NCBI GenBank assembly: GCA_002269645.1
Contig: NIVC01005090.1
Location: 1 to 26,493 of the forward strand
DNA: 26,493 bases
Source of the DNA: Macrostomum lignano
Lineage: Eukaryota
Direction: 5' to 3'
Part shown: piece after piece, positions 1 to 26,493 of the stretch
How the letters are laid out: every line of letters starts with the position of its first letter
Position numbering within the stretch: position 1 is the first letter of the stretch
Translations under genes and position numbers: made by a program
Notes under the pieces: model-generated
The model's database searches: none
What the model saw: the letters and a program-made list of their open reading frames with translations, nothing else
Told to the model about the DNA's origin: nothing

Positions 1-2
1 AG

Positions 3-521
3 CCTAGGCAAGATCAGGAAGAGAATGACACTCAGGAAGAGAATGACACTCAGGAAGAGAACGACACTCAGGAAGAGAACGACACTCAGGAAGAGAACGA
101 CACTCAGGAAGAGAACGACACTCAGGAAGAGAACGACACTCAGGAAGAGAACGACACTCAGGAAGAGAACGACACTCAGGAAGAGAACGACACTCAGGAA
201 GAGAACGACACTCAGGAAGAGAACGACACTCAGGAAGAGAACGACACTCAGGAAGAGAACGACACTCAGGAAGAGAACGACACTCAGGAAGAGAACGACA
301 CTCAGGAAGAGAACGACACTCAGGAAGAGAACGACACTCAGGAAGAGAACGACACTCAGGAAGAGAACGACACTCAGGAAGAGAACGACACTCAGGAAGA
401 GAACGACACTCAGGAAGAGAACGACACTCAGGAAGAGAACGACACTCAGGAAGAGAACGACACTCAGGAAGAGAACGACACTCAGGAAGAGAATGACACA
501 TCCAAAATCATTACCTTCAAG
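3..521 (+). CDS. Partial internal exon encoding an acidic (EENDTQ)~27 repeat, ending ...SKIITFK at a splice donor
   Basis: Frame 3 is open from the window start (PRQDQ-EENDTQ...-EENDTSKIITFK). It ends at AAG|GTAAGA (GT at 522-523, phase 0). This frame is missing from the ORF track because it has no start codon. Confidence 0.55.
18..500 (+). repeat. 18-bp tandem repeat GAAGAGAACGACACTCAG, ~27 near-identical copies
   Basis: Seen directly. Only AAC/AAT variation, in the first two and last copies. Confidence 0.98.
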
Positions 522-599
522 GTAAGAGAAAACTCGAGTTGATTATTGGGTTGCCTAGCAGTAGCTAGGGCCTAGAAGTGATTGTTCCTTGATTACTAA

Positions 600-1490
600 G
601 AAAGTCTTGGTAGTATGGAACACATCAAGTGGCATCTTTGAGTTCATCCAGTGTCACCAGTCGTCCATCAGCTACCAAGCCAAAGTTATAAACTTCCATA
701 GTGTCGGATAGAATGATTTCAGTAGCGTTATTGTTCTTGATTCCATAGCTCCTCCTTGGCAAGCTGGCATCCACATCCAGCATCAATTCTTCCCAGTACT
801 GCACTTTGTAATTGAATTCTGTCAGTTTTAGCGCTCATCGGGTCAGCCTATGGCTAAGACCGTCTTCGGTAGATTCTTCAAAGAATTAATTATATGACCG
901 AATTAATTAAAGAATTAATTAATTAAATTGATGTGCTTGGTCAGTCTACAGTGTGAATCTCTTGCCGAGGAGCCTTTTCCTAGCTCTTTCTACAGCCCAG
1001 ACGATCGCCAAGCGAAGGCTTCTCTCACGATATTAGAGCAACTGGGATTAAATCAACTGGGATTAAATCAACGATGATGAGAGCAACTGGGATTTATGTA
1101 TAGCCTTCATAGTTCAGAGTCAGGTACCCAATTTTCACCAGAATTTTAGCGCACCAAAGAAGCTGCTGATCTCAGCCTCGGTCATTGTGTCGTTCATGAC
1201 GGCCACCGCCTGCATCGGCCGTTCAGCATTCGTGAGTCGCCATGTCGAAGTCAGGTGCAGTTGGGATGCTTTATGCAGAAAACGAGCCTATTTGAGTCAA
1301 CCTGCTCTGGCGGCACGAAGCCTCCGTTGGAGAAAAATGTTCGGCTCAAGAGAGACGCCGATGTCAGGCCTCATTCTGGTAGCCCTGCTCCCCGGCCTGC
1401 AGGTGGCCGAGTTCGACTCGGACACTCGCCAGTGCTCGCTGTTCCCATACACCACAGTGTGCCACCTCATCGATGAACTCGCTGCTGCAG
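600..1490 (-). mobile_element. Decayed Ty3/gypsy LTR-retrotransposon pol fragment (RT C-terminal part, thumb, RNase H)
   Basis: Minus-strand translation with stops and shifts gives FIDEVAHCG (YIDD-like) and QAVAVMNDTMTEAEISSFFGALKFW (thumb, EVRSFLG-like). It also gives SNIVREA/LAIVWAVERARKRLLGKRFTL*TDQ (RNase H, EREALAIVWA..TDH-like) and HRLTR*ALKLTEFNYKVQY...DVDASLPR (RLARWAL.L.EFDF...ADALSR-like). Confidence 0.85.
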
Positions 1491-2007
1491 AGAGCTCGCA
1501 ATTCCAGAGCCGTCAATCTCCTCACATTGAGCAGTGAACCCATGCTGGACGCGGGCTAGAAGCTGAGAGCCGTGATGAGCCATAAGCGACGTTGCTCTCT
1601 CAAGATCGACTTGCTCTCTGGCTCTTATTCTTCGCCTAGCCTAGTCAGGCACCTGGGATCTCGATCCCCTTCACTGAGTTCGTTTCCCCATTAGTAATCT
1701 GCACCAGGCCCAACTAGCTAAAGCTTGCTTAGTAGTCATGTATCGCGAAGTTTTTCATTGATTCACTTCATTCATTTTCGCGATGCGCATGCAGAATCGA
1801 GTAAATGTGCCCATGTTACGAGACTCTGTACATGTTATGAACCTCTGTGTACATGTTATGAACCTGTACATGTTCATGCACATGTTATGCGTGCATGCAA
1901 CACCATTCATTTGCATGCAGGTGTCCCCGGGTCCCTTGGCTTGGTGTTTCTAGAAGAGTATCCAAAGGACTTTTAGTAGGGCAAGAGGCTATATAGCTAG
2001 CTAGATA

Positions 2008-2139
2008 GTTAGTTAGGGCTAGGTTTTAGGTTAGGGCTAGGTTTTAGGTTGGAGTTAGATTATGGGTTAGGGTTAGTGTTAGAGCTTAGGGATTTGAGCT
2101 TAGGATAGGGTCTAGGTTAGGTTTAGGTAGGGTTAGGTT
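2008..2139 (+). repeat. Degenerate telomere-like (TTAGGG/TTAGG) array
   Basis: Irregular GGTTAGG, GTTAGGG and TTTAGG units, with the same strand polarity as the array at 7137-8215. Confidence 0.8.
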
Positions 2140-2988
2140 CGGCTGTCAAGCGTGTATGTCCAGCAAATTTGTTTCTGCGTTGGCGGCGTCCGGAAATGGG
2201 AAAAGAAAGAAGCAGGCGATCGGGTATTGAGCTGAGATCCCTACGGTTAAAGTGCAAAAAAGCTTTCGGCTGACGGAACTCCGCGGTGCGCTTGTGCTGG
2301 TGAACGGAAGCCATCAACTCCGTGTATTTGAGCACCGGGGGCGAGCATGAGCTGACTACAGTCTGTCTATAGGGTTTGATTCGATCGCTACTTTTTGCAG
2401 GCCTTCAAACATATGAGCAGTGAACTATTTTGATTGAATTTGGTGCGAAAGGTAAATAAAATCTAGACAAATGACCTCAAGTGACCCTTAAGGATCAGTT
2501 AGGGGAGCGGCTTCTGGGCCGCTTGTCTCAAGCGCGCATTCACAGCAGTGCTTAATTATAATCTTAAAGAATATTGCGGCATGGCGCGAACTAAGTCAAT
2601 GATTGCAGAGGGAATGGGGCTGCAGGCTAACGAGCTCTGCCTCAAGCCCGCTATTCACAGCGGGCCTCTCAGCTGCTGCAGCAAAAGTAACACGCAGACT
2701 ATAAGGAATATCATAAGAATTAGCTTTGCTCGTACCGAGGTTGGGAAAACAATGAGTGTTGAGCAGAAATTAAAAACTCCACTTAAGCATAGAGATTAAA
2801 ATGGTGAGAGAGGTTTGCCCATTGCTGCGCTGTCTAGCTTGTCCCACAGTTTTCAGTTAAGTCACTTCAGCAGATTCGAATTCTCAGCTGCGTCCACTTT
2901 GTTCTCGGCTGTTGAGATATGCTGAAATTTGAAGTTTCGACTTAATTGTTTTTCTTTTTTTCAACAGCTTTTGGTCACGAAGGGAAAG

Positions 2989-3748
2989 GGAGCCCGCAGT
3001 TGGGGTGGCTGAGGGCAATTTCAGGGACAAGATTTAGAGCGCCTATGTACGCAGAAGGGAGCCAGCAGTTGGGGTGGGTGAGGGCAATCACAGGGACGAG
3101 ATTTAAGCCGCCAATGTACTCGGGGGAAGGAAGCCAGCAGTTGGGGTGGGTGAGGGCAATCACGGGGACGAGATTTAGACCGCCAATGTACACAGGAGAC
3201 GGGAACCAGCAGTTGGGGTGGGTGAGGGCAATCACAGGGACGAGATTTAGAGCGCCAATGTACGCGGAGGAAGGAAGCCAGCAGTTGGAGTGGGTGAGGG
3301 CAATCACAGGGACGAGATTTAAACCGCCAATGTACTCGGGGGAAGGAAGCCAGCAGTTGGGGTGGGTGAGGGAAATCACAGGGACGAGATTTAGAGCGCC
3401 AATGTACGCGGAGGAAGGAAGCCAGCAGTTGGAGTGAGTGAGGGCAATCACAGGGACGAGATTTAAACCGCCAATGTACTCGGGGGAAGGAAGCCAGCAG
3501 TTGGGGTGGGTGAGGGCAATCACGGGGACGAGATTTAGACCGCCAATGTACACAGGAGACGGGAACCAGCAGTTGGGGTGGGTTGAGGGCAATCACAGGG
3601 ACGAGATTTAGAGCGCCAATGTACGCGGAGGAAGGAAGCCAGCAGTTGGGGTGGGTGAGGGCAATCACAGGGACGAGATTTAAACCGCCAATGTACGCTC
3701 GTACTCGGGGGAAGGAAGCCAGCAGTTGGGGTGGCTGAGGGCAATCAC
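2989..3748 (+). repeat. 72-bp minisatellite, ~10.5 copies, three unit variants
   Basis: Unit GGAAGCCAGCAGTTGGGGTGGGTGAGGGCAATCACAGGGACGAGATTTAAACCGCCAATGTACTCGGGGGAA and variants, in the order A B C A B A B C A B plus a partial copy. Confidence 0.97.
3694..3703. mobile_element. Probable mariner excision footprint TA-CGCTCG-TA inside a minisatellite unit
   Basis: Three sister units read ATGTACTCGG. This unit reads ATGTACGCTCGTACTCGG, i.e. the TA is duplicated around CGCTCG. Confidence 0.75.
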
Positions 3749-3815
3749 TTAAGAGTGCACAGTTGAGATGGGAGGTAGCTGGAGTAAAAGCAAAACTTAC
3801 CCACCTGCGCAGCGA

Positions 3816-6800
3816 TCACCTGACGTGATACATGGATGTCGGGGGCAGGAAGTTGGAGCAGCTCCGCAGCAGGCGGTTGTAGTTGTCCAGAATTATATTC
3901 TCCCGATGCAGGTTGATGTCAACTTGTGGATCAAACAGATGCGAGTTGCCGTGCTGCAGTTCCCGGAACTCCTCGTACTCGTACACATTCCAATAGGGCA
4001 CGCCGCAGTTCTTCATAAGCTCCTGGCCGCCACCGCCGCCCCCGCTGCTCGCAGGAACGCCGCATGGGTTGTTTGAAGTCTGCTGCGTCTTCGGAGTCGC
4101 TGACTCGGTCTGGGTGCTCAGCTGCAGGTTCGGTGGGGGGAGGCGGTGTTGCAGAGCAGCTAAGAGTATTGTGGAGTGTACTGATAAACAGTCCAAGTGT
4201 CTTGACTACACAGCCAGCAGTACTTTGAGCTGCCCAGTCTCATTCATCATCACTGAGAGACTCACCTGCGCGTTGCTGGCTGACCAGCAGCCGGGCAGCG
4301 GGTGGCGCTTGTTGGACTGGTTGCTGCAGGACAGCGGCACCAGCAAGGCCGACAGTGACAGCGGCTGCGCTGGCTGCTTCAGCTGACCGCGGCTGCCGCG
4401 GCTCCGCCTTGATTGGCTGCGGGCCGCAGCCCCTGTCAGGCGAGCGGCATTTTAGGGTGCGCGATTTTGAATTTGTGTCCATGAAAGAGTTGTGCGTACA
4501 TTTCTACTACGAGCGTATTAGTAGATAAACAAATATTTGCAGTAGGTTTTGAGCACCTCCTTGCACTGACTCCTGCTGACAAGGATAATTTACACAGGCA
4601 CGTACTTATTACACAGGCTTACTCAAGGTGTACAGCGGCTTTCTAATTGTCAGGCATGTTGTACTCTGCCTGTGTCTCGGGGGTTGGCCCGAATTTGCTG
4701 GAATCGCACGACAAACCTCGGCGGCCAACTTTTGTGCACACGTCCCAAATGAAGTTCAGGCAAGCAACACGGGAAAAGCATAAAGTAGTTGAGCCAAAAT
4801 TATTCTTATAAAAACCTAAGGTTGGCATGCAGACTTTCTGTGTCTTAAGCGCTGCTTCATGAGGAGGGAAAGCGAGTTGATGACGCGCGTCTTTTTTTGA
4901 CGAATGTACCTGTTTGAAAAGTTCGAGAATTCTATAACTTCCACGAGGTGGCCGCTTGTGAAGCTTCTGGTGAAGAAAGTCTGGAAGCCTCAGAACAGAC
5001 GATTCTAAAAATAAACATTTGACCCGATTATATTTTGGTTTCATCGTGTTTCTTGTCCCCTCTCTTCATTTCTCCGATTTTGCAGCACCCCAAGCGCAGA
5101 ATCGCTCTTCCTTACCTGAAGCAAACTCGACCCGCCTCCCGCCGCCGCCCCCGCCGGCGCCGTCAGTCCCAGCTGTGCGCTCCGAGCGCGCGGCAAAGTG
5201 CGAACTGCGCTGGTCCTTCTCACTGGCCGGCTGCGAGGTGAGATGTGAGGGGGGTGAGAGTGAGGGTTGCGATGTGAGGGGCGTGGGTGTAGGATGAGGT
5301 GCGCGGGGTGAGGGTTGCAGGGTGAGGGGTGAGAGAGGGCGGGGTGAGGGTGCGGTTGAGAGAGGGCGGGTGAGGGTGCGGAGTGAGGGGTGCGGGGAGG
5401 GGGCGGGGTGAGGAGTGAGGGGTGCAGAGTGAGGGGTGCGGAGTGAGGGGTGCAGAGTGAGGGGTGCGGAGTGAGGGGTGCAGAGTGAGGGGTGCAGAGT
5501 GAAGAGTGCGGAGTGAGGGGTGCGGCGTGAGGGGTGCAGAGTGAGAGGTGCAGAGTGAGGGGTGCGGCGTGAGGGGTGCAGAGTGAGAGGTGCAGAGTGA
5601 GGGGTGCGGAGTGAGGGGTGCGGATTGAGGGGTGCAGAGTGAGGGGTGCGGAGTGAGGGGTGCGGAGTGAGGGGTGCAGAGTGAGGGGTGCGGAGTGAGG
5701 GGTGCGGAGTGAGGGGTGCGGAGTGAGGGGTCCGGTTGCTACCCAACCTCCAGTTCCCGAGTCGCTACCCCAACCCCAATCTCCAAAGCCGCTAGCCCAA
5801 CCCCAATCTCCAAAGCCGCTAGCCCAACCCCAATCTCCAAAGCCGCTAGCCCAACCCCAATCTCCAAAGCCGCTAGCCCAACCCCAATCTTTAAATCCGC
5901 TAGCCCAACCCCAATCTCCAAAGCCGCTAGCCCAACCCCAATCTCCAAAGCCGCTAGCCCATCTCTCATCCTCCCAGAGTCGCACCAGCTGGCTGTCTCC
6001 GCAGTAGTCCTGCAGGTGGAGGTCCGTGGCGTTGCAGTTTCTCTGTACGCTCGGCCCGCTGAGGCAGAAGCGGGACTGGGAAGCCAGCGGACAGGCGAAG
6101 GCGGGCTGCATGTTGGGCTGCTGCTGACTGAGGAGCTTGCTGACTGCGGTGAGGAGATCGGCCTTTGGAGAGCAGGGCTTGCGGCTGAGACTGAAATAAT
6201 CTTAAAGACTTTTGAGGAATGAGACTCAGAGTATGAGGCATGAGAATCAGAGTGTGTGAGGCATCAGAATCAGAGTGTGAAGCATGAGAAGCAGAGAGTG
6301 TGAGGGATAAGAGAGTGTGAGGCATGAGAATCAGAGAGTGTGAGGCATGAGAATCGGAGAGTGTGAGGCATGAGAATCGGAGAGTGTGAGGCATGAGAAT
6401 CAGAGAGTGTGAGGGAAATGAGAGTGTGAGGCATGAGAATCAGAGAGTGTGAGGCATGAGAATCGGAGAGTGTGAGGCATGAGAATCGGAGAGTGTGAGG
6501 CATGAGAATCAGAGAGTATGAGGCATGAGAATCAGAGAGTATGAGGCATGAGAATCAGAAGCAGTTAAACATGAGAATCCGAGTTACAGATAGGCATGTA
6601 TGAGAATCGGAGAGTGAGACATGAGAACATCTGTGTTACAGATGAGACTGTGGGGCAGCGACTGAGATGTGAGCCAGTAAGGTGGTGCAAAAATCAATTA
6701 TAAAATACCGAATTTCGGCAAAAACAGCAGCGACGATGACTCACACACTTCAGATGCCGAATGCTGATCCTCAAAGTGAGCTCCCGCGGGCAAATTCTCA

Positions 6801-6913
6801 ATTCTCAGTGCAGTTTGACAAGCGGTTGCCATGGGGGCGGGGGTCCCAATATGAAAGACGAAGGGGCAGTCATGCACTGCAGCCATTGGTCTATGGCCCG
6901 GCCTGGCAGCCAT
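3816..6913 (-). CDS. Spliced hypothetical protein (~404 aa) with WG/GW repeats. Exon model: 6913-6745, 6200-5743, 5230-5116, 4432-4266, 4121-3816
   Basis: All four junctions are GT-AG with matching phases (1, 0, 1, 0), and the summed length of 1215 nt is a multiple of 3. Donors GTGAGT (6744), GTAAGG (5115) and GTGAGT (4265) are strong. The donor at 5742 (GTAGCA) and the start codon are weak. No family recognised. Confidence 0.5.
4508..4517. mobile_element. Probable mariner excision footprint TACGAGCGTA (intronic)
   Basis: Exact match to the recurring 10-mer. Removing CGAGCGTA leaves the palindrome TCTACTA-T-TAGTAGA. Confidence 0.6.
5250..5730 (+). repeat. 14-bp G-rich minisatellite GAGGGGTGC(G/A)GAGT, degenerate at its left end
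   Basis: Seen directly. It fills predicted intron 5742-5231, and the GGGG runs give G-quadruplex potential. Confidence 0.95.
5764..5960 (-). repeat. 27-bp repeat, ~7 copies, encoding WGWASGFGD on the minus strand
   Basis: Plus-strand unit GCTAGCCCAACCCCAATCTCCAAAGCC, in frame with the upstream non-repetitive ORF 6111-5961. Confidence 0.9.
6231..6625 (+). repeat. 23-bp purine-rich minisatellite GAGGCATGAGAATC(A/G)GAGAGTGT
   Basis: Seen directly. It lies in predicted intron 6744-6201. Confidence 0.95.
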
Positions 6914-6994
6914 GCAGATCAGAGGCTTCCCTCCATCATATAATATAGTAGAGAAAAGCAGCCGAGTGCAGACGGTATGAAATCAACCCAGTGC

Positions 6995-7042
6995 CAGGGA
7001 CTGCTAAATACTACGAGCGTATGTAGTATTTAGTAGTCCCTG
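6995..7042. other. 20-bp inverted repeat (hairpin) with the footprint TACGAGCGTA (7012-7021) at its apex
   Basis: CAGGGACTGCTAAATACTAC ... GTAGTATTTAGTAGTCCCTG, one mismatch. Confidence 0.85.
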
Positions 7043-7136
7043 CCCACTGCCTTCGCCGGGAAAATCACAGAGGAAAATGCAAATCCAGTTTGAACGGGAG
7101 CCTTGAAATCTGACCGCCAGCAAATCGAATTTGGTT

Positions 7137-8215
7137 ACGGTTTAGGTTAGGATTTAGGTTAGGGTTTTCGGTTAGGACTTAGGTTTGTTTTTTTGGTTAC
7201 TTAGGTTTGGGTTTTAGGTTAGAATTTAGGATAGGTTTTAGGTTAGACTTATGTATGAATTTTAGGCTAGGATTTAGGTTAGGTTAGGATTATGGTTAGG
7301 ATATAGGTTAGGGTTTTAGGTTAGGATTTAGGTTAGCGTTTTAGGTTAGGATTTAGGTTAGGGTTTTTGGTTAGGATTTAGGTTAGCGTTTTAGGTTAGG
7401 ATTTAGGTTAGGGTTTTTGGTTAGGATTTAGGTTAGGGTTTTAGGTTAGGATTTAGGTTAGGGTTTTAGGTTAGGATTTAGGTTAGGGTTTTAGGTTAGG
7501 ATTTAGGTTAGGGTTTTAGGTTAGGATTTAGGTTAGGGTTTTTGGTTAGGATTTAGGTTAGGGTTTTTGGTTAGGATTTAGGTTAGGGTTTTTGGTTAGG
7601 ATTTAGGTTAGGGTTTTAGGTTAGGATTTAGCTTTGGGTTTTTGGTTAGGATTTAGGTTAGGCTTTTTGGTTAGGATTTAGGTTAGGGTTTAAGGTTAGG
7701 ATTTAGGTTAGGGTTTTTGGTTAGGATTTAGGTTAGGGTTTTAGGTTAGGATTTAGGTTAGGGTTTATGGTTAGGATTTAGGTTAGGGTTTTTGGTTAGG
7801 ATTTAGGTTAGGGTTTTTGGTTAGGATTTAGGTTAGGGTTTTAGGTTAGGATTTAGGTTAGGGTTTTAGGTTAGGATTTAGCTTTGGGTTTTTGGTTAGG
7901 ATTTAGGTTAGGCTTTTTGGTTAGGATTTAGGTTAGGGTTTAAGGTTAGGATTTAGGTTAGGGTTTTTGGTTAGGATTTAGGTTAGGGTTTTAGGTTAGG
8001 ATTTAGGTTAGGGTTTATGGTTAGGATTTAGGTTAGGGTTTTTGGTTAGGATTTAGGTTAGGGTTTTTGGTTAGGATTTAGGTTAGGGTTTTAGGTTAGG
8101 ATTTAGGTTAGGGTTTTAGGTTAGGATTTAGCTTTGGTTTTTTGGTTAGGATTTAGGTTAGGCTTTTTGGTTAGGATTTAGGTTAGGGTTTAAGGTTAGG
8201 ATTTAGGTTAGGGTT
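7137..8215 (+). repeat. Interstitial telomere-like satellite: 25-bp unit GGTTAGGATTTAGGTTAGGGTTTT(A/T) with a 250-bp higher-order repeat
   Basis: Diagnostic variants recur every 250 bp: GCTTTGG at 7631/7881/8131, TAAGG at 7691/7941/8191, GGGTTTATGG at 7761/8011. Confidence 0.97.
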
Positions 8216-8971
8216 TGAGTTGACAGTCAATGTGTGGCAGTCAAATGTCGCGGACCTGTCAGCTGAGACGAGAACACTCGCTATCAAAAAGTGCATCTGA
8301 CAGATTCTGTAACCCTGCTGTCAGCTCATATAGAAATTTGCATTTTACCTAAATTAAAGCTGACAGATGTGCAACTATGGACAGCTGAAGTGGAAGGATG
8401 CACTCTTGATTTTCTTCGAAAACTTCCGAAAACTCAAGCTGTACATTCAAAGCGGCCTACTAGAATTCTGCCAATATTTGCAAGTGTAACGTCCTGTGTT
8501 GTTAAGTAGTCCTTGGCCTGGAACACGCGTGAGTTCACAGGCGAAGTCCTGGCAATGACCAGCTGACAGCCAGTGGAGCTCGTCACGGGTCGCTTTTGAG
8601 CGCGCATGCAGAGGCCGGCACCCGATTGACATGCCGGCAAACAACTGGAAACAGAAGATCCAAGCCATTGCTCTGCAGGCCATGCAGCCGCAGCAGGCGC
8701 TCTGAGCACTGAGATGGAATTTTGTATTTTAAAGTCGTCCTTTAGTGCCCCCGTTCAGTCTTACAAATAAATGAGCAGTGTTGGGGATTACTTCATTGGT
8801 AAACTAAATACGTGTATGAGCATTTTGGTAGGCAGGTAAGCTAAGTGGGTGACTGCAAGCCCTACTGTCTGTAAAACTCAGCATTGCACGGACTGAGCTG
8901 GAGTTGGTTCAAGATGGGCGAGAAAGCTTCAGTCTCTCGAGGGCTTCAGCAAGCCCTGCAGGCAGCAGTCT

Positions 8972-9856
8972 CTACATCATGTGCGTATCACCGTCTGAGC
9001 CGTCAGCAGAGGCGGCGCCAGCGTTCTCGGAGTCGCTGCTGCTGCCCACGCGGTCAGAGAAAGAGATGCCGTCGTCAGAATAGTCGTCGTCGTGATGGTT
9101 GTTCAGCTGGTAGCCGTTGTCGCCAGCCGGAGGAAAATCGTGTCCGAGCTTTCGGCCAGCGGCTGAAGAGCCCGGCGTTGCGCGCCTCGCGTCGAACGGA
9201 CCGCCGCGAAGTCGCTGCGGCTGCTGCCTCGCCGGGAAGCTCCTGGCGGGAGCGCCGCCGGGAAACTGCAGACTGAACTCCGCGTCCTCCGCCTCTACCG
9301 AGTTGCCGCCGCGGTCCTGCCGCACGCTGGGGCGCACAACCAGCGAGCCGTTCTCGGCGATCCAGGAATCGAGCTGCAGGACGAGTCGCAGCTCGCTCGG
9401 CTCCGTGACGACACGCCGCCCACTGCCCGCCAGGTTGCTGGCGTTGGTGGCCACCGGCTGCGGCTCAAGCGAGCGCTGAAGCGTCTGAAGCTTTTCCCGC
9501 TTTTGCTGCGGCTGCTGCTGCTGTTGCTGTTGTTCCTGCTGCTGCTGCGGCGGCTGCTGAAGCTGCTGGCAGTTCTTCATGTACATTGCAATCTGGTTGA
9601 AGAGCTGCTGCACTTCCTGCTGATGCTGCTGCTGCTGCTGCTGCTCGTGCTTGTGGTGTCTTTCCGCTTTTTGTGTTTTCCTCTTTCGCTGTTGCTGCTG
9701 CCCGCCAGCCTTGCCGCTGGCTGCTCCCGCTGTCACCGCAGGTGCGGGGCTGGGCTCTTGCTCTTTTATCTTGTTAATGACCTTCTCGAACTGCGCTGCC
9801 AGCTGAGCAGCCGTTTGAAAGAGCTGCTGCTCCGTGCTGTCGCCGCTTTCTGCCAT
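8972..9856 (-). CDS. Hypothetical Gln-rich, largely low-complexity protein (294 aa), single coding exon
   Basis: Intact GC-rich ORF with polyQ tracts, a basic RKRK patch and an acidic tail. A 3' splice acceptor TTTTATTCTAG lies 15 nt upstream of the ATG. Confidence 0.7.
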   Translation of the reverse strand: MAESGDSTEQQLFQTAAQLAAQFEKVINKIKEQEPSPAPAVTAGAASGKAGGQQQQRKRKTQKAERHHKHEQQQQQQHQQEVQQLFNQIAMYMKNCQQLQQPPQQQQEQQQQQQQPQQKREKLQTLQRSLEPQPVATNASNLAGSGRRVVTEPSELRLVLQLDSWIAENGSLVVRPSVRQDRGGNSVEAEDAEFSLQFPGGAPARSFPARQQPQRLRGGPFDARRATPGSSAAGRKLGHDFPPAGDNGYQLNNHHDDDYSDDGISFSDRVGSSSDSENAGAASADGSDGDTHMM

Positions 9857-11617
9857 CGTTCTGCTTGACCACTAGAATAAAATCAGCTGGCTTGCTGCGC
9901 GCATTTCTAAAGACTGATATTCTGCTTTTGGGCTTTTGGTCGGCAGCGCCTCGTGACCCTGTTTGACGCTTTTAGGCCATAGACGCGCGTTTCGATGAAT
10001 CGAATTTCTAATATAAAGTTGCATGCAATGATGGAGTTTAGCCAGTCCTTCCGTTTTCAATAGGTGCACGGTGTTCGGATGCTAAACGCTCTAGGAGATT
10101 ACATATCAAGATGAGTCGACAGACACTCAGAGTCTCTGCATTCGACACACATGGTATCAGTAAATTTTGTTTCCCAGCTGCCACCGGTTCAAAGTACTTA
10201 CTGGGGAAGTCACGGTTCTGTGAGATCAGTTCTCTGTTCTCATCAGTATAGCAAGAATTAAGTTTCTTCACGTAGAAACTTAAAACTTTTCTGTCACACA
10301 AACGTCACCAGCGTCTTTTAACACAACGGCAAATATATACATATGTTTGTATAAAATACATTGTATATTACTTAATGTACGAAGTCCAGAGTAGGGTCGA
10401 TTCAGTCCGGTAGAGATTCAAACGTACAGAAAGAAACAGAGGAACGTAGAAAGGAAGATAGAAGCTCGGCACTGTGTGAGACGGAACGCGTTGGCAAAAC
10501 AAATTCTGTTTCTGTTAGAGTTGGTTTTCTTAGTATTTTATTACTGCACAGAATCCACACAGAAGGCTGACGGACTGGCTCGAACAGAAGGTTGAAGCGT
10601 TGAAGCTACGAGCAGTTCAAGAATGCAGAACTCCGTCGCGACTCCAGCTGACCATGCCACAGCATCCGAGCCGCACTGCTCACAGCCGGTGCAGGAGGCG
10701 CTGCTGCTGACGCTGCAGGCTCCCCACCGACAAGGACAGGCGCGCTCTCCAGGGATGCTGTTCTCCAGCTATTTAAGGCCCCACCAACAGAGCATTTTCG
10801 CCGTAAATTTTTCCACGCCGTTAAACAATAGAATAAAAATAGAAGCCGACAGCGGATGGATGTGCATGCAAATACACGCTTTTCAAAACTGCCTTCAGCA
10901 AAATGGCAGTCACTCTCTTCATCCCTCCTACAGTTGCCATAATTCAGGCGACTGGCAACTGTGGCCCAGTTGTGCGATCCGATAAAGAACCGGATCGATC
11001 GGCCGCCGCTGCCATTTAAGTTAAAATGGAATCCTCATCTTCCCATTCATCCCTTCTGTAGAAGCTGTTTGGAGGAGGATCAATAAGGGTTTTCTCTTCT
11101 TTTTTAGGGTCTGAGCAGCATGCTTTAGCGTTGTTTTTGTTGTTTGTTGTCTTTTCGCTTAATATTACAACCTCTTTAATGGTTGAATGATGTCCTCAAT
11201 ACACAAACATGCTGGTAAGTATCGGTAGAGCCTATTGTTTTTCAGTTTATTCACGATGCGCGTCAAGTTATATTTTTTAAATAAAATTTCACAAAATAAA
11301 TTCCTTTGAAAGTTACAAATGTTAAAAATTAAATTCTTCCCAATCAATCAACATTACGCGGTAAGTTGGTCCAGTTATAACACTTCACAACAGAGAAAAT
11401 TAAAACAAAATGAGTAAAAAAGCATCCAGGCTGTAAGCCCATCTGAGTCATCAAAATTACAGGCAATGTCAAAAACAAAAAAAACTTCAGACAAATTATT
11501 TCAACCCTAAAATATCCCGGGTGCCAGAAAAATCTTGAGGCTCATGTCGACTTGTTAAGGCTTTATTGAGTATTGAAGTATTGAACCTGTTGAGTATATC
11601 CCGCTAATAGCCAGTTA

Positions 11618-12374
11618 CGAGGCCAAAAAGTATCGAGAATTGCTGTCTAACTCTGAAAATACGAGCTTTTACTAAAATTAATCGATGTCTTCTTGCAGCT
11701 CAGCTTCTCAGCTTTTATAGGAAGCAGTCTTGTGTCGGAGAGTTTTGGTTTTAATGATTTTTTAATGATTTTTCTAAATAGCTGTCATACTGCTATGAGT
11801 ATGTCACAAAATGAACAATGAGCAACTAATCAACATCAATTTTCCGGTGAAACTCGGCAAGAAGCTATCGGAATGCCTCCAGCTGCTTCACGAGGTGTAT
11901 AGAGAAGATGCTAAGTCTCAGGCAAGGGTGTATTAGTGGCACAAGCGATTCCAGGATGGATAGGAGAGCGTCAAAGATGGGGCCAAAGTTCCTCACTGAC
12001 GGTCAGAAAAAACTGCAATTAAACATCGAGACATTGAGACAGTTTTTGGCCAAAAGATAGGTCGCAGAGTTGAGCCACCCACCTTATTCACCAGATATAG
12101 CGCTGTGTGATTCCTGGCTCTTTAACAAGGTGAAGCAGGTCCTCAAAGGATCCAGATTTCAAAACTAGGATGCCATCAAGGAGAGTGTGACAAGGGTGCT
12201 GAGGGGCGTCATGAAGGAGGGCTTCCAGGGCTGCATCAGGAGCTGGCACTAGCGATTGAGGCGATGGGTTGAAAGTGGCCGCAATTAATTTGAAGGCTGT
12301 AGTTGACTAAATTTGCATAATTTGTTCTGAAATTTTTTGTAGCTAAATTCTCGTTCCATTTTGGCCGGACCTCA
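11618..12374 (+). mobile_element. Internally deleted, decayed mariner element (irritans/Hsmar2-like CGAGG termini), ~757 bp
   Basis: Left end TA|CGAGG-CCAAAAAGTATCGAGAATT. The right TIR reverse-complements to TGAGGTCCGGCCAAAATGGAACGAGAATT. Transposase remnants: MNNEQLININFPVKLGKK...ARVY*WHKRFQDG*ESVKD (HTH, 11811-11980), PKFLTDGQK (linker) and LSHPPYSPDIALCDSWLF (YSPDL motif). Confidence 0.93.
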
Positions 12375-12693
12375 TGCATCTCAGATTGACCGTAAATCTC
12401 TTCATAAGTAACTAGCACATGACTTATCTATTTCACAGAAACCCCGAATGCAAGCTTGTTAACTTCCAAAAAACTATACCTACGACTAAAACCCAATTTT
12501 AAAAAGCAATGTAAGTGCTTACTAATACCCCAGGTAAAAACATAATGGAAGTCTTAAAAAACACTAATAAACGTATTGTACCGAAAAAACAACCACATCC
12601 ACCACCGAAAAAAACTTGACAAACGGGTCTAGGACAGTTAACCGAAAAACATTGAACGACCTTATACTCAATAGAAAAAGGGCCTCAACGAAA

Positions 12694-15600
12694 TTAACCG
12701 AAGTAGCCGTCTTTAGTTGACTCGGCCTGTCGTTTCTCGTCCGACTGCGCGAGCTCGACACTGGCGCCAGCTTGTCCAAGACCGAGCTTGGCGCTAGATT
12801 CTTGCTTACTCGAGCGCTCTTTGCTGTCGCCGTCTTTAGTTGACTCGGCCTGTCGTTGCTCGTCCGACTGCGCGAGCTCGACACTGGCGCCAGCTTGTCC
12901 AAGACCGAGCTTGGCGCTAGATTCTTGCTTACTCGAGCGCTCTTTGCTGTCGCCGTCTTTAGTTGACTCGGCCTGTCGTTTCTCGTCCGACTGCGCGAGC
13001 TCGACACTGGCGCCAGCTTGTCCAAGACCGAGCTTGGCGCTAGATTCTTGCTTACTCGAGCGCTCTTTGCTGTCGCCGTCTTTAGTTGACTCGGCCTGTC
13101 GTTTCTCGTCCGACTGCGCGAGCTCGACACTGGCGCCAGCTTGTCCAAGACCGAGCTTGGCGCTAGATTCTTGCTTACTCGAGCGCTCTTTGCTGTCGCC
13201 GTCTTTAGTTGACTCGGCCTGTCGTTTCTCGTCCGACTGCGCGAGCTCGACACTGGTGCCAGCTTGTTCGAATTGGAGTCCTGCGCTTACGCATTTTCTT
13301 TCAGTTTTATTGTGATTTGGGTTTTTGTGTGTAGTTTGATTTTCTGTTTTAAAGGCAAAACTGGTTTTTGATTCGTCCTTAGATAGGTGTATTCCTTGTC
13401 TTGAGGTGGACTTTCTTTTTGTTAGAGCTCCTTCTTTGGTTTCTTTTTCCTTTTTGTATATCCCGATTTGCTTGGTTTGTTCGCCTCCGCCGGCCTCGAC
13501 TTCGTATTGTCCGTGGCCTAGGGTTAACGCAACTTCTTGTTCATTGGTTCTTGCTGCTATTTTATGTTTTCCCTTTTTTACTTTGGCTTCCGTTCCTATG
13601 GATCCGTGCGTGATGCCTAATTGAGTGTCGTTGCGTTGTACCGATAAACTGAAGTCATCATCTGTTGTTTTAACTTTTAGCTGATCCTGCTTTTTTTTAA
13701 TCTGATGCCATCTCCAGACAACTCCACTTTGGTGTCCTTTGATGCGTTAGGCTTCCTCGGTTTTTTTCCTTGCTGTGTGTATTTTTTTGGCATGGAGGAA
13801 TGATTCATATTGTTTTGCTTATTAGCAGTTGATAATGTTTTCGAGAGAGTTCTCTTGGCTTGATCTACGGCTTGGCTTGTCATGTCTCCTATGCTCTTTC
13901 TTAAATAATCCTCTAGTATAGCACTGACTACTTCGCTGGTTTGCGACCGCATTTGCTGCCCGACTTTGCTTGTCAGTTGGCTGAGTTGCTCCACATTTTT
14001 CATATTCTTTTCCTTTAGCTTGAGATTAGGGTCGTACTTGATTTCCCAATCGTCGCTTCCGTCAATTAAAAAACAATCTATATTTTTTACAATGCTGCCA
14101 ACGACAGTTCTCAAGTTCTCAGCCTGCACTCCGATGGCTGCAGCATCCACCGCTACGGCTGCCAGCCTGAGGAAAACTAGGAGCCCTTTAAAGTGTTCTG
14201 CTAATTCAGAGTTTAAATTGCTCAGATATGACTTTATTGTATCCATGACCTTTTCCATCGCTTCTGCATCGTTCAGAACTTTGTGTGCTGCCTCTTCCGT
14301 GGCTTCTTTAAGTGCCTTCAATACATTGATTTGCAGTTCCGGAGTAAGCATGGAGAAATCTAATACATTCATTTTTTCCGTCGCTTGATTTTTCTGCACG
14401 CACATGGGAGCTGCTATTCGAACAACAATGTCGTACAGCCTTCCTCGCTGGGCTTCTTCGTTGCACTTTCCCTCGATATCAATTTCAACATTCTTCTTTA
14501 ACTTAGAAATTAAACTGTCAATGAGCCGTCTTTGAGCATCAGTTACAGCAAAGTCTGCTAAAAACTTAAACACGGGATTGTCTACTATACCTTTGAGCAC
14601 TTTTACAGTATTTTCTCCAACCAACTTTGTGACCAAAGATCCAGCTTTGGAATAATGTTTACTTCCAACTGAACTCATATTTTTCGCCACCGCTCCGAAC
14701 TTTGTCGATGATTTTAAGTACCCAATAACTTTACTAAAGCCGAAAGTAAGTAGGGATAAGCCAATGTTTAGAGCCTTGCTTTTCAACCAAGACGTAGAAT
14801 CAAATTCTCCTTTAAGTAAACCCATGGTACCGGCCAATATGTCACTGAAGCCTTCAAAGACTAAGTTTACACCACCAAAAGAAAACATGCAGCCAATGGC
14901 GATCTCGATTAAACCTAAAATTATTACCGCGATCGCGAATCGATACTGGGGTTTTTTCATCACACTGAATAGCCTCACGTGACCCAATAAGTAGAGAGAC
15001 CTCAGCTCATCAAGTGTAATTCTGTCTGGGTCTTTCTCGATGTCCTTTATACAAGTGCTAATAGCGACGATTTGGCCATCTTTTAATTCTTCAAGTTTTT
15101 TTAACTTTGTTCGATTCCAGCTTTGTACTTTAGGATAATATCAATCCTAGTAGTACATTGGCCGGATAGTGCACTTTTATCAGACTTTTTATCCAATTTG
15201 AATGCTTGATCGGATGTAACCTCTTGATCAGCCTGATCCACTTGATCTGTTTGATCGGATGTAACCTCTTGATCAGCTTGATCCACTTGATCTGTTTGAT
15301 CCGATGTAACCTCTTGATCAGCTTGATCCACTTGATCAGCTTGATCCACTTGATCTGTTTCATCCGCTTTTAATCTTGCTCCAGAAAAAAACCGAGTCCA
15401 CAAGGAGTGGGCTAGCCACGTTTCCTTAATTCTTGTTTTGGCTTCCTGCAAGTCGTTTTTGACATCTTCAATGCCGCTATCACCTTTCATTATCTTCGCA
15501 TACGCTCTATTGTAGTAGGCTATTGAAGACCAGGCGCAATTCATTGCAATAGCTTTAGTATATAAATCAATTGCTTTTTGGAAATCCTCATGTCGTAAAT

Positions 15601-18600
15601 ATTTGTCCGCAAGTTTTAGAGTTTGAAACGGACTCATTAAACAATCTGATTCAATATTTTTTGTGGCGTCCTTGAAAGTTTCCTTGACTTCTCTAACATA
15701 CTTGTCTGTGTTTGGTTTGCTGAAGTCGGCAGTGTGGCACAAAATTGTCTTTAGATGCATTCCCCAGATTTCTTTCAGACAGTTCAATTTGAGCTTTAGG
15801 TCTATATCATCCTTATTTGCCTGGCGGTACTTCGTTAATGAGCGACTGAAGCGACGAAACAGGCTTTCCTCGAATTCTACTTCAGGCATAGAAAATTCCG
15901 TATGATTTCGCAGCTCTTGTAAACTGGCCTCCTGCCTCACTTGCTTCATCTCCTCTACCGAGTCGCAGTCAGCAAAACAAGCGCTAAGACCCTCCTGGCT
16001 TAGAATCAATGTTGCAGAACCCCGCTGACCCTTGCGTCCACTGCGACCACACACTTGCTCCTCGACTCGCTGATTCAAGGGGAGAAATGTGACAAGTACG
16101 TGCAGACCTCCAGCTGCCTCTGCTTCATCGTTTACTTTCACGTCCGTGCCTCTGCCTGCCAAATTCGTGGCCACAATCACATCTCCTGGACCAACAATCA
16201 GCTCAGACTTTGTATCTTCGTTCCTGATGTACCTTTTAGGCGTAACCCCGTGACATCGGCGAGTTACCTCGTTGAGAACGAGATCAGCACTGTTTATGTC
16301 CTCACAAACAATCAGAGTTGGCCGGTGCCTTTCCTTCTTTACTAGCTGGCAAAGCTTTGAGATGCACTCAGATTTGGTTTCGGTGACAATGCCCGGGTTC
16401 TCTACTAGCCGGCGTTCCCTGAACGGAGGAATATAGTTTAGCTGTACTTTGTAGGTTTTGCGCATGAACTCCTTCTCGTGCTCCTCCCCGAGAGTCCCAG
16501 AAACGCCGAACACCGCGGTGCCATACCGACGGAAAAAAGATAAATTTGATAAAAAGTTTGTCTCTAAACCAAGAGGTCTCATTTGTAGACGATGCTTCAG
16601 CTGCAGGAACTGCTGCAGTCCATCGCTCCATCTCATGTTTTCTTGAACCACACCTGTGTGCTTGAAGTCCACAGGCACAGCATCTCCGTCCTGCAAGAGG
16701 TAGTCGCGTCCAGGCTGCAGAACTCCTGCGGTGAGAGCACTGTTGATCCAGACGTCAAGCATATCGTCGATGAACCCTTTCAGGTGTTTTGGCATCGGCA
16801 GTTGCTTTTCCTTGCTAGTTACTTCCGTTTTAGAGTCGTCAGTTGAATCCTTTAAGGATGTGCTGTAATTAATTTGGGATTGAACATCCTCTCTTTTTTT
16901 CGAAATGAAGTCCTCAATATTGGCGAACAGCAATCTGCAGACACCGCCTTGGTTCACGAGAAGATGCGTGGAACAGTCTTCTGAATGCTCCAGTGGTTCT
17001 ATTTCCGCATTTCTGTAGGTGTAGATGTTGCACTGGGAAACTGGAGCAAGGAATCTGCGGCAGTGGTTAGAATTTCTCTTACTCTGCCGATATCGAATTG
17101 AGATAAATCAACGGGATCTACAGTCTGATTCAAGAAGTCCTTCTTTTCCTCTGAGTTTATCAGTTCTTTCTGAAGTAGCGTTTCAATTAACTCATTGAAT
17201 TCCTCATCGGACGTTAGTTCTTTAAGGAAGTAGAGAAATGTCATTGCCTGCTCTGCAGCCATTTCACCTCCATGCACGGTGTTTAGAACATGACAACCGA
17301 ATGTGGCTCTGAAAATCGTCGGAAAAACTGGGTCCAGCATTTTCATGTCTCCCACATCCTGAGAAAGATACGTTAGCTGCACTCCCTGGTCGAGCAGCAG
17401 TGAATCGACCTCATCCACAATAACTGCGTCGAAGCTTCTTGTGCCACGAATTTCCTTAAACTGGAACTCGTGCCGCAAAACGTCACCTGCAAATGAAGAC
17501 ACCGTGCCATACACTATTTTGGACTCATAACACTCTTTTGGTTTTTTATGATTAATGTTGCAGCTAACGGTAACTTTGCATTCTTTATAAAAATCATGCC
17601 ATTCTTGGCAGTCTCTTTCAGCCAGAACTTCAGAGGGTGCAACGACGTCAACTGACGTCCTCCCGAGAAGCAGAAGTCCGACGGCGGTCATTGCCACAAT
17701 GCACGATTTTCCTTCGCCAGTCAGAATCTGCAAAATTTGTCCGAATTTCTTGCTAGCAGAGCTTTTGAGCAAGGCAGCAGCACTGAGAAGCTGTGTGTTC
17801 CTCGGAAGATATCCTTTACATTTTCTCACTGCCTTTGACAGATCAATCAAAATTTTGTGCAATGGTGGTTCCTTTCCACGCTCCCATAGTTTGATTTTGC
17901 TAAGCTTTTCGGCGATAGTTTTTTTGCTTTGCCAAATCCGGACAAATCAAAATATTTCGCGGTTTTACTGACGACATCTTCAAGCTTGAAAAGCTGATCC
18001 TCTTCAAATCCTCCTGATTCCTTAAGTTCAGCTAGAAGTTCGCCGAGAGTCCTCTGTGCTGCCTGATCCTTTTCAAGTCGCTCAATGGTGGCCTTTGAAA
18101 TAGTCTCGCTGGAATCCAGAAGACCTTTTAAATCGCAGCGGCTCAAAATCATCATCTGGACGACCTGTCTTACTTGATCAGGTGTCGAGTCACTAGAGTG
18201 AATGAGCTCCATTAGCTTGAGCGTGCTTGCAGAATCCCAGTGCTGCATTGACAGAATGAGCTCAACCACACATTCGGTGTCCGATTTCTTATCCAGATAG
18301 TCAGCGATGCCAGCAGTTTTCAGCATTGCTGTCACGACGGATCGAAGTCTCTTCAAGTCGGTGTCTGCTTTCTGGACAGGCCAGAGTCGAGTAATATCTT
18401 CAGCCACTAAGAGTAGCTTCAGCAGAATTTTTATGACAGGATTAGTCTCATCCTGATTGTTTGCCATTAGCAGCTTATCCAGATGTTGTATGGCACAATT
18501 TGTGTCACGGAACTGATGAAGAAGTTCATCCAACTCGTCTTCGTTCAAAAGGTCTTCAGCGGATTTTTCTTTAAAAAAAAGCAAAACCAGCAAGCCATAA

Positions 18601-20161
18601 TACACCATGTCGATTTCTGTTTTCGGAAAGCAAAATTCTATGAGAACCTTGTTTGCAGCGTCTAGCACTTGGCCAGCCGACTCTTCATCTAGAAGCTTAA
18701 GAAGCGACAAGTGTGTCGCCATTTGATTCTCTTTATTGGGCTGAGGAATTCGTGACTTCCAATGACTACGAAAATGATTCAGGAATTGCGATCTTGAAAC
18801 GGCTTCTACAGTTCTCAAAGCATTTTGACCACTCGCATTCTGACTTGCTTCTTTGAGACGGGTAAAAACATCTCCGACAGCATATTCAATGCTTTTATCT
18901 ATTTGGCTCCTGATATCTGCAACAGTAGCATCGGAAACTCCAAGGCTTGCATAGTCTTTTGCACACTTGCCGCGCACATGCTGTATCGAGACTCTCAAGC
19001 CTTTGAACAATCTCTGCATTTCTTTTGCTCTATGGTTTTCCCTTGCTGTTGCCACTTGCCGTCCAAATTTCTCTGTTTTCTGTAGGTTCTCAGACGCTTG
19101 CTGATTTCTCCTTATCTTTGCTCGCTGCTCTTCAATTCTTCTGGCGATATCGGCCTCCTTTCAGCTAGTTCAGCTTCGAACTCTCTTCTTCCTTTTTCAA
19201 GCTCCTCCTGCTGCGACTGCAGTCTCTTCTTCATCTCCAAGCTATGCTCTTCCATCTCAATCTGCTTCTTCTGCATCTCGCTCTGAAAGCGACCTTTCCT
19301 TTCTTTAAACTGCGCTTGCAGACGAGCTCTGTGTTGATCAGCTTCCGCATTGAGGCTGTTAAACCTTGCACTTGTCTCTGACGTAATCCGCTCCTTTTGG
19401 TGCCGAAAGCTTTCCAGTCTTTCCATTCGAATCTTTTCCACCTCTTTTTTTTCCTCCAGAAAATCCTGTTGGCCTTTAGTTTTCCAGTCTGTCTTTTGCT
19501 TCTGCAGTTGAGAGAAAAGCTTTTCTCGATTCTTATTCTGCTGGGAAGAACTCTCAGCCTGCCTGCCTAACCTGTCTTTTTGCATCTCCTGGCACCTTCT
19601 TTTGAACTTATCTTCTCTGCGGCTGAATGCGTTTAATGCCCTGCTTCTTTCTGAATTCCACGCCTCCCATTTTTTTCTGTTTTCTTCTAGGATCCTATCC
19701 TGCTGATCCTTCTGCTCTTTTATCTTTCTTTCGTCAAAGAGTGTCCGTTCTCTGTCACTCTGCTTCAGCTGCTCTCGAGCTGTTTGCATTCTTTGCTCCC
19801 GCTCTCTGCGTTTCCTGTCAGCAAACATAGACTTCGTTTCATATTTATATTCTGCCTCCTGTTTGCCGTCATAGCTCAGATGAATAAATCCCTCTGCCGG
19901 TGAATCCAGCTTCCATTCTTTGTTTCTGATCCCATTGCACCAAGACTGCATGTTTGGGTTTTGAATGGTCTCGTGTTTACCGTGCATTCCGTGTTTGAAG
20001 TAAATGTTAACCGGTAGACCTTCGTAGTCATAATGAACTGATCTACCAGATGGCAAATTGATGAGCTCGGATCCAGCACCAACTCCTATCACCTTGTACT
20101 TCGCTGCCACGCTCCAGTCCTCTTCTGTGTCGTTACAGAGCTTGCTCCCGGTGTTGCCCAT
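12694..20161 (-). CDS. Giant eukaryotic SecA-like DEAD ATPase (~2490 aa after repairing five 1-nt homopolymer deletions). Parts: myristoylation motif, coiled coil, SecA NBD1/NBD2, TPR, hydrophobic hairpin, C-terminal repeats
   Basis: SecA-family motifs appear in order: QILTGEGKS (Walker A), APSEVLAERD, YGTVSSFAGDVLR, VIVDEVDSLLLD (Walker B), WSDGLQQFLQLKH, GVSGTLG, IVATNLAGRGTD, GGLHVL...EEQVCGRSGRKGQRGS. Frames join at ~19155, 17919-25, 17035-37, 15106-08 and 13691-98. Stop TAA at 12696-12694. Confidence 0.85.
12707..13264 (-). repeat. 123-bp coding tandem repeat (41 aa, QAGASVELAQSDEKRQAESTKDGDSKERSSKQESSAKLGLG), ~4.5 copies
   Basis: Units start at 12707, 12830, 12953, 13076 and 13199 and are nearly identical. 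They are in frame with the repaired SecA-like C-terminus. Confidence 0.93.
15206..15360 (-). repeat. 45-bp coding repeat (DQTDQVDQADQEVTS) built from 9-bp DQx subunits
   Basis: About 3 copies, seen in both DNA and translation, between the TPR and the hydrophobic segment. Confidence 0.9.
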
Positions 20162-20258
20162 GCTGCAAAGTTAATGCAGTTGTTATTAAATTGAAGCAAA
20201 TCAAAAAACGCACGGACACTAAAAGCAGCAAAAAATGGAGAATGTATGTTCCACGTTC

Positions 20259-20270
20259 TACGAGCTCGTA
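20259..20270. mobile_element. Probable 4+4 mariner footprint TA-CGAG-CTCG-TA
   Basis: The first four bases of both mariner ends are juxtaposed between two TA, in non-coding DNA upstream of the SecA-like ATG. Confidence 0.6.
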
Positions 20271-20829
20271 CCTCGTTAACGAGAAGTTTGCTTCCACACC
20301 CTGATTGCTGCCCACATTCGCTACTGGAGAAGGGTAAGCCATCGATAGCAGGCGCTTTGGTCTGGAGCTGACCTTCGAGCTTCATTCTAGAGCCAGTTCA
20401 TTCTAGCTTACGAAAATCCTTATTTTATCCTTTTTATCCAATGGGACCCCAAGGAAGGGACTTTGGTGGGAAGTCTCGACACTAACTGGTTTAATTCTAG
20501 TCAACTGGTCTGACAAGTTATCAATTGCAGTAGTTTGTTTGAATCCCCGCATTGAAACTTAATGTATAAAAAATGTAGTTTTTTTGTAAGCAATAAAATC
20601 ACAGTGACCAACAGCCTATGAGCTATTAGTATGCAGTCAAATTCCATATTGGAGCTTCAGTTATAAATTCAAATCACATTCGAGTACATTATATGCTTGC
20701 ACAAAGCAATAACGTTTCTTTCTTACCTTTGGGCATGTGACGTGTATAGCAACCAGGATCAAGATTTTTAAGCAGTGATTAAACGAGAATTTTTTTATAA
20801 TGTTTTATATTTATAAATGTCTTACTTAC

Positions 20830-21245
20830 CAGTCCACTTTATCTCATATTTGCGATGGTGCAAGAATTAGTACCTTGTAGAAGGTAACTGCAAGAAACAA
20901 ACAGCATGGGTTAGAAATTTAGCGCACTGTAAGTACGCAATTATAGTGTAATACACTGCAAAATGTACGCAGAAATGGCCCGCCTCCTCGGGTCCATGAG
21001 CACACAAAACTGAACTTCTCTTTCTGTTGAACAGTACGAGCGTAGACCGACTGCAGGTACAGATGAAACTTTCTCACCTTTTAAGAAAGGATAATTTTTT
21101 CGTATAGTGAATTTGCATGCACTCTGCCTCTTAGCTGAGCCACAATAAGTGAAGTTGTCTAGATTCCTAGAACCTCCTTCCCTAACAGGTGCATGAATCT
21201 ACTGTCAGATAAGATTTTCTGACATATTTTTCTCTAAAACTTCAA
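20830..21245. promoter_or_regulatory. Putative bidirectional promoter / spliced 5' UTR region of the divergent gene pair
   Basis: Minus strand: small exon 20887-20830 (TTGTTTCTTGCAG acceptor, GTAAGT donor) and an acceptor 1 nt before ATG 20161. Plus strand: donor CAG|GTACAG at 21057 and acceptor CCCTAACAG at 21188. No start site can be located directly. Confidence 0.35.
21035..21044. mobile_element. Probable mariner excision footprint TACGAGCGTA
   Basis: Exact match to the recurring 10-mer, non-coding. Confidence 0.6.
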
Positions 21246-24200
21246 ATGAACGACGACAGGCACGACTTAAAGCACCATTTTCGCTTTCTAGTCAAAAACA
21301 AAAGATCCACAAGGCAGAATGGAAGCCTGGAAAGTGTGCTCGTCTTTGATTTGGAAGGACCTCCTTCTTTTTCGTCCAGTAGATGGACAGAAGCGAGCAA
21401 GAAGCAAAAGACAAACCACGCGGAAGTCGAAAAATGGTTTGTCAAGTTTAGGAGGAGCCATGAGGAGGTAAGACCACTTTTGAAGAGATTTTGATTTACA
21501 TCATTTTCAAATTCAAGGTGCCGCCTGTACTTTAGGTCAAAAGCTCACTGTAATCAGCAAGCTCACTAGATGCAGAACAATAATTTTAGTCAATTATTTT
21601 TCTGAAATCTATAGCACACATACATACAGACAACTCATTTTTTGTATATAGGATCCTGTGATGCCAGTCGGCTTATTCATACCTTTCCTTAAAGCTTGAG
21701 GCTAGAGGCTAGCTAGCCTAGATGCATAAGGCTTGTATTGTACGAGCGTACTTTACTCTCTCGTGTTGCACTGGCGCAATTGGTGGTGGTTCGCGTTGCA
21801 AATCGTCCTGAACAAGTGCAAGCAGTGTATAGCAGGCTCCTAGCTGCAGGCCGGTCCAAGGACAGCGGGGGAGGCAAGAGTCGCTCATTCCTCATCTTAT
21901 TAATGAAAAAACGAATTATCTTCCATTTTTTCTCCATTAAGGTTCCAAGTGAATTTTCAAACAAAACTACTGAGGAACAGTTAGGTGCGACTCAAGTGCA
22001 ATACGGTGGCCAGACATGCTTTTTGGTCTATTGTCTACACACGTCATTCCTCTCTTCCCGGGAAATAGGAGTTTATGCGCCATTTTTTAGTTCTCGGCTC
22101 ACGGTGCGCCGTTGCAAATGAAGAGTCCTTAGCTATCCATACTAGAAAGTATCTGTACCAAGAATATGTTTTCGTTCCCTGCCATCTTCCACCTTCACCA
22201 AAATAGACATGAGATCGCGCTAGATGGCTTGAGTAACCAAATACTGAGATGCGATTCTATCATTCTCAAACCGCTGTGAGCGGACAATAAGTTAGTTTGG
22301 GACTACTTCGAACAGTGAGCAGTTTTCTCTTTGCTTGCGATTCTCCTGATCGCCCTGTGTGCTGCAATTCCGCCGAGCGTTTCAACTTGCATTGTTTTAT
22401 AGAACGGGCGCTCTATAGCTCCCAGTATATGATAAGATGACGCGGTTGTGTTCAATCAAAATTCGTCAATGCAGACCTTGAGTTCTTTGTGTTTTTTACT
22501 CCCCATACCCACTCGCTCCAGATCAGATCTACACGTGGGATGTAGAAGAAGGGTGTTTGATTTGCGTTTTAGTTTGTAAACAGTGAGTTCGTGCTGCATT
22601 TAACCGTCTCTCTATACCCTTGTAGATTAATGTGTAGTGCGTATGCTGTGTCATCTCAATTCAGAATCGTCCTATTTCCTTTGCTACTCCTTTCAGAGGA
22701 AGGAACAATGGAGCTGCAATGTCGAAGTAAATAAAAAAAGAAGAGAAGTGTCTTTGGCAGTATTAGGCATGACAATCTCGGATAATATCAAAATTAGTTC
22801 GACAAAGATCACGGTGGCCGACTGCAAGCAGGAATTTAACCGATTGGTCTTGGAGTCCACAAAGGGAATTAATATCTCATCTAGATGCATGCGAGGGTCC
22901 AAAATAAAACTTCTTTCTTCAGAAGTTGTGGTGGCAGAAAGCTCAGTTGTTCAGTGCTCGCAGTTGCTATGCGAATCAACGATCCGGGAGGTGTCATCCA
23001 GCCTGATTGTGTTTGGCAGCATCTTGCCGCTTCCCTGTTCAACTGAGGAAGCTGATGGCAGCCTTTCCATTCGAGTTAATGGAAATATTGTAGTAAAAAT
23101 GGATGCAAAAATCGGATATTCGGACCGGCATAAAAAGGCCAAAGAAGTAAGTTTGATCAGTACTGATGGCATAACAAATGTTGGAGTCGTATTTGCTGAA
23201 CACAAGATAGAAATCTCGGCAAAGCAGATTCGCTCTCCAGTATCGAGCAAGGAGTCTGCAGCTCGTGTGTCAAGATACCTCAGTGACGCTGGCAAGCAAA
23301 GCAAGGCTGAAAGGAAAGCGAGAGACGCCGACAAGCAACTGATCGATTCGTCCACAGGTGATTCTGCAGCAGTGAAAAAGCTGCTATTTTCTGGGGCTGA
23401 TCCTACATTCAAAGACAAAAAAGGTGAAAGCGCCATTGCGAAGCTCAGAAAGGCGATTGCTGATCTGGGAACTGCGCCGAATCCACCGGGTGTCGCTGAA
23501 AAGAATAAACTCAATAGGAACGCGATACTCCTGAAGTGGGAGGCAAAAAGTAAGGGAAAATACCAGTCACAGAGTATCTGCTGTCTTGTTAGTGAGGATG
23601 TTGCCAACCTCAGCCAGTTTCTGGGTGCAAAAGTTCATCTTGAAATTGGTGGGGATGCGTTTGTCGAAGAAAGGTCTGTATGGAAAAGTGGGTCAATCAG
23701 CGGTTGGTGCCGCGGTAGGCTCAATGTCCAAGGAGAAGTCAAGATAGAAGAGCTGAATAAATTCGAGGTTGGAAAATGCAGAGTCCAAGCAGGGGCAGAA
23801 TTGTGGTTAGTGAATGGCGGTTCATTAAGAGTAGTAGGTAGTCTTGAAAACATTGGATGCATATACAACAGCTTCAAGAAGTTCTCAATGGATATTGAAA
23901 GTTTCTCACAGAGTATAAATGCGGCTGCTTATTCTGAGAAGGAGAACAAAGCTGAGCTTCAAATTACCACAAGGAGACCAAGTGAGTCCGTGTTTGGCAG
24001 GCTGGGTGGCTACCGAGTCACTGTCTGCGCATTTGCTCAGCTTGCGCTTCAGGCTGAAGTTGAGGCCATGGAGTCTTTGGTAGGTGTCATTTATAGTCCA
24101 GCTGGTCATATTTCGCTGCAAGGAAGTATTAAAATAATTGAAGGACCACTTGTTGTACATTCCTGGCTTCGAACCTGTGGCTTTGGACCTGACGTAGAGT

Positions 24201-26481
24201 TAAACTGCAGCATGGAGTGCGCGGGCATTGTCATTCCTGCTGCAACAGTGAACTTTGGTCCTAAGAGCCAGTTGCTGTGTCCTCCACAGTGTAGTCAAGA
24301 ATATTGCGCGAATAGCATCGAAATCGTGTTAAACAAAGCTCAAACACAAAGCGGATCAGTATGGGAGTTTTTTACTCGCGAATTGAGCATCTTCATCGGG
24401 ACTAAATTCACTCACCAAGGCAGCCTGAAGCTTTGCAAGAAAGGTGAAACAGGTCGTGAGACAAGAGAAGAGCATGGAGCGTCTGTATACATAAGGGGAA
24501 ACCGATTTGTTAACAAAGGAATGATAAGTGGAATGAAGGCCTTATGCATTGATTTAGACAGTGATTGTGAGCTAGACAGAAACCTTGAAGTACATGACTC
24601 CATTTCAGTTTTGACAAGAAAGCATCTTACAATATCGTCGAATACTAAATTGAAGTCCGCTAACGGAAGCTTGGTGATCAGTGCACATTTCATAGCTAAT
24701 TTTGGTGCTGTTCACAGCCACACGGATTTAATCATCGAGTCCGGAGACATTGATAATTCAGCTGGGAGCATTGCATCAGACCATGGAATCGTCTTTATTG
24801 CCTGGTTAGGGCCACAGGAAAGCTGCTACCTCGAGGGCCATGTACAAGCTGGTTCGCAGCTCGTGCACAGCAGTAAATTCTAATATGCTGCATATCCACG
24901 CCAAATCTCACAGCCAGCCATTGCAACTGCAAATTCCAATGAACGGCGCCAGCTTCCAATGCTTGTCAGGGTCCGTAGCACTTCATTCAAAAGTGTGCTC
25001 GCCTGAGCAAACTTTTCTTCACTTAAGAGCTTCTGAATCAATTGAACTGCAGCGAAGCGTCACTTGCGACACACTCCTCGTTCAGCCGTCCCCGTCTGCT
25101 TCGGAGATAAAGCTGACTGTGTCGAAACTGGAGAAAATAACGGTGGGCTGTTTGTTAATCAGCCACGTAAACGACCGGCAGAACCGAAATGCTAAAGCAA
25201 TTGTAATTGAAGGTCAGCAAGGGTCAAAATTAAAATGCAACAAATTTATGGGGTCTGAAATCAGTCTTGAGCTGAAAATGGCCGCTGAAATGGATATGCC
25301 AAGCCAGATTATGGTGCAGAAGCTGTCGATTTCACAGGACTTGACCGTTCAAAGCCAGCAAAGCGTGTGCGGAGAATTTCTGGTAAACTGTGAGACTGAA
25401 CTGGAGATTAGTGGCAATGCGGAGTTCGTTGGGGCAAGCAGCTGCCTTGTGAGAGCTCGTAGACTTTTACTCTGTGATGCGGCCGTTCTTCGCCTCTTGC
25501 GTCTGAGACACGTGACAATTCTGGCAAAGGAAGTCGTGACTGAAGGCAGTTTTTTTCGCTTCTTTGGAAGATGAAGACCGTGCCGCGATAGTGGTACACG
25601 CGGATGAATTTTATTGTCGTGGATTGATTCAGTTCGGAGGTGAAAGCTCGACAAATCTCATTTTGCATGTCAACGAATGCACAATAAGCGGTCGCATCGT
25701 TCACGGCAATCAGCCATCGCTGATGCTGATCGAATTCTTCAAAACTGCCACGGTTCTGCCGGAGAGCGAAATTGATTTAGGGAAACTTCTGCTAATTGGG
25801 GGATGCGAAGGTACATGCAATTTTAAGTCTGCAACCCTTTCAGTGTCTGAGTTAATGGCTATAAAATCTGTGCGCCGGTTGTCCTGGGAGACCAGCAAAG
25901 TCAAGCTGAACCAGGCACGCTTCATTGTAAAAAACGTTGAGCAGGTCGCTCTTAAAAAAACTGAAATCATTTGCCCTCAGGGCGTTGTACTCGACGAATC
26001 GCTAGTGGGAAGCTATGAAGTGAGCACTGCTAAAGTAAAAATCTGTGCTCAGGAGTTCACCCTGGAAACTGGTTCCGAGATTCGCAACATTGATACACTT
26101 GAAATTCACGCCTGGAAAAACGCCAGTTTTGAACTAGGCAGCAAAGTACAATTTTGCGGTAACTTTAATCTAAGAAGCAGATTCATTTACTTTCAGGCGT
26201 CCGTACACGATACGGGTGGCATTGATTGTCAAGCGGAAAGTATTGTTGTGACCGGGAGGGTGGATTGCTTTAGATCGCTGTCCGTTGCTGCATCTCAGCT
26301 GCTGCACAATCAGGGAACGTTGAGTGCAAAAGATGTCAGACTCGATGCTACCGCTCAGATGCACATGTGCTCGAGCAGCGAGGATTCAGTTCTACCAGCG
26401 ATAATTTCAGCAAAAAGCTCATTGCAGCTGAACTGCTACATCATGTTGTCTATATATGCCGAATACACAGCCCCACAATAG
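21246..26481 (+). CDS. Filamentous-haemagglutinin/CdiA-like beta-helix repeat protein with an ankyrin-like insert. Exons 21246-21467 and 22697-26481, two frameshifts, ~1334 aa, may continue beyond the window
   Basis: Phase-0 donor GAG|GTAAGA (21468) matches phase-0 acceptor CCTTTCAG|AGG (22696). Repeated motifs: ITNVGVVFAEHKIEISAKQI, FVNKGMISG, IANFGAVHSHTDLIIESGDIDNSAGSIAS, LHNQGTLSAKDVRLDA. Ankyrin-like DSAAVKKLLFSGADPTFKDKKGESAI. Frames join at the AAA near 24874-76 and the T7 at 25550-56. Confidence 0.7.
21741..21750. mobile_element. Probable mariner excision footprint TACGAGCGTA (intronic)
   Basis: Exact match to the recurring 10-mer, inside predicted intron 21468-22696. Confidence 0.6.
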
Positions 26482-26493
26482 CAGTCAAGAACA

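Follow-up and report, generated by a model that had tools for sequence, protein, structure and literature searches.

The window, by which we mean the whole 26,493-nucleotide stretch of DNA analysed here, contains repeated copies of a short word bounded on both sides by TA. This raises the question of whether such words are footprints left by excision of a Tc1/mariner-type transposon and, if so, how far inside its ends that element was cut.

Recurrent TA-flanked words in the window

There are five matches to TACGAGCGTA or its reverse complement in the window, at 3694..3703 (minus strand, reading TACGCTCGTA on the plus strand) and, on the plus strand, at 4508..4517, 7012..7021, 21035..21044 and 21741..21750. 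Dinucleotide-preserving shuffles predict 0.01 copies, and a count of five was reached in none of 100 shuffles in one set and none of 300 in a second; the enrichment has a P value of ~1.4e-3 once corrected for all ~525,000 possible 10-mers. The related 12-mer TACGAGCTCGTA occurs once, at 20259..20270, against 0.000 expected from shuffles. Our recount thus reproduces all the positions and copy numbers given in the initial annotation for the 10-mer, the 12-mer and an 8-mer, and bears out, within the window, its claim that TACGAGCGTA is enriched. This 10-mer is the sole dispersed TA-N6-TA word to be repeated within the window, where all five copies are perfect and variants with one mismatch are absent. 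The 8-mer TACTCGTA (3976..3983) is a doubtful member of the set. It is observed once where 0.23 copies are expected (P=0.20; 0.13-0.26 across shuffles, 20-24% of which equal that count), which is not significant and carries no weight alone. It is possibly a 4-nt heteroduplex-type scar or a simple tandem duplication of CTCGTA; since the site reads CTCGTA-CTCGTA, a 6-bp duplication would account for it, and we have not retained this "4" form among the footprints as the initial annotation did. The open reading frame around 3976 has no Pfam or PDB identity, and Rfam and tRNA scans of the window gave no matches.

All six significant sites read TA-N6/8-TA, with the TA target duplicated on both sides. 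When they are aligned with 40 nt of flanking sequence the invariant part is TACGAGC only, and TACGAGCGTA is therefore not part of a longer repeat. A dispersed repeat or MITE fragment was ruled out, as similarity stops at the motif and the flanks are unrelated; a check of the flanks for element sequence beside the scars gave no significant match. The local settings are varied. The 3694 copy lies within one unit of a 72-bp tandem array, and the putative empty site at 4508 is a short palindrome, TCTACTA-T-TAGTAGA. The 7012 copy sits 1-2 nt away from the centre of symmetry in a near-perfect palindrome of 40 bp, with 20-nt arms CAGGGACTGCTAAATACTAC and GTAGTATTTAGTAGTCCCTG and flanks CCCAGTGC and CCCACTGC (48 bp of context, 6995..7042). 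The copies at 21035 and 21741 share an intergenic region with two divergent genes either side. The 12-mer, TA-CGAGCTCG-TA, is perfectly palindromic over its 12 nt and carries 4 nt of each end; it is located 98 nt upstream of an ATG at 20161 and inside a 98-aa open reading frame that is probably spurious. None of the six sites falls within a large open reading frame, as expected of 8- and 10-bp insertions and as had been remarked of the frameshifting forms. Three of the six lie within a 2.4-kb region between two divergent genes; local hopping was considered and rejected, because this region holds 155 of the 792 non-coding TAs and the clustering is non-significant (P ~0.09).

CGAG-ended elements and the empty site

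An internally deleted, decayed mariner relic of 757 bp is present at 11618..12374 on the plus strand (HTH_48 of Mos1 transposase, E=1e-4). Its left junction is TA/CGAGGCCAAAAAGTATCGAGAATT, the flank reading TTA/CGAGGCC, so that the mariner beginning TA/CGAG described in the initial annotation does exist; its right end has decayed to ...GGCCGGACCTCA/TG, a degenerate CCTCG. The relic is 84-86% identical to intact relatives (i.e. ~15% decayed), which have PF01359/PF17906. A search with its stitched peptide returned four matches in contigs from other genomes, and one of these, L001, confirms the ends of the family, as it carries a young relative bounded on either side by perfect TA/CGAGGTGTGTCCGAAAAGTAACGAGA. 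The scar nucleotides CGAG/CTCG are the terminus of the relic at 11618. The words are real, dispersed and matched to the termini of a TA-inserting family represented in the window. L001 has none of these scars in 20 kb.

The relic copy is not itself the source of the scars, since they are undecayed and it is ~15% decayed; they are younger than the relic, and may derive from another family. The window contains neither an intact nor a young CGAG-ended element, scanning 104 stop-to-stop open reading frames outside genes against Pfam revealed no further transposase relics, and no Minos-like element or transposase relic was detectable in the window.

The 72-bp array (2982..3748, 10.6 copies) provides paralogous empty sites for the scar at 3694. 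Its sister units at 3085, 3301 and 3445 read AATG-TA-CTCGGGG with a single TA, and the 3694 unit reads AATG-TA-CGCTCG-TA-CTCGGGG, the extra 8 bp consisting of 6 nt and a second TA. Judged by this alignment of units, the 3694 copy is a TA-flanked insertion relative to a paralogous empty site. Paralogous tandem units thereby show the plain-TA state sought by the initial annotation at one of the six sites; an element-occupied state was seen at none of them. Homology searching with a 618-aa SecA-like open reading frame found a best match of 35% identity and no allele or close relative, and an exact look-up of a 349-aa open reading frame found no match.

The five 10-mers and the 12-mer are likely to be donor-site scars of a CGAG...CTCG-ended cut-and-paste transposon of the Tc1/mariner superfamily. 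An element with termini 5'-CGAG...CTCG-3' would insert at TA and duplicate it; on later excision, staggered cutting would leave the flanking DNA with 3' overhangs of element nucleotides, and the break would be sealed by the end joining of the host. The scar would then comprise TA, six (or eight) element-derived nucleotides and a second TA, lengthening the site by 8 (or 10) bp net. The proposal in the initial annotation that these words are Tc1/mariner footprints therefore holds as far as TA-flanked insertion of end nucleotides is concerned (the sister units of 3694 and the CGAG terminus), but does not extend to the relic copy as their source. Scars that are young relative to the relic imply recent and frequent transposition in this region. 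Abortive gap repair (SDSA) was also considered as their origin and discarded: under it, lengths should vary and the junctions should show microhomology, and neither is seen.

Overhang length and competing explanations

Overhangs of 2 or 3 nt from CGAG ends could not yield these words, which require that 4 nt or more of one end were retained. We infer an overhang of at least 4 nt, "4 nt" being a lower bound. The products of a 2-nt stagger are absent from the window (TACGTA, 1.7 expected, and TACGCGTA), as is the simplest product of a 3-nt stagger (TACGATA, 0.93 expected). If a CGAGG-ended mariner family were the source, the overhang would be 4 nt and the dominant 4+2 product would form without base pairing. 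If an unseen CGAGC-ended (Minos-type) family were responsible, a 5-nt overhang would yield exactly both observed products: in an enumeration of joining registers for such an overhang, only two registers pair both 3' ends, and these give the two enriched products. With CGAGC ends, a 5-nt overhang would accordingly fit both enriched forms better. The initial annotation had derived all forms from 4-nt overhangs; at least 4 nt is indeed needed, but the value of 4 holds only with a CGAGG-ended source. The mariner model leaves the dominant product without a pairing rationale, and TA-CGAG-TA, which would be expected by analogy with Minos in Drosophila, is not enriched.

A more far-reaching version of this reading, that the source is a Tc1/mariner-superfamily element that is hyperactive, or was so very recently, with a 5' cut 5-6 nt inside its end, deeper than in any characterised member, and that it leaves a stereotyped heteroduplex-derived 6-nt scar about once per 3 kb of non-coding DNA genome-wide, seems to us doubtful.

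As Mos1 illustrates, the ITRs of a mariner can differ at terminal positions, and the 10-mer can be parsed as TA-CGA-GCG-TA, that is, as 3+3 from an ordinary 3-nt stagger with asymmetric termini (left CGA..., right ...GCG). A stagger of 2-3 nt would also agree with the general rule for Tc1/mariner elements (PMC2170065, PMC3878927). We nevertheless find this explanation improbable, because the 12-mer could not arise in this way and all CGAG-ended elements encountered here are symmetric (L001 perfectly so, the relic allowing for its decayed right end CCTCG). Symmetric ends with a 3-nt stagger predict the 3+3 product TACGATCGTA, which is seen 0 times. The chance that the 10-mer is instead a cis-regulatory or protein-binding motif, enriched in intergenic DNA and preserved by selection, appears smaller still. 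Its perfect copies and the lack of 1-mismatch variants could suggest selection on the word, and a regulatory role would suit the location of all sites outside large open reading frames, half of them between divergent genes. Against it, the absence of degenerate variants is not what such a motif would show, and the word amounts to TA plus transposon termini plus TA. The 3694 copy arose by insertion of 8 bp with a duplicated TA in one array unit, which is not the manner of point mutation; both orientations occur although the word is non-palindromic; the related 12-mer has 2 nt more, inserted internally; and, as noted, the clustering is non-significant. Moreover TACGAGCGTA has no match in 299 kb of other eukaryotic DNA with related mariners, a negative control made up of 57 distant loci (30-57% identity) from a metagenome scan with P0121, so it is not a general motif.

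We give slightly less credence again to an unrelated mutational process or micro-repeat, such as templated insertion, slippage or gene conversion from a common donor, in which the likeness to transposon ends would be coincidental. Tandem duplication can explain the 8-mer at 3976, and the flank at 3694 (…TA/CTCGGGG) happens to resemble the insert, but an identical 8-bp insertion (of the CGAGCGTA type) is found in five unrelated flanks, no insert repeats the sequence beside it, and the inserts match the CGAG termini exactly, with TA on both sides and no longer common sequence. The least credible of these alternatives is that the word was introduced at TA sites as an artefact of assembly, polishing or the library: nothing specific points to it beyond the perfect identity of the copies, the sites lie in unique sequence and in both orientations, and the word corresponds to transposon termini of the genome itself. 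To our knowledge TACGAGCGTA matches no known adapter or linker.

Significance and comparison with known systems

Excision footprints are textbook knowledge, usually observed singly and in experiments. The words described here are most likely marks of this known kind that are unusually dense, uniform and fresh, with six undecayed scars of essentially one type in 26 kb, a density that is known from one window itself chosen for the motif. The step taken in the initial annotation, from one footprint per 4-5 kb to massive scarring of the genome, is an extrapolation from this window. Literature searches with the exact 10-mer and 12-mer gave only unrelated oligonucleotides (e.g. an HA-tag linker), and we found no report in the literature of a single stereotyped scar repeated at kilobase spacing. 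If the density were genome-wide, the species would host, or very recently have hosted, an exceptionally active cut-and-paste element, and past transposition could be gauged by counting the scar word, whether or not copies of the element survive. The sequence of the scar would also limit where cleavage can occur (4 nt or more inside the end, possibly 5-6 nt) in CGAG-ended mariners and Minos-like Tc1 elements, a group for which there are little or no biochemical data. Were a hyperactive element cutting at 5-6 nt truly present, its scars would form a major, countable class of indel in the species and would indicate a transposase, active in nature, that could be used as a tool. If the density is merely local, the scars are an attractive but unexceptional record of transposon traffic.

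Canonical Tc1/mariner footprints likewise consist of a duplicated TA around overhang-derived nucleotides after NHEJ. The general rule is a stagger of 2-3 nt, with 3 nt in Mos1, Sleeping Beauty, Frog Prince and Hsmar1 and 2 nt in Tc1, Tc3 and ISY100 (PMC3878927, PMC2170065); the scars here differ in that the equivalent CGAG-end products (TACGTA, TACGATA and TACGATCGTA) are absent. Natural scars of the plant mariner-like Stowaway/Osmar elements are described (PMC4561436) as a small duplication with a short end-derived sequence, although those elements have different termini. Hsmar2-type mariners (ITR TA/CGAGGGGTCTTCAAAAAGTT…; TA/CGAGGGG in Hsmar2) have the same type of ITR as the relic (CGAGG..CCAAAAAGT) and as the element in L001 (CGAGGTGTGTCCGAAAAGT); the duplicated TA and transposase domains of Mos1 type are likewise common to all of them. 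When Hsmar2 was reconstructed, its excision products were variable and exclusively non-canonical (PMC3770610), which leaves mariners of this type without a known canonical scar. Because the fifth base of Hsmar2 is G, such an element could give rise to these scars only if overhangs of 4 nt were joined unpaired.

A close parallel is Minos, a member of the Tc1 family from Drosophila hydei, which also inserts at TA. Its footprint is reportedly four terminal nucleotides plus TA, formed from a heteroduplex of 4-nt 3' overhangs, a description said to go back to Arcà et al. in 1997 (Genetics 145:267). The terminus, as given by a primer sequence (PMC3680223), is TA/CGAGCCCC, and the element leaves a characteristic 6-bp scar (PMC3386967, PMC10992017). 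The 4-nt stagger that the initial annotation presented as a departure from values of 2-3 nt therefore has a precedent in an element with a TA/CGAG terminus. The terminus of Minos matches the scars, but the 8-mer that would correspond to its 4-nt heteroduplex footprint is seen only the once, at 3976. Unlike Minos in Drosophila (TA-CGAG-TA or TA-CTCG-TA), the dominant scar here has six element-derived nucleotides and adds 8 bp net. Like Minos, the putative source inserts at TA and leaves a scar longer than the 2-3 nt rule would give, and the first four, arguably five, nucleotides of Minos match those of the scars.

Recurrence and anatomy of the TA-N6-TA word

The 10-mer TACGAGCGTA occurs five times in the window, at 4508, 7012, 21035 and 21741 on the plus strand and at 3694 on the minus strand, exactly as the initial annotation had located it. 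Dinucleotide-preserving shuffles of the window predict 0.01 copies, none of 300 shuffles contained five or more, and when the ~525,000 possible 10-mers are allowed for, the probability of any word attaining five copies in 26.5 kb is ~1.4e-3. No other dispersed TA-N6-TA word recurs in the window. A 12-mer, TACGAGCTCGTA, is found once, at 20259 (0.00 expected). The remaining form proposed as a scar, TACTCGTA at 3976, shows no significant excess (0.13-0.26 copies expected in the window) and can be read as CTCGTA-CTCGTA, for which a simple 6-bp tandem duplication accounts equally well.

Alignment of the six significant sites (the five 10-mers and the 12-mer) with 40-nt flanks leaves only TACGAGC invariant. 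Since the flanks are unrelated and mariner-like sequence extends beyond the motif at none of the six, the motifs stand bare and do not belong to a longer repeat. Most can be learned from the site at 3694, within a tandem array of 72-bp units (2982-3748). In three sister units of its subtype the sequence is …CCGCCAATG-TA-CTCGGGGGAAGG…, whereas the 3694 unit reads …CCGCCAATG-TA-CGCTCG-TA-CTCGGGGGAAGG…, a gain over its paralogs of 8 bp: a further TA plus six nucleotides that they lack. This gain bears the signature of a TA target-site duplication accompanied by end-derived nucleotides.

At 4508 (window 4499-4530), the empty site reconstructed for the probable scar is a small palindrome, TCTACTA-T-TAGTAGA, whose core TACTA…TAGTA is common to the 7012 site; TA targets that are palindromic or bendable may be preferred. 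The 7012 scar is located 1-2 nt from the centre of a 48-bp palindrome (6995-7042), unique in the window, with 20-nt arms (CAGGGACTGCTAAATACTAC and GTAGTATTTAGTAGTCCCTG) that are 95% complementary. Direct repeats identical at 7/8 positions, CCCAGTGC (6987-6994) and CCCACTGC (7043-7050), flank this palindrome, which on sequence grounds looks like a hAT-type mini-element (CAGGG… TIR and 8-bp TSD) cut down to its two TIRs. Alternatively, it is merely an inverted repeat that continues outward via CAGTG/CACTG.

The mariner relic and the age of the probable excision scars

The window contains an internally deleted mariner relic (11618-12374) with a left junction TTA|CGAGGCCAAAAAGTATCGAGAATT and a right end that has decayed to …GGCCGGACCTCA|TG. 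Its conceptual N-terminus matches the Mos1-type HTH domain (E=1e-4, slightly below the gathering score), and its closest relatives carry PF17906 and PF01359. A related 714-bp internally deleted mariner (L001:9721-10434) is present in another genome; the eukaryotic contig that carries it is 363 kb long, poor in GC (34%) and comes from an ENA metagenome assembly (ERZ25067582). This copy is young, given its perfect 34-nt TIRs and TA duplication, and as it ends in TA|CGAGGTGTGTCCGAAAAGTAACGAGACTGG on both sides, CGAGG termini and TA duplication are evidently traits of the relic's family. Further mariner copies, ~86% identical to the relic, are found on the L003 and L004 contigs from two ENA metagenome samples (ERZ23498364 and ERZ27279858); these contigs are identical over their first 120 nt and encode an identical mariner N-terminal protein (P0122). 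Presumably the two samples share one host or contaminant animal, which might be related to the source species of the window.

Identity of the relic to intact relatives is 84-86%; that between its two ITRs, which also differ by indels, is ~81%. All five 10-mers, by comparison, are intact (P ~0.02 if decay is 10%), which indicates that the scars are younger than the relic copy; 1-mismatch variants of the 10-mer are absent from the window (0.64 expected by chance). CpG o/e in the window is 0.78, so CpG decay is modest, yet present. Attribution of the scars to this mariner is uncertain.

All six scars lie outside the large ORFs (~10 kb), as had been observed for the frameshifting forms. Of 1238 TAs in the window, 792 are non-coding, and random TA hits would place all six scars there with P ~0.07; this location agrees with selection against insertions of 8 and 10 bp, without being proof of it. 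Three scars fall within the 2.4-kb spacer of two divergent genes, a clustering that is not significant (P ~0.09). Massive scarring of the whole genome, as put forward in the initial annotation, would be an extrapolation from a single window that was itself flagged for this motif. Other eukaryotic DNA containing related mariners has neither the 10-mer nor the 12-mer in 299 kb, and the word is thus no general motif; this includes the 20 kb surrounding the young L001 copy, so the mariner family is not automatically accompanied by scars.

Genes and minisatellites of the window

Five serial long ORFs (349, 402, 287, 618 and 436 aa) at 13677-20161 on the minus strand form one intron-poor gene for an animal 'SecA-like' protein with SecA_DEAD, SecA P-loop, SecA_PP_bind, Helicase_C and TPR domains, whose N-terminal sequence, MGNTGSK, resembles a myristoylation signal. 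The top database match, from Mytilus coruscus, is only 35% identical, and others come from a sea cucumber, many fishes and Daphnia; an exact look-up of the 349-aa ORF had no match. Scans for Rfam families and tRNAs were also negative. Transcribed divergently from the SecA-like gene is one large gene at 22637-26481 (plus strand), with consecutive long ORFs of 748, 244 and 305 aa (>1,200 aa in total) that match no Pfam family. The density of minisatellites is exceptional. A 25-nt unit derived from telomere-like TTAGG/TTAGGG motifs, ATTTAGGTTAGGGTTTTAGGTTAGG, is repeated interstitially at 1995-2130 and in a 1.1-kb array at 7129-8216, and GC skew is 0.76 across 7001-8000. Six further arrays (14-499, 2982-3748, 5245-5735, 5763-5987, 6213-6559 and 12706-13267) have periods of 18, 72, 14, 27, 23 and 123 nt, respectively; several arrays hold spurious long ORFs open on both strands.

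Joining registers, rival explanations and known footprints

For CGAG ends, products of a 2-nt stagger (TACGTA, TACGCGTA) or a 3-nt stagger (TACGATA, TACGATCGTA) are absent from the window, and the only enriched forms retain four nucleotides of one end with two (n=5) or four (n=1) of the other. One end therefore kept four nucleotides or more, which bears out the initial annotation on this point. For each candidate source end, we listed every register in which two identical 3' overhangs can be joined. With the CGAGG ends of the window's mariner and Hsmar2, 4-nt overhangs yield the 10-mer and 12-mer only via registers without any base pair, and the sole register that pairs both 3' ends gives TA-CGAG-TA, which is present in the window without enrichment. 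With Minos-type CGAGC ends and a 5-nt overhang, both 3' termini are paired in exactly two registers, giving exactly TA-CGAGCG-TA and TA-CGAGCTCG-TA, while for CGAGCG ends with a 6-nt overhang the 10-mer is the full-overlap product, paired at 4/6 positions. The inferred stagger thus varies with the source end, and '4 nt' is a lower bound. This repair logic would mildly favour a source other than the window's mariner family.

Very probably, the motif copies are scars of Tc1/mariner-superfamily excision. Scars of this kind are known, although the form seen here (TA + 6 nt + TA) is unusual, as are its uniformity, freshness and local density, and its exact sequence is not reported in the searchable literature. 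A regulatory motif would account for the perfect copies and their intergenic location, but leaves without explanation the 8-bp, TA-duplicating insertion in a single unit of the tandem array, the match to transposon termini and the 12-mer variant. Excision with a 3-nt stagger from asymmetric ends (CGA…/…GCG) can parse the 10-mer; this model accounts for neither the 12-mer nor the symmetric ends observed in the mariner family. Abortive gap repair was rejected, as it would yield variable lengths, and the word's match to transposon ends of the same genome makes an artefact unlikely.

Among known elements, the Tc1-family transposon Minos leaves TA-CGAG-TA as its scar in Drosophila. Arcà et al. (1997) reportedly described this footprint as four terminal nucleotides plus TA and explained it by a heteroduplex of 4-nt overhangs. 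The Minos footprint of six bp, called characteristic of the element (PMC3386967, PMC10992017), is a precedent that weakens the novelty claimed for a 4-nt stagger. General reviews on Tc1/mariner give 2-3 nt only (PMC3878927, PMC2170065). The Minos terminus is also TA|CGAG (IR primer TACGAGCCCCAACCAC; PMC3680223). The reconstructed human element Hsmar2 has the ITR type of the window's mariner, TA|CGAGGGGTCTTCAAAAAGTT, and its experimental excision gave non-canonical products only (PMC3770610).

What the first reader, a model, noticed from the sequence alone, without database searches (positions are those of the whole stretch)
12694..26493. Candidate two-gene system: head-to-head SecA-like ATPase and haemagglutinin/CdiA-like beta-helix protein
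Seen: two very large, nearly intronless genes with more AT-rich codons than the gene at 8972-9856. Their start codons are 1.1 kb apart in divergent orientation, each with spliceosomal signals near the 5' end. Established: in bacteria SecA drives export of two-partner-secretion passengers such as FHA and CdiA, which are beta-helical adhesin or toxin carriers. Inference: a co-regulated, possibly horizontally acquired and domesticated motor-plus-cargo module acting in adhesion, defence or toxin delivery in a eukaryote. I know of no description of this pairing, but cannot search to confirm that.
Basis: partly seen in the sequence, partly recalled or inferred. Interest (0 to 1): 0.85.

Follow-up and report, generated by a model that had tools for sequence, protein, structure and literature searches.

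The report
Two unlinked giant flatworm genes
Two real, very large, intron-free flatworm genes, a membrane-anchored SecA-like ATPase and a beta-helix protein, sit head to head, but none of their relatives elsewhere are neighbours, so they are probably not a motor-plus-cargo system.

Summary
The window is the whole 26.5-kb scaffold NIVC01005090.1 of the flatworm Macrostomum lignano.

- The minus-strand gene (20161 to 12694) is a paralogue of Mlig033771g1. It carries a genuine SecA-type motor: NBD1, preprotein cross-linking domain and NBD2.
- The plus-strand gene (22643 to 26481) is predicted with high confidence to be a beta-solenoid. Its best structural matches are bacterial autotransporter and two-partner-secretion adhesins.

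Three parts of the finding do not hold.
- The start codons are about 2.5 kb apart, not 1.1 kb.
- Both reading frames are broken by single-base frame switches, five and two, mostly at 7-8-base homopolymers. Neither gene is annotated in the record.
- The linkage does not recur. None of 5 SecA-like loci has the beta-helix module within 10 kb, and none of 3 beta-helix loci has a SecA-like gene.

The beta-helix protein has no signal peptide and no TPS domain, and it carries an ankyrin-like insert, so a secreted cargo is unlikely.

The SecA-like gene belongs to an animal-wide family that appears uncharacterised. Family members share an MGN (myristoylation-type) start and a conserved hydrophobic hairpin.

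Verdict: two independent neighbours, each interesting on its own; the proposed two-gene system is not supported.

The parts
12694..20161 (-). Giant single-exon SecA-like ATPase gene, about 2,490 codons. It is a paralogue of M. lignano Mlig033771g1 and reads in five frame segments.
   Evidence: tblastn of P0001 is colinear over 20161-14094 at 48-72% identity per segment. Stop-to-stop segments are 19115-20170, 17850-19160, 17002-17946, 15104-17107, 13680-15140 and 12697-13746.
20141..20161 (-). Start codon followed by MGNTGSK, an N-myristoylation-type start.
   Evidence: Identical start in P0001. 17 of 46 long family members begin with MG, mostly MGN.
17359..17838 (-). SecA NBD1 (DEAD-like), with the motifs LTGEGKS and VDEVDS.
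   Evidence: Pfam SecA_DEAD 4e-25. Aligns to SecA residues 58-205 of 8ya0_A.
16604..16750 (-). C-terminal part of the SecA preprotein cross-linking domain.
   Evidence: Pfam SecA_PP_bind, 27.6 bits against a cut-off of 23.5.
15974..16363 (-). SecA NBD2 (helicase C-like), with the motif TNLAGRGTD.
   Evidence: Pfam P-loop_SecA 1.6e-10 and Helicase_C 5e-5. Aligns to SecA residues 234-529.
15206..15346 (-). In-frame 45-base acidic tandem repeat (DQVDQADQEVTS...).
   Evidence: TRF: period 45, 3.1 copies, 95% matches. Translation.
14730..14951 (-). Conserved hydrophobic helical hairpin, with the motif G..LI.EG.SD...G...G.F.W..W..K..
   Evidence: Kyte-Doolittle 19-residue mean up to 2.6. Invariant G/E/D/W/K columns across 16 animal homologues. 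Predicted helices 54-73 and 78-98 at pLDDT about 60-77.
12697..13746 (-). C-terminal extension with 41-residue tandem repeats. The DNA repeat is 123 bases x 4.6 copies at 12706-13267.
   Evidence: Open frame of 350 codons. TRF result. A related 123-base repeat array follows the paralogue in L001.
19157..19160 (-). Frame switch 1 (one base missing, at an A3 run).
17905..17925 (-). Frame switch 2, at a 7-base homopolymer (17919-17925).
17026..17053 (-). Frame switch 3.
15096..15113 (-). Frame switch 4, at a 7-base homopolymer (15096-15102).
13680..13746 (-). Frame switch 5, at an 8-base homopolymer (13691-13698).
20162..22642 (.). 2.48-kb divergent intergenic region, 41% G+C. It holds two short unsupported ORFs (21246-21494 and 21738-22121).
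22643..26481 (+). Giant beta-solenoid gene, about 1,280 codons in three frame segments, ending 12 bases before the scaffold end.
   Evidence: Stop-to-stop segments 22631-24880, 24810-25571 and 25540-26478. Seven distant homologues found by exhaustive phmmer. Start placed by homology.
23249..23548 (+). Helical, ankyrin-like insert (LL.SGADP motif).
   Evidence: Predicted helices 161-260. phmmer hits P0129, P0132 and P0133 are ankyrin-repeat proteins. Foldseek gives ANK matches.
23558..24880 (+). Beta-solenoid core, modelled at pLDDT mostly above 90.
   Evidence: AlphaFold2 with an 8-sequence alignment: mean pLDDT 79, pTM 0.73. Top PDB folds are Ag43, EtpA, SepA, Hbp, Pet and HMW1. BFVD best E = 3.9e-4.
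24810..24883 (+). Frame switch 6 (an extra base somewhere in this overlap).
25540..25574 (+). Frame switch 7, at a T7 run (25550-25556).

Best explanation
These are two independent genes that happen to be neighbours on a short, repeat-rich M. lignano scaffold.

Gene 1 encodes a member of an animal-wide family of roughly 2,000-2,500-residue proteins built around a SecA-type ATPase motor. From the N-terminus the parts are:
- an MGN start of the N-myristoylation type;
- a small beta domain;
- about 250 residues of charged coiled coil;
- a helical domain;
- the motor (NBD1, preprotein cross-linking domain, NBD2);
- a TPR-like helical region;
- an acidic repeat;
- a conserved hydrophobic helical hairpin;
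- a helical tail with 41-residue repeats.

Inferred mechanism: the protein sits on the cytosolic face of a membrane, held there by the lipid anchor and the hairpin. It uses ATP-driven clamp movements of the SecA-type motor on an extended polypeptide. It does not act as a classical SecYEG partner.

Gene 2 encodes a cytosolic beta-solenoid with an ankyrin-like insert and no signal peptide. It belongs to a very sparse family of giant animal proteins of up to 4,193 residues. It most likely acts as a rigid scaffold or binding surface, not as a Sec-exported adhesin.

The seven frame switches are either residual homopolymer errors of the PacBio-based assembly or very recent inactivating mutations. 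I lean slightly towards assembly error.
For: Shown:
- The window is scaffold NIVC01005090.1 of GCA_002269645.1. Only two small genes are annotated in positions 1-19856, and neither is the giant minus-strand gene.
- Gene 1 is colinear with P0001. Its SecA domains are supported.
- The family is spread over fish, amphibians, a mussel and a flatworm.
- The MGN start and the hydrophobic hairpin are conserved in the family.
- Gene 2 has only 7 true relatives among 1.84 billion representative proteins, including a clam and an octocoral. The beta-solenoid model is, and the ankyrin insert.
- There is no linkage in 5 SecA-like loci (L001, L005, L006, L009, L010) or in 3 beta-helix loci (L002-L004).
- Four of the seven frame switches lie exactly at homopolymers of 7 bases or more. 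Such runs cover under 1% of the coding DNA.
- There is no in-frame stop in about 3,770 codons.
- The paralogue's annotated C-terminus in L001 is also cut by a frameshift.
- The assembly is Canu on PacBio reads, polished with Pilon (PMC5730564).

Inferred: membrane anchoring, the mechanism of the motor, and the cytosolic location of gene 2.
Against: - Two giant single-exon genes side by side are unusual in a genome that averages about 5 introns per gene (PMC5730564). This could reflect a shared origin.
- Only 10 kb on each side of 8 loci was examined, and I could not search the M. lignano genome for further copies.
- Bacterial giant proteins are reported to combine SecA-like domains with adhesion and beta-helix modules (bioRxiv 10.1101/2023.11.21.568195). 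A functional association of the two folds therefore has some precedent.
- No expression data were available.
- The assembly was Pilon-polished, so seven surviving indels may be real. In that case both genes may be dead.
Confidence: 0.62

Rival explanations
1. First reader's model. The two genes form a co-regulated module in which the SecA-like motor exports or inserts the beta-helix protein, which acts as an adhesin or toxin carrier.
For: - The genes are divergent, with one shared 2.5-kb intergenic region.
- Both are atypical single-exon giant genes.
- The motor keeps a preprotein cross-linking domain and has its own membrane hairpin.
- The beta-helix protein lacks a signal peptide, so it would need an unconventional export route.
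- Bacterial giant proteins are reported to fuse SecA-like domains with adhesion or beta-helix modules.
Against: - Linkage is absent in 8 of 8 related loci.
- The closest paralogue of the motor, in the same genome, has no such neighbour within 10 kb.
- The SecA-like family is widespread (378 hits; 120 listed, from fish, amphibians, a mussel and a flatworm). The beta-helix family has 7 known relatives. Most motors therefore have no such cargo.
- The ankyrin insert, and a weak OTU match in one relative, point to a cytosolic protein.
- Both frames are broken and neither gene is annotated.
Confidence: 0.07
2. Both genes are dead copies: recent pseudogenes in a satellite-rich, poorly transcribed region. 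The locus then has no present function at all.
For: - There are seven frame switches in 11.3 kb of coding DNA, although the assembly was polished with Illumina and RNA-seq data.
- Neither gene is annotated in a transcriptome-driven annotation.
- No identical or near-identical protein exists in the 5.8-billion-sequence collection.
- The scaffold is full of satellites.
Against: - There is no nonsense codon in about 3,770 codons. By a rough estimate that I did not compute, neutral decay long enough to give 7 indels should also give several stops.
- Four of the seven switches are at homopolymers of 7 bases or more, the classic long-read error site.
- The annotated paralogue on a 112-kb contig shows the same kind of frameshift.
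- Polishing is unreliable between near-identical copies of a neopolyploid genome (inference).
Confidence: 0.3
3. The two genes share an origin but not a function. They arrived together, for example from one bacterial endosymbiont or a giant-virus donor, or they sit in an island of lineage-specific conflict genes. Their adjacency is then a historical relic.
For: - Both genes are intron-free, and their relatives in a mussel and in unidentified ENA contigs are too.
- Giant-virus 'haemagglutinin repeat' proteins are among the fold matches.
Against: - Both genes have the same G+C content as ordinary M. lignano DNA.
- No bacterial or viral sequence relative of either gene stood out.
- The paralogue's locus has no such neighbour.
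- Both families are found in several animal phyla, so any transfer would be old and independent.
Confidence: 0.08

Closest known systems
Bacterial SecA and accessory SecA2 (preprotein translocase ATPases)
   Same: It has the NBD1 (DEAD-like), preprotein cross-linking and NBD2 arrangement. All 25 solved-structure hits are SecA or SecA2, the best at E = 6e-37, and the Pfam SecA domains match. The accessory SecA2/SecY2 system is the true bacterial example of a motor genetically linked to an adhesin cargo (established knowledge).
   Different: - Scores are 100-144 bits against equivalog cut-offs of 725-1,493.
- It has about 1,700 extra residues.
- It has an MGN lipid-anchor-type start and its own hydrophobic hairpin.
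- No SecY-type partner lies in the locus.
- It is a eukaryotic nuclear gene with no sign of organelle targeting.
- The helical scaffold and wing domains are not clearly detectable.
Animal 'protein translocase subunit SecA-like' or uncharacterised LOC proteins (fish, amphibians, Mytilus, M. lignano Mlig033771g1)
   Same: Full-length colinearity with Mlig033771g1 at 60% identity. It shares the family architecture: MGN start, SecA motor and the hairpin motif. The gene is also single-exon in Mytilus and M. lignano.
   Different: This copy is unannotated, frame-broken and 40% diverged from its annotated paralogue. It has a longer C-terminal repeat tail. I found no paper on the function of the family.
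Non-canonical SecA-like domains inside giant bacterial proteins and effectors (Amoebophilus effectors, actinobacterial giant toxins, Omnitrophota giant proteins)
   Same: A SecA-like motor is embedded in a very large multidomain protein instead of a stand-alone translocase. In the literature these are associated with toxin, adhesion and beta-helix modules (PMC3482391, PMC8195603, bioRxiv 10.1101/2023.11.21.568195).
   Different: I could not test sequence relatedness to those bacterial proteins here. Here the motor and the beta-helix are separate genes on opposite strands, in an animal.
TpsA exoproteins (filamentous haemagglutinin, CdiA, EtpA, HMW1) and autotransporter passengers (Ag43, Hbp, Pet)
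   Same: It is a predicted long beta-solenoid, and these are its best PDB fold matches. Two distant homologues touch the Pfam haemagglutinin repeat Fil_haemagg_2 at 19.9 and 22.2 bits, against a cut-off of 22.
   Different: - There is no signal peptide, no TPS secretion domain and no TpsB partner.
- The window protein has no Pfam match at all.
- The Foldseek E-values against PDB are weak (0.06-4).
- It has an ankyrin-like insert.
- It is eukaryotic and probably cytosolic.

Membership tests
SecA superfamily motor | DEAD-like NBD1 with Walker A and B motifs | tested here: met
   SecA_DEAD 4e-25; motifs TGEGKS and DEVDS present.
SecA superfamily motor | Preprotein cross-linking domain inserted in NBD1 | tested here: met
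   SecA_PP_bind scores 27.6 bits against a cut-off of 23.5, but only its C-terminal half aligns. It is weaker in fish homologues.
SecA superfamily motor | NBD2 (P-loop_SecA / helicase C) | tested here: met
   P-loop_SecA 1.6e-10 and Helicase_C 5e-5. Aligns to SecA residues 234-529.
Canonical SecA / SecA2 (orthologue) | Whole-protein score above the curated equivalog cut-off | tested here: not met
   Best scores are 144 bits (P0001) and 113 bits (window segment), against cut-offs of 725-1,493.
Canonical SecA / SecA2 (orthologue) | Helical scaffold and wing domains with the two-helix finger | tested here: inconclusive
   Alignments to solved SecA structures stop after NBD2. One NCBIfam SecA2 model alignment reaches position 742 of 762.
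Canonical SecA / SecA2 (orthologue) | Works with a SecY-type channel | not testable with these tools
   No SecY-like ORF turned up among the window ORFs scanned. The Plug_translocon hit at 2946-3437 lies in a tandem-repeat ORF and is spurious.
Animal giant SecA-like ATPase family | Full-length colinear homology to family members | tested here: met
   P0001 residues 1-2012 align in order over 20161-14094. Fish and amphibian hits cover up to 97% of the query.
Animal giant SecA-like ATPase family | MGN (N-myristoylation-type) start and a post-motor hydrophobic hairpin with the EG.SD motif | tested here: met
   The window protein starts MGNTGSK. 17 of 46 long members start with MG and 29 of 46 carry the motif. 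Actual lipidation was not tested.
TpsA / filamentous haemagglutinin / CdiA | N-terminal Sec signal peptide | tested here: not met
   The N-termini of the window protein and of P0137, P0123 and P0128 have no hydrophobic leader, judged by inspection of the sequences.
TpsA / filamentous haemagglutinin / CdiA | TPS secretion domain (Pfam Haemagg_act) | tested here: not met
   The three ORF segments have no haemagglutinin-family Pfam match at E <= 0.1 (the only hit is FAM70 at E 0.084, below its cut-off), and the homologues show no Haemagg_act match at E <= 0.01.
TpsA / filamentous haemagglutinin / CdiA | Haemagglutinin repeats (Fil_haemagg, Fil_haemagg_2) | tested here: inconclusive
   The window protein has none. 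The distant homologues P0121 and P0140 score 19.9 and 22.2 bits against a cut-off of 22.
TpsA / filamentous haemagglutinin / CdiA | Right-handed beta-helix fold | tested here: met
   Residues 264-704 of the AlphaFold2 model are all short strands at pLDDT mostly above 90. The top fold matches are beta-helical adhesins, at weak E-values. BFVD best E = 3.9e-4. Handedness was not measured.
TpsA / filamentous haemagglutinin / CdiA | Adjacent TpsB (Omp85/POTRA) transporter; for CdiA also a C-terminal toxin and an immunity gene | tested here: not met
   No such Pfam match among the window ORFs scanned. The C-terminal part is at the scaffold end, so the toxin and immunity features are effectively untestable.
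Conserved two-gene system | The gene pair recurs as neighbours in other genomes or among paralogues | tested here: not met
   None of 5 SecA-like loci and none of 3 beta-helix loci has the partner within 10 kb. The whole M. lignano genome could not be searched.

The most novel reading that the evidence does not exclude
The membrane-anchored animal SecA-like ATPases are an undescribed eukaryotic polypeptide-translocation or extraction machine. In this reading the adjacent beta-solenoid, which has no signal peptide, is one of its clients. The pair would be a split descendant of giant bacterial effector or toxin proteins that combine SecA-like and beta-helix modules.
Probability: 0.05. Interest if true: 0.85.

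Novelty: new member of a known kind. Interest (0 to 1): 0.3.

Why it matters
The proposed pairing would have meant a bacterial-style secretion module domesticated in an animal. The evidence does not support that.

What remains is worth recording.
- **An uncharacterised animal ATPase family.** An animal-wide family of giant, probably lipid-anchored and membrane-inserted SecA-like ATPases exists. Databases often label them simply 'SecA', and I found no published study of their function. Animals are not otherwise thought to use SecA outside organelles, so this family is a clean target for experiments.
- **A rare family of beta-solenoid proteins.** A very sparse family of intron-free, giant beta-solenoid proteins is scattered across flatworm, bivalve and octocoral.
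- **An annotation gap.** Two genes totalling more than 11 kb of coding DNA are missing from the M. lignano annotation, probably because of homopolymer frameshifts.

Tried and rejected
- **Word-indexed homology search for the beta-helix protein.** It returned nothing with either the single sequence or the 8-sequence alignment, although relatives exist. I read this as a failure of the candidate filter, not as true absence.
- **PADLOC defence models.** Only a marginal DpdF hit for the helicase core.
- **Rfam.** No RNA family in the window.
- **Structure of the SecA-like C-terminal region.** The model had a mean pLDDT of 51.5. Only the first 110 or so residues are usable, so I ran no fold search on it.
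- **Hydrophobic periodicity of the beta-helix segments.** No clear rung period in the window protein. A homologue shows a 24-residue period.
- **The ORF at 21246-21494 as exon 1 of the plus gene.** Rejected.
- **A Sec61 'plug' Pfam hit at 2946-3437.** Rejected as an artefact of a 72-base tandem repeat.
- **Literature searches for the animal SecA-like family.** Five queries found only bacterial or plastid SecA papers.
- **Contamination.** Rejected. The scaffold carries a 70%-identical paralogue of a gene on a 112-kb M. lignano contig, and it has the same base composition.

Full report
**Origin of the window.** The 294-residue ORF at 8972-9856 is encoded on exactly one public record. That record is NIVC01005090.1 of assembly GCA_002269645.1 (Macrostomum lignano, Mlig_3_7), and its length of 26,493 bases equals the window. 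The window is therefore a whole short scaffold of this flatworm. In positions 1-19856 of the record only two small genes are called, at 8972-9856 and 4379-6111. The giant minus-strand gene is not annotated. No protein identical or nearly identical to either giant gene exists in the 5.8-billion-sequence collection. The assembly was made with Canu from PacBio reads and polished with Pilon. The genome averages about 5 introns per gene (PMC5730564).

**Anatomy of the minus-strand gene.** Six long open segments on the minus strand align in order to the 2,019-residue M. lignano protein P0001 (BOX15_Mlig033771g1). No residues are skipped, and identity is 48-72% per segment. P0001 itself is encoded by one uninterrupted 6,060-base ORF. 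The gene therefore has no introns, and the breaks are frame switches, not splice sites.
- Each switch corresponds to one missing base.
- Three of the five lie exactly at 7-8-base homopolymers, at 17919, 15096 and 13691.
- A related 123-base repeat array follows the paralogue in L001. The paralogue's annotated C-terminus is also cut short by a frameshift.

**Identity of the minus-strand gene.**
- Pfam finds SecA_DEAD (4e-25), SecA_PP_bind (27.6 bits against a cut-off of 23.5), P-loop_SecA (1.6e-10) and Helicase_C.
- All 25 solved-structure hits are SecA or SecA2, the best at E = 6e-37. They cover NBD1 and the stretch from the cross-linking domain to NBD2.
- NCBIfam scores are only 100-144 bits against equivalog cut-offs of 725-1,493.

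This is a SecA-type motor but not a SecA orthologue.

**The family of the minus-strand gene.** The search returned 378 hits. The 120 listed come from teleosts, sturgeon, bichir, frogs, salamanders, Mytilus and unnamed ENA/Logan contigs, and many are labelled 'protein translocase subunit SecA-like'. Four other members show only the SecA domains in Pfam, flanked by about 500 unassigned N-terminal and 900 unassigned C-terminal residues. Two family traits emerged.
- 17 of 46 long members start with MG, mostly MGN, an N-myristoylation-type start. The window protein starts MGNTGSK.
- A strongly hydrophobic hairpin after the motor has invariant G, E, D, W and K columns across 16 animal sequences.

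I infer a motor anchored on the cytosolic face of a membrane. A structure model of this C-terminal region was poor (mean pLDDT 51.5). I found no paper on the animal family.

**Anatomy of the plus-strand gene.** Three segments (22631-24880, 24810-25571, 25540-26478) overlap by 71 and 32 bases in successive frames. The second switch lies at a T7 run (25550). The frame ends at a stop 12 bases before the scaffold end. The gene is therefore either about 1,280 codons long or is cut there by a further error.

The start codons are therefore 2,482 bases apart, not 1.1 kb.

**Identity of the plus-strand gene.** The segments have no supported Pfam, NCBIfam or PADLOC match. An exhaustive phmmer scan of 1.84 billion representative proteins gave 13 hits.
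- Seven are true relatives at 21-28% identity. Among them are a clam protein (Tegillarca) and an octocoral protein (Paramuricea).
- Two more relatives are giant single-ORF proteins of 3,952 and 4,193 residues on megabase-sized ENA contigs.
- The other six hits are weak matches confined to residues ~200-335, the ankyrin-like insert. The three I scanned (P0129, P0132, P0133) are ankyrin-repeat proteins.
- Two relatives touch Fil_haemagg_2 at about the cut-off, and one has a sub-threshold OTU match.

**Predicted structure of the plus-strand protein.** AlphaFold2 with an 8-sequence alignment gave mean pLDDT 79 and pTM 0.73. Residues 161-260 are helical, and residues 264-704 are an uninterrupted run of short strands at pLDDT mostly above 90.
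- The best PDB folds are Ag43, EtpA, SepA, Hbp, Pet and HMW1, but the E-values are weak (0.06-4).
- In the viral library the best E is 3.9e-4, and giant-virus 'haemagglutinin repeat' proteins and phage beta-helix proteins are among the matches.

The beta-helix call is supported at the level of fold. Membership of the TpsA/CdiA family is not supported, because there is no signal peptide, no TPS domain and no TpsB partner.

**Test of the pairing.**
- I built an HMM of the conserved N-terminal module of the beta-helix family and searched the six-frame ORFs of five SecA-like loci, each with 10-kb flanks. These were the M. lignano paralogue L001, Mytilus L009, and three ENA contigs (L005, L006, L010). 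There was no hit even at E <= 10. tblastn against L001 was also negative.
- Conversely, P0001 finds nothing in three beta-helix loci, L002-L004.

Linkage is therefore absent in 8 of 8 loci. Only 10-kb flanks were examined, and the rest of the M. lignano genome could not be searched.

**Other points that bear on the interpretation.**
- The two genes have 45.0% and 45.8% G+C, the same as the paralogue's locus at 44.9%. Composition therefore gives no signal of recent transfer.
- In bacteria SecA is a general motor and is not genetically paired with TpsA genes. The real precedent for a linked motor and adhesin is the accessory SecA2/SecY2 system (established knowledge).
- SecA-like domains inside giant bacterial effectors and toxins have been described (PMC3482391, PMC8195603, bioRxiv 10.1101/2023.11.21.568195). 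This keeps a small probability alive for an ancestral link between the two folds.

**Are the genes intact?** There are seven frame switches in 11.3 kb and no nonsense codon in about 3,770 codons. Four of the seven are at homopolymers of 7 bases or more, which make up under 1% of the sequence. This pattern fits long-read homopolymer error somewhat better than neutral decay. Polishing should have removed such errors in uniquely mappable DNA, however, and real slippage mutations also favour homopolymers. I cannot decide between the two; I put about 0.3 on real pseudogenes.

**Verdict.** The objects are real and their folds were correctly recognised. The 'two-gene system' is not supported. The most likely reading is two independent neighbours, each a new and unannotated member of a poorly known family.

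Noticed in passing
window 1-26493: The window is the entire scaffold NIVC01005090.1 of M. lignano Mlig_3_7. Within positions 1-19856 the record's gene calls list only two small genes (8972-9856 and 4379-6111). More than 11 kb of coding DNA is unannotated.
   Followed up: yes
L001 15990-16110 and 16431-23466: The annotated paralogue P0001 (Mlig033771g1) ends at a stop created by a frameshift. Homology to the window protein continues in another frame (WKIKFD against WEIKYD). A roughly 7-kb array of 123-base (41-residue) repeats follows it. The database protein is therefore probably truncated.
   Followed up: partly
window 20141-20161 and 14730-14951; P0003, P0004, P0011, P0012, P0024, P0079: Across fish, amphibian, mussel and flatworm members, the SecA-like family keeps an MGN start and a hydrophobic hairpin with invariant G/E/D/W/K positions. 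This suggests a lipid-anchored, membrane-inserted ATPase. I found no published description.
   Followed up: partly
window 7129-8216 and 2012-2076: Degenerate telomere-like satellite: a 25-mer ATTTAGGTTAGGGTTTTAGGTTAGG in 43.6 copies, plus a short 18-mer GTTAGGG-containing array. Both are internal to the scaffold.
   Followed up: no
window 14-499, 2982-3748, 5245-5987, 6213-6559: Four further satellite arrays (periods 18, 72, 14/27 and 23/46/109). They create long spurious ORFs on both strands, including a false Pfam 'Sec61 plug' hit at 2946-3437.
   Followed up: partly
window 11811-12060: Two short ORFs read like the N-terminal helix-turn-helix of a mariner/Mos1 transposase. Pfam HTH_48 is only at E = 0.13, so this is a possible decayed transposon remnant.
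   Followed up: partly
L004 21377-25672: The Tegillarca granosa gene model P0122 (715 residues) looks truncated. The next open frame (23288-25672) continues to match the beta-helix family profile (E = 1.3e-15).
   Followed up: no
P0124 residues 191-297: One beta-helix family member, on a 12-kb Logan contig, has a sub-threshold OTU cysteine-protease match (22.4 bits, cut-off 23.3) upstream of the conserved module. This hints at a link to the ubiquitin system.
   Followed up: no
L002 10001-21859; L003 10001-22582: Relatives of the beta-helix gene are uninterrupted ORFs of 11.9 and 12.6 kb on megabase-sized ENA contigs of unidentified eukaryotes. Several near-identical copies exist (P0134-P0138).
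   Followed up: no
window 8972-9856: The only gene here with a clean ORF is a 63% G+C, glutamine-rich protein of 294 residues. It has no Pfam match, and its composition is very different from the rest of the scaffold.
   Followed up: no

Follow-up and report, generated by a model that had tools for sequence, protein, structure and literature searches.

Why should an animal genome carry a complete SecA-type motor? Animals have Sec61, and to our knowledge they possess no SecA-dependent pathway. Nevertheless, the window, i.e. the whole stretch of 26,493 nucleotides from Macrostomum lignano that was analysed, had been read as containing a giant intronless SecA-like gene of a poorly characterised eukaryotic family. 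This interpretation turned out to be largely right except for the "intronless ORF". The locus is a genuine animal gene whose reading frame is broken by shifts, and its sequence makes it a probable (roughly three chances in four) divergent member of a eukaryotic "long-form" family of SecA-like ATPases. All features described below lie on the (-) strand.

Reading frame of the gene

Can the span from 20161 to 12694 encode a single polypeptide? It comprises 7468 nt, which equals 3 x 2489 + 1 and is not a multiple of three, and in a straight translation from 20161 stops appear from codon 350 onward. The coding sequence consists of six stop-free pieces (20161-19115, 19160-17850, 17946-17002, 17107-15104, 15140-13680 and 13746-12697, in frames 1, 0, 2, 1, 0 and 2, respectively) with five -1 frame changes between them, and a TAA stop at 12696-12694 closes the last piece. 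The single open reading frame of about 2490 amino acids that had been postulated thus does not exist, and as assembled the gene is unable to encode the protein of the original prediction. The frame changes are not introns. Neighbouring open frames overlap by 36-105 nt without a gap between any two pieces. "Intronless" is correct insofar as the gene requires no intron, but not in the sense of one intact frame. Among relatives, a zebrafish gene has a single exon with an intact frame (3618 nt for 1205 residues), and a relative on an ENA contig (P0145) is an intact single ORF of 7473 nt for 2490 residues.

All five shifts are of one type, the loss of a single base. The first (J1, 19115..19160) lies in an interval devoid of homopolymers of at least four bases, and the charged helix encoded there carries on in the new frame past the junction. 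J2 (17850..17946) contains an A7 run at 17925-17919, and homologue alignments across it begin at 17922 in the new frame. J3 (17002..17107) falls within an enlarged insert between the first nucleotide binding domain (NBD1) and the PPXD; alignments with homologues reach 17038 in the old frame and resume in the new frame at points within 17059-16963. Close to J4 (15104..15140) an A7 run is found at 15102, which is not the site of the change because the run starts inside the stop codon of the old frame. J5 (13680..13746) includes an A8 run at 13698-13691. Thus, two shifts fall into A7/A8 runs, and homopolymers of at least four bases are absent from three of the five intervals. At J2, J3 and J4 both sides are collinear with single polypeptides of relatives.

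It could be imagined that transcriptional or ribosomal slippage on A-runs bypasses the frame changes in vivo, as J2 and J5 lie in such runs and some endosymbiont bacteria are known to rescue frame-shifted genes in this way on poly(A) tracts. However, with three of the five junctions lacking a long run slippage would be unable to restore the whole frame, and we know of no precedent for five slippage sites in one animal gene, leaving this explanation exceedingly improbable.

The SecA-type motor

The full series of SecA motifs noticed originally is confirmed by profile and structure searches. NBD1 (17359..17838; Pfam SecA_DEAD, 4e-25; PDB SecA alignments) contains the Walker A motif TGEGKS at 17721-17704 and DEVD at 17415-17404. 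NBD2 (15974..16363; Pfam P-loop_SecA, 1.6e-10; Helicase_C, 5e-5) contains ATNLAGRGTD at 16171-16142 and GRSGRKG at 16048-16028, so that by sequence all ATPase motifs are intact. Of the PPXD, the C-terminal half is recognized (16604..16750; Pfam SecA_PP_bind, 4.7e-6; PDB alignment) by a match that passes the 23.5-bit cut-off but spans only positions 61-109 of the 110 in the model. Relative to canonical SecA, an extra stretch of some 150 residues separates NBD1 from the PPXD, and AlphaFold2 (AF2) confidence is low in the PPXD area. SecA proteins in the PDB were matched by phmmer at 5e-37, and the AF2 model (pLDDT 71), a check proposed with the original prediction, resembles SecA structures in Foldseek with an E value of 3e-24 over about 880 aligned columns. 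Out of 113 columns near-invariant in fish 98 are kept, and six positions that are conserved in fish and bacteria alike are altered; together with the long basal branch of the gene (see below) these alterations would be compatible with relaxed constraint.

Is the protein then a canonical organellar or bacterial-type SecA driving a SecYEG pathway? Shared with canonical SecA and SecA2 (PDB 1tf5, 3dl8, 6sxh) are the SF2 DEAD motor with Walker A, DEVD and motifs V (TNxAGRGTD) and VI (GRSGRxG), the insertion of the PPXD into NBD1 and a long helix after NBD2; the complete NBD1-PPXD-NBD2 series and the best fold matches, which are SecA structures, would also fit such an identity. In contrast, no Pfam match to SecA_SW, the helical scaffold and wing domains with the two-helix finger that enters SecY, was found in the gene at E<=0.01, and by sequence the PDB alignments reach no further than NBD2, although the AF2 model has a 47-residue helix after NBD2 and is aligned to SecA by Foldseek over about 880 columns. 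The zinc-binding SEC-C motif equally gave no Pfam match in the gene, the tail being an unrelated low-complexity repeat. Moreover, some 1650 extra residues are present, about 800 before and 850 after the motor and unrelated to SecA, among them a myristoylation-type start and a hydrophobic domain of its own, and canonical SecA is set apart in 100/100 bootstraps of the phylogenetic tree. Canonical identity has virtually no chance and was rejected on phylogeny and domain content; the predicted protein is almost certainly not a Sec-pathway translocase.

Regions preceding the motor

The gene starts with the ATG at 20161, opening MGNTGSK, in the context ...ctttgcagcATGG with A at -3 and G at +4, after an acceptor-like ttgcag; no Shine-Dalgarno sequence was found upstream of this start. 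As had been noted, the N-terminus MGNTGS (20144..20161) conforms to the consensus for N-myristoylation, G-{EDRKHPFYW}-x2-[STAGCN]-{P}, and is a predicted site of this modification. The N-terminal globular domain, initially estimated at 90 residues, is recovered as a non-charged domain of about 112 residues of the 'NxT(P/E)(Y/E)xW' type (19826..20161). It has no Pfam or NCBIfam match, and its homology consists of one pairwise BLASTP match (26% identity, E 7e-5) to the N-terminus (MGNSMT...) of a protein of the frog Discoglossus pictus (KAM4651976), in which an E/R-rich helix likewise comes after the N-domain. The long charged coiled coil that had been seen next corresponds to a helical region of about 290 residues (18981..19849, spanning J1), either a coiled coil or a single alpha-helix, in which E, K, R, Q and D make up 45-72% and G and P 0-3% of 40-residue windows. 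An orphan helical region (17947..18980) without detectable homologue follows, whose last 70 or so residues weakly match the part preceding NBD1 of a zebrafish paralogue in collinear position (E 0.045).

Regions following the motor

Downstream of NBD2 a helical region (15383..15958) begins with a 47-residue helix (AF2 residues 645-691) and continues with helical repeats (698-836). The latter contain the family motif YTKAIAMNCAWSSIAYYNRAYA (15562-15497), whose consensus YTKAI..W..IAxYNRA has invariant columns across the SecA-like family, and the block is matched by the family tail HMM at 2e-13. This block, the third of the HMM blocks, is common to the giant SecA-like proteins of bacteria, whereas canonical SecA does not match it. 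Originally a TPR had been proposed; this region offers one weak TPR-like hairpin with the family-conserved motif, which Pfam TPR_BSK1_C scores at 20 bits, below its cut-off of 42. The repeats also reported are real: a 15-residue acidic repeat in three copies (DQVDQADQEVTSDQT; 15206..15355; TRF period 45, 3.1 copies, 95%) and a 41-residue repeat near the C-terminus.

Between them lies a conserved, hydrophobic, Gly-rich helical domain of about 200 residues (14466..15053), with FAIAVIILGLIEIAIGCMF at 14939-14883 and the motif EGFSD...GEFDSTSW (family form EG[IF]SD...GEF[SD]W) at 14855-14787. Its Kyte-Doolittle peak is 2.63, its profile scores 175.6 bits over residues 30-225 of the fifth stop-free piece, and AF2 gives a pLDDT of 75-92 across three helices; a search for structural matches of the domain found none. 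At E<=1e-3 the domain occurs in 89 representative proteins, and jackhmmer finds it after the SecA module in 37 of 43 bacterial ORFs, four of the 43 being canonical SecA controls. The N-myristoylation pattern at the start is found in 27/115 relatives with the hydrophobic domain as compared to 0/120 short fish forms. This comparison suggests, in agreement with the membrane anchoring proposed earlier, that the protein is probably membrane-tethered.

The helical linker that follows, ending in a Lys-rich stretch (13680..14465), gave no local match in the homologue search, and remote similarity is limited to the corresponding part of a few long forms; P0162 and P0181 align to residues 24-478 and 12-434 of the fifth piece. 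The low-complexity C-terminal tail (12694..13679) consists of about 155 unique residues and 4.6 copies of the 41-residue repeat, 99% identical to each other (13267-12706). No homologue of it was found, and it is the part least certain to be coding.

Homologues were found neither for the orphan region nor for the tail, so that both are putatively coding by the openness of their frames. This would also suit a span made up of at least two separate genes, or of frames open by chance, all the more as the stop of the fourth piece cannot be removed by any length change of the adjacent A-run. However, relatives hold N-domain, motor and hydrophobic domain in the same order in one polypeptide, and the gapless overlap of successive frames and the continuity of the charged helix over J1 likewise argue for one gene, making a division of the span quite improbable.

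Relatives and phylogenetic position

To which family does the gene belong? More than 2700 homologues were found, mostly from fish and named "protein translocase subunit SecA-like"; the family carries database annotation, and in the literature no study of its function was found. In a neighbour-joining tree on simple distances the gene falls within the eukaryotic clade in 95/100 bootstraps, with a basal position there in 68/100, and after adding 64 long forms it was basal again with a long branch. The eukaryotic family proposed for it at the outset is thereby recovered, and nesting within canonical bacterial SecA on a contaminant contig, named beforehand as the contrary case, is not what the tree gives. 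Identity to the closest relatives is merely 30-52%.

Long forms of the family, to which the gene would belong, are found in gar (XP_069047858, 2783 residues), coelacanth (LOC135359053, 2014), bichir (LOC120534854, 1793), Dallia (KAJ7987040, 1914), the frog Discoglossus (KAM4651976, 2091), the sponge Geodia (CAI8044684, 2065) and on ENA contigs (P0145, 2490). In the same order they contain an MG start, N-domain, motor, TPR-like block, hydrophobic domain and helical linker, and the N-domain of the gene matches the frog/Dallia type. They differ in that segment identity to the gene is 27-52%, that it alone among long forms has the orphan region, the long charged helix and the repeat tail, and that in the frog gene the N-domain is encoded on separate small exons, whereas here the coding sequence occupies one uninterrupted DNA stretch. 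Vertebrate short forms of about 1000-1200 residues (zebrafish P0078, Latimeria H2ZV24) share the motor and the motif YTKAI..W..IAxYNRA but are 30-36% identical overall and lack N-domain and charged helix, and by profile only 1/120 has the hydrophobic domain. A bony-fish clade (93% bootstrap) of mostly short forms leaves out the gene. The fish paralogues are fast-evolving, single-exon genes in tandem beside a GIMAP-type GTPase.

The closest prokaryotic relatives are proteins of 2000-4500 residues from Rickettsiales, Legionellales, Coxiellaceae and Chlamydiae. These giants of obligate intracellular bacteria (loci L002-L052; Rickettsia, Tisiphia, Wolbachia, Legionellales, Coxiellaceae, Parachlamydiales and others) likewise have an embedded SecA-like motor, and they share the helical block and the hydrophobic domain of the gene. 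Could the locus then be bacterial, as contamination or as DNA of an intracellular symbiont inserted recently into the nucleus? The giants from Rickettsiales, Legionellales and Chlamydiae show 28-40% identity to it (E to 1e-77), about as similar as the fish proteins, the giant architecture with the hydrophobic domain is held in common and the frame-shifts would be compatible with a decaying insert. However, the bacterial giants lie beyond the 95% eukaryotic split and their flanking regions are unrelated to those of the gene, its N-domain and MG start have counterparts in the frog protein and in further long forms of animals, and its start has a Kozak-type context. The G+C content of the gene (41-49%) overlaps that of the flanks, the upstream flank being more variable (37-63%), and the flanks consist of minisatellites and TTAGGG-like arrays, not of bacterial genes. 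A bacterial origin is thus very unlikely. Relatives of the gene are also found in virus-labelled contigs.

About 40% of relatives, four bacterial giants included, carry an OTU-like module (invariant GHY...NCLF), which gave no match in six frames of the whole stretch. The OTU identity of the module itself is weak (PDB 3by4, E 0.01; Pfam OTU, 3.4e-4 in P0133), and its presence in about 40% of members makes it accessory, not defining.

Origin of the frame changes

Are the five frame changes real? If so, the locus could be a long-form family pseudogene that was inactivated not long ago, a serious alternative to which we give substantial but below even odds. Three of the five junction intervals lack a homopolymer, the six unique changes at positions conserved between fish and bacteria go along with a long basal branch, nearly identical tandem repeats have taken the place of the tail, the OTU-like module has been lost, the surroundings are rich in repeats and contain telomere-like arrays, and the neighbouring gene is frame-shifted too. 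However, there are zero in-frame stops in about 2489 codons, nor are there any in about 1300 codons of the neighbour, and if the usual vertebrate ratios of indels to substitutions are taken as a rough guide, a few nonsense changes would be expected to accompany seven indels under neutral decay. Furthermore, the ATPase motifs have all survived, and five single-base losses of the same type, two of them in A7/A8 runs, are typical of consensus errors of long-read sequencing. Uncorrected indels of the assembly are therefore regarded, with somewhat more confidence than doubt, as the source of the frame changes.

Possible mode of action

How could such a protein act? The product of one uninterrupted DNA stretch of about 7.47 kb would begin with MGNTGS, an N-domain of about 110 residues, a charged helix of about 290 residues and the orphan helical region, continue with NBD1, the enlarged PPXD insert and NBD2, and end with the long helix, the TPR-like block, the hydrophobic domain of about 200 residues, the helical linker and the repetitive low-complexity tail. 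A myristoyl group and the hydrophobic helices may hold the protein at a membrane, on its cytosolic side, where it might use ATP to grip and move polypeptides through the PPXD clamp, a tentative scheme that is on balance rather doubtful. From context, namely the setting of the fish paralogues, the relatives in intracellular bacteria and virus-labelled contigs and the OTU-like peptidase in many relatives, a part in host-microbe conflict may be suggested.

A SecA domain also occurs in the eukaryotic association module of phage WO (Bordenstein 2016, PMC5062602); this domain and effectors of Amoebophilus (Zhang 2012, PMC3482391) are placed here beside the bacterial SecA-like giants. Giant proteins of Omnitrophota and Actinobacteria contain divergent SecA DEAD and PPXD domains, and their authors propose that the motor helps to export the giant protein itself (West-Roberts 2023, bioRxiv 10.1101/2023.11.21.568195; Kaur 2021, PMC8195603). 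Going by these descriptions, they resemble the protein considered here in having, within a giant protein, a SecA-like motor without a recognizable wing and scaffold signature beside transmembrane segments, which are putative in the present case, but they are 10-40 times larger and are extracellular adhesin or enzyme arrays.

Organization of the SecA-like gene

SecA is not expected to be in use in animals, yet thousands of animal genes bear the label 'SecA-like'. The SecA motif series that had been read from the Macrostomum lignano sequence proved real in Pfam searches, with matches to SecA_DEAD (4e-25), SecA_PP_bind (4.7e-6), P-loop_SecA (1.6e-10) and Helicase_C. Alignments to SecA chains of the PDB reach 5e-37 and cover NBD1 as well as PPXD with NBD2; beyond NBD2 no match to these chains was found. 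Walker A (TGEGKS), DEVD, ATNLAGRGTD and GRSGRKG have all been kept intact. For the 841-aa core, an AlphaFold model with 25 sequences as input (pLDDT 71, pTM 0.64) predicts a 47-residue helix after NBD2, followed by helical repeats, and Foldseek with this model placed SecA structures on top (E 3e-24, about 880 aligned columns), with the helicases DinG, UvrB and XPD far lower. The proposed TPR held only in part: it amounts to one hairpin below threshold (20 bits, cut-off 42), albeit one within the family-wide conserved motif YTKAI..W..IAxYNRA.

The gene occupies the minus strand; it starts at 20161 with the ATG of MGNTGSK, and the span ends with a TAA at 12696-12694. Its length of 7468 nt is no multiple of three, and in straight translation stops are met after codon 349. 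A stop-to-stop scan yielded six long open pieces in succession (20161-19115, 19160-17850, 17946-17002, 17107-15104, 15140-13680 and 13746-12697, all minus strand) in frames 1, 0, 2, 1, 0 and 2, neighboring pieces overlapping by 36–105 nt and every frame change being a -1 shift, the type made by loss of a single base. Introns were rejected as the cause, since the pieces overlap and coding resumes immediately in the new frame, and since the relatives are single ORFs, as seen for a zebrafish protein (3618 nt for 1205 aa) and for one on an ENA eukaryotic contig (7473 nt for 2490 aa), both uninterrupted. Moreover, the charged helix runs on unbroken across the first junction, fish homologue alignments begin within an A7 run at the second (17922), they reach 17038 in one frame and pick up at 17059-16963 in the next at the third, and the piece after the fourth holds a domain that in relatives belongs to the same polypeptide, downstream of the motor. 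This continuity and the uninterrupted ORFs of the relatives indicate that the original prediction of one DNA stretch without introns was right; as assembled, however, the ORF is broken five times, and an intact ORF is the one exception to an otherwise largely correct interpretation.

What caused the five frame changes? We consider assembly error the probable cause, with a probability of roughly 0.55–0.6. About 2489 codons are free of in-frame stops, all catalytic motifs are intact, 98 of 113 near-invariant fish columns are retained, the five shifts are all of the same type with two of them in A7/A8 runs, and an unrelated neighboring gene has two more shifts at a comparable density, of which one falls in a T7 run. 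Albeit, homopolymer error accounts for the pattern only partly: runs of at least 7 bases lie in two of the five junction intervals (chance expectation about 0.5 of five, from the ten such runs in the gene), and at three junctions there is no run of at least 4 bases, which speaks for a decaying, newly dead copy. Decay, to which the repeat-rich, telomere-like surroundings would also be suited, we rate as somewhat less probable than assembly error. A look-up of the exact product found nothing, and neither did a search of metagenome contigs with a DNA pattern spanning the second junction. Mis-assembled or newly dead, this divergent copy will be missed or mis-modeled by gene predictors.

Family membership and phylogeny

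The core of the gene retrieves more than 2700 proteins, and the best 120 are, with few exceptions, fish sequences of 1000–1200 aa and 29–36% identity that are named 'protein translocase subunit SecA-like'. In zebrafish (GCA_049306965.1, CM111185.1, 2753280-2776897) two tandem single-exon SecA-like paralogues have a gene for a septin/AIG1 (GIMAP-type) GTPase immediately upstream. When bacterial and archaeal genomes were scanned with the family alignment, the best prokaryotic matches (E 1e-74 to 1e-50, query residues ~8–820) came, unexpectedly, nearly all from obligate intracellular lineages: Legionellales, Coxiellaceae and Francisellaceae; Rickettsia, Tisiphia, Wolbachia, Midichloriaceae, Bandiella and Holosporaceae; and Parachlamydiales. 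With ordinary SecA, in contrast, the match ends at query residue 633 (~1e-22). The genes of these bacterial giants are open frames of 2000–4500 aa or longer, and they match three blocks of the family HMM including the helical block after NBD2, whereas canonical SecA matches two blocks with far lower scores. Pfam searches of three bacterial giants and four long animal forms returned SecA-type domains only, plus one weak OTU match.

In neighbor-joining trees (472 columns, 100 bootstraps) canonical SecA separated in 100/100 replicates, excluding the gene from canonical SecA, and the gene grouped with eukaryotic sequences in 95/100, in agreement with its proposed membership in the eukaryotic SecA-like family. 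The bony-fish clade leaves it out in 93/100 replicates, and it is basal in 68/100, a position it kept after 64 long forms were added. This long, basal branch is again a point for decay over assembly error, as are changes at six positions conserved in fish and bacteria alike. The gene is a new and divergent member, possibly a dead one, of a family that is annotated but unstudied: full-text literature searches found no functional study of animal SecA-like proteins and only passing mentions of SecA-like domains, in effectors of endosymbionts, in a module of phage WO and in giant proteins of bacteria.

The SecA-like gene on a 24-kb contig assigned to a Stappiaceae MAG (OZ219990.1) falls inside the eukaryotic clade and groups with ENA eukaryote contigs (79% bootstrap); the contig could be host DNA that was wrongly binned with a bacterial MAG. 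Two virus-labeled IMG/VR contigs of 25 and 44 kb (L085, L086) encode close relatives (E 2e-67, 35% identity, query residues 23–716), consistent with the SecA-like domain reported in the eukaryotic association module of phage WO (PMC5062602). More distant SecA-type genes occur on three giant-virus MAG contigs (L087, L088, L090) and on one further IMG/VR contig (L089).

Hydrophobic domain and accessory regions

Residues 30–225 of the fifth open piece are strongly hydrophobic and glycine-rich (Kyte-Doolittle peak 2.63), with the motifs FAIAVIILGLIEIAIGCMF and EGFSD...GEFDSTSW. Iterative searching located the domain after the motor in 37 of 43 bacterial ORFs, a set that includes four canonical SecA controls, and in 1 of 120 fish proteins. 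A joined query of the N-domain, the second and fifth pieces and the non-repeat part of the sixth found nothing at E ≤ 0.01 in a word-indexed search; relatives of the fifth piece appeared later, when HMMER was run exhaustively over 1.84 billion representatives and gave 89 proteins, mostly of 1500–4900 aa, with the hydrophobic domain directly after the SecA-like motor. The named ones among these long forms come from spotted gar, coelacanth, bichir, Dallia, the sponge Geodia barretti and the frog Discoglossus pictus, in the last as a tandem cluster of six. AlphaFold predicts three confident helices (pLDDT 75–92) in a domain of pLDDT 65 overall, and Foldseek found no PDB structural match better than E 0.8.

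At the N-terminus, an N-myristoylation pattern is present in 27 of 115 long-form sequences versus 0 of 120 short fish forms, and in the long forms it is followed by one of two N-domain types, Cys-rich or 'NxTPYxW'. The N-terminal MGNTGSKLCNDTEEDWSV of the Macrostomum protein matches the latter type, found in frog and Dallia, and its N-domain is 26% identical to the frog N-terminus (E 7e-5), after which an E/R-rich helix comes in the frog protein as well. The shared MG start and the frog-type N-domain thus support, at the level of sequence, the predicted start codon and a putative membrane anchoring. A frog long-form gene (L083, CM050169.1) encodes the MG start and N-domain in three small 5' exons with introns of ~2 kb between them, and a single exon carries ~1815 aa, for which reason the N-domain looks like an exon-shuffled addition; in Macrostomum, unlike in frog, it is contiguous with the rest of the gene. 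A helical region of ~350 aa ahead of the motor is found only in the Macrostomum gene and is without homologues, like the tail, which consists of ~155 unique residues and a 41-aa repeat (4.6 copies, 99% identity).

About 45 long forms (about 40% of relatives P0121-P0235) and four bacterial giants (L002, L005, L037, L051) have, C-terminal of the hydrophobic domain and after a helical linker, a module with an invariant GHY...NCLF in which His precedes Cys. It is weakly OTU-like (PDB 3by4, E 0.01; Pfam OTU, 3.4e-4 in one member) and had no other matches. None of the six frames of the window contains it, and absence of the OTU-like module from this copy would fit decay.

The locus thereby gave a sharper description of the family: a motor, a family-specific helical block and a hydrophobic domain of ~200 aa, to which animal members add a start of the myristoylation type and, in many cases, an OTU-like peptidase. 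Giant proteins from Rickettsiales, Legionellales and Chlamydiae contain the same cassette, which suggests that animals and their intracellular bacteria have exchanged genes. The locus itself is of moderate interest, the family of more.

Possible mode of action

How could such proteins act? Judging from their parts, the motor would sit on the cytosolic side of a membrane, held there by myristate and hydrophobic helices, and would grip a polypeptide in a PPXD-type clamp. The context would suit a possible role in conflict or immunity: fast-evolving, single-exon paralogues stand in tandem next to a GIMAP-type GTPase, relatives occur in intracellular bacteria and on two virus-labeled contigs, and SecA-like domains have been published not only for the phage WO module but also for effectors of the endosymbiont Amoebophilus (PMC3482391) and for giant bacterial proteins, where they adjoin transmembrane segments (PMC8195603; bioRxiv 10.1101/2023.11.21.568195). 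A bolder proposal, which taken as a whole we consider very improbable, is that the long forms are self-contained ATP-driven polypeptide translocators that animals and obligate intracellular bacteria exchange horizontally. Myristate would tether the protein to the membrane, the conserved hydrophobic domain would make its own conduit, and the SecA-like motor would thread the protein's own C-terminal part through this membrane, which could be, for example, that of a pathogen-containing vacuole. In many members the threaded part would be an OTU-like peptidase, in the Macrostomum gene an unfolded repeat tail. If true, a Sec-independent SecA-type translocation system would be at work in the animal cytoplasm.

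Surroundings of the gene

A second large gene on the plus strand (22631-26478), divergent from the SecA-like gene, runs past the window end. It consists of three successive open pieces (750, 254 and 313 aa) with two +1 frame changes, at 24810-24880 and at 25540-25571, the latter interval containing the T7 run. A single ankyrin-like repeat lies at about aa 222–266, and no match was found in Pfam, NCBIfam, the PDB, a 5.8-billion-protein database or any fetched locus. Telomere-like arrays of TTAGG/TTAGGG variants at 7129-8216 (25-bp unit, 43.6 copies) and 2012-2076 (18-bp unit, 3.6 copies) suggest an interstitial or subtelomeric setting. Four minisatellite arrays (14-499, 2982-3748, 5245-5987 and 6213-6559) have units of 18, 72, 14/27 and 23 bp, and the long 'ORFs' over them are all repeat translations. 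Rfam found nothing in the window. On the minus strand, a GC-rich (62%) ORF of 294 aa at 8972-9856 starts MAESGDSTEQ, contains long polyglutamine runs and had no Pfam match; it could represent another gene's first exon. Just downstream of the SecA-like gene, a short minus-strand ORF fragment at 12088-12249 (…LLDGILVLKSGSFEDLLHLVKEPGITQRYIW) looks like a remnant of another coding sequence, possibly a transposon.

Follow-up and report, generated by a model that had tools for sequence, protein, structure and literature searches.

A giant gene of Macrostomum lignano with a predicted beta-solenoid and ankyrin-type insert belongs to a rare eukaryotic family of probable bacterial FHA-type descent

Introduction

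Outside the family described here, FHA-type repeats are a bacterial protein type. The closest described systems are the two-partner-secretion (TPS) exoproteins, e.g. CdiA, FhaB, HecA and EtpA (PF05860 TPS domain with PF05594/PF13332). The family shares with them a giant size (3,000-4,000 aa), long rods predicted to form a beta-helix with coils of about 20 residues and motifs of the x-L-x-N-x-G-x-I type, and a variable C-terminal region; in addition, a central block of the homologues matches the FHA-2 part of CdiA, and the TpsA protein EtpA was among the top structural neighbours of the model described below. In contrast to TPS exoproteins, however, the family is encoded in eukaryotic nuclear genomes, by a gene interrupted by a spliceosomal intron, and lacks a Sec signal peptide, a TPS domain, a TpsB/FhaC gene, PT-VENN and a recognisable toxin/immunity pair. 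It is presumably cytoplasmic, carries an ankyrin module within the helix and a small conserved N-terminal domain encoded by a separate exon, and in one member displays an OTU-like match slightly below the cut-off of Pfam.

Autotransporter passengers (Pet, Ag43, Hbp, EspP and IgA1 protease) are also long parallel beta-helix rods and were among our best Foldseek matches, but these matches were non-significant (E 0.1-4, TM about 0.2) and without sequence similarity to the model, and the family has neither a C-terminal beta-barrel translocator nor a signal peptide. Ankyrin repeat proteins share with the insert a profile and structure match, the LL.SGADP motif and helix-turn-helix pairs; they form a free-standing stack, whereas the insert holds no more than about one or two repeats, enclosed in a beta-helix. 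Teneurins, lastly, are receptors of Metazoa that originated from polymorphic toxins of bacteria with RHS/YD repeats (PMC5851990, PMC13018210).

Here we examined a 26,493-nt stretch of M. lignano DNA (contig NIVC01005090.1 of assembly GCA_002269645.1, positions 1 to 26,493; hereafter the window), in which a first-pass annotation made from the sequence had proposed a spliced gene for an FHA-like beta-solenoid.

Results

The 5' third of a giant gene was identified on the forward strand at 21246/22697-26493, comprising about 1,265 to 1,340 codons. Sequence comparison places its predicted product in a small conserved family with proteins of up to 3,000-4,200 aa. An exhaustive phmmer/HMMER search of 1.84 billion proteins returned seven true homologues, with E-values between 4e-22 and 6e-5. 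Among them are proteins of the clam Tegillarca granosa (KAJ8305344) and the octocoral Paramuricea clavata (CAB4033201), as well as ORFs that run uninterrupted for 3,000-4,200 aa; the family is patchy and rare, and apparently undescribed. The first reading segment of the window matched homologue P0121 at E 4e-22 and the Tegillarca protein at E 7e-18 (phmmer), and the homologues spanned nt 23033-24874 of the window by tblastn. In a multiple alignment, colinearity extended from a conserved C.V.V motif as far as the end of segment A, and through all three of the frame changes described below.

The forward strand can be read openly from 22631 to the window end, and the reading is rich in Ser, Leu, Val and Ile with 3.5 % Cys, much as the Ser/Val/Ile/Cys-rich product first described. 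It is not the continuous ORF of more than 1000 residues that had been envisaged, however, but is carried by four open segments in differing frames: 22631-24880 (frame 2), 24810-25571 (frame 0), 25540-26478 (frame 1) and 26274-26492 (frame 0). The giant exon comprised a first segment in frame 2 (22697-24876), which holds the N-terminal conserved block of the family and a predicted beta-helix interrupted by an insert; a second in frame 0 (24878-25555), where the variable region of the family begins; a third in frame 1 (25557-26474), which completes the variable region and enters the central block; and a final stretch in frame 0 (26475-26493). The third segment gave a colinear match to an HMM of the homologues' mid-region (23.6 bits, E 8e-9 with a 10-sequence target set). 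Since the last frame is open through the window's final base, the gene is cut by the window, as had been suspected; the homologues extend 1,800-2,900 residues beyond this point.

Homologous loci indicate a family gene plan in which one phase-0 intron separates a short first exon from a single giant exon. In locus L001, an exon 1 of 78 aa and a phase-0 intron of 6.7 kb precede an 11.9-kb uninterrupted ORF; the corresponding exon and intron of the Tegillarca locus (L006) measure 79 aa and 11 kb, the intron again being in phase 0; and the giant exon of L002 begins at a canonical acceptor without an ATG. In the window, a candidate exon 1 of 74 codons (21246-21467, MNDDRHDL...RRSHEE; ATG with A at -3) is close in size to the 78-79 aa of the homologues and was the sole sizeable ATG-ORF-plus-donor compatible with a downstream acceptor. 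It is followed by a candidate phase-0 intron of 1,229 nt (21468-22696, GTAAGA...tcctatttcctttgctactcctttcag); homologous loci likewise have a phase-0 intron directly before the giant exon. The splice arithmetic of the first-pass annotation was correct (ATG at 21246, donor GAG/GTAAGA at 21467/21468, acceptor ctcctttcag/AGG at 22696/22697), and the junction between 21467 and 22697 has canonical signals in phase 0. It nonetheless stands only in part, as candidate exon 1 showed no detectable similarity to the conserved first exon of the homologues and the acceptor is set 12 codons further downstream than the conserved intron, leaving 6 codons between intron and conserved Cys versus 18-19 in homologous loci.

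Three frame changes were identified within the giant exon, where a single one had been noted before. The first, from frame 2 to 0, lies in an AAA run with one base extra (24875-24877), the two segments overlapping at 24810-24880; without one of these A residues the sequence reads ...QLVHSSNSNMLHIH...LQIPMNGASFQC, which follows the homologues' ...YSNSERELFF...FIPPNQLEVEC colinearly, and the second segment continues through this junction colinear with P0121, P0123, P0126 and P0127. The second, from frame 0 to 1, is placed by inference in a T7 run with one base extra (25550-25556), the sole homopolymer in the 32-nt overlap 25540-25571, and removal of one T gives ...EGSFFASLEDEDR. No credible GT..AG intron was found at either of these two positions. 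The third, from frame 1 to 0, is the previously noted shift before the last stop, in a CCCC run with one base missing (26471-26474); an added C gives ...AEYTAPTIAVKN / SSLQLNCYIMLSIYAEYTAPTIAVKN, which aligns with the homologues' KELIVEGLLCIIVGSQLQGTNINIKS and keeps the frame colinear with them.

These frame changes are most simply explained as assembly indel errors. A decaying pseudogene, in which the slippage mutations are real and no full-length protein is made, is the alternative with the most in its favour, although we consider it rather unlikely. Three frame changes fall within 3.8 kb of the window copy, the conserved Cys of the family's GDIxDCSQL motif is gone (EDVANLSQF instead), and the locus adjoins minisatellites and telomere-like arrays, a type of region where gene-family remnants accumulate; disrupted copies exist in the family, that of Tegillarca having an in-frame TAA and three frame changes. 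Against this, each of the three changes amounts to one base within a homopolymer (A3, T7 and C4), each segment is then open for 226-750 codons with no in-frame nonsense codon, and homology is kept through every junction. An unrelated neighbouring gene displayed five frame changes at similar density, also with no nonsense codon, which looks like assembly-wide indel error.

The encoded part is predicted to form a right-handed-type beta-solenoid rod with coils of about 20 residues. An AlphaFold (AF2) model built from an eight-sequence alignment (A1) reached a pLDDT of 81.8 and a pTM of 0.75, and was all-beta apart from the helices of an insert, with strands that formed coils of about 20 residues across aa 49-179 and 288-728. 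The best Foldseek matches in the PDB were EtpA (8vbb), Pet, Ag43, IgA1 protease, Hbp, EspP, Hap and the HMW1 secretion domain, yet none reached E 0.001 and TM-scores were about 0.2. The recurring I.N.G.I-type patterns first reported were borne out as a sparse motif, [IVL].N.G.[IVL] occurring five times in the 1,260-aa conceptual protein versus 0.2 expected from shuffles (25-fold enriched, z about 10), and hydrophobicity alternated with period 2, as in beta strands. They did not amount to a regular array: BLAST gave no significant internal repeats in the window protein, and it had no hydrophobicity period of about 20 residues.

About 180 residues past the start of the giant exon, an ankyrin-repeat module is predicted to jut from this rod (23237-23560, aa 181-288). 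The insert consists of a basic low-confidence linker, including the segment KQSKAERKARDADKQ upstream of the ankyrin-like stretch, then four helices with one clear ankyrin-type repeat (nt about 23342-23464), followed by a conserved LLKW helix; the ankyrin-like stretch itself, DSAAVKKLLFSGADP..GESAIAKL, spans nt 23360-23458. AF2 placed helices at aa 205-218, 223-231, 246-258 and 266-284. Against the PDB, the window alone matched designed ankyrins (E 0.03), whilst the family profile matched ankyrin repeats from E 1.2e-11 to 4e-3 for a natural ankyrin (profile positions 200-277), and Foldseek matched the cpSRP43 ankyrin repeats with probability 1.0. The model is thus in agreement with the beta-solenoid and ankyrin-type insert originally proposed.

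The relationship to bacterial FHA proteins was upheld for the homologues, and reaches the window gene by extension. Two family lineages, about 27-31 % identical to each other, match PF13332 (Fil_haemagg_2) as their sole Pfam match; scores for P0123 (25.6 bits) and P0139 (22.2 bits) barely exceed the gathering cut-off, and P0121 scored 19.9 bits. In an hhalign comparison with only three sequences in each alignment, the family central block matched three bacterial CdiA/FHA proteins with 93.1 % probability (E 3.3e-7, 33 % identity, 151 columns) at residues 2031-2198 of E. coli CdiA, within its FHA-2 part; E. coli CdiA itself scored 196 bits against PF13332 in four stretches, the best at residues 2375-2548. 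The haemagglutinin repeats expected from the first-pass annotation were therefore found in the homologues, whereas residues inside the window had no Pfam or NCBIfam match and the N-terminal conserved block of the family (N block) scored 2 % against bacterial CdiA/FHA by hhalign. As the match is confined to the homologues' central block beyond the window, the FHA link of the window gene is indirect, and presumes that this copy continues downstream as the homologues do. The enrichment of the N.G motif described above is in line with FHA descent. On this evidence the central block of the homologues is homologous to FHA-2/Fil_haemagg_2 of CdiA/FhaB; the family would thus descend from a bacterial two-partner-secretion exoprotein by horizontal transfer, and both statements may be extended to the window gene.

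It is improbable that the beta-solenoid is instead a eukaryotic invention in which low-complexity beta-helix sequence converged on an FHA likeness. In favour of this reading, no similarity could be detected between the N block and bacterial FHA proteins, the Pfam scores and small alignments are as noted above, and HMM-versus-sequence and tblastn searches with the central block found nothing among bacterial CdiA proteins and plasmids. However, the hhalign match falls on CdiA FHA-2 specifically and follows a non-trivial pattern (AGRDI..AS.VT..G....AGRD..L....Y....KK..F), PF13332 is matched by both of the divergent lineages, and the similarly composed N block provided a negative control.

The first-pass annotation had taken the gene for a rare eukaryotic version of TpsA proteins, whose C-termini often carry polymorphic toxins; identity as a TpsA was rejected. 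Neither a TPS domain nor an adjacent TpsB partner gene was found, and searches of the homologues revealed neither PT-VENN nor a toxin domain. The C-terminal regions of the family differ by lineage, being helical or composed of 24-aa repeat arrays, and those examined (P0133 and the whole of P0124) contained no catalytic or toxin domain. The window model had no signal-peptide-like or transmembrane stretch (highest 19-aa Kyte-Doolittle mean 1.3), as originally stated; for this copy the absence is provisional because candidate exon 1 is without homology support. Given the absence of signal peptide, TPS domain and TpsB partner, we consider the protein FHA-derived but not a TpsA.

An exported protein, i.e. 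an extracellular adhesin or toxin-bearing filament with its signal sequence in an unrecognised exon, would fit the candidate status of exon 1, the surface location of all bacterial relatives and C-termini that vary between lineages as in polymorphic toxins. We judge it very unlikely, since the first exons of L001 (MPSKIEIH) and Tegillarca (MASNIRVT) start with M and lack a hydrophobic leader, the N-terminus of P0124 has possible cytoplasmic or nuclear domains (OTU-like, 22.4 bits, below the Pfam cut-off of 23.3; faint PHD-like, 12.2 bits, cut-off 29.1), the 3.5 % Cys is without conserved pairing and the homologues lack toxin domains.

The neighbouring gene belongs to a SecA-like family found mainly in animals, with relatives also in intracellular bacteria (PMC3482391). 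By composition and codon usage the window gene is native to its genome, with a GC3 of 0.465 versus 0.456 in the neighbouring gene and a codon-usage correlation of r = 0.78. Its flanks are gene-poor and rich in minisatellites, and the homologues lie on contigs of 1.6-51 Mb, the 51-Mb one being a Tegillarca chromosome, and contain spliceosomal introns 6.7-11 kb in length, in line with the eukaryotic locus initially inferred. That the stretch is bacterial symbiont or contaminant DNA misassembled into a eukaryotic contig, as the otherwise bacterial protein type and the bacterial relatives of the neighbouring family might suggest, is effectively refuted by the intron-bearing homologues on long contigs and a named clam chromosome, the host-like codon usage, the character of the flanks and the missing TPS domain, signal peptide and TpsB gene.

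Discussion

We consider it reasonably probable that this is a giant family gene encoding a beta-solenoid with an ankyrin module, derived from bacterial FHA proteins and acting as a cytoplasmic rod or scaffold. Relative to a secreted TpsA, the signal peptide, TPS domain, TpsB partner and PT-VENN/toxin tip would have been lost, whilst the ankyrin insert, a small N-terminal domain, the OTU-like match of one member and the variable C-termini would be eukaryotic gains. The protein would remain cytoplasmic, forming a rigid rod with a length of tens of nanometres, and may serve as a spacer or scaffold, with the ankyrin module and lineage-variable termini providing interaction or effector surfaces, possibly in a setting of conflict or immunity.

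Such a family would parallel the teneurins, by analogy rather than homology: both appear to be bacterial toxin-presentation scaffolds acquired horizontally by animals and fused to eukaryotic modules. Teneurins are type II membrane proteins with RHS/YD shells, conserved across Metazoa, whereas the present family is of FHA (T5SS) type, without a membrane anchor, and patchy, with seven members among the 1.84 billion proteins searched. It may therefore represent a possible counterpart to teneurins.

A rare family of giant beta-helix genes

Homologues of the giant plus-strand gene that runs from 21246 or 22697 to the end of the window (26493) were sought by an exhaustive HMMER search of 1.84 billion representative proteins, which returned 12 matches. 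Five were ordinary ankyrin-repeat proteins that aligned only to query residues ~204–336, and the other seven were true relatives with phmmer E-values of 4e-22 to 6e-5. These comprised P0121 (3,952 aa, E 4e-22), P0122 (Tegillarca granosa KAJ8305344, E 7e-18), P0123 and its cluster mate P0139 (3,040 and 4,193 aa), P0124 (1,233 aa, from a Logan contig), P0126, P0127 (Paramuricea clavata CAB4033201) and P0128. The ORFs of P0121 and P0123 are unbroken and lie on contigs of 1.6–1.9 Mb. No relatives were found by single-protein search of JGI metagenomes and IMG/VR, an exact look-up of one window ORF among public assemblies gave no record, and neither Pfam nor NCBIfam matched the window ORFs, nor NCBIfam three of the homologues. 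A word-indexed search of 5.8 billion proteins, queried with the 748-aa ORF and then with an eight-sequence alignment, gave no matches; it was blank even though the alignment query contained database members, whereas exhaustive HMMER recovered it. The probable reason is that low-complexity beta-strand words crowd out real candidates in the word-indexed search.

The relatives share an N-terminal block with colinear landmarks, beginning with C.V.V, G(D/N)L..GTDGKIG and GNITNFG, then a helical insert with LL.SGADP, followed by an LLKAW helix, GDI.DCSQL, VEE.S.W.SG.ISG and beta-strand sequence. The window gene displays this colinear order in alignments containing 11 invariant columns, departs from the family at DCSQL, where it reads ANLSQF, and stays colinear with the homologues up to the final codon of the window. 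In the long members, the N block (residues ~1–800) is followed by a variable stretch (~800–1150), a central block (~1150–2580 in P0121) and lineage-specific C-termini. A homologue mid-region HMM matched frame 1 of the window colinearly at 25540–26478 (23.6 bits), indicating that the window reaches the start of the central block. Divergence between family lineages is considerable, at ~25 % identity.

The termini differ between lineages. P0121 ends in ~1,300 residues of helical repeats, the C-terminal helical region P0133 gave no meaningful match when searched, and the C-termini of P0123 and P0139 consist of 24-aa tandem repeats. The latter, at locus L002, form long arrays of the unit GGTGKEGKHASFxAKSGDQEIAMA, with very different copy numbers in the two proteins, which are ~94 % identical elsewhere. 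In P0124, an extension at residues 1–300 gave an OTU-like cysteine protease match of 22.4 bits (cut-off 23.3) and the N-terminus a faint PHD-like zinc-finger match of 12.2 bits (cut-off 29.1), both sharing one uninterrupted ORF with the beta-helix block. The Tegillarca protein KAJ8305344 carries the annotation of a hypothetical protein, 715 aa long, and stops at an in-frame TAA at 23285 of its locus (L006, CM056598.1). Homology of this locus to the 3,952-aa P0121 spans 21377–33287, extending ~10 kb past the TAA, crossing three frame changes and reaching the end of the fetched sequence. The public model thus covers only part of what is either a giant gene or a giant pseudogene, and family members therefore escape standard annotation.

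Predicted structure and the ankyrin insert

A single-sequence AlphaFold model was unusable (pLDDT 34). With the eight-sequence alignment, AlphaFold (AF2) reached a pLDDT of 81.8 and a pTM of 0.75, and the resulting model was all-beta at residues 49–179 and 288–728, with long strands recurring approximately every 20 residues, and contained four helices within residues 205–284. Foldseek returned no significant match in the PDB (best E 0.11, TM ~0.2), as one would expect when a long rod is aligned over its whole length. The head of this non-significant list was nevertheless uniform, beginning with the TpsA adhesin EtpA, followed by the autotransporter passengers Pet, Ag43, IgA1 protease, Hbp, EspP and Hap, as well as the HMW1 secretion domain. 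BLAST detected no significant internal repeats in the window protein, and P0121 had no match among PDB sequences.

An ankyrin repeat is recognized by a helix-turn-helix unit of ~33 residues with the LL..GA(D/N) signature and by its match to ankyrin profiles, and the helical insert agrees with this description. Against PDB sequences, positions 200–277 of the family profile matched ankyrins both designed (E 1.2e-11) and natural (ankyrin-1/2, E 2e-3 to 4e-3), and the window sequence alone gave an ankyrin match at E 0.03. Foldseek aligned the insert to cpSRP43 (probability 1.0, rmsd 1.8 Å over 58 columns) and also to DARPins. The first-pass annotation, made from sequence alone, had described a beta-solenoid with an ankyrin-like insert; both were borne out at the level of prediction, and the insert is conserved across the family.

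Relationship to bacterial FHA and CdiA proteins

Beta-helix filaments of the FHA/CdiA type count as a signature feature of type V (two-partner) secretion in bacteria. The window protein contained five x-N-x-G-x motifs with aliphatic flanks where 0.2 were expected, and the same N.G motif pervades the consensus of genuine CdiA proteins. For comparison we drew three bacterial proteins from a plasmid collection, namely E. coli CdiA and hemagglutinin-repeat proteins of Pantoea and Moraxella. All three carry a signal peptide, and a ShlB/FhaC gene lies directly upstream of the E. coli and Pantoea genes, with none listed upstream of the Moraxella gene.

Direct evidence for the proposed FHA-like character came from the central block of the homologues, whereas for the residues within the window it was indirect, comprising the N.G motif, the predicted beta-solenoid and the non-significant EtpA match. 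The latter residues had no Pfam match to PF05594 or PF13332, and hhalign of the N block to the three bacterial proteins gave a probability of 2 %. In the homologues, PF13332 (Fil_haemagg_2) was the sole Pfam family matched in P0123 (25.6 bits), P0139 (22.2 bits) and P0121 (19.9 bits; cut-off 22); the same family scores 196 bits in E. coli CdiA across four stretches, the best at 2375–2548. Alignment of the central block to the three-protein bacterial alignment by hhalign gave a probability of 93.1 % (E 3.3e-7, 33 % identity over 151 columns), falling on E. coli CdiA residues 2031–2198 in the FHA-2 region. Methods that compare with sequences only were blind to this relationship: a central-block HMM against the three bacterial proteins found nothing above shuffled controls, tblastn against 72,556 plasmids gave no match, and neither did the central-block profile against PDB sequences. 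Because the homologues' central block matches both PF13332 and CdiA FHA-2, we conclude from these profile comparisons that the family appears to descend from a CdiA/FhaB-type protein. The window copy very probably continues into the FHA-2-like block, which in the homologues lies beyond the point where the window stops.

The family is nonetheless not a TpsA, since it has no signal peptide, TPS domain or nearby TpsB gene, and its known homologues show no PT-VENN/toxin domain. Neither start model of the window gene, including that with the candidate exon 1, has a hydrophobic N-terminal stretch indicative of a Sec signal peptide; the conserved first exons of homologues begin MPSKIEIHVTCQ and MASNIRVTVEF. 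No transmembrane segment was found in the window gene product (highest 19-aa KD mean 1.3). The TPS domain PF05860 was absent from the window ORFs at E<=1 and from eight homologues, against 171 bits in the E. coli CdiA positive control, and the weak N-block alignment to CdiA/FHA lies outside the TPS region. No Omp85-type TpsB (FhaC/CdiB) gene was present in the window, where the sole neighbour gene encodes a SecA-like helicase on the opposite strand and other ORFs had no Pfam matches; at the homologous loci L001, L002 and L006, no large genes were called beside the homologues. PT-VENN and toxin families were not detected in the homologues, and the window itself ends ~1,265 codons into the gene. 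Compared with TpsA proteins, the family displays eukaryotic additions, comprising the ankyrin insert and a small N-terminal domain encoded by a separate exon, together with the OTU-like and faintly PHD-like N-terminus of P0124, the C-terminal helical repeats of P0121 and the 24-aa repeats of P0123/P0139.

A survey of polymorphic toxins reported FHA repeats only in toxins delivered by the T5SS (PMC3482391). Our literature search on eukaryotic FHA repeats returned only bacterial work, with no eukaryotic family of this type described, and the sole named member of the family is a 'hypothetical protein'. As read here, the product is an apparently undescribed form of beta-helix protein of FHA/CdiA derivation, encoded by a spliced eukaryotic gene, not secreted and equipped with an ankyrin insert. 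The core idea of the first-pass annotation holds, namely that of an FHA-like solenoid, rare and eukaryotic, which contains an ankyrin insert and is probably cytoplasmic; overall, its observation was partly confirmed and its interpretation partly supported.

Exon 1 and the first intron

Homologous loci establish the family gene plan, in which a first exon of 78–79 aa encoding a conserved small domain is followed by a phase-0 intron and a giant exon. In L001, a 78-aa exon (MPSKIEIH...RARNNDQ/GTAAGC) lies 6.7 kb upstream of ttattgacag/GTTGTTATG..., and in Tegillarca a 79-aa exon (...ITNKK/GTATGT) lies 11 kb upstream of tctgttgtag/GATGTT.... The giant exon of L002 starts at ttccttcctttgtag/AGAAAG and lacks an ATG. 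All homologue introns are phase 0 and sit 18–19 codons ahead of a conserved Cys.

For the window gene, exon 1 had been proposed at 21246–21467, joined to 22697. This upstream ORF finishes at a donor, GAG/GTAAGA, in phase 0 with a strong acceptor, tcctatttcctttgctactcctttcag/AGG at 22696/22697, and is the only sizeable ATG-initiated ORF with a donor in the window compatible with an acceptor; its 74 codons fit the family length. The proposed exon has fitting splice signals, phase and length but no detectable similarity to the family exon-1 domain. It scored E 18 against the HMM of the family exon-1 domain, and pairwise comparison with four family N-termini was no better than shuffles (z <= 0.7), against z 14 for an L001–Tegillarca control. 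The acceptor is also only six codons before the conserved Cys, versus 18 in the family, and the family exon-1 domain was not found in any of the six frames of the window. Alternative starts to the giant exon remain at a phase-1 acceptor (22664/22665) and at ATG 22643 within the open frame, the latter keeping a YFLCYSF strand that resembles IQFQCLV and IILECQV of the homologues.

Frame changes in the window gene

The window gene is read from four overlapping open segments on the plus strand, at 22631–24880 (frame 2), 24810–25571 (frame 0), 25540–26478 (frame 1) and 26274–26492 (frame 0), such that its frame switches three times. A homopolymer occurs in every overlap, namely AAA at 24875–77, T7 at 25550–56 and CCCC at 26471–74. 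Only the last of these changes had been recognized in the first-pass annotation, which missed those at AAA and T7; its suggestion that the gene runs past the end of the window was correct, frame 0 being open to the final base. Deletion of one A at AAA yields ...QLVHSSNSNMLHIH...LQIPMNGASFQC, matching residue by residue ...YSNSERELFF...FIPPNQLEVEC of the homologues, and insertion of one C at CCCC yields ...LQLNCYIMLSIYAEYTAPTIAVKN, which aligns with their ...LIVEGLLCIIVGSQLQGTNINIKS as far as the last codon of the window. The second change probably sits at T7, a placement we infer because the homologues are variable in that region.

The main rival to an intact gene is a young pseudogene, in which the three frame changes would be genuine lesions. 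No in-frame nonsense codon was found anywhere in the window gene, and the unrelated neighbouring SecA-like gene shifts frame five times, a comparable density, also with no nonsense codons. We therefore read the frame changes as the product of an indel-prone assembly. Short introns as their cause were rejected: a search for GT..AG introns of the fitting length class at the three junctions found none in which donor, polypyrimidine tract and acceptor were all good, and the alignment is unbroken across the junctions, which favours 1-nt indels.

Genomic neighbourhood

The window is eukaryotic in appearance: its GC content is ~45 %, minisatellites are numerous and there is a TTAGG(G)-like array of a 25-bp unit; tRNA and Rfam scans returned nothing. 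Its sole other gene is a giant SecA-like gene on the minus strand (12697–20161) with SecA_DEAD, SecA P-loop, SecA_PP_bind and Helicase_C domains, related at 30–43 % identity to 'SecA-like' proteins of fishes, Ptychodera, Daphnia, rotifers and Mytilus. Composition and codon usage of the beta-helix gene agree with those of this neighbour, and it is therefore a resident of the genome and not a contaminant.

The SecA-like gene begins MGNTGSK at 20161, a myristoylation-like signal, and is arranged head-to-head with the beta-helix gene, the two starts lying ~1–2.5 kb apart. Its five frame changes are all in the same direction. A candidate 50-nt intron on the minus strand at 17033–17082 (GTAAGA...CTAAC...TTTCCCAG) would explain one of them, and a gap falls at this place in the alignment to the Ptychodera homologue. 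The coding region also contains a tandem repeat at 12706–13267 (123 bp x 4.6, copies 99 % identical) and 45-bp/9-bp repeats at 15206–15369. When conserved adjacency of the two genes was examined, no SecA-like sequence was found in the available flanks of L001, L002 and L006, and the contig of the best SecA-like match carried only that gene.

Elsewhere, a telomere-like array at 7129–8216 comprises 43.6 copies of the 25-bp unit ATTTAGGTTAGGGTTTTAGGTTAGG, and a GTTAGG-type telomere-like array is present at 2012–2137. Minisatellites were identified at 14–499 (18 bp x 27), 2982–3748 (72 bp x 10.6), 5245–5735, 5763–5987 and 6213–6559. The setting may be subtelomeric or heterochromatic.

Possible function and significance

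Each ~20-residue coil of a parallel beta-helix adds ~0.48 nm. A rod of ~25 nm would result from the ~1,000 solenoid residues that the window encodes, and the longest members, with a solenoid of ~2,000 residues, would reach roughly 50 nm. Because it has no signal peptide, the rod would stay in the cytoplasm, where the conserved ankyrin module may bind other proteins at the side of the rod and the termini, which vary by lineage, may act as cargo or effector ends. A possible role in host–microbe or intragenomic conflict would be compatible with four features of the family, namely that it is rare and patchy (seven representatives among 1.84 billion proteins), fast-diverging, disrupted in some copies and bacterial in ancestry. 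The fullest version of this proposal, to which we attach only a slight probability, is that a few lineages of marine invertebrates domesticated a CdiA/FhaB-type filament for contact-dependent toxin delivery as a giant cytoplasmic protein, possibly paired with the head-to-head SecA-like motor as an intracellular analogue of a bacterial filament-plus-translocase system, serving immunity or conflict with symbionts or pathogens.

If expressed, the family would represent a second animal takeover of a bacterial toxin-presentation scaffold, after the RHS-derived teneurins, in this case after loss of the secretion machinery and gain of ankyrin, and possibly OTU, modules. It offers a test case for how a beta-helix of 3,000–4,000 residues folds without a TpsB pore, for what a rigid rod of ~50 nm or longer can do inside a cell, and for whether such acquisitions tie to invertebrate innate immunity.
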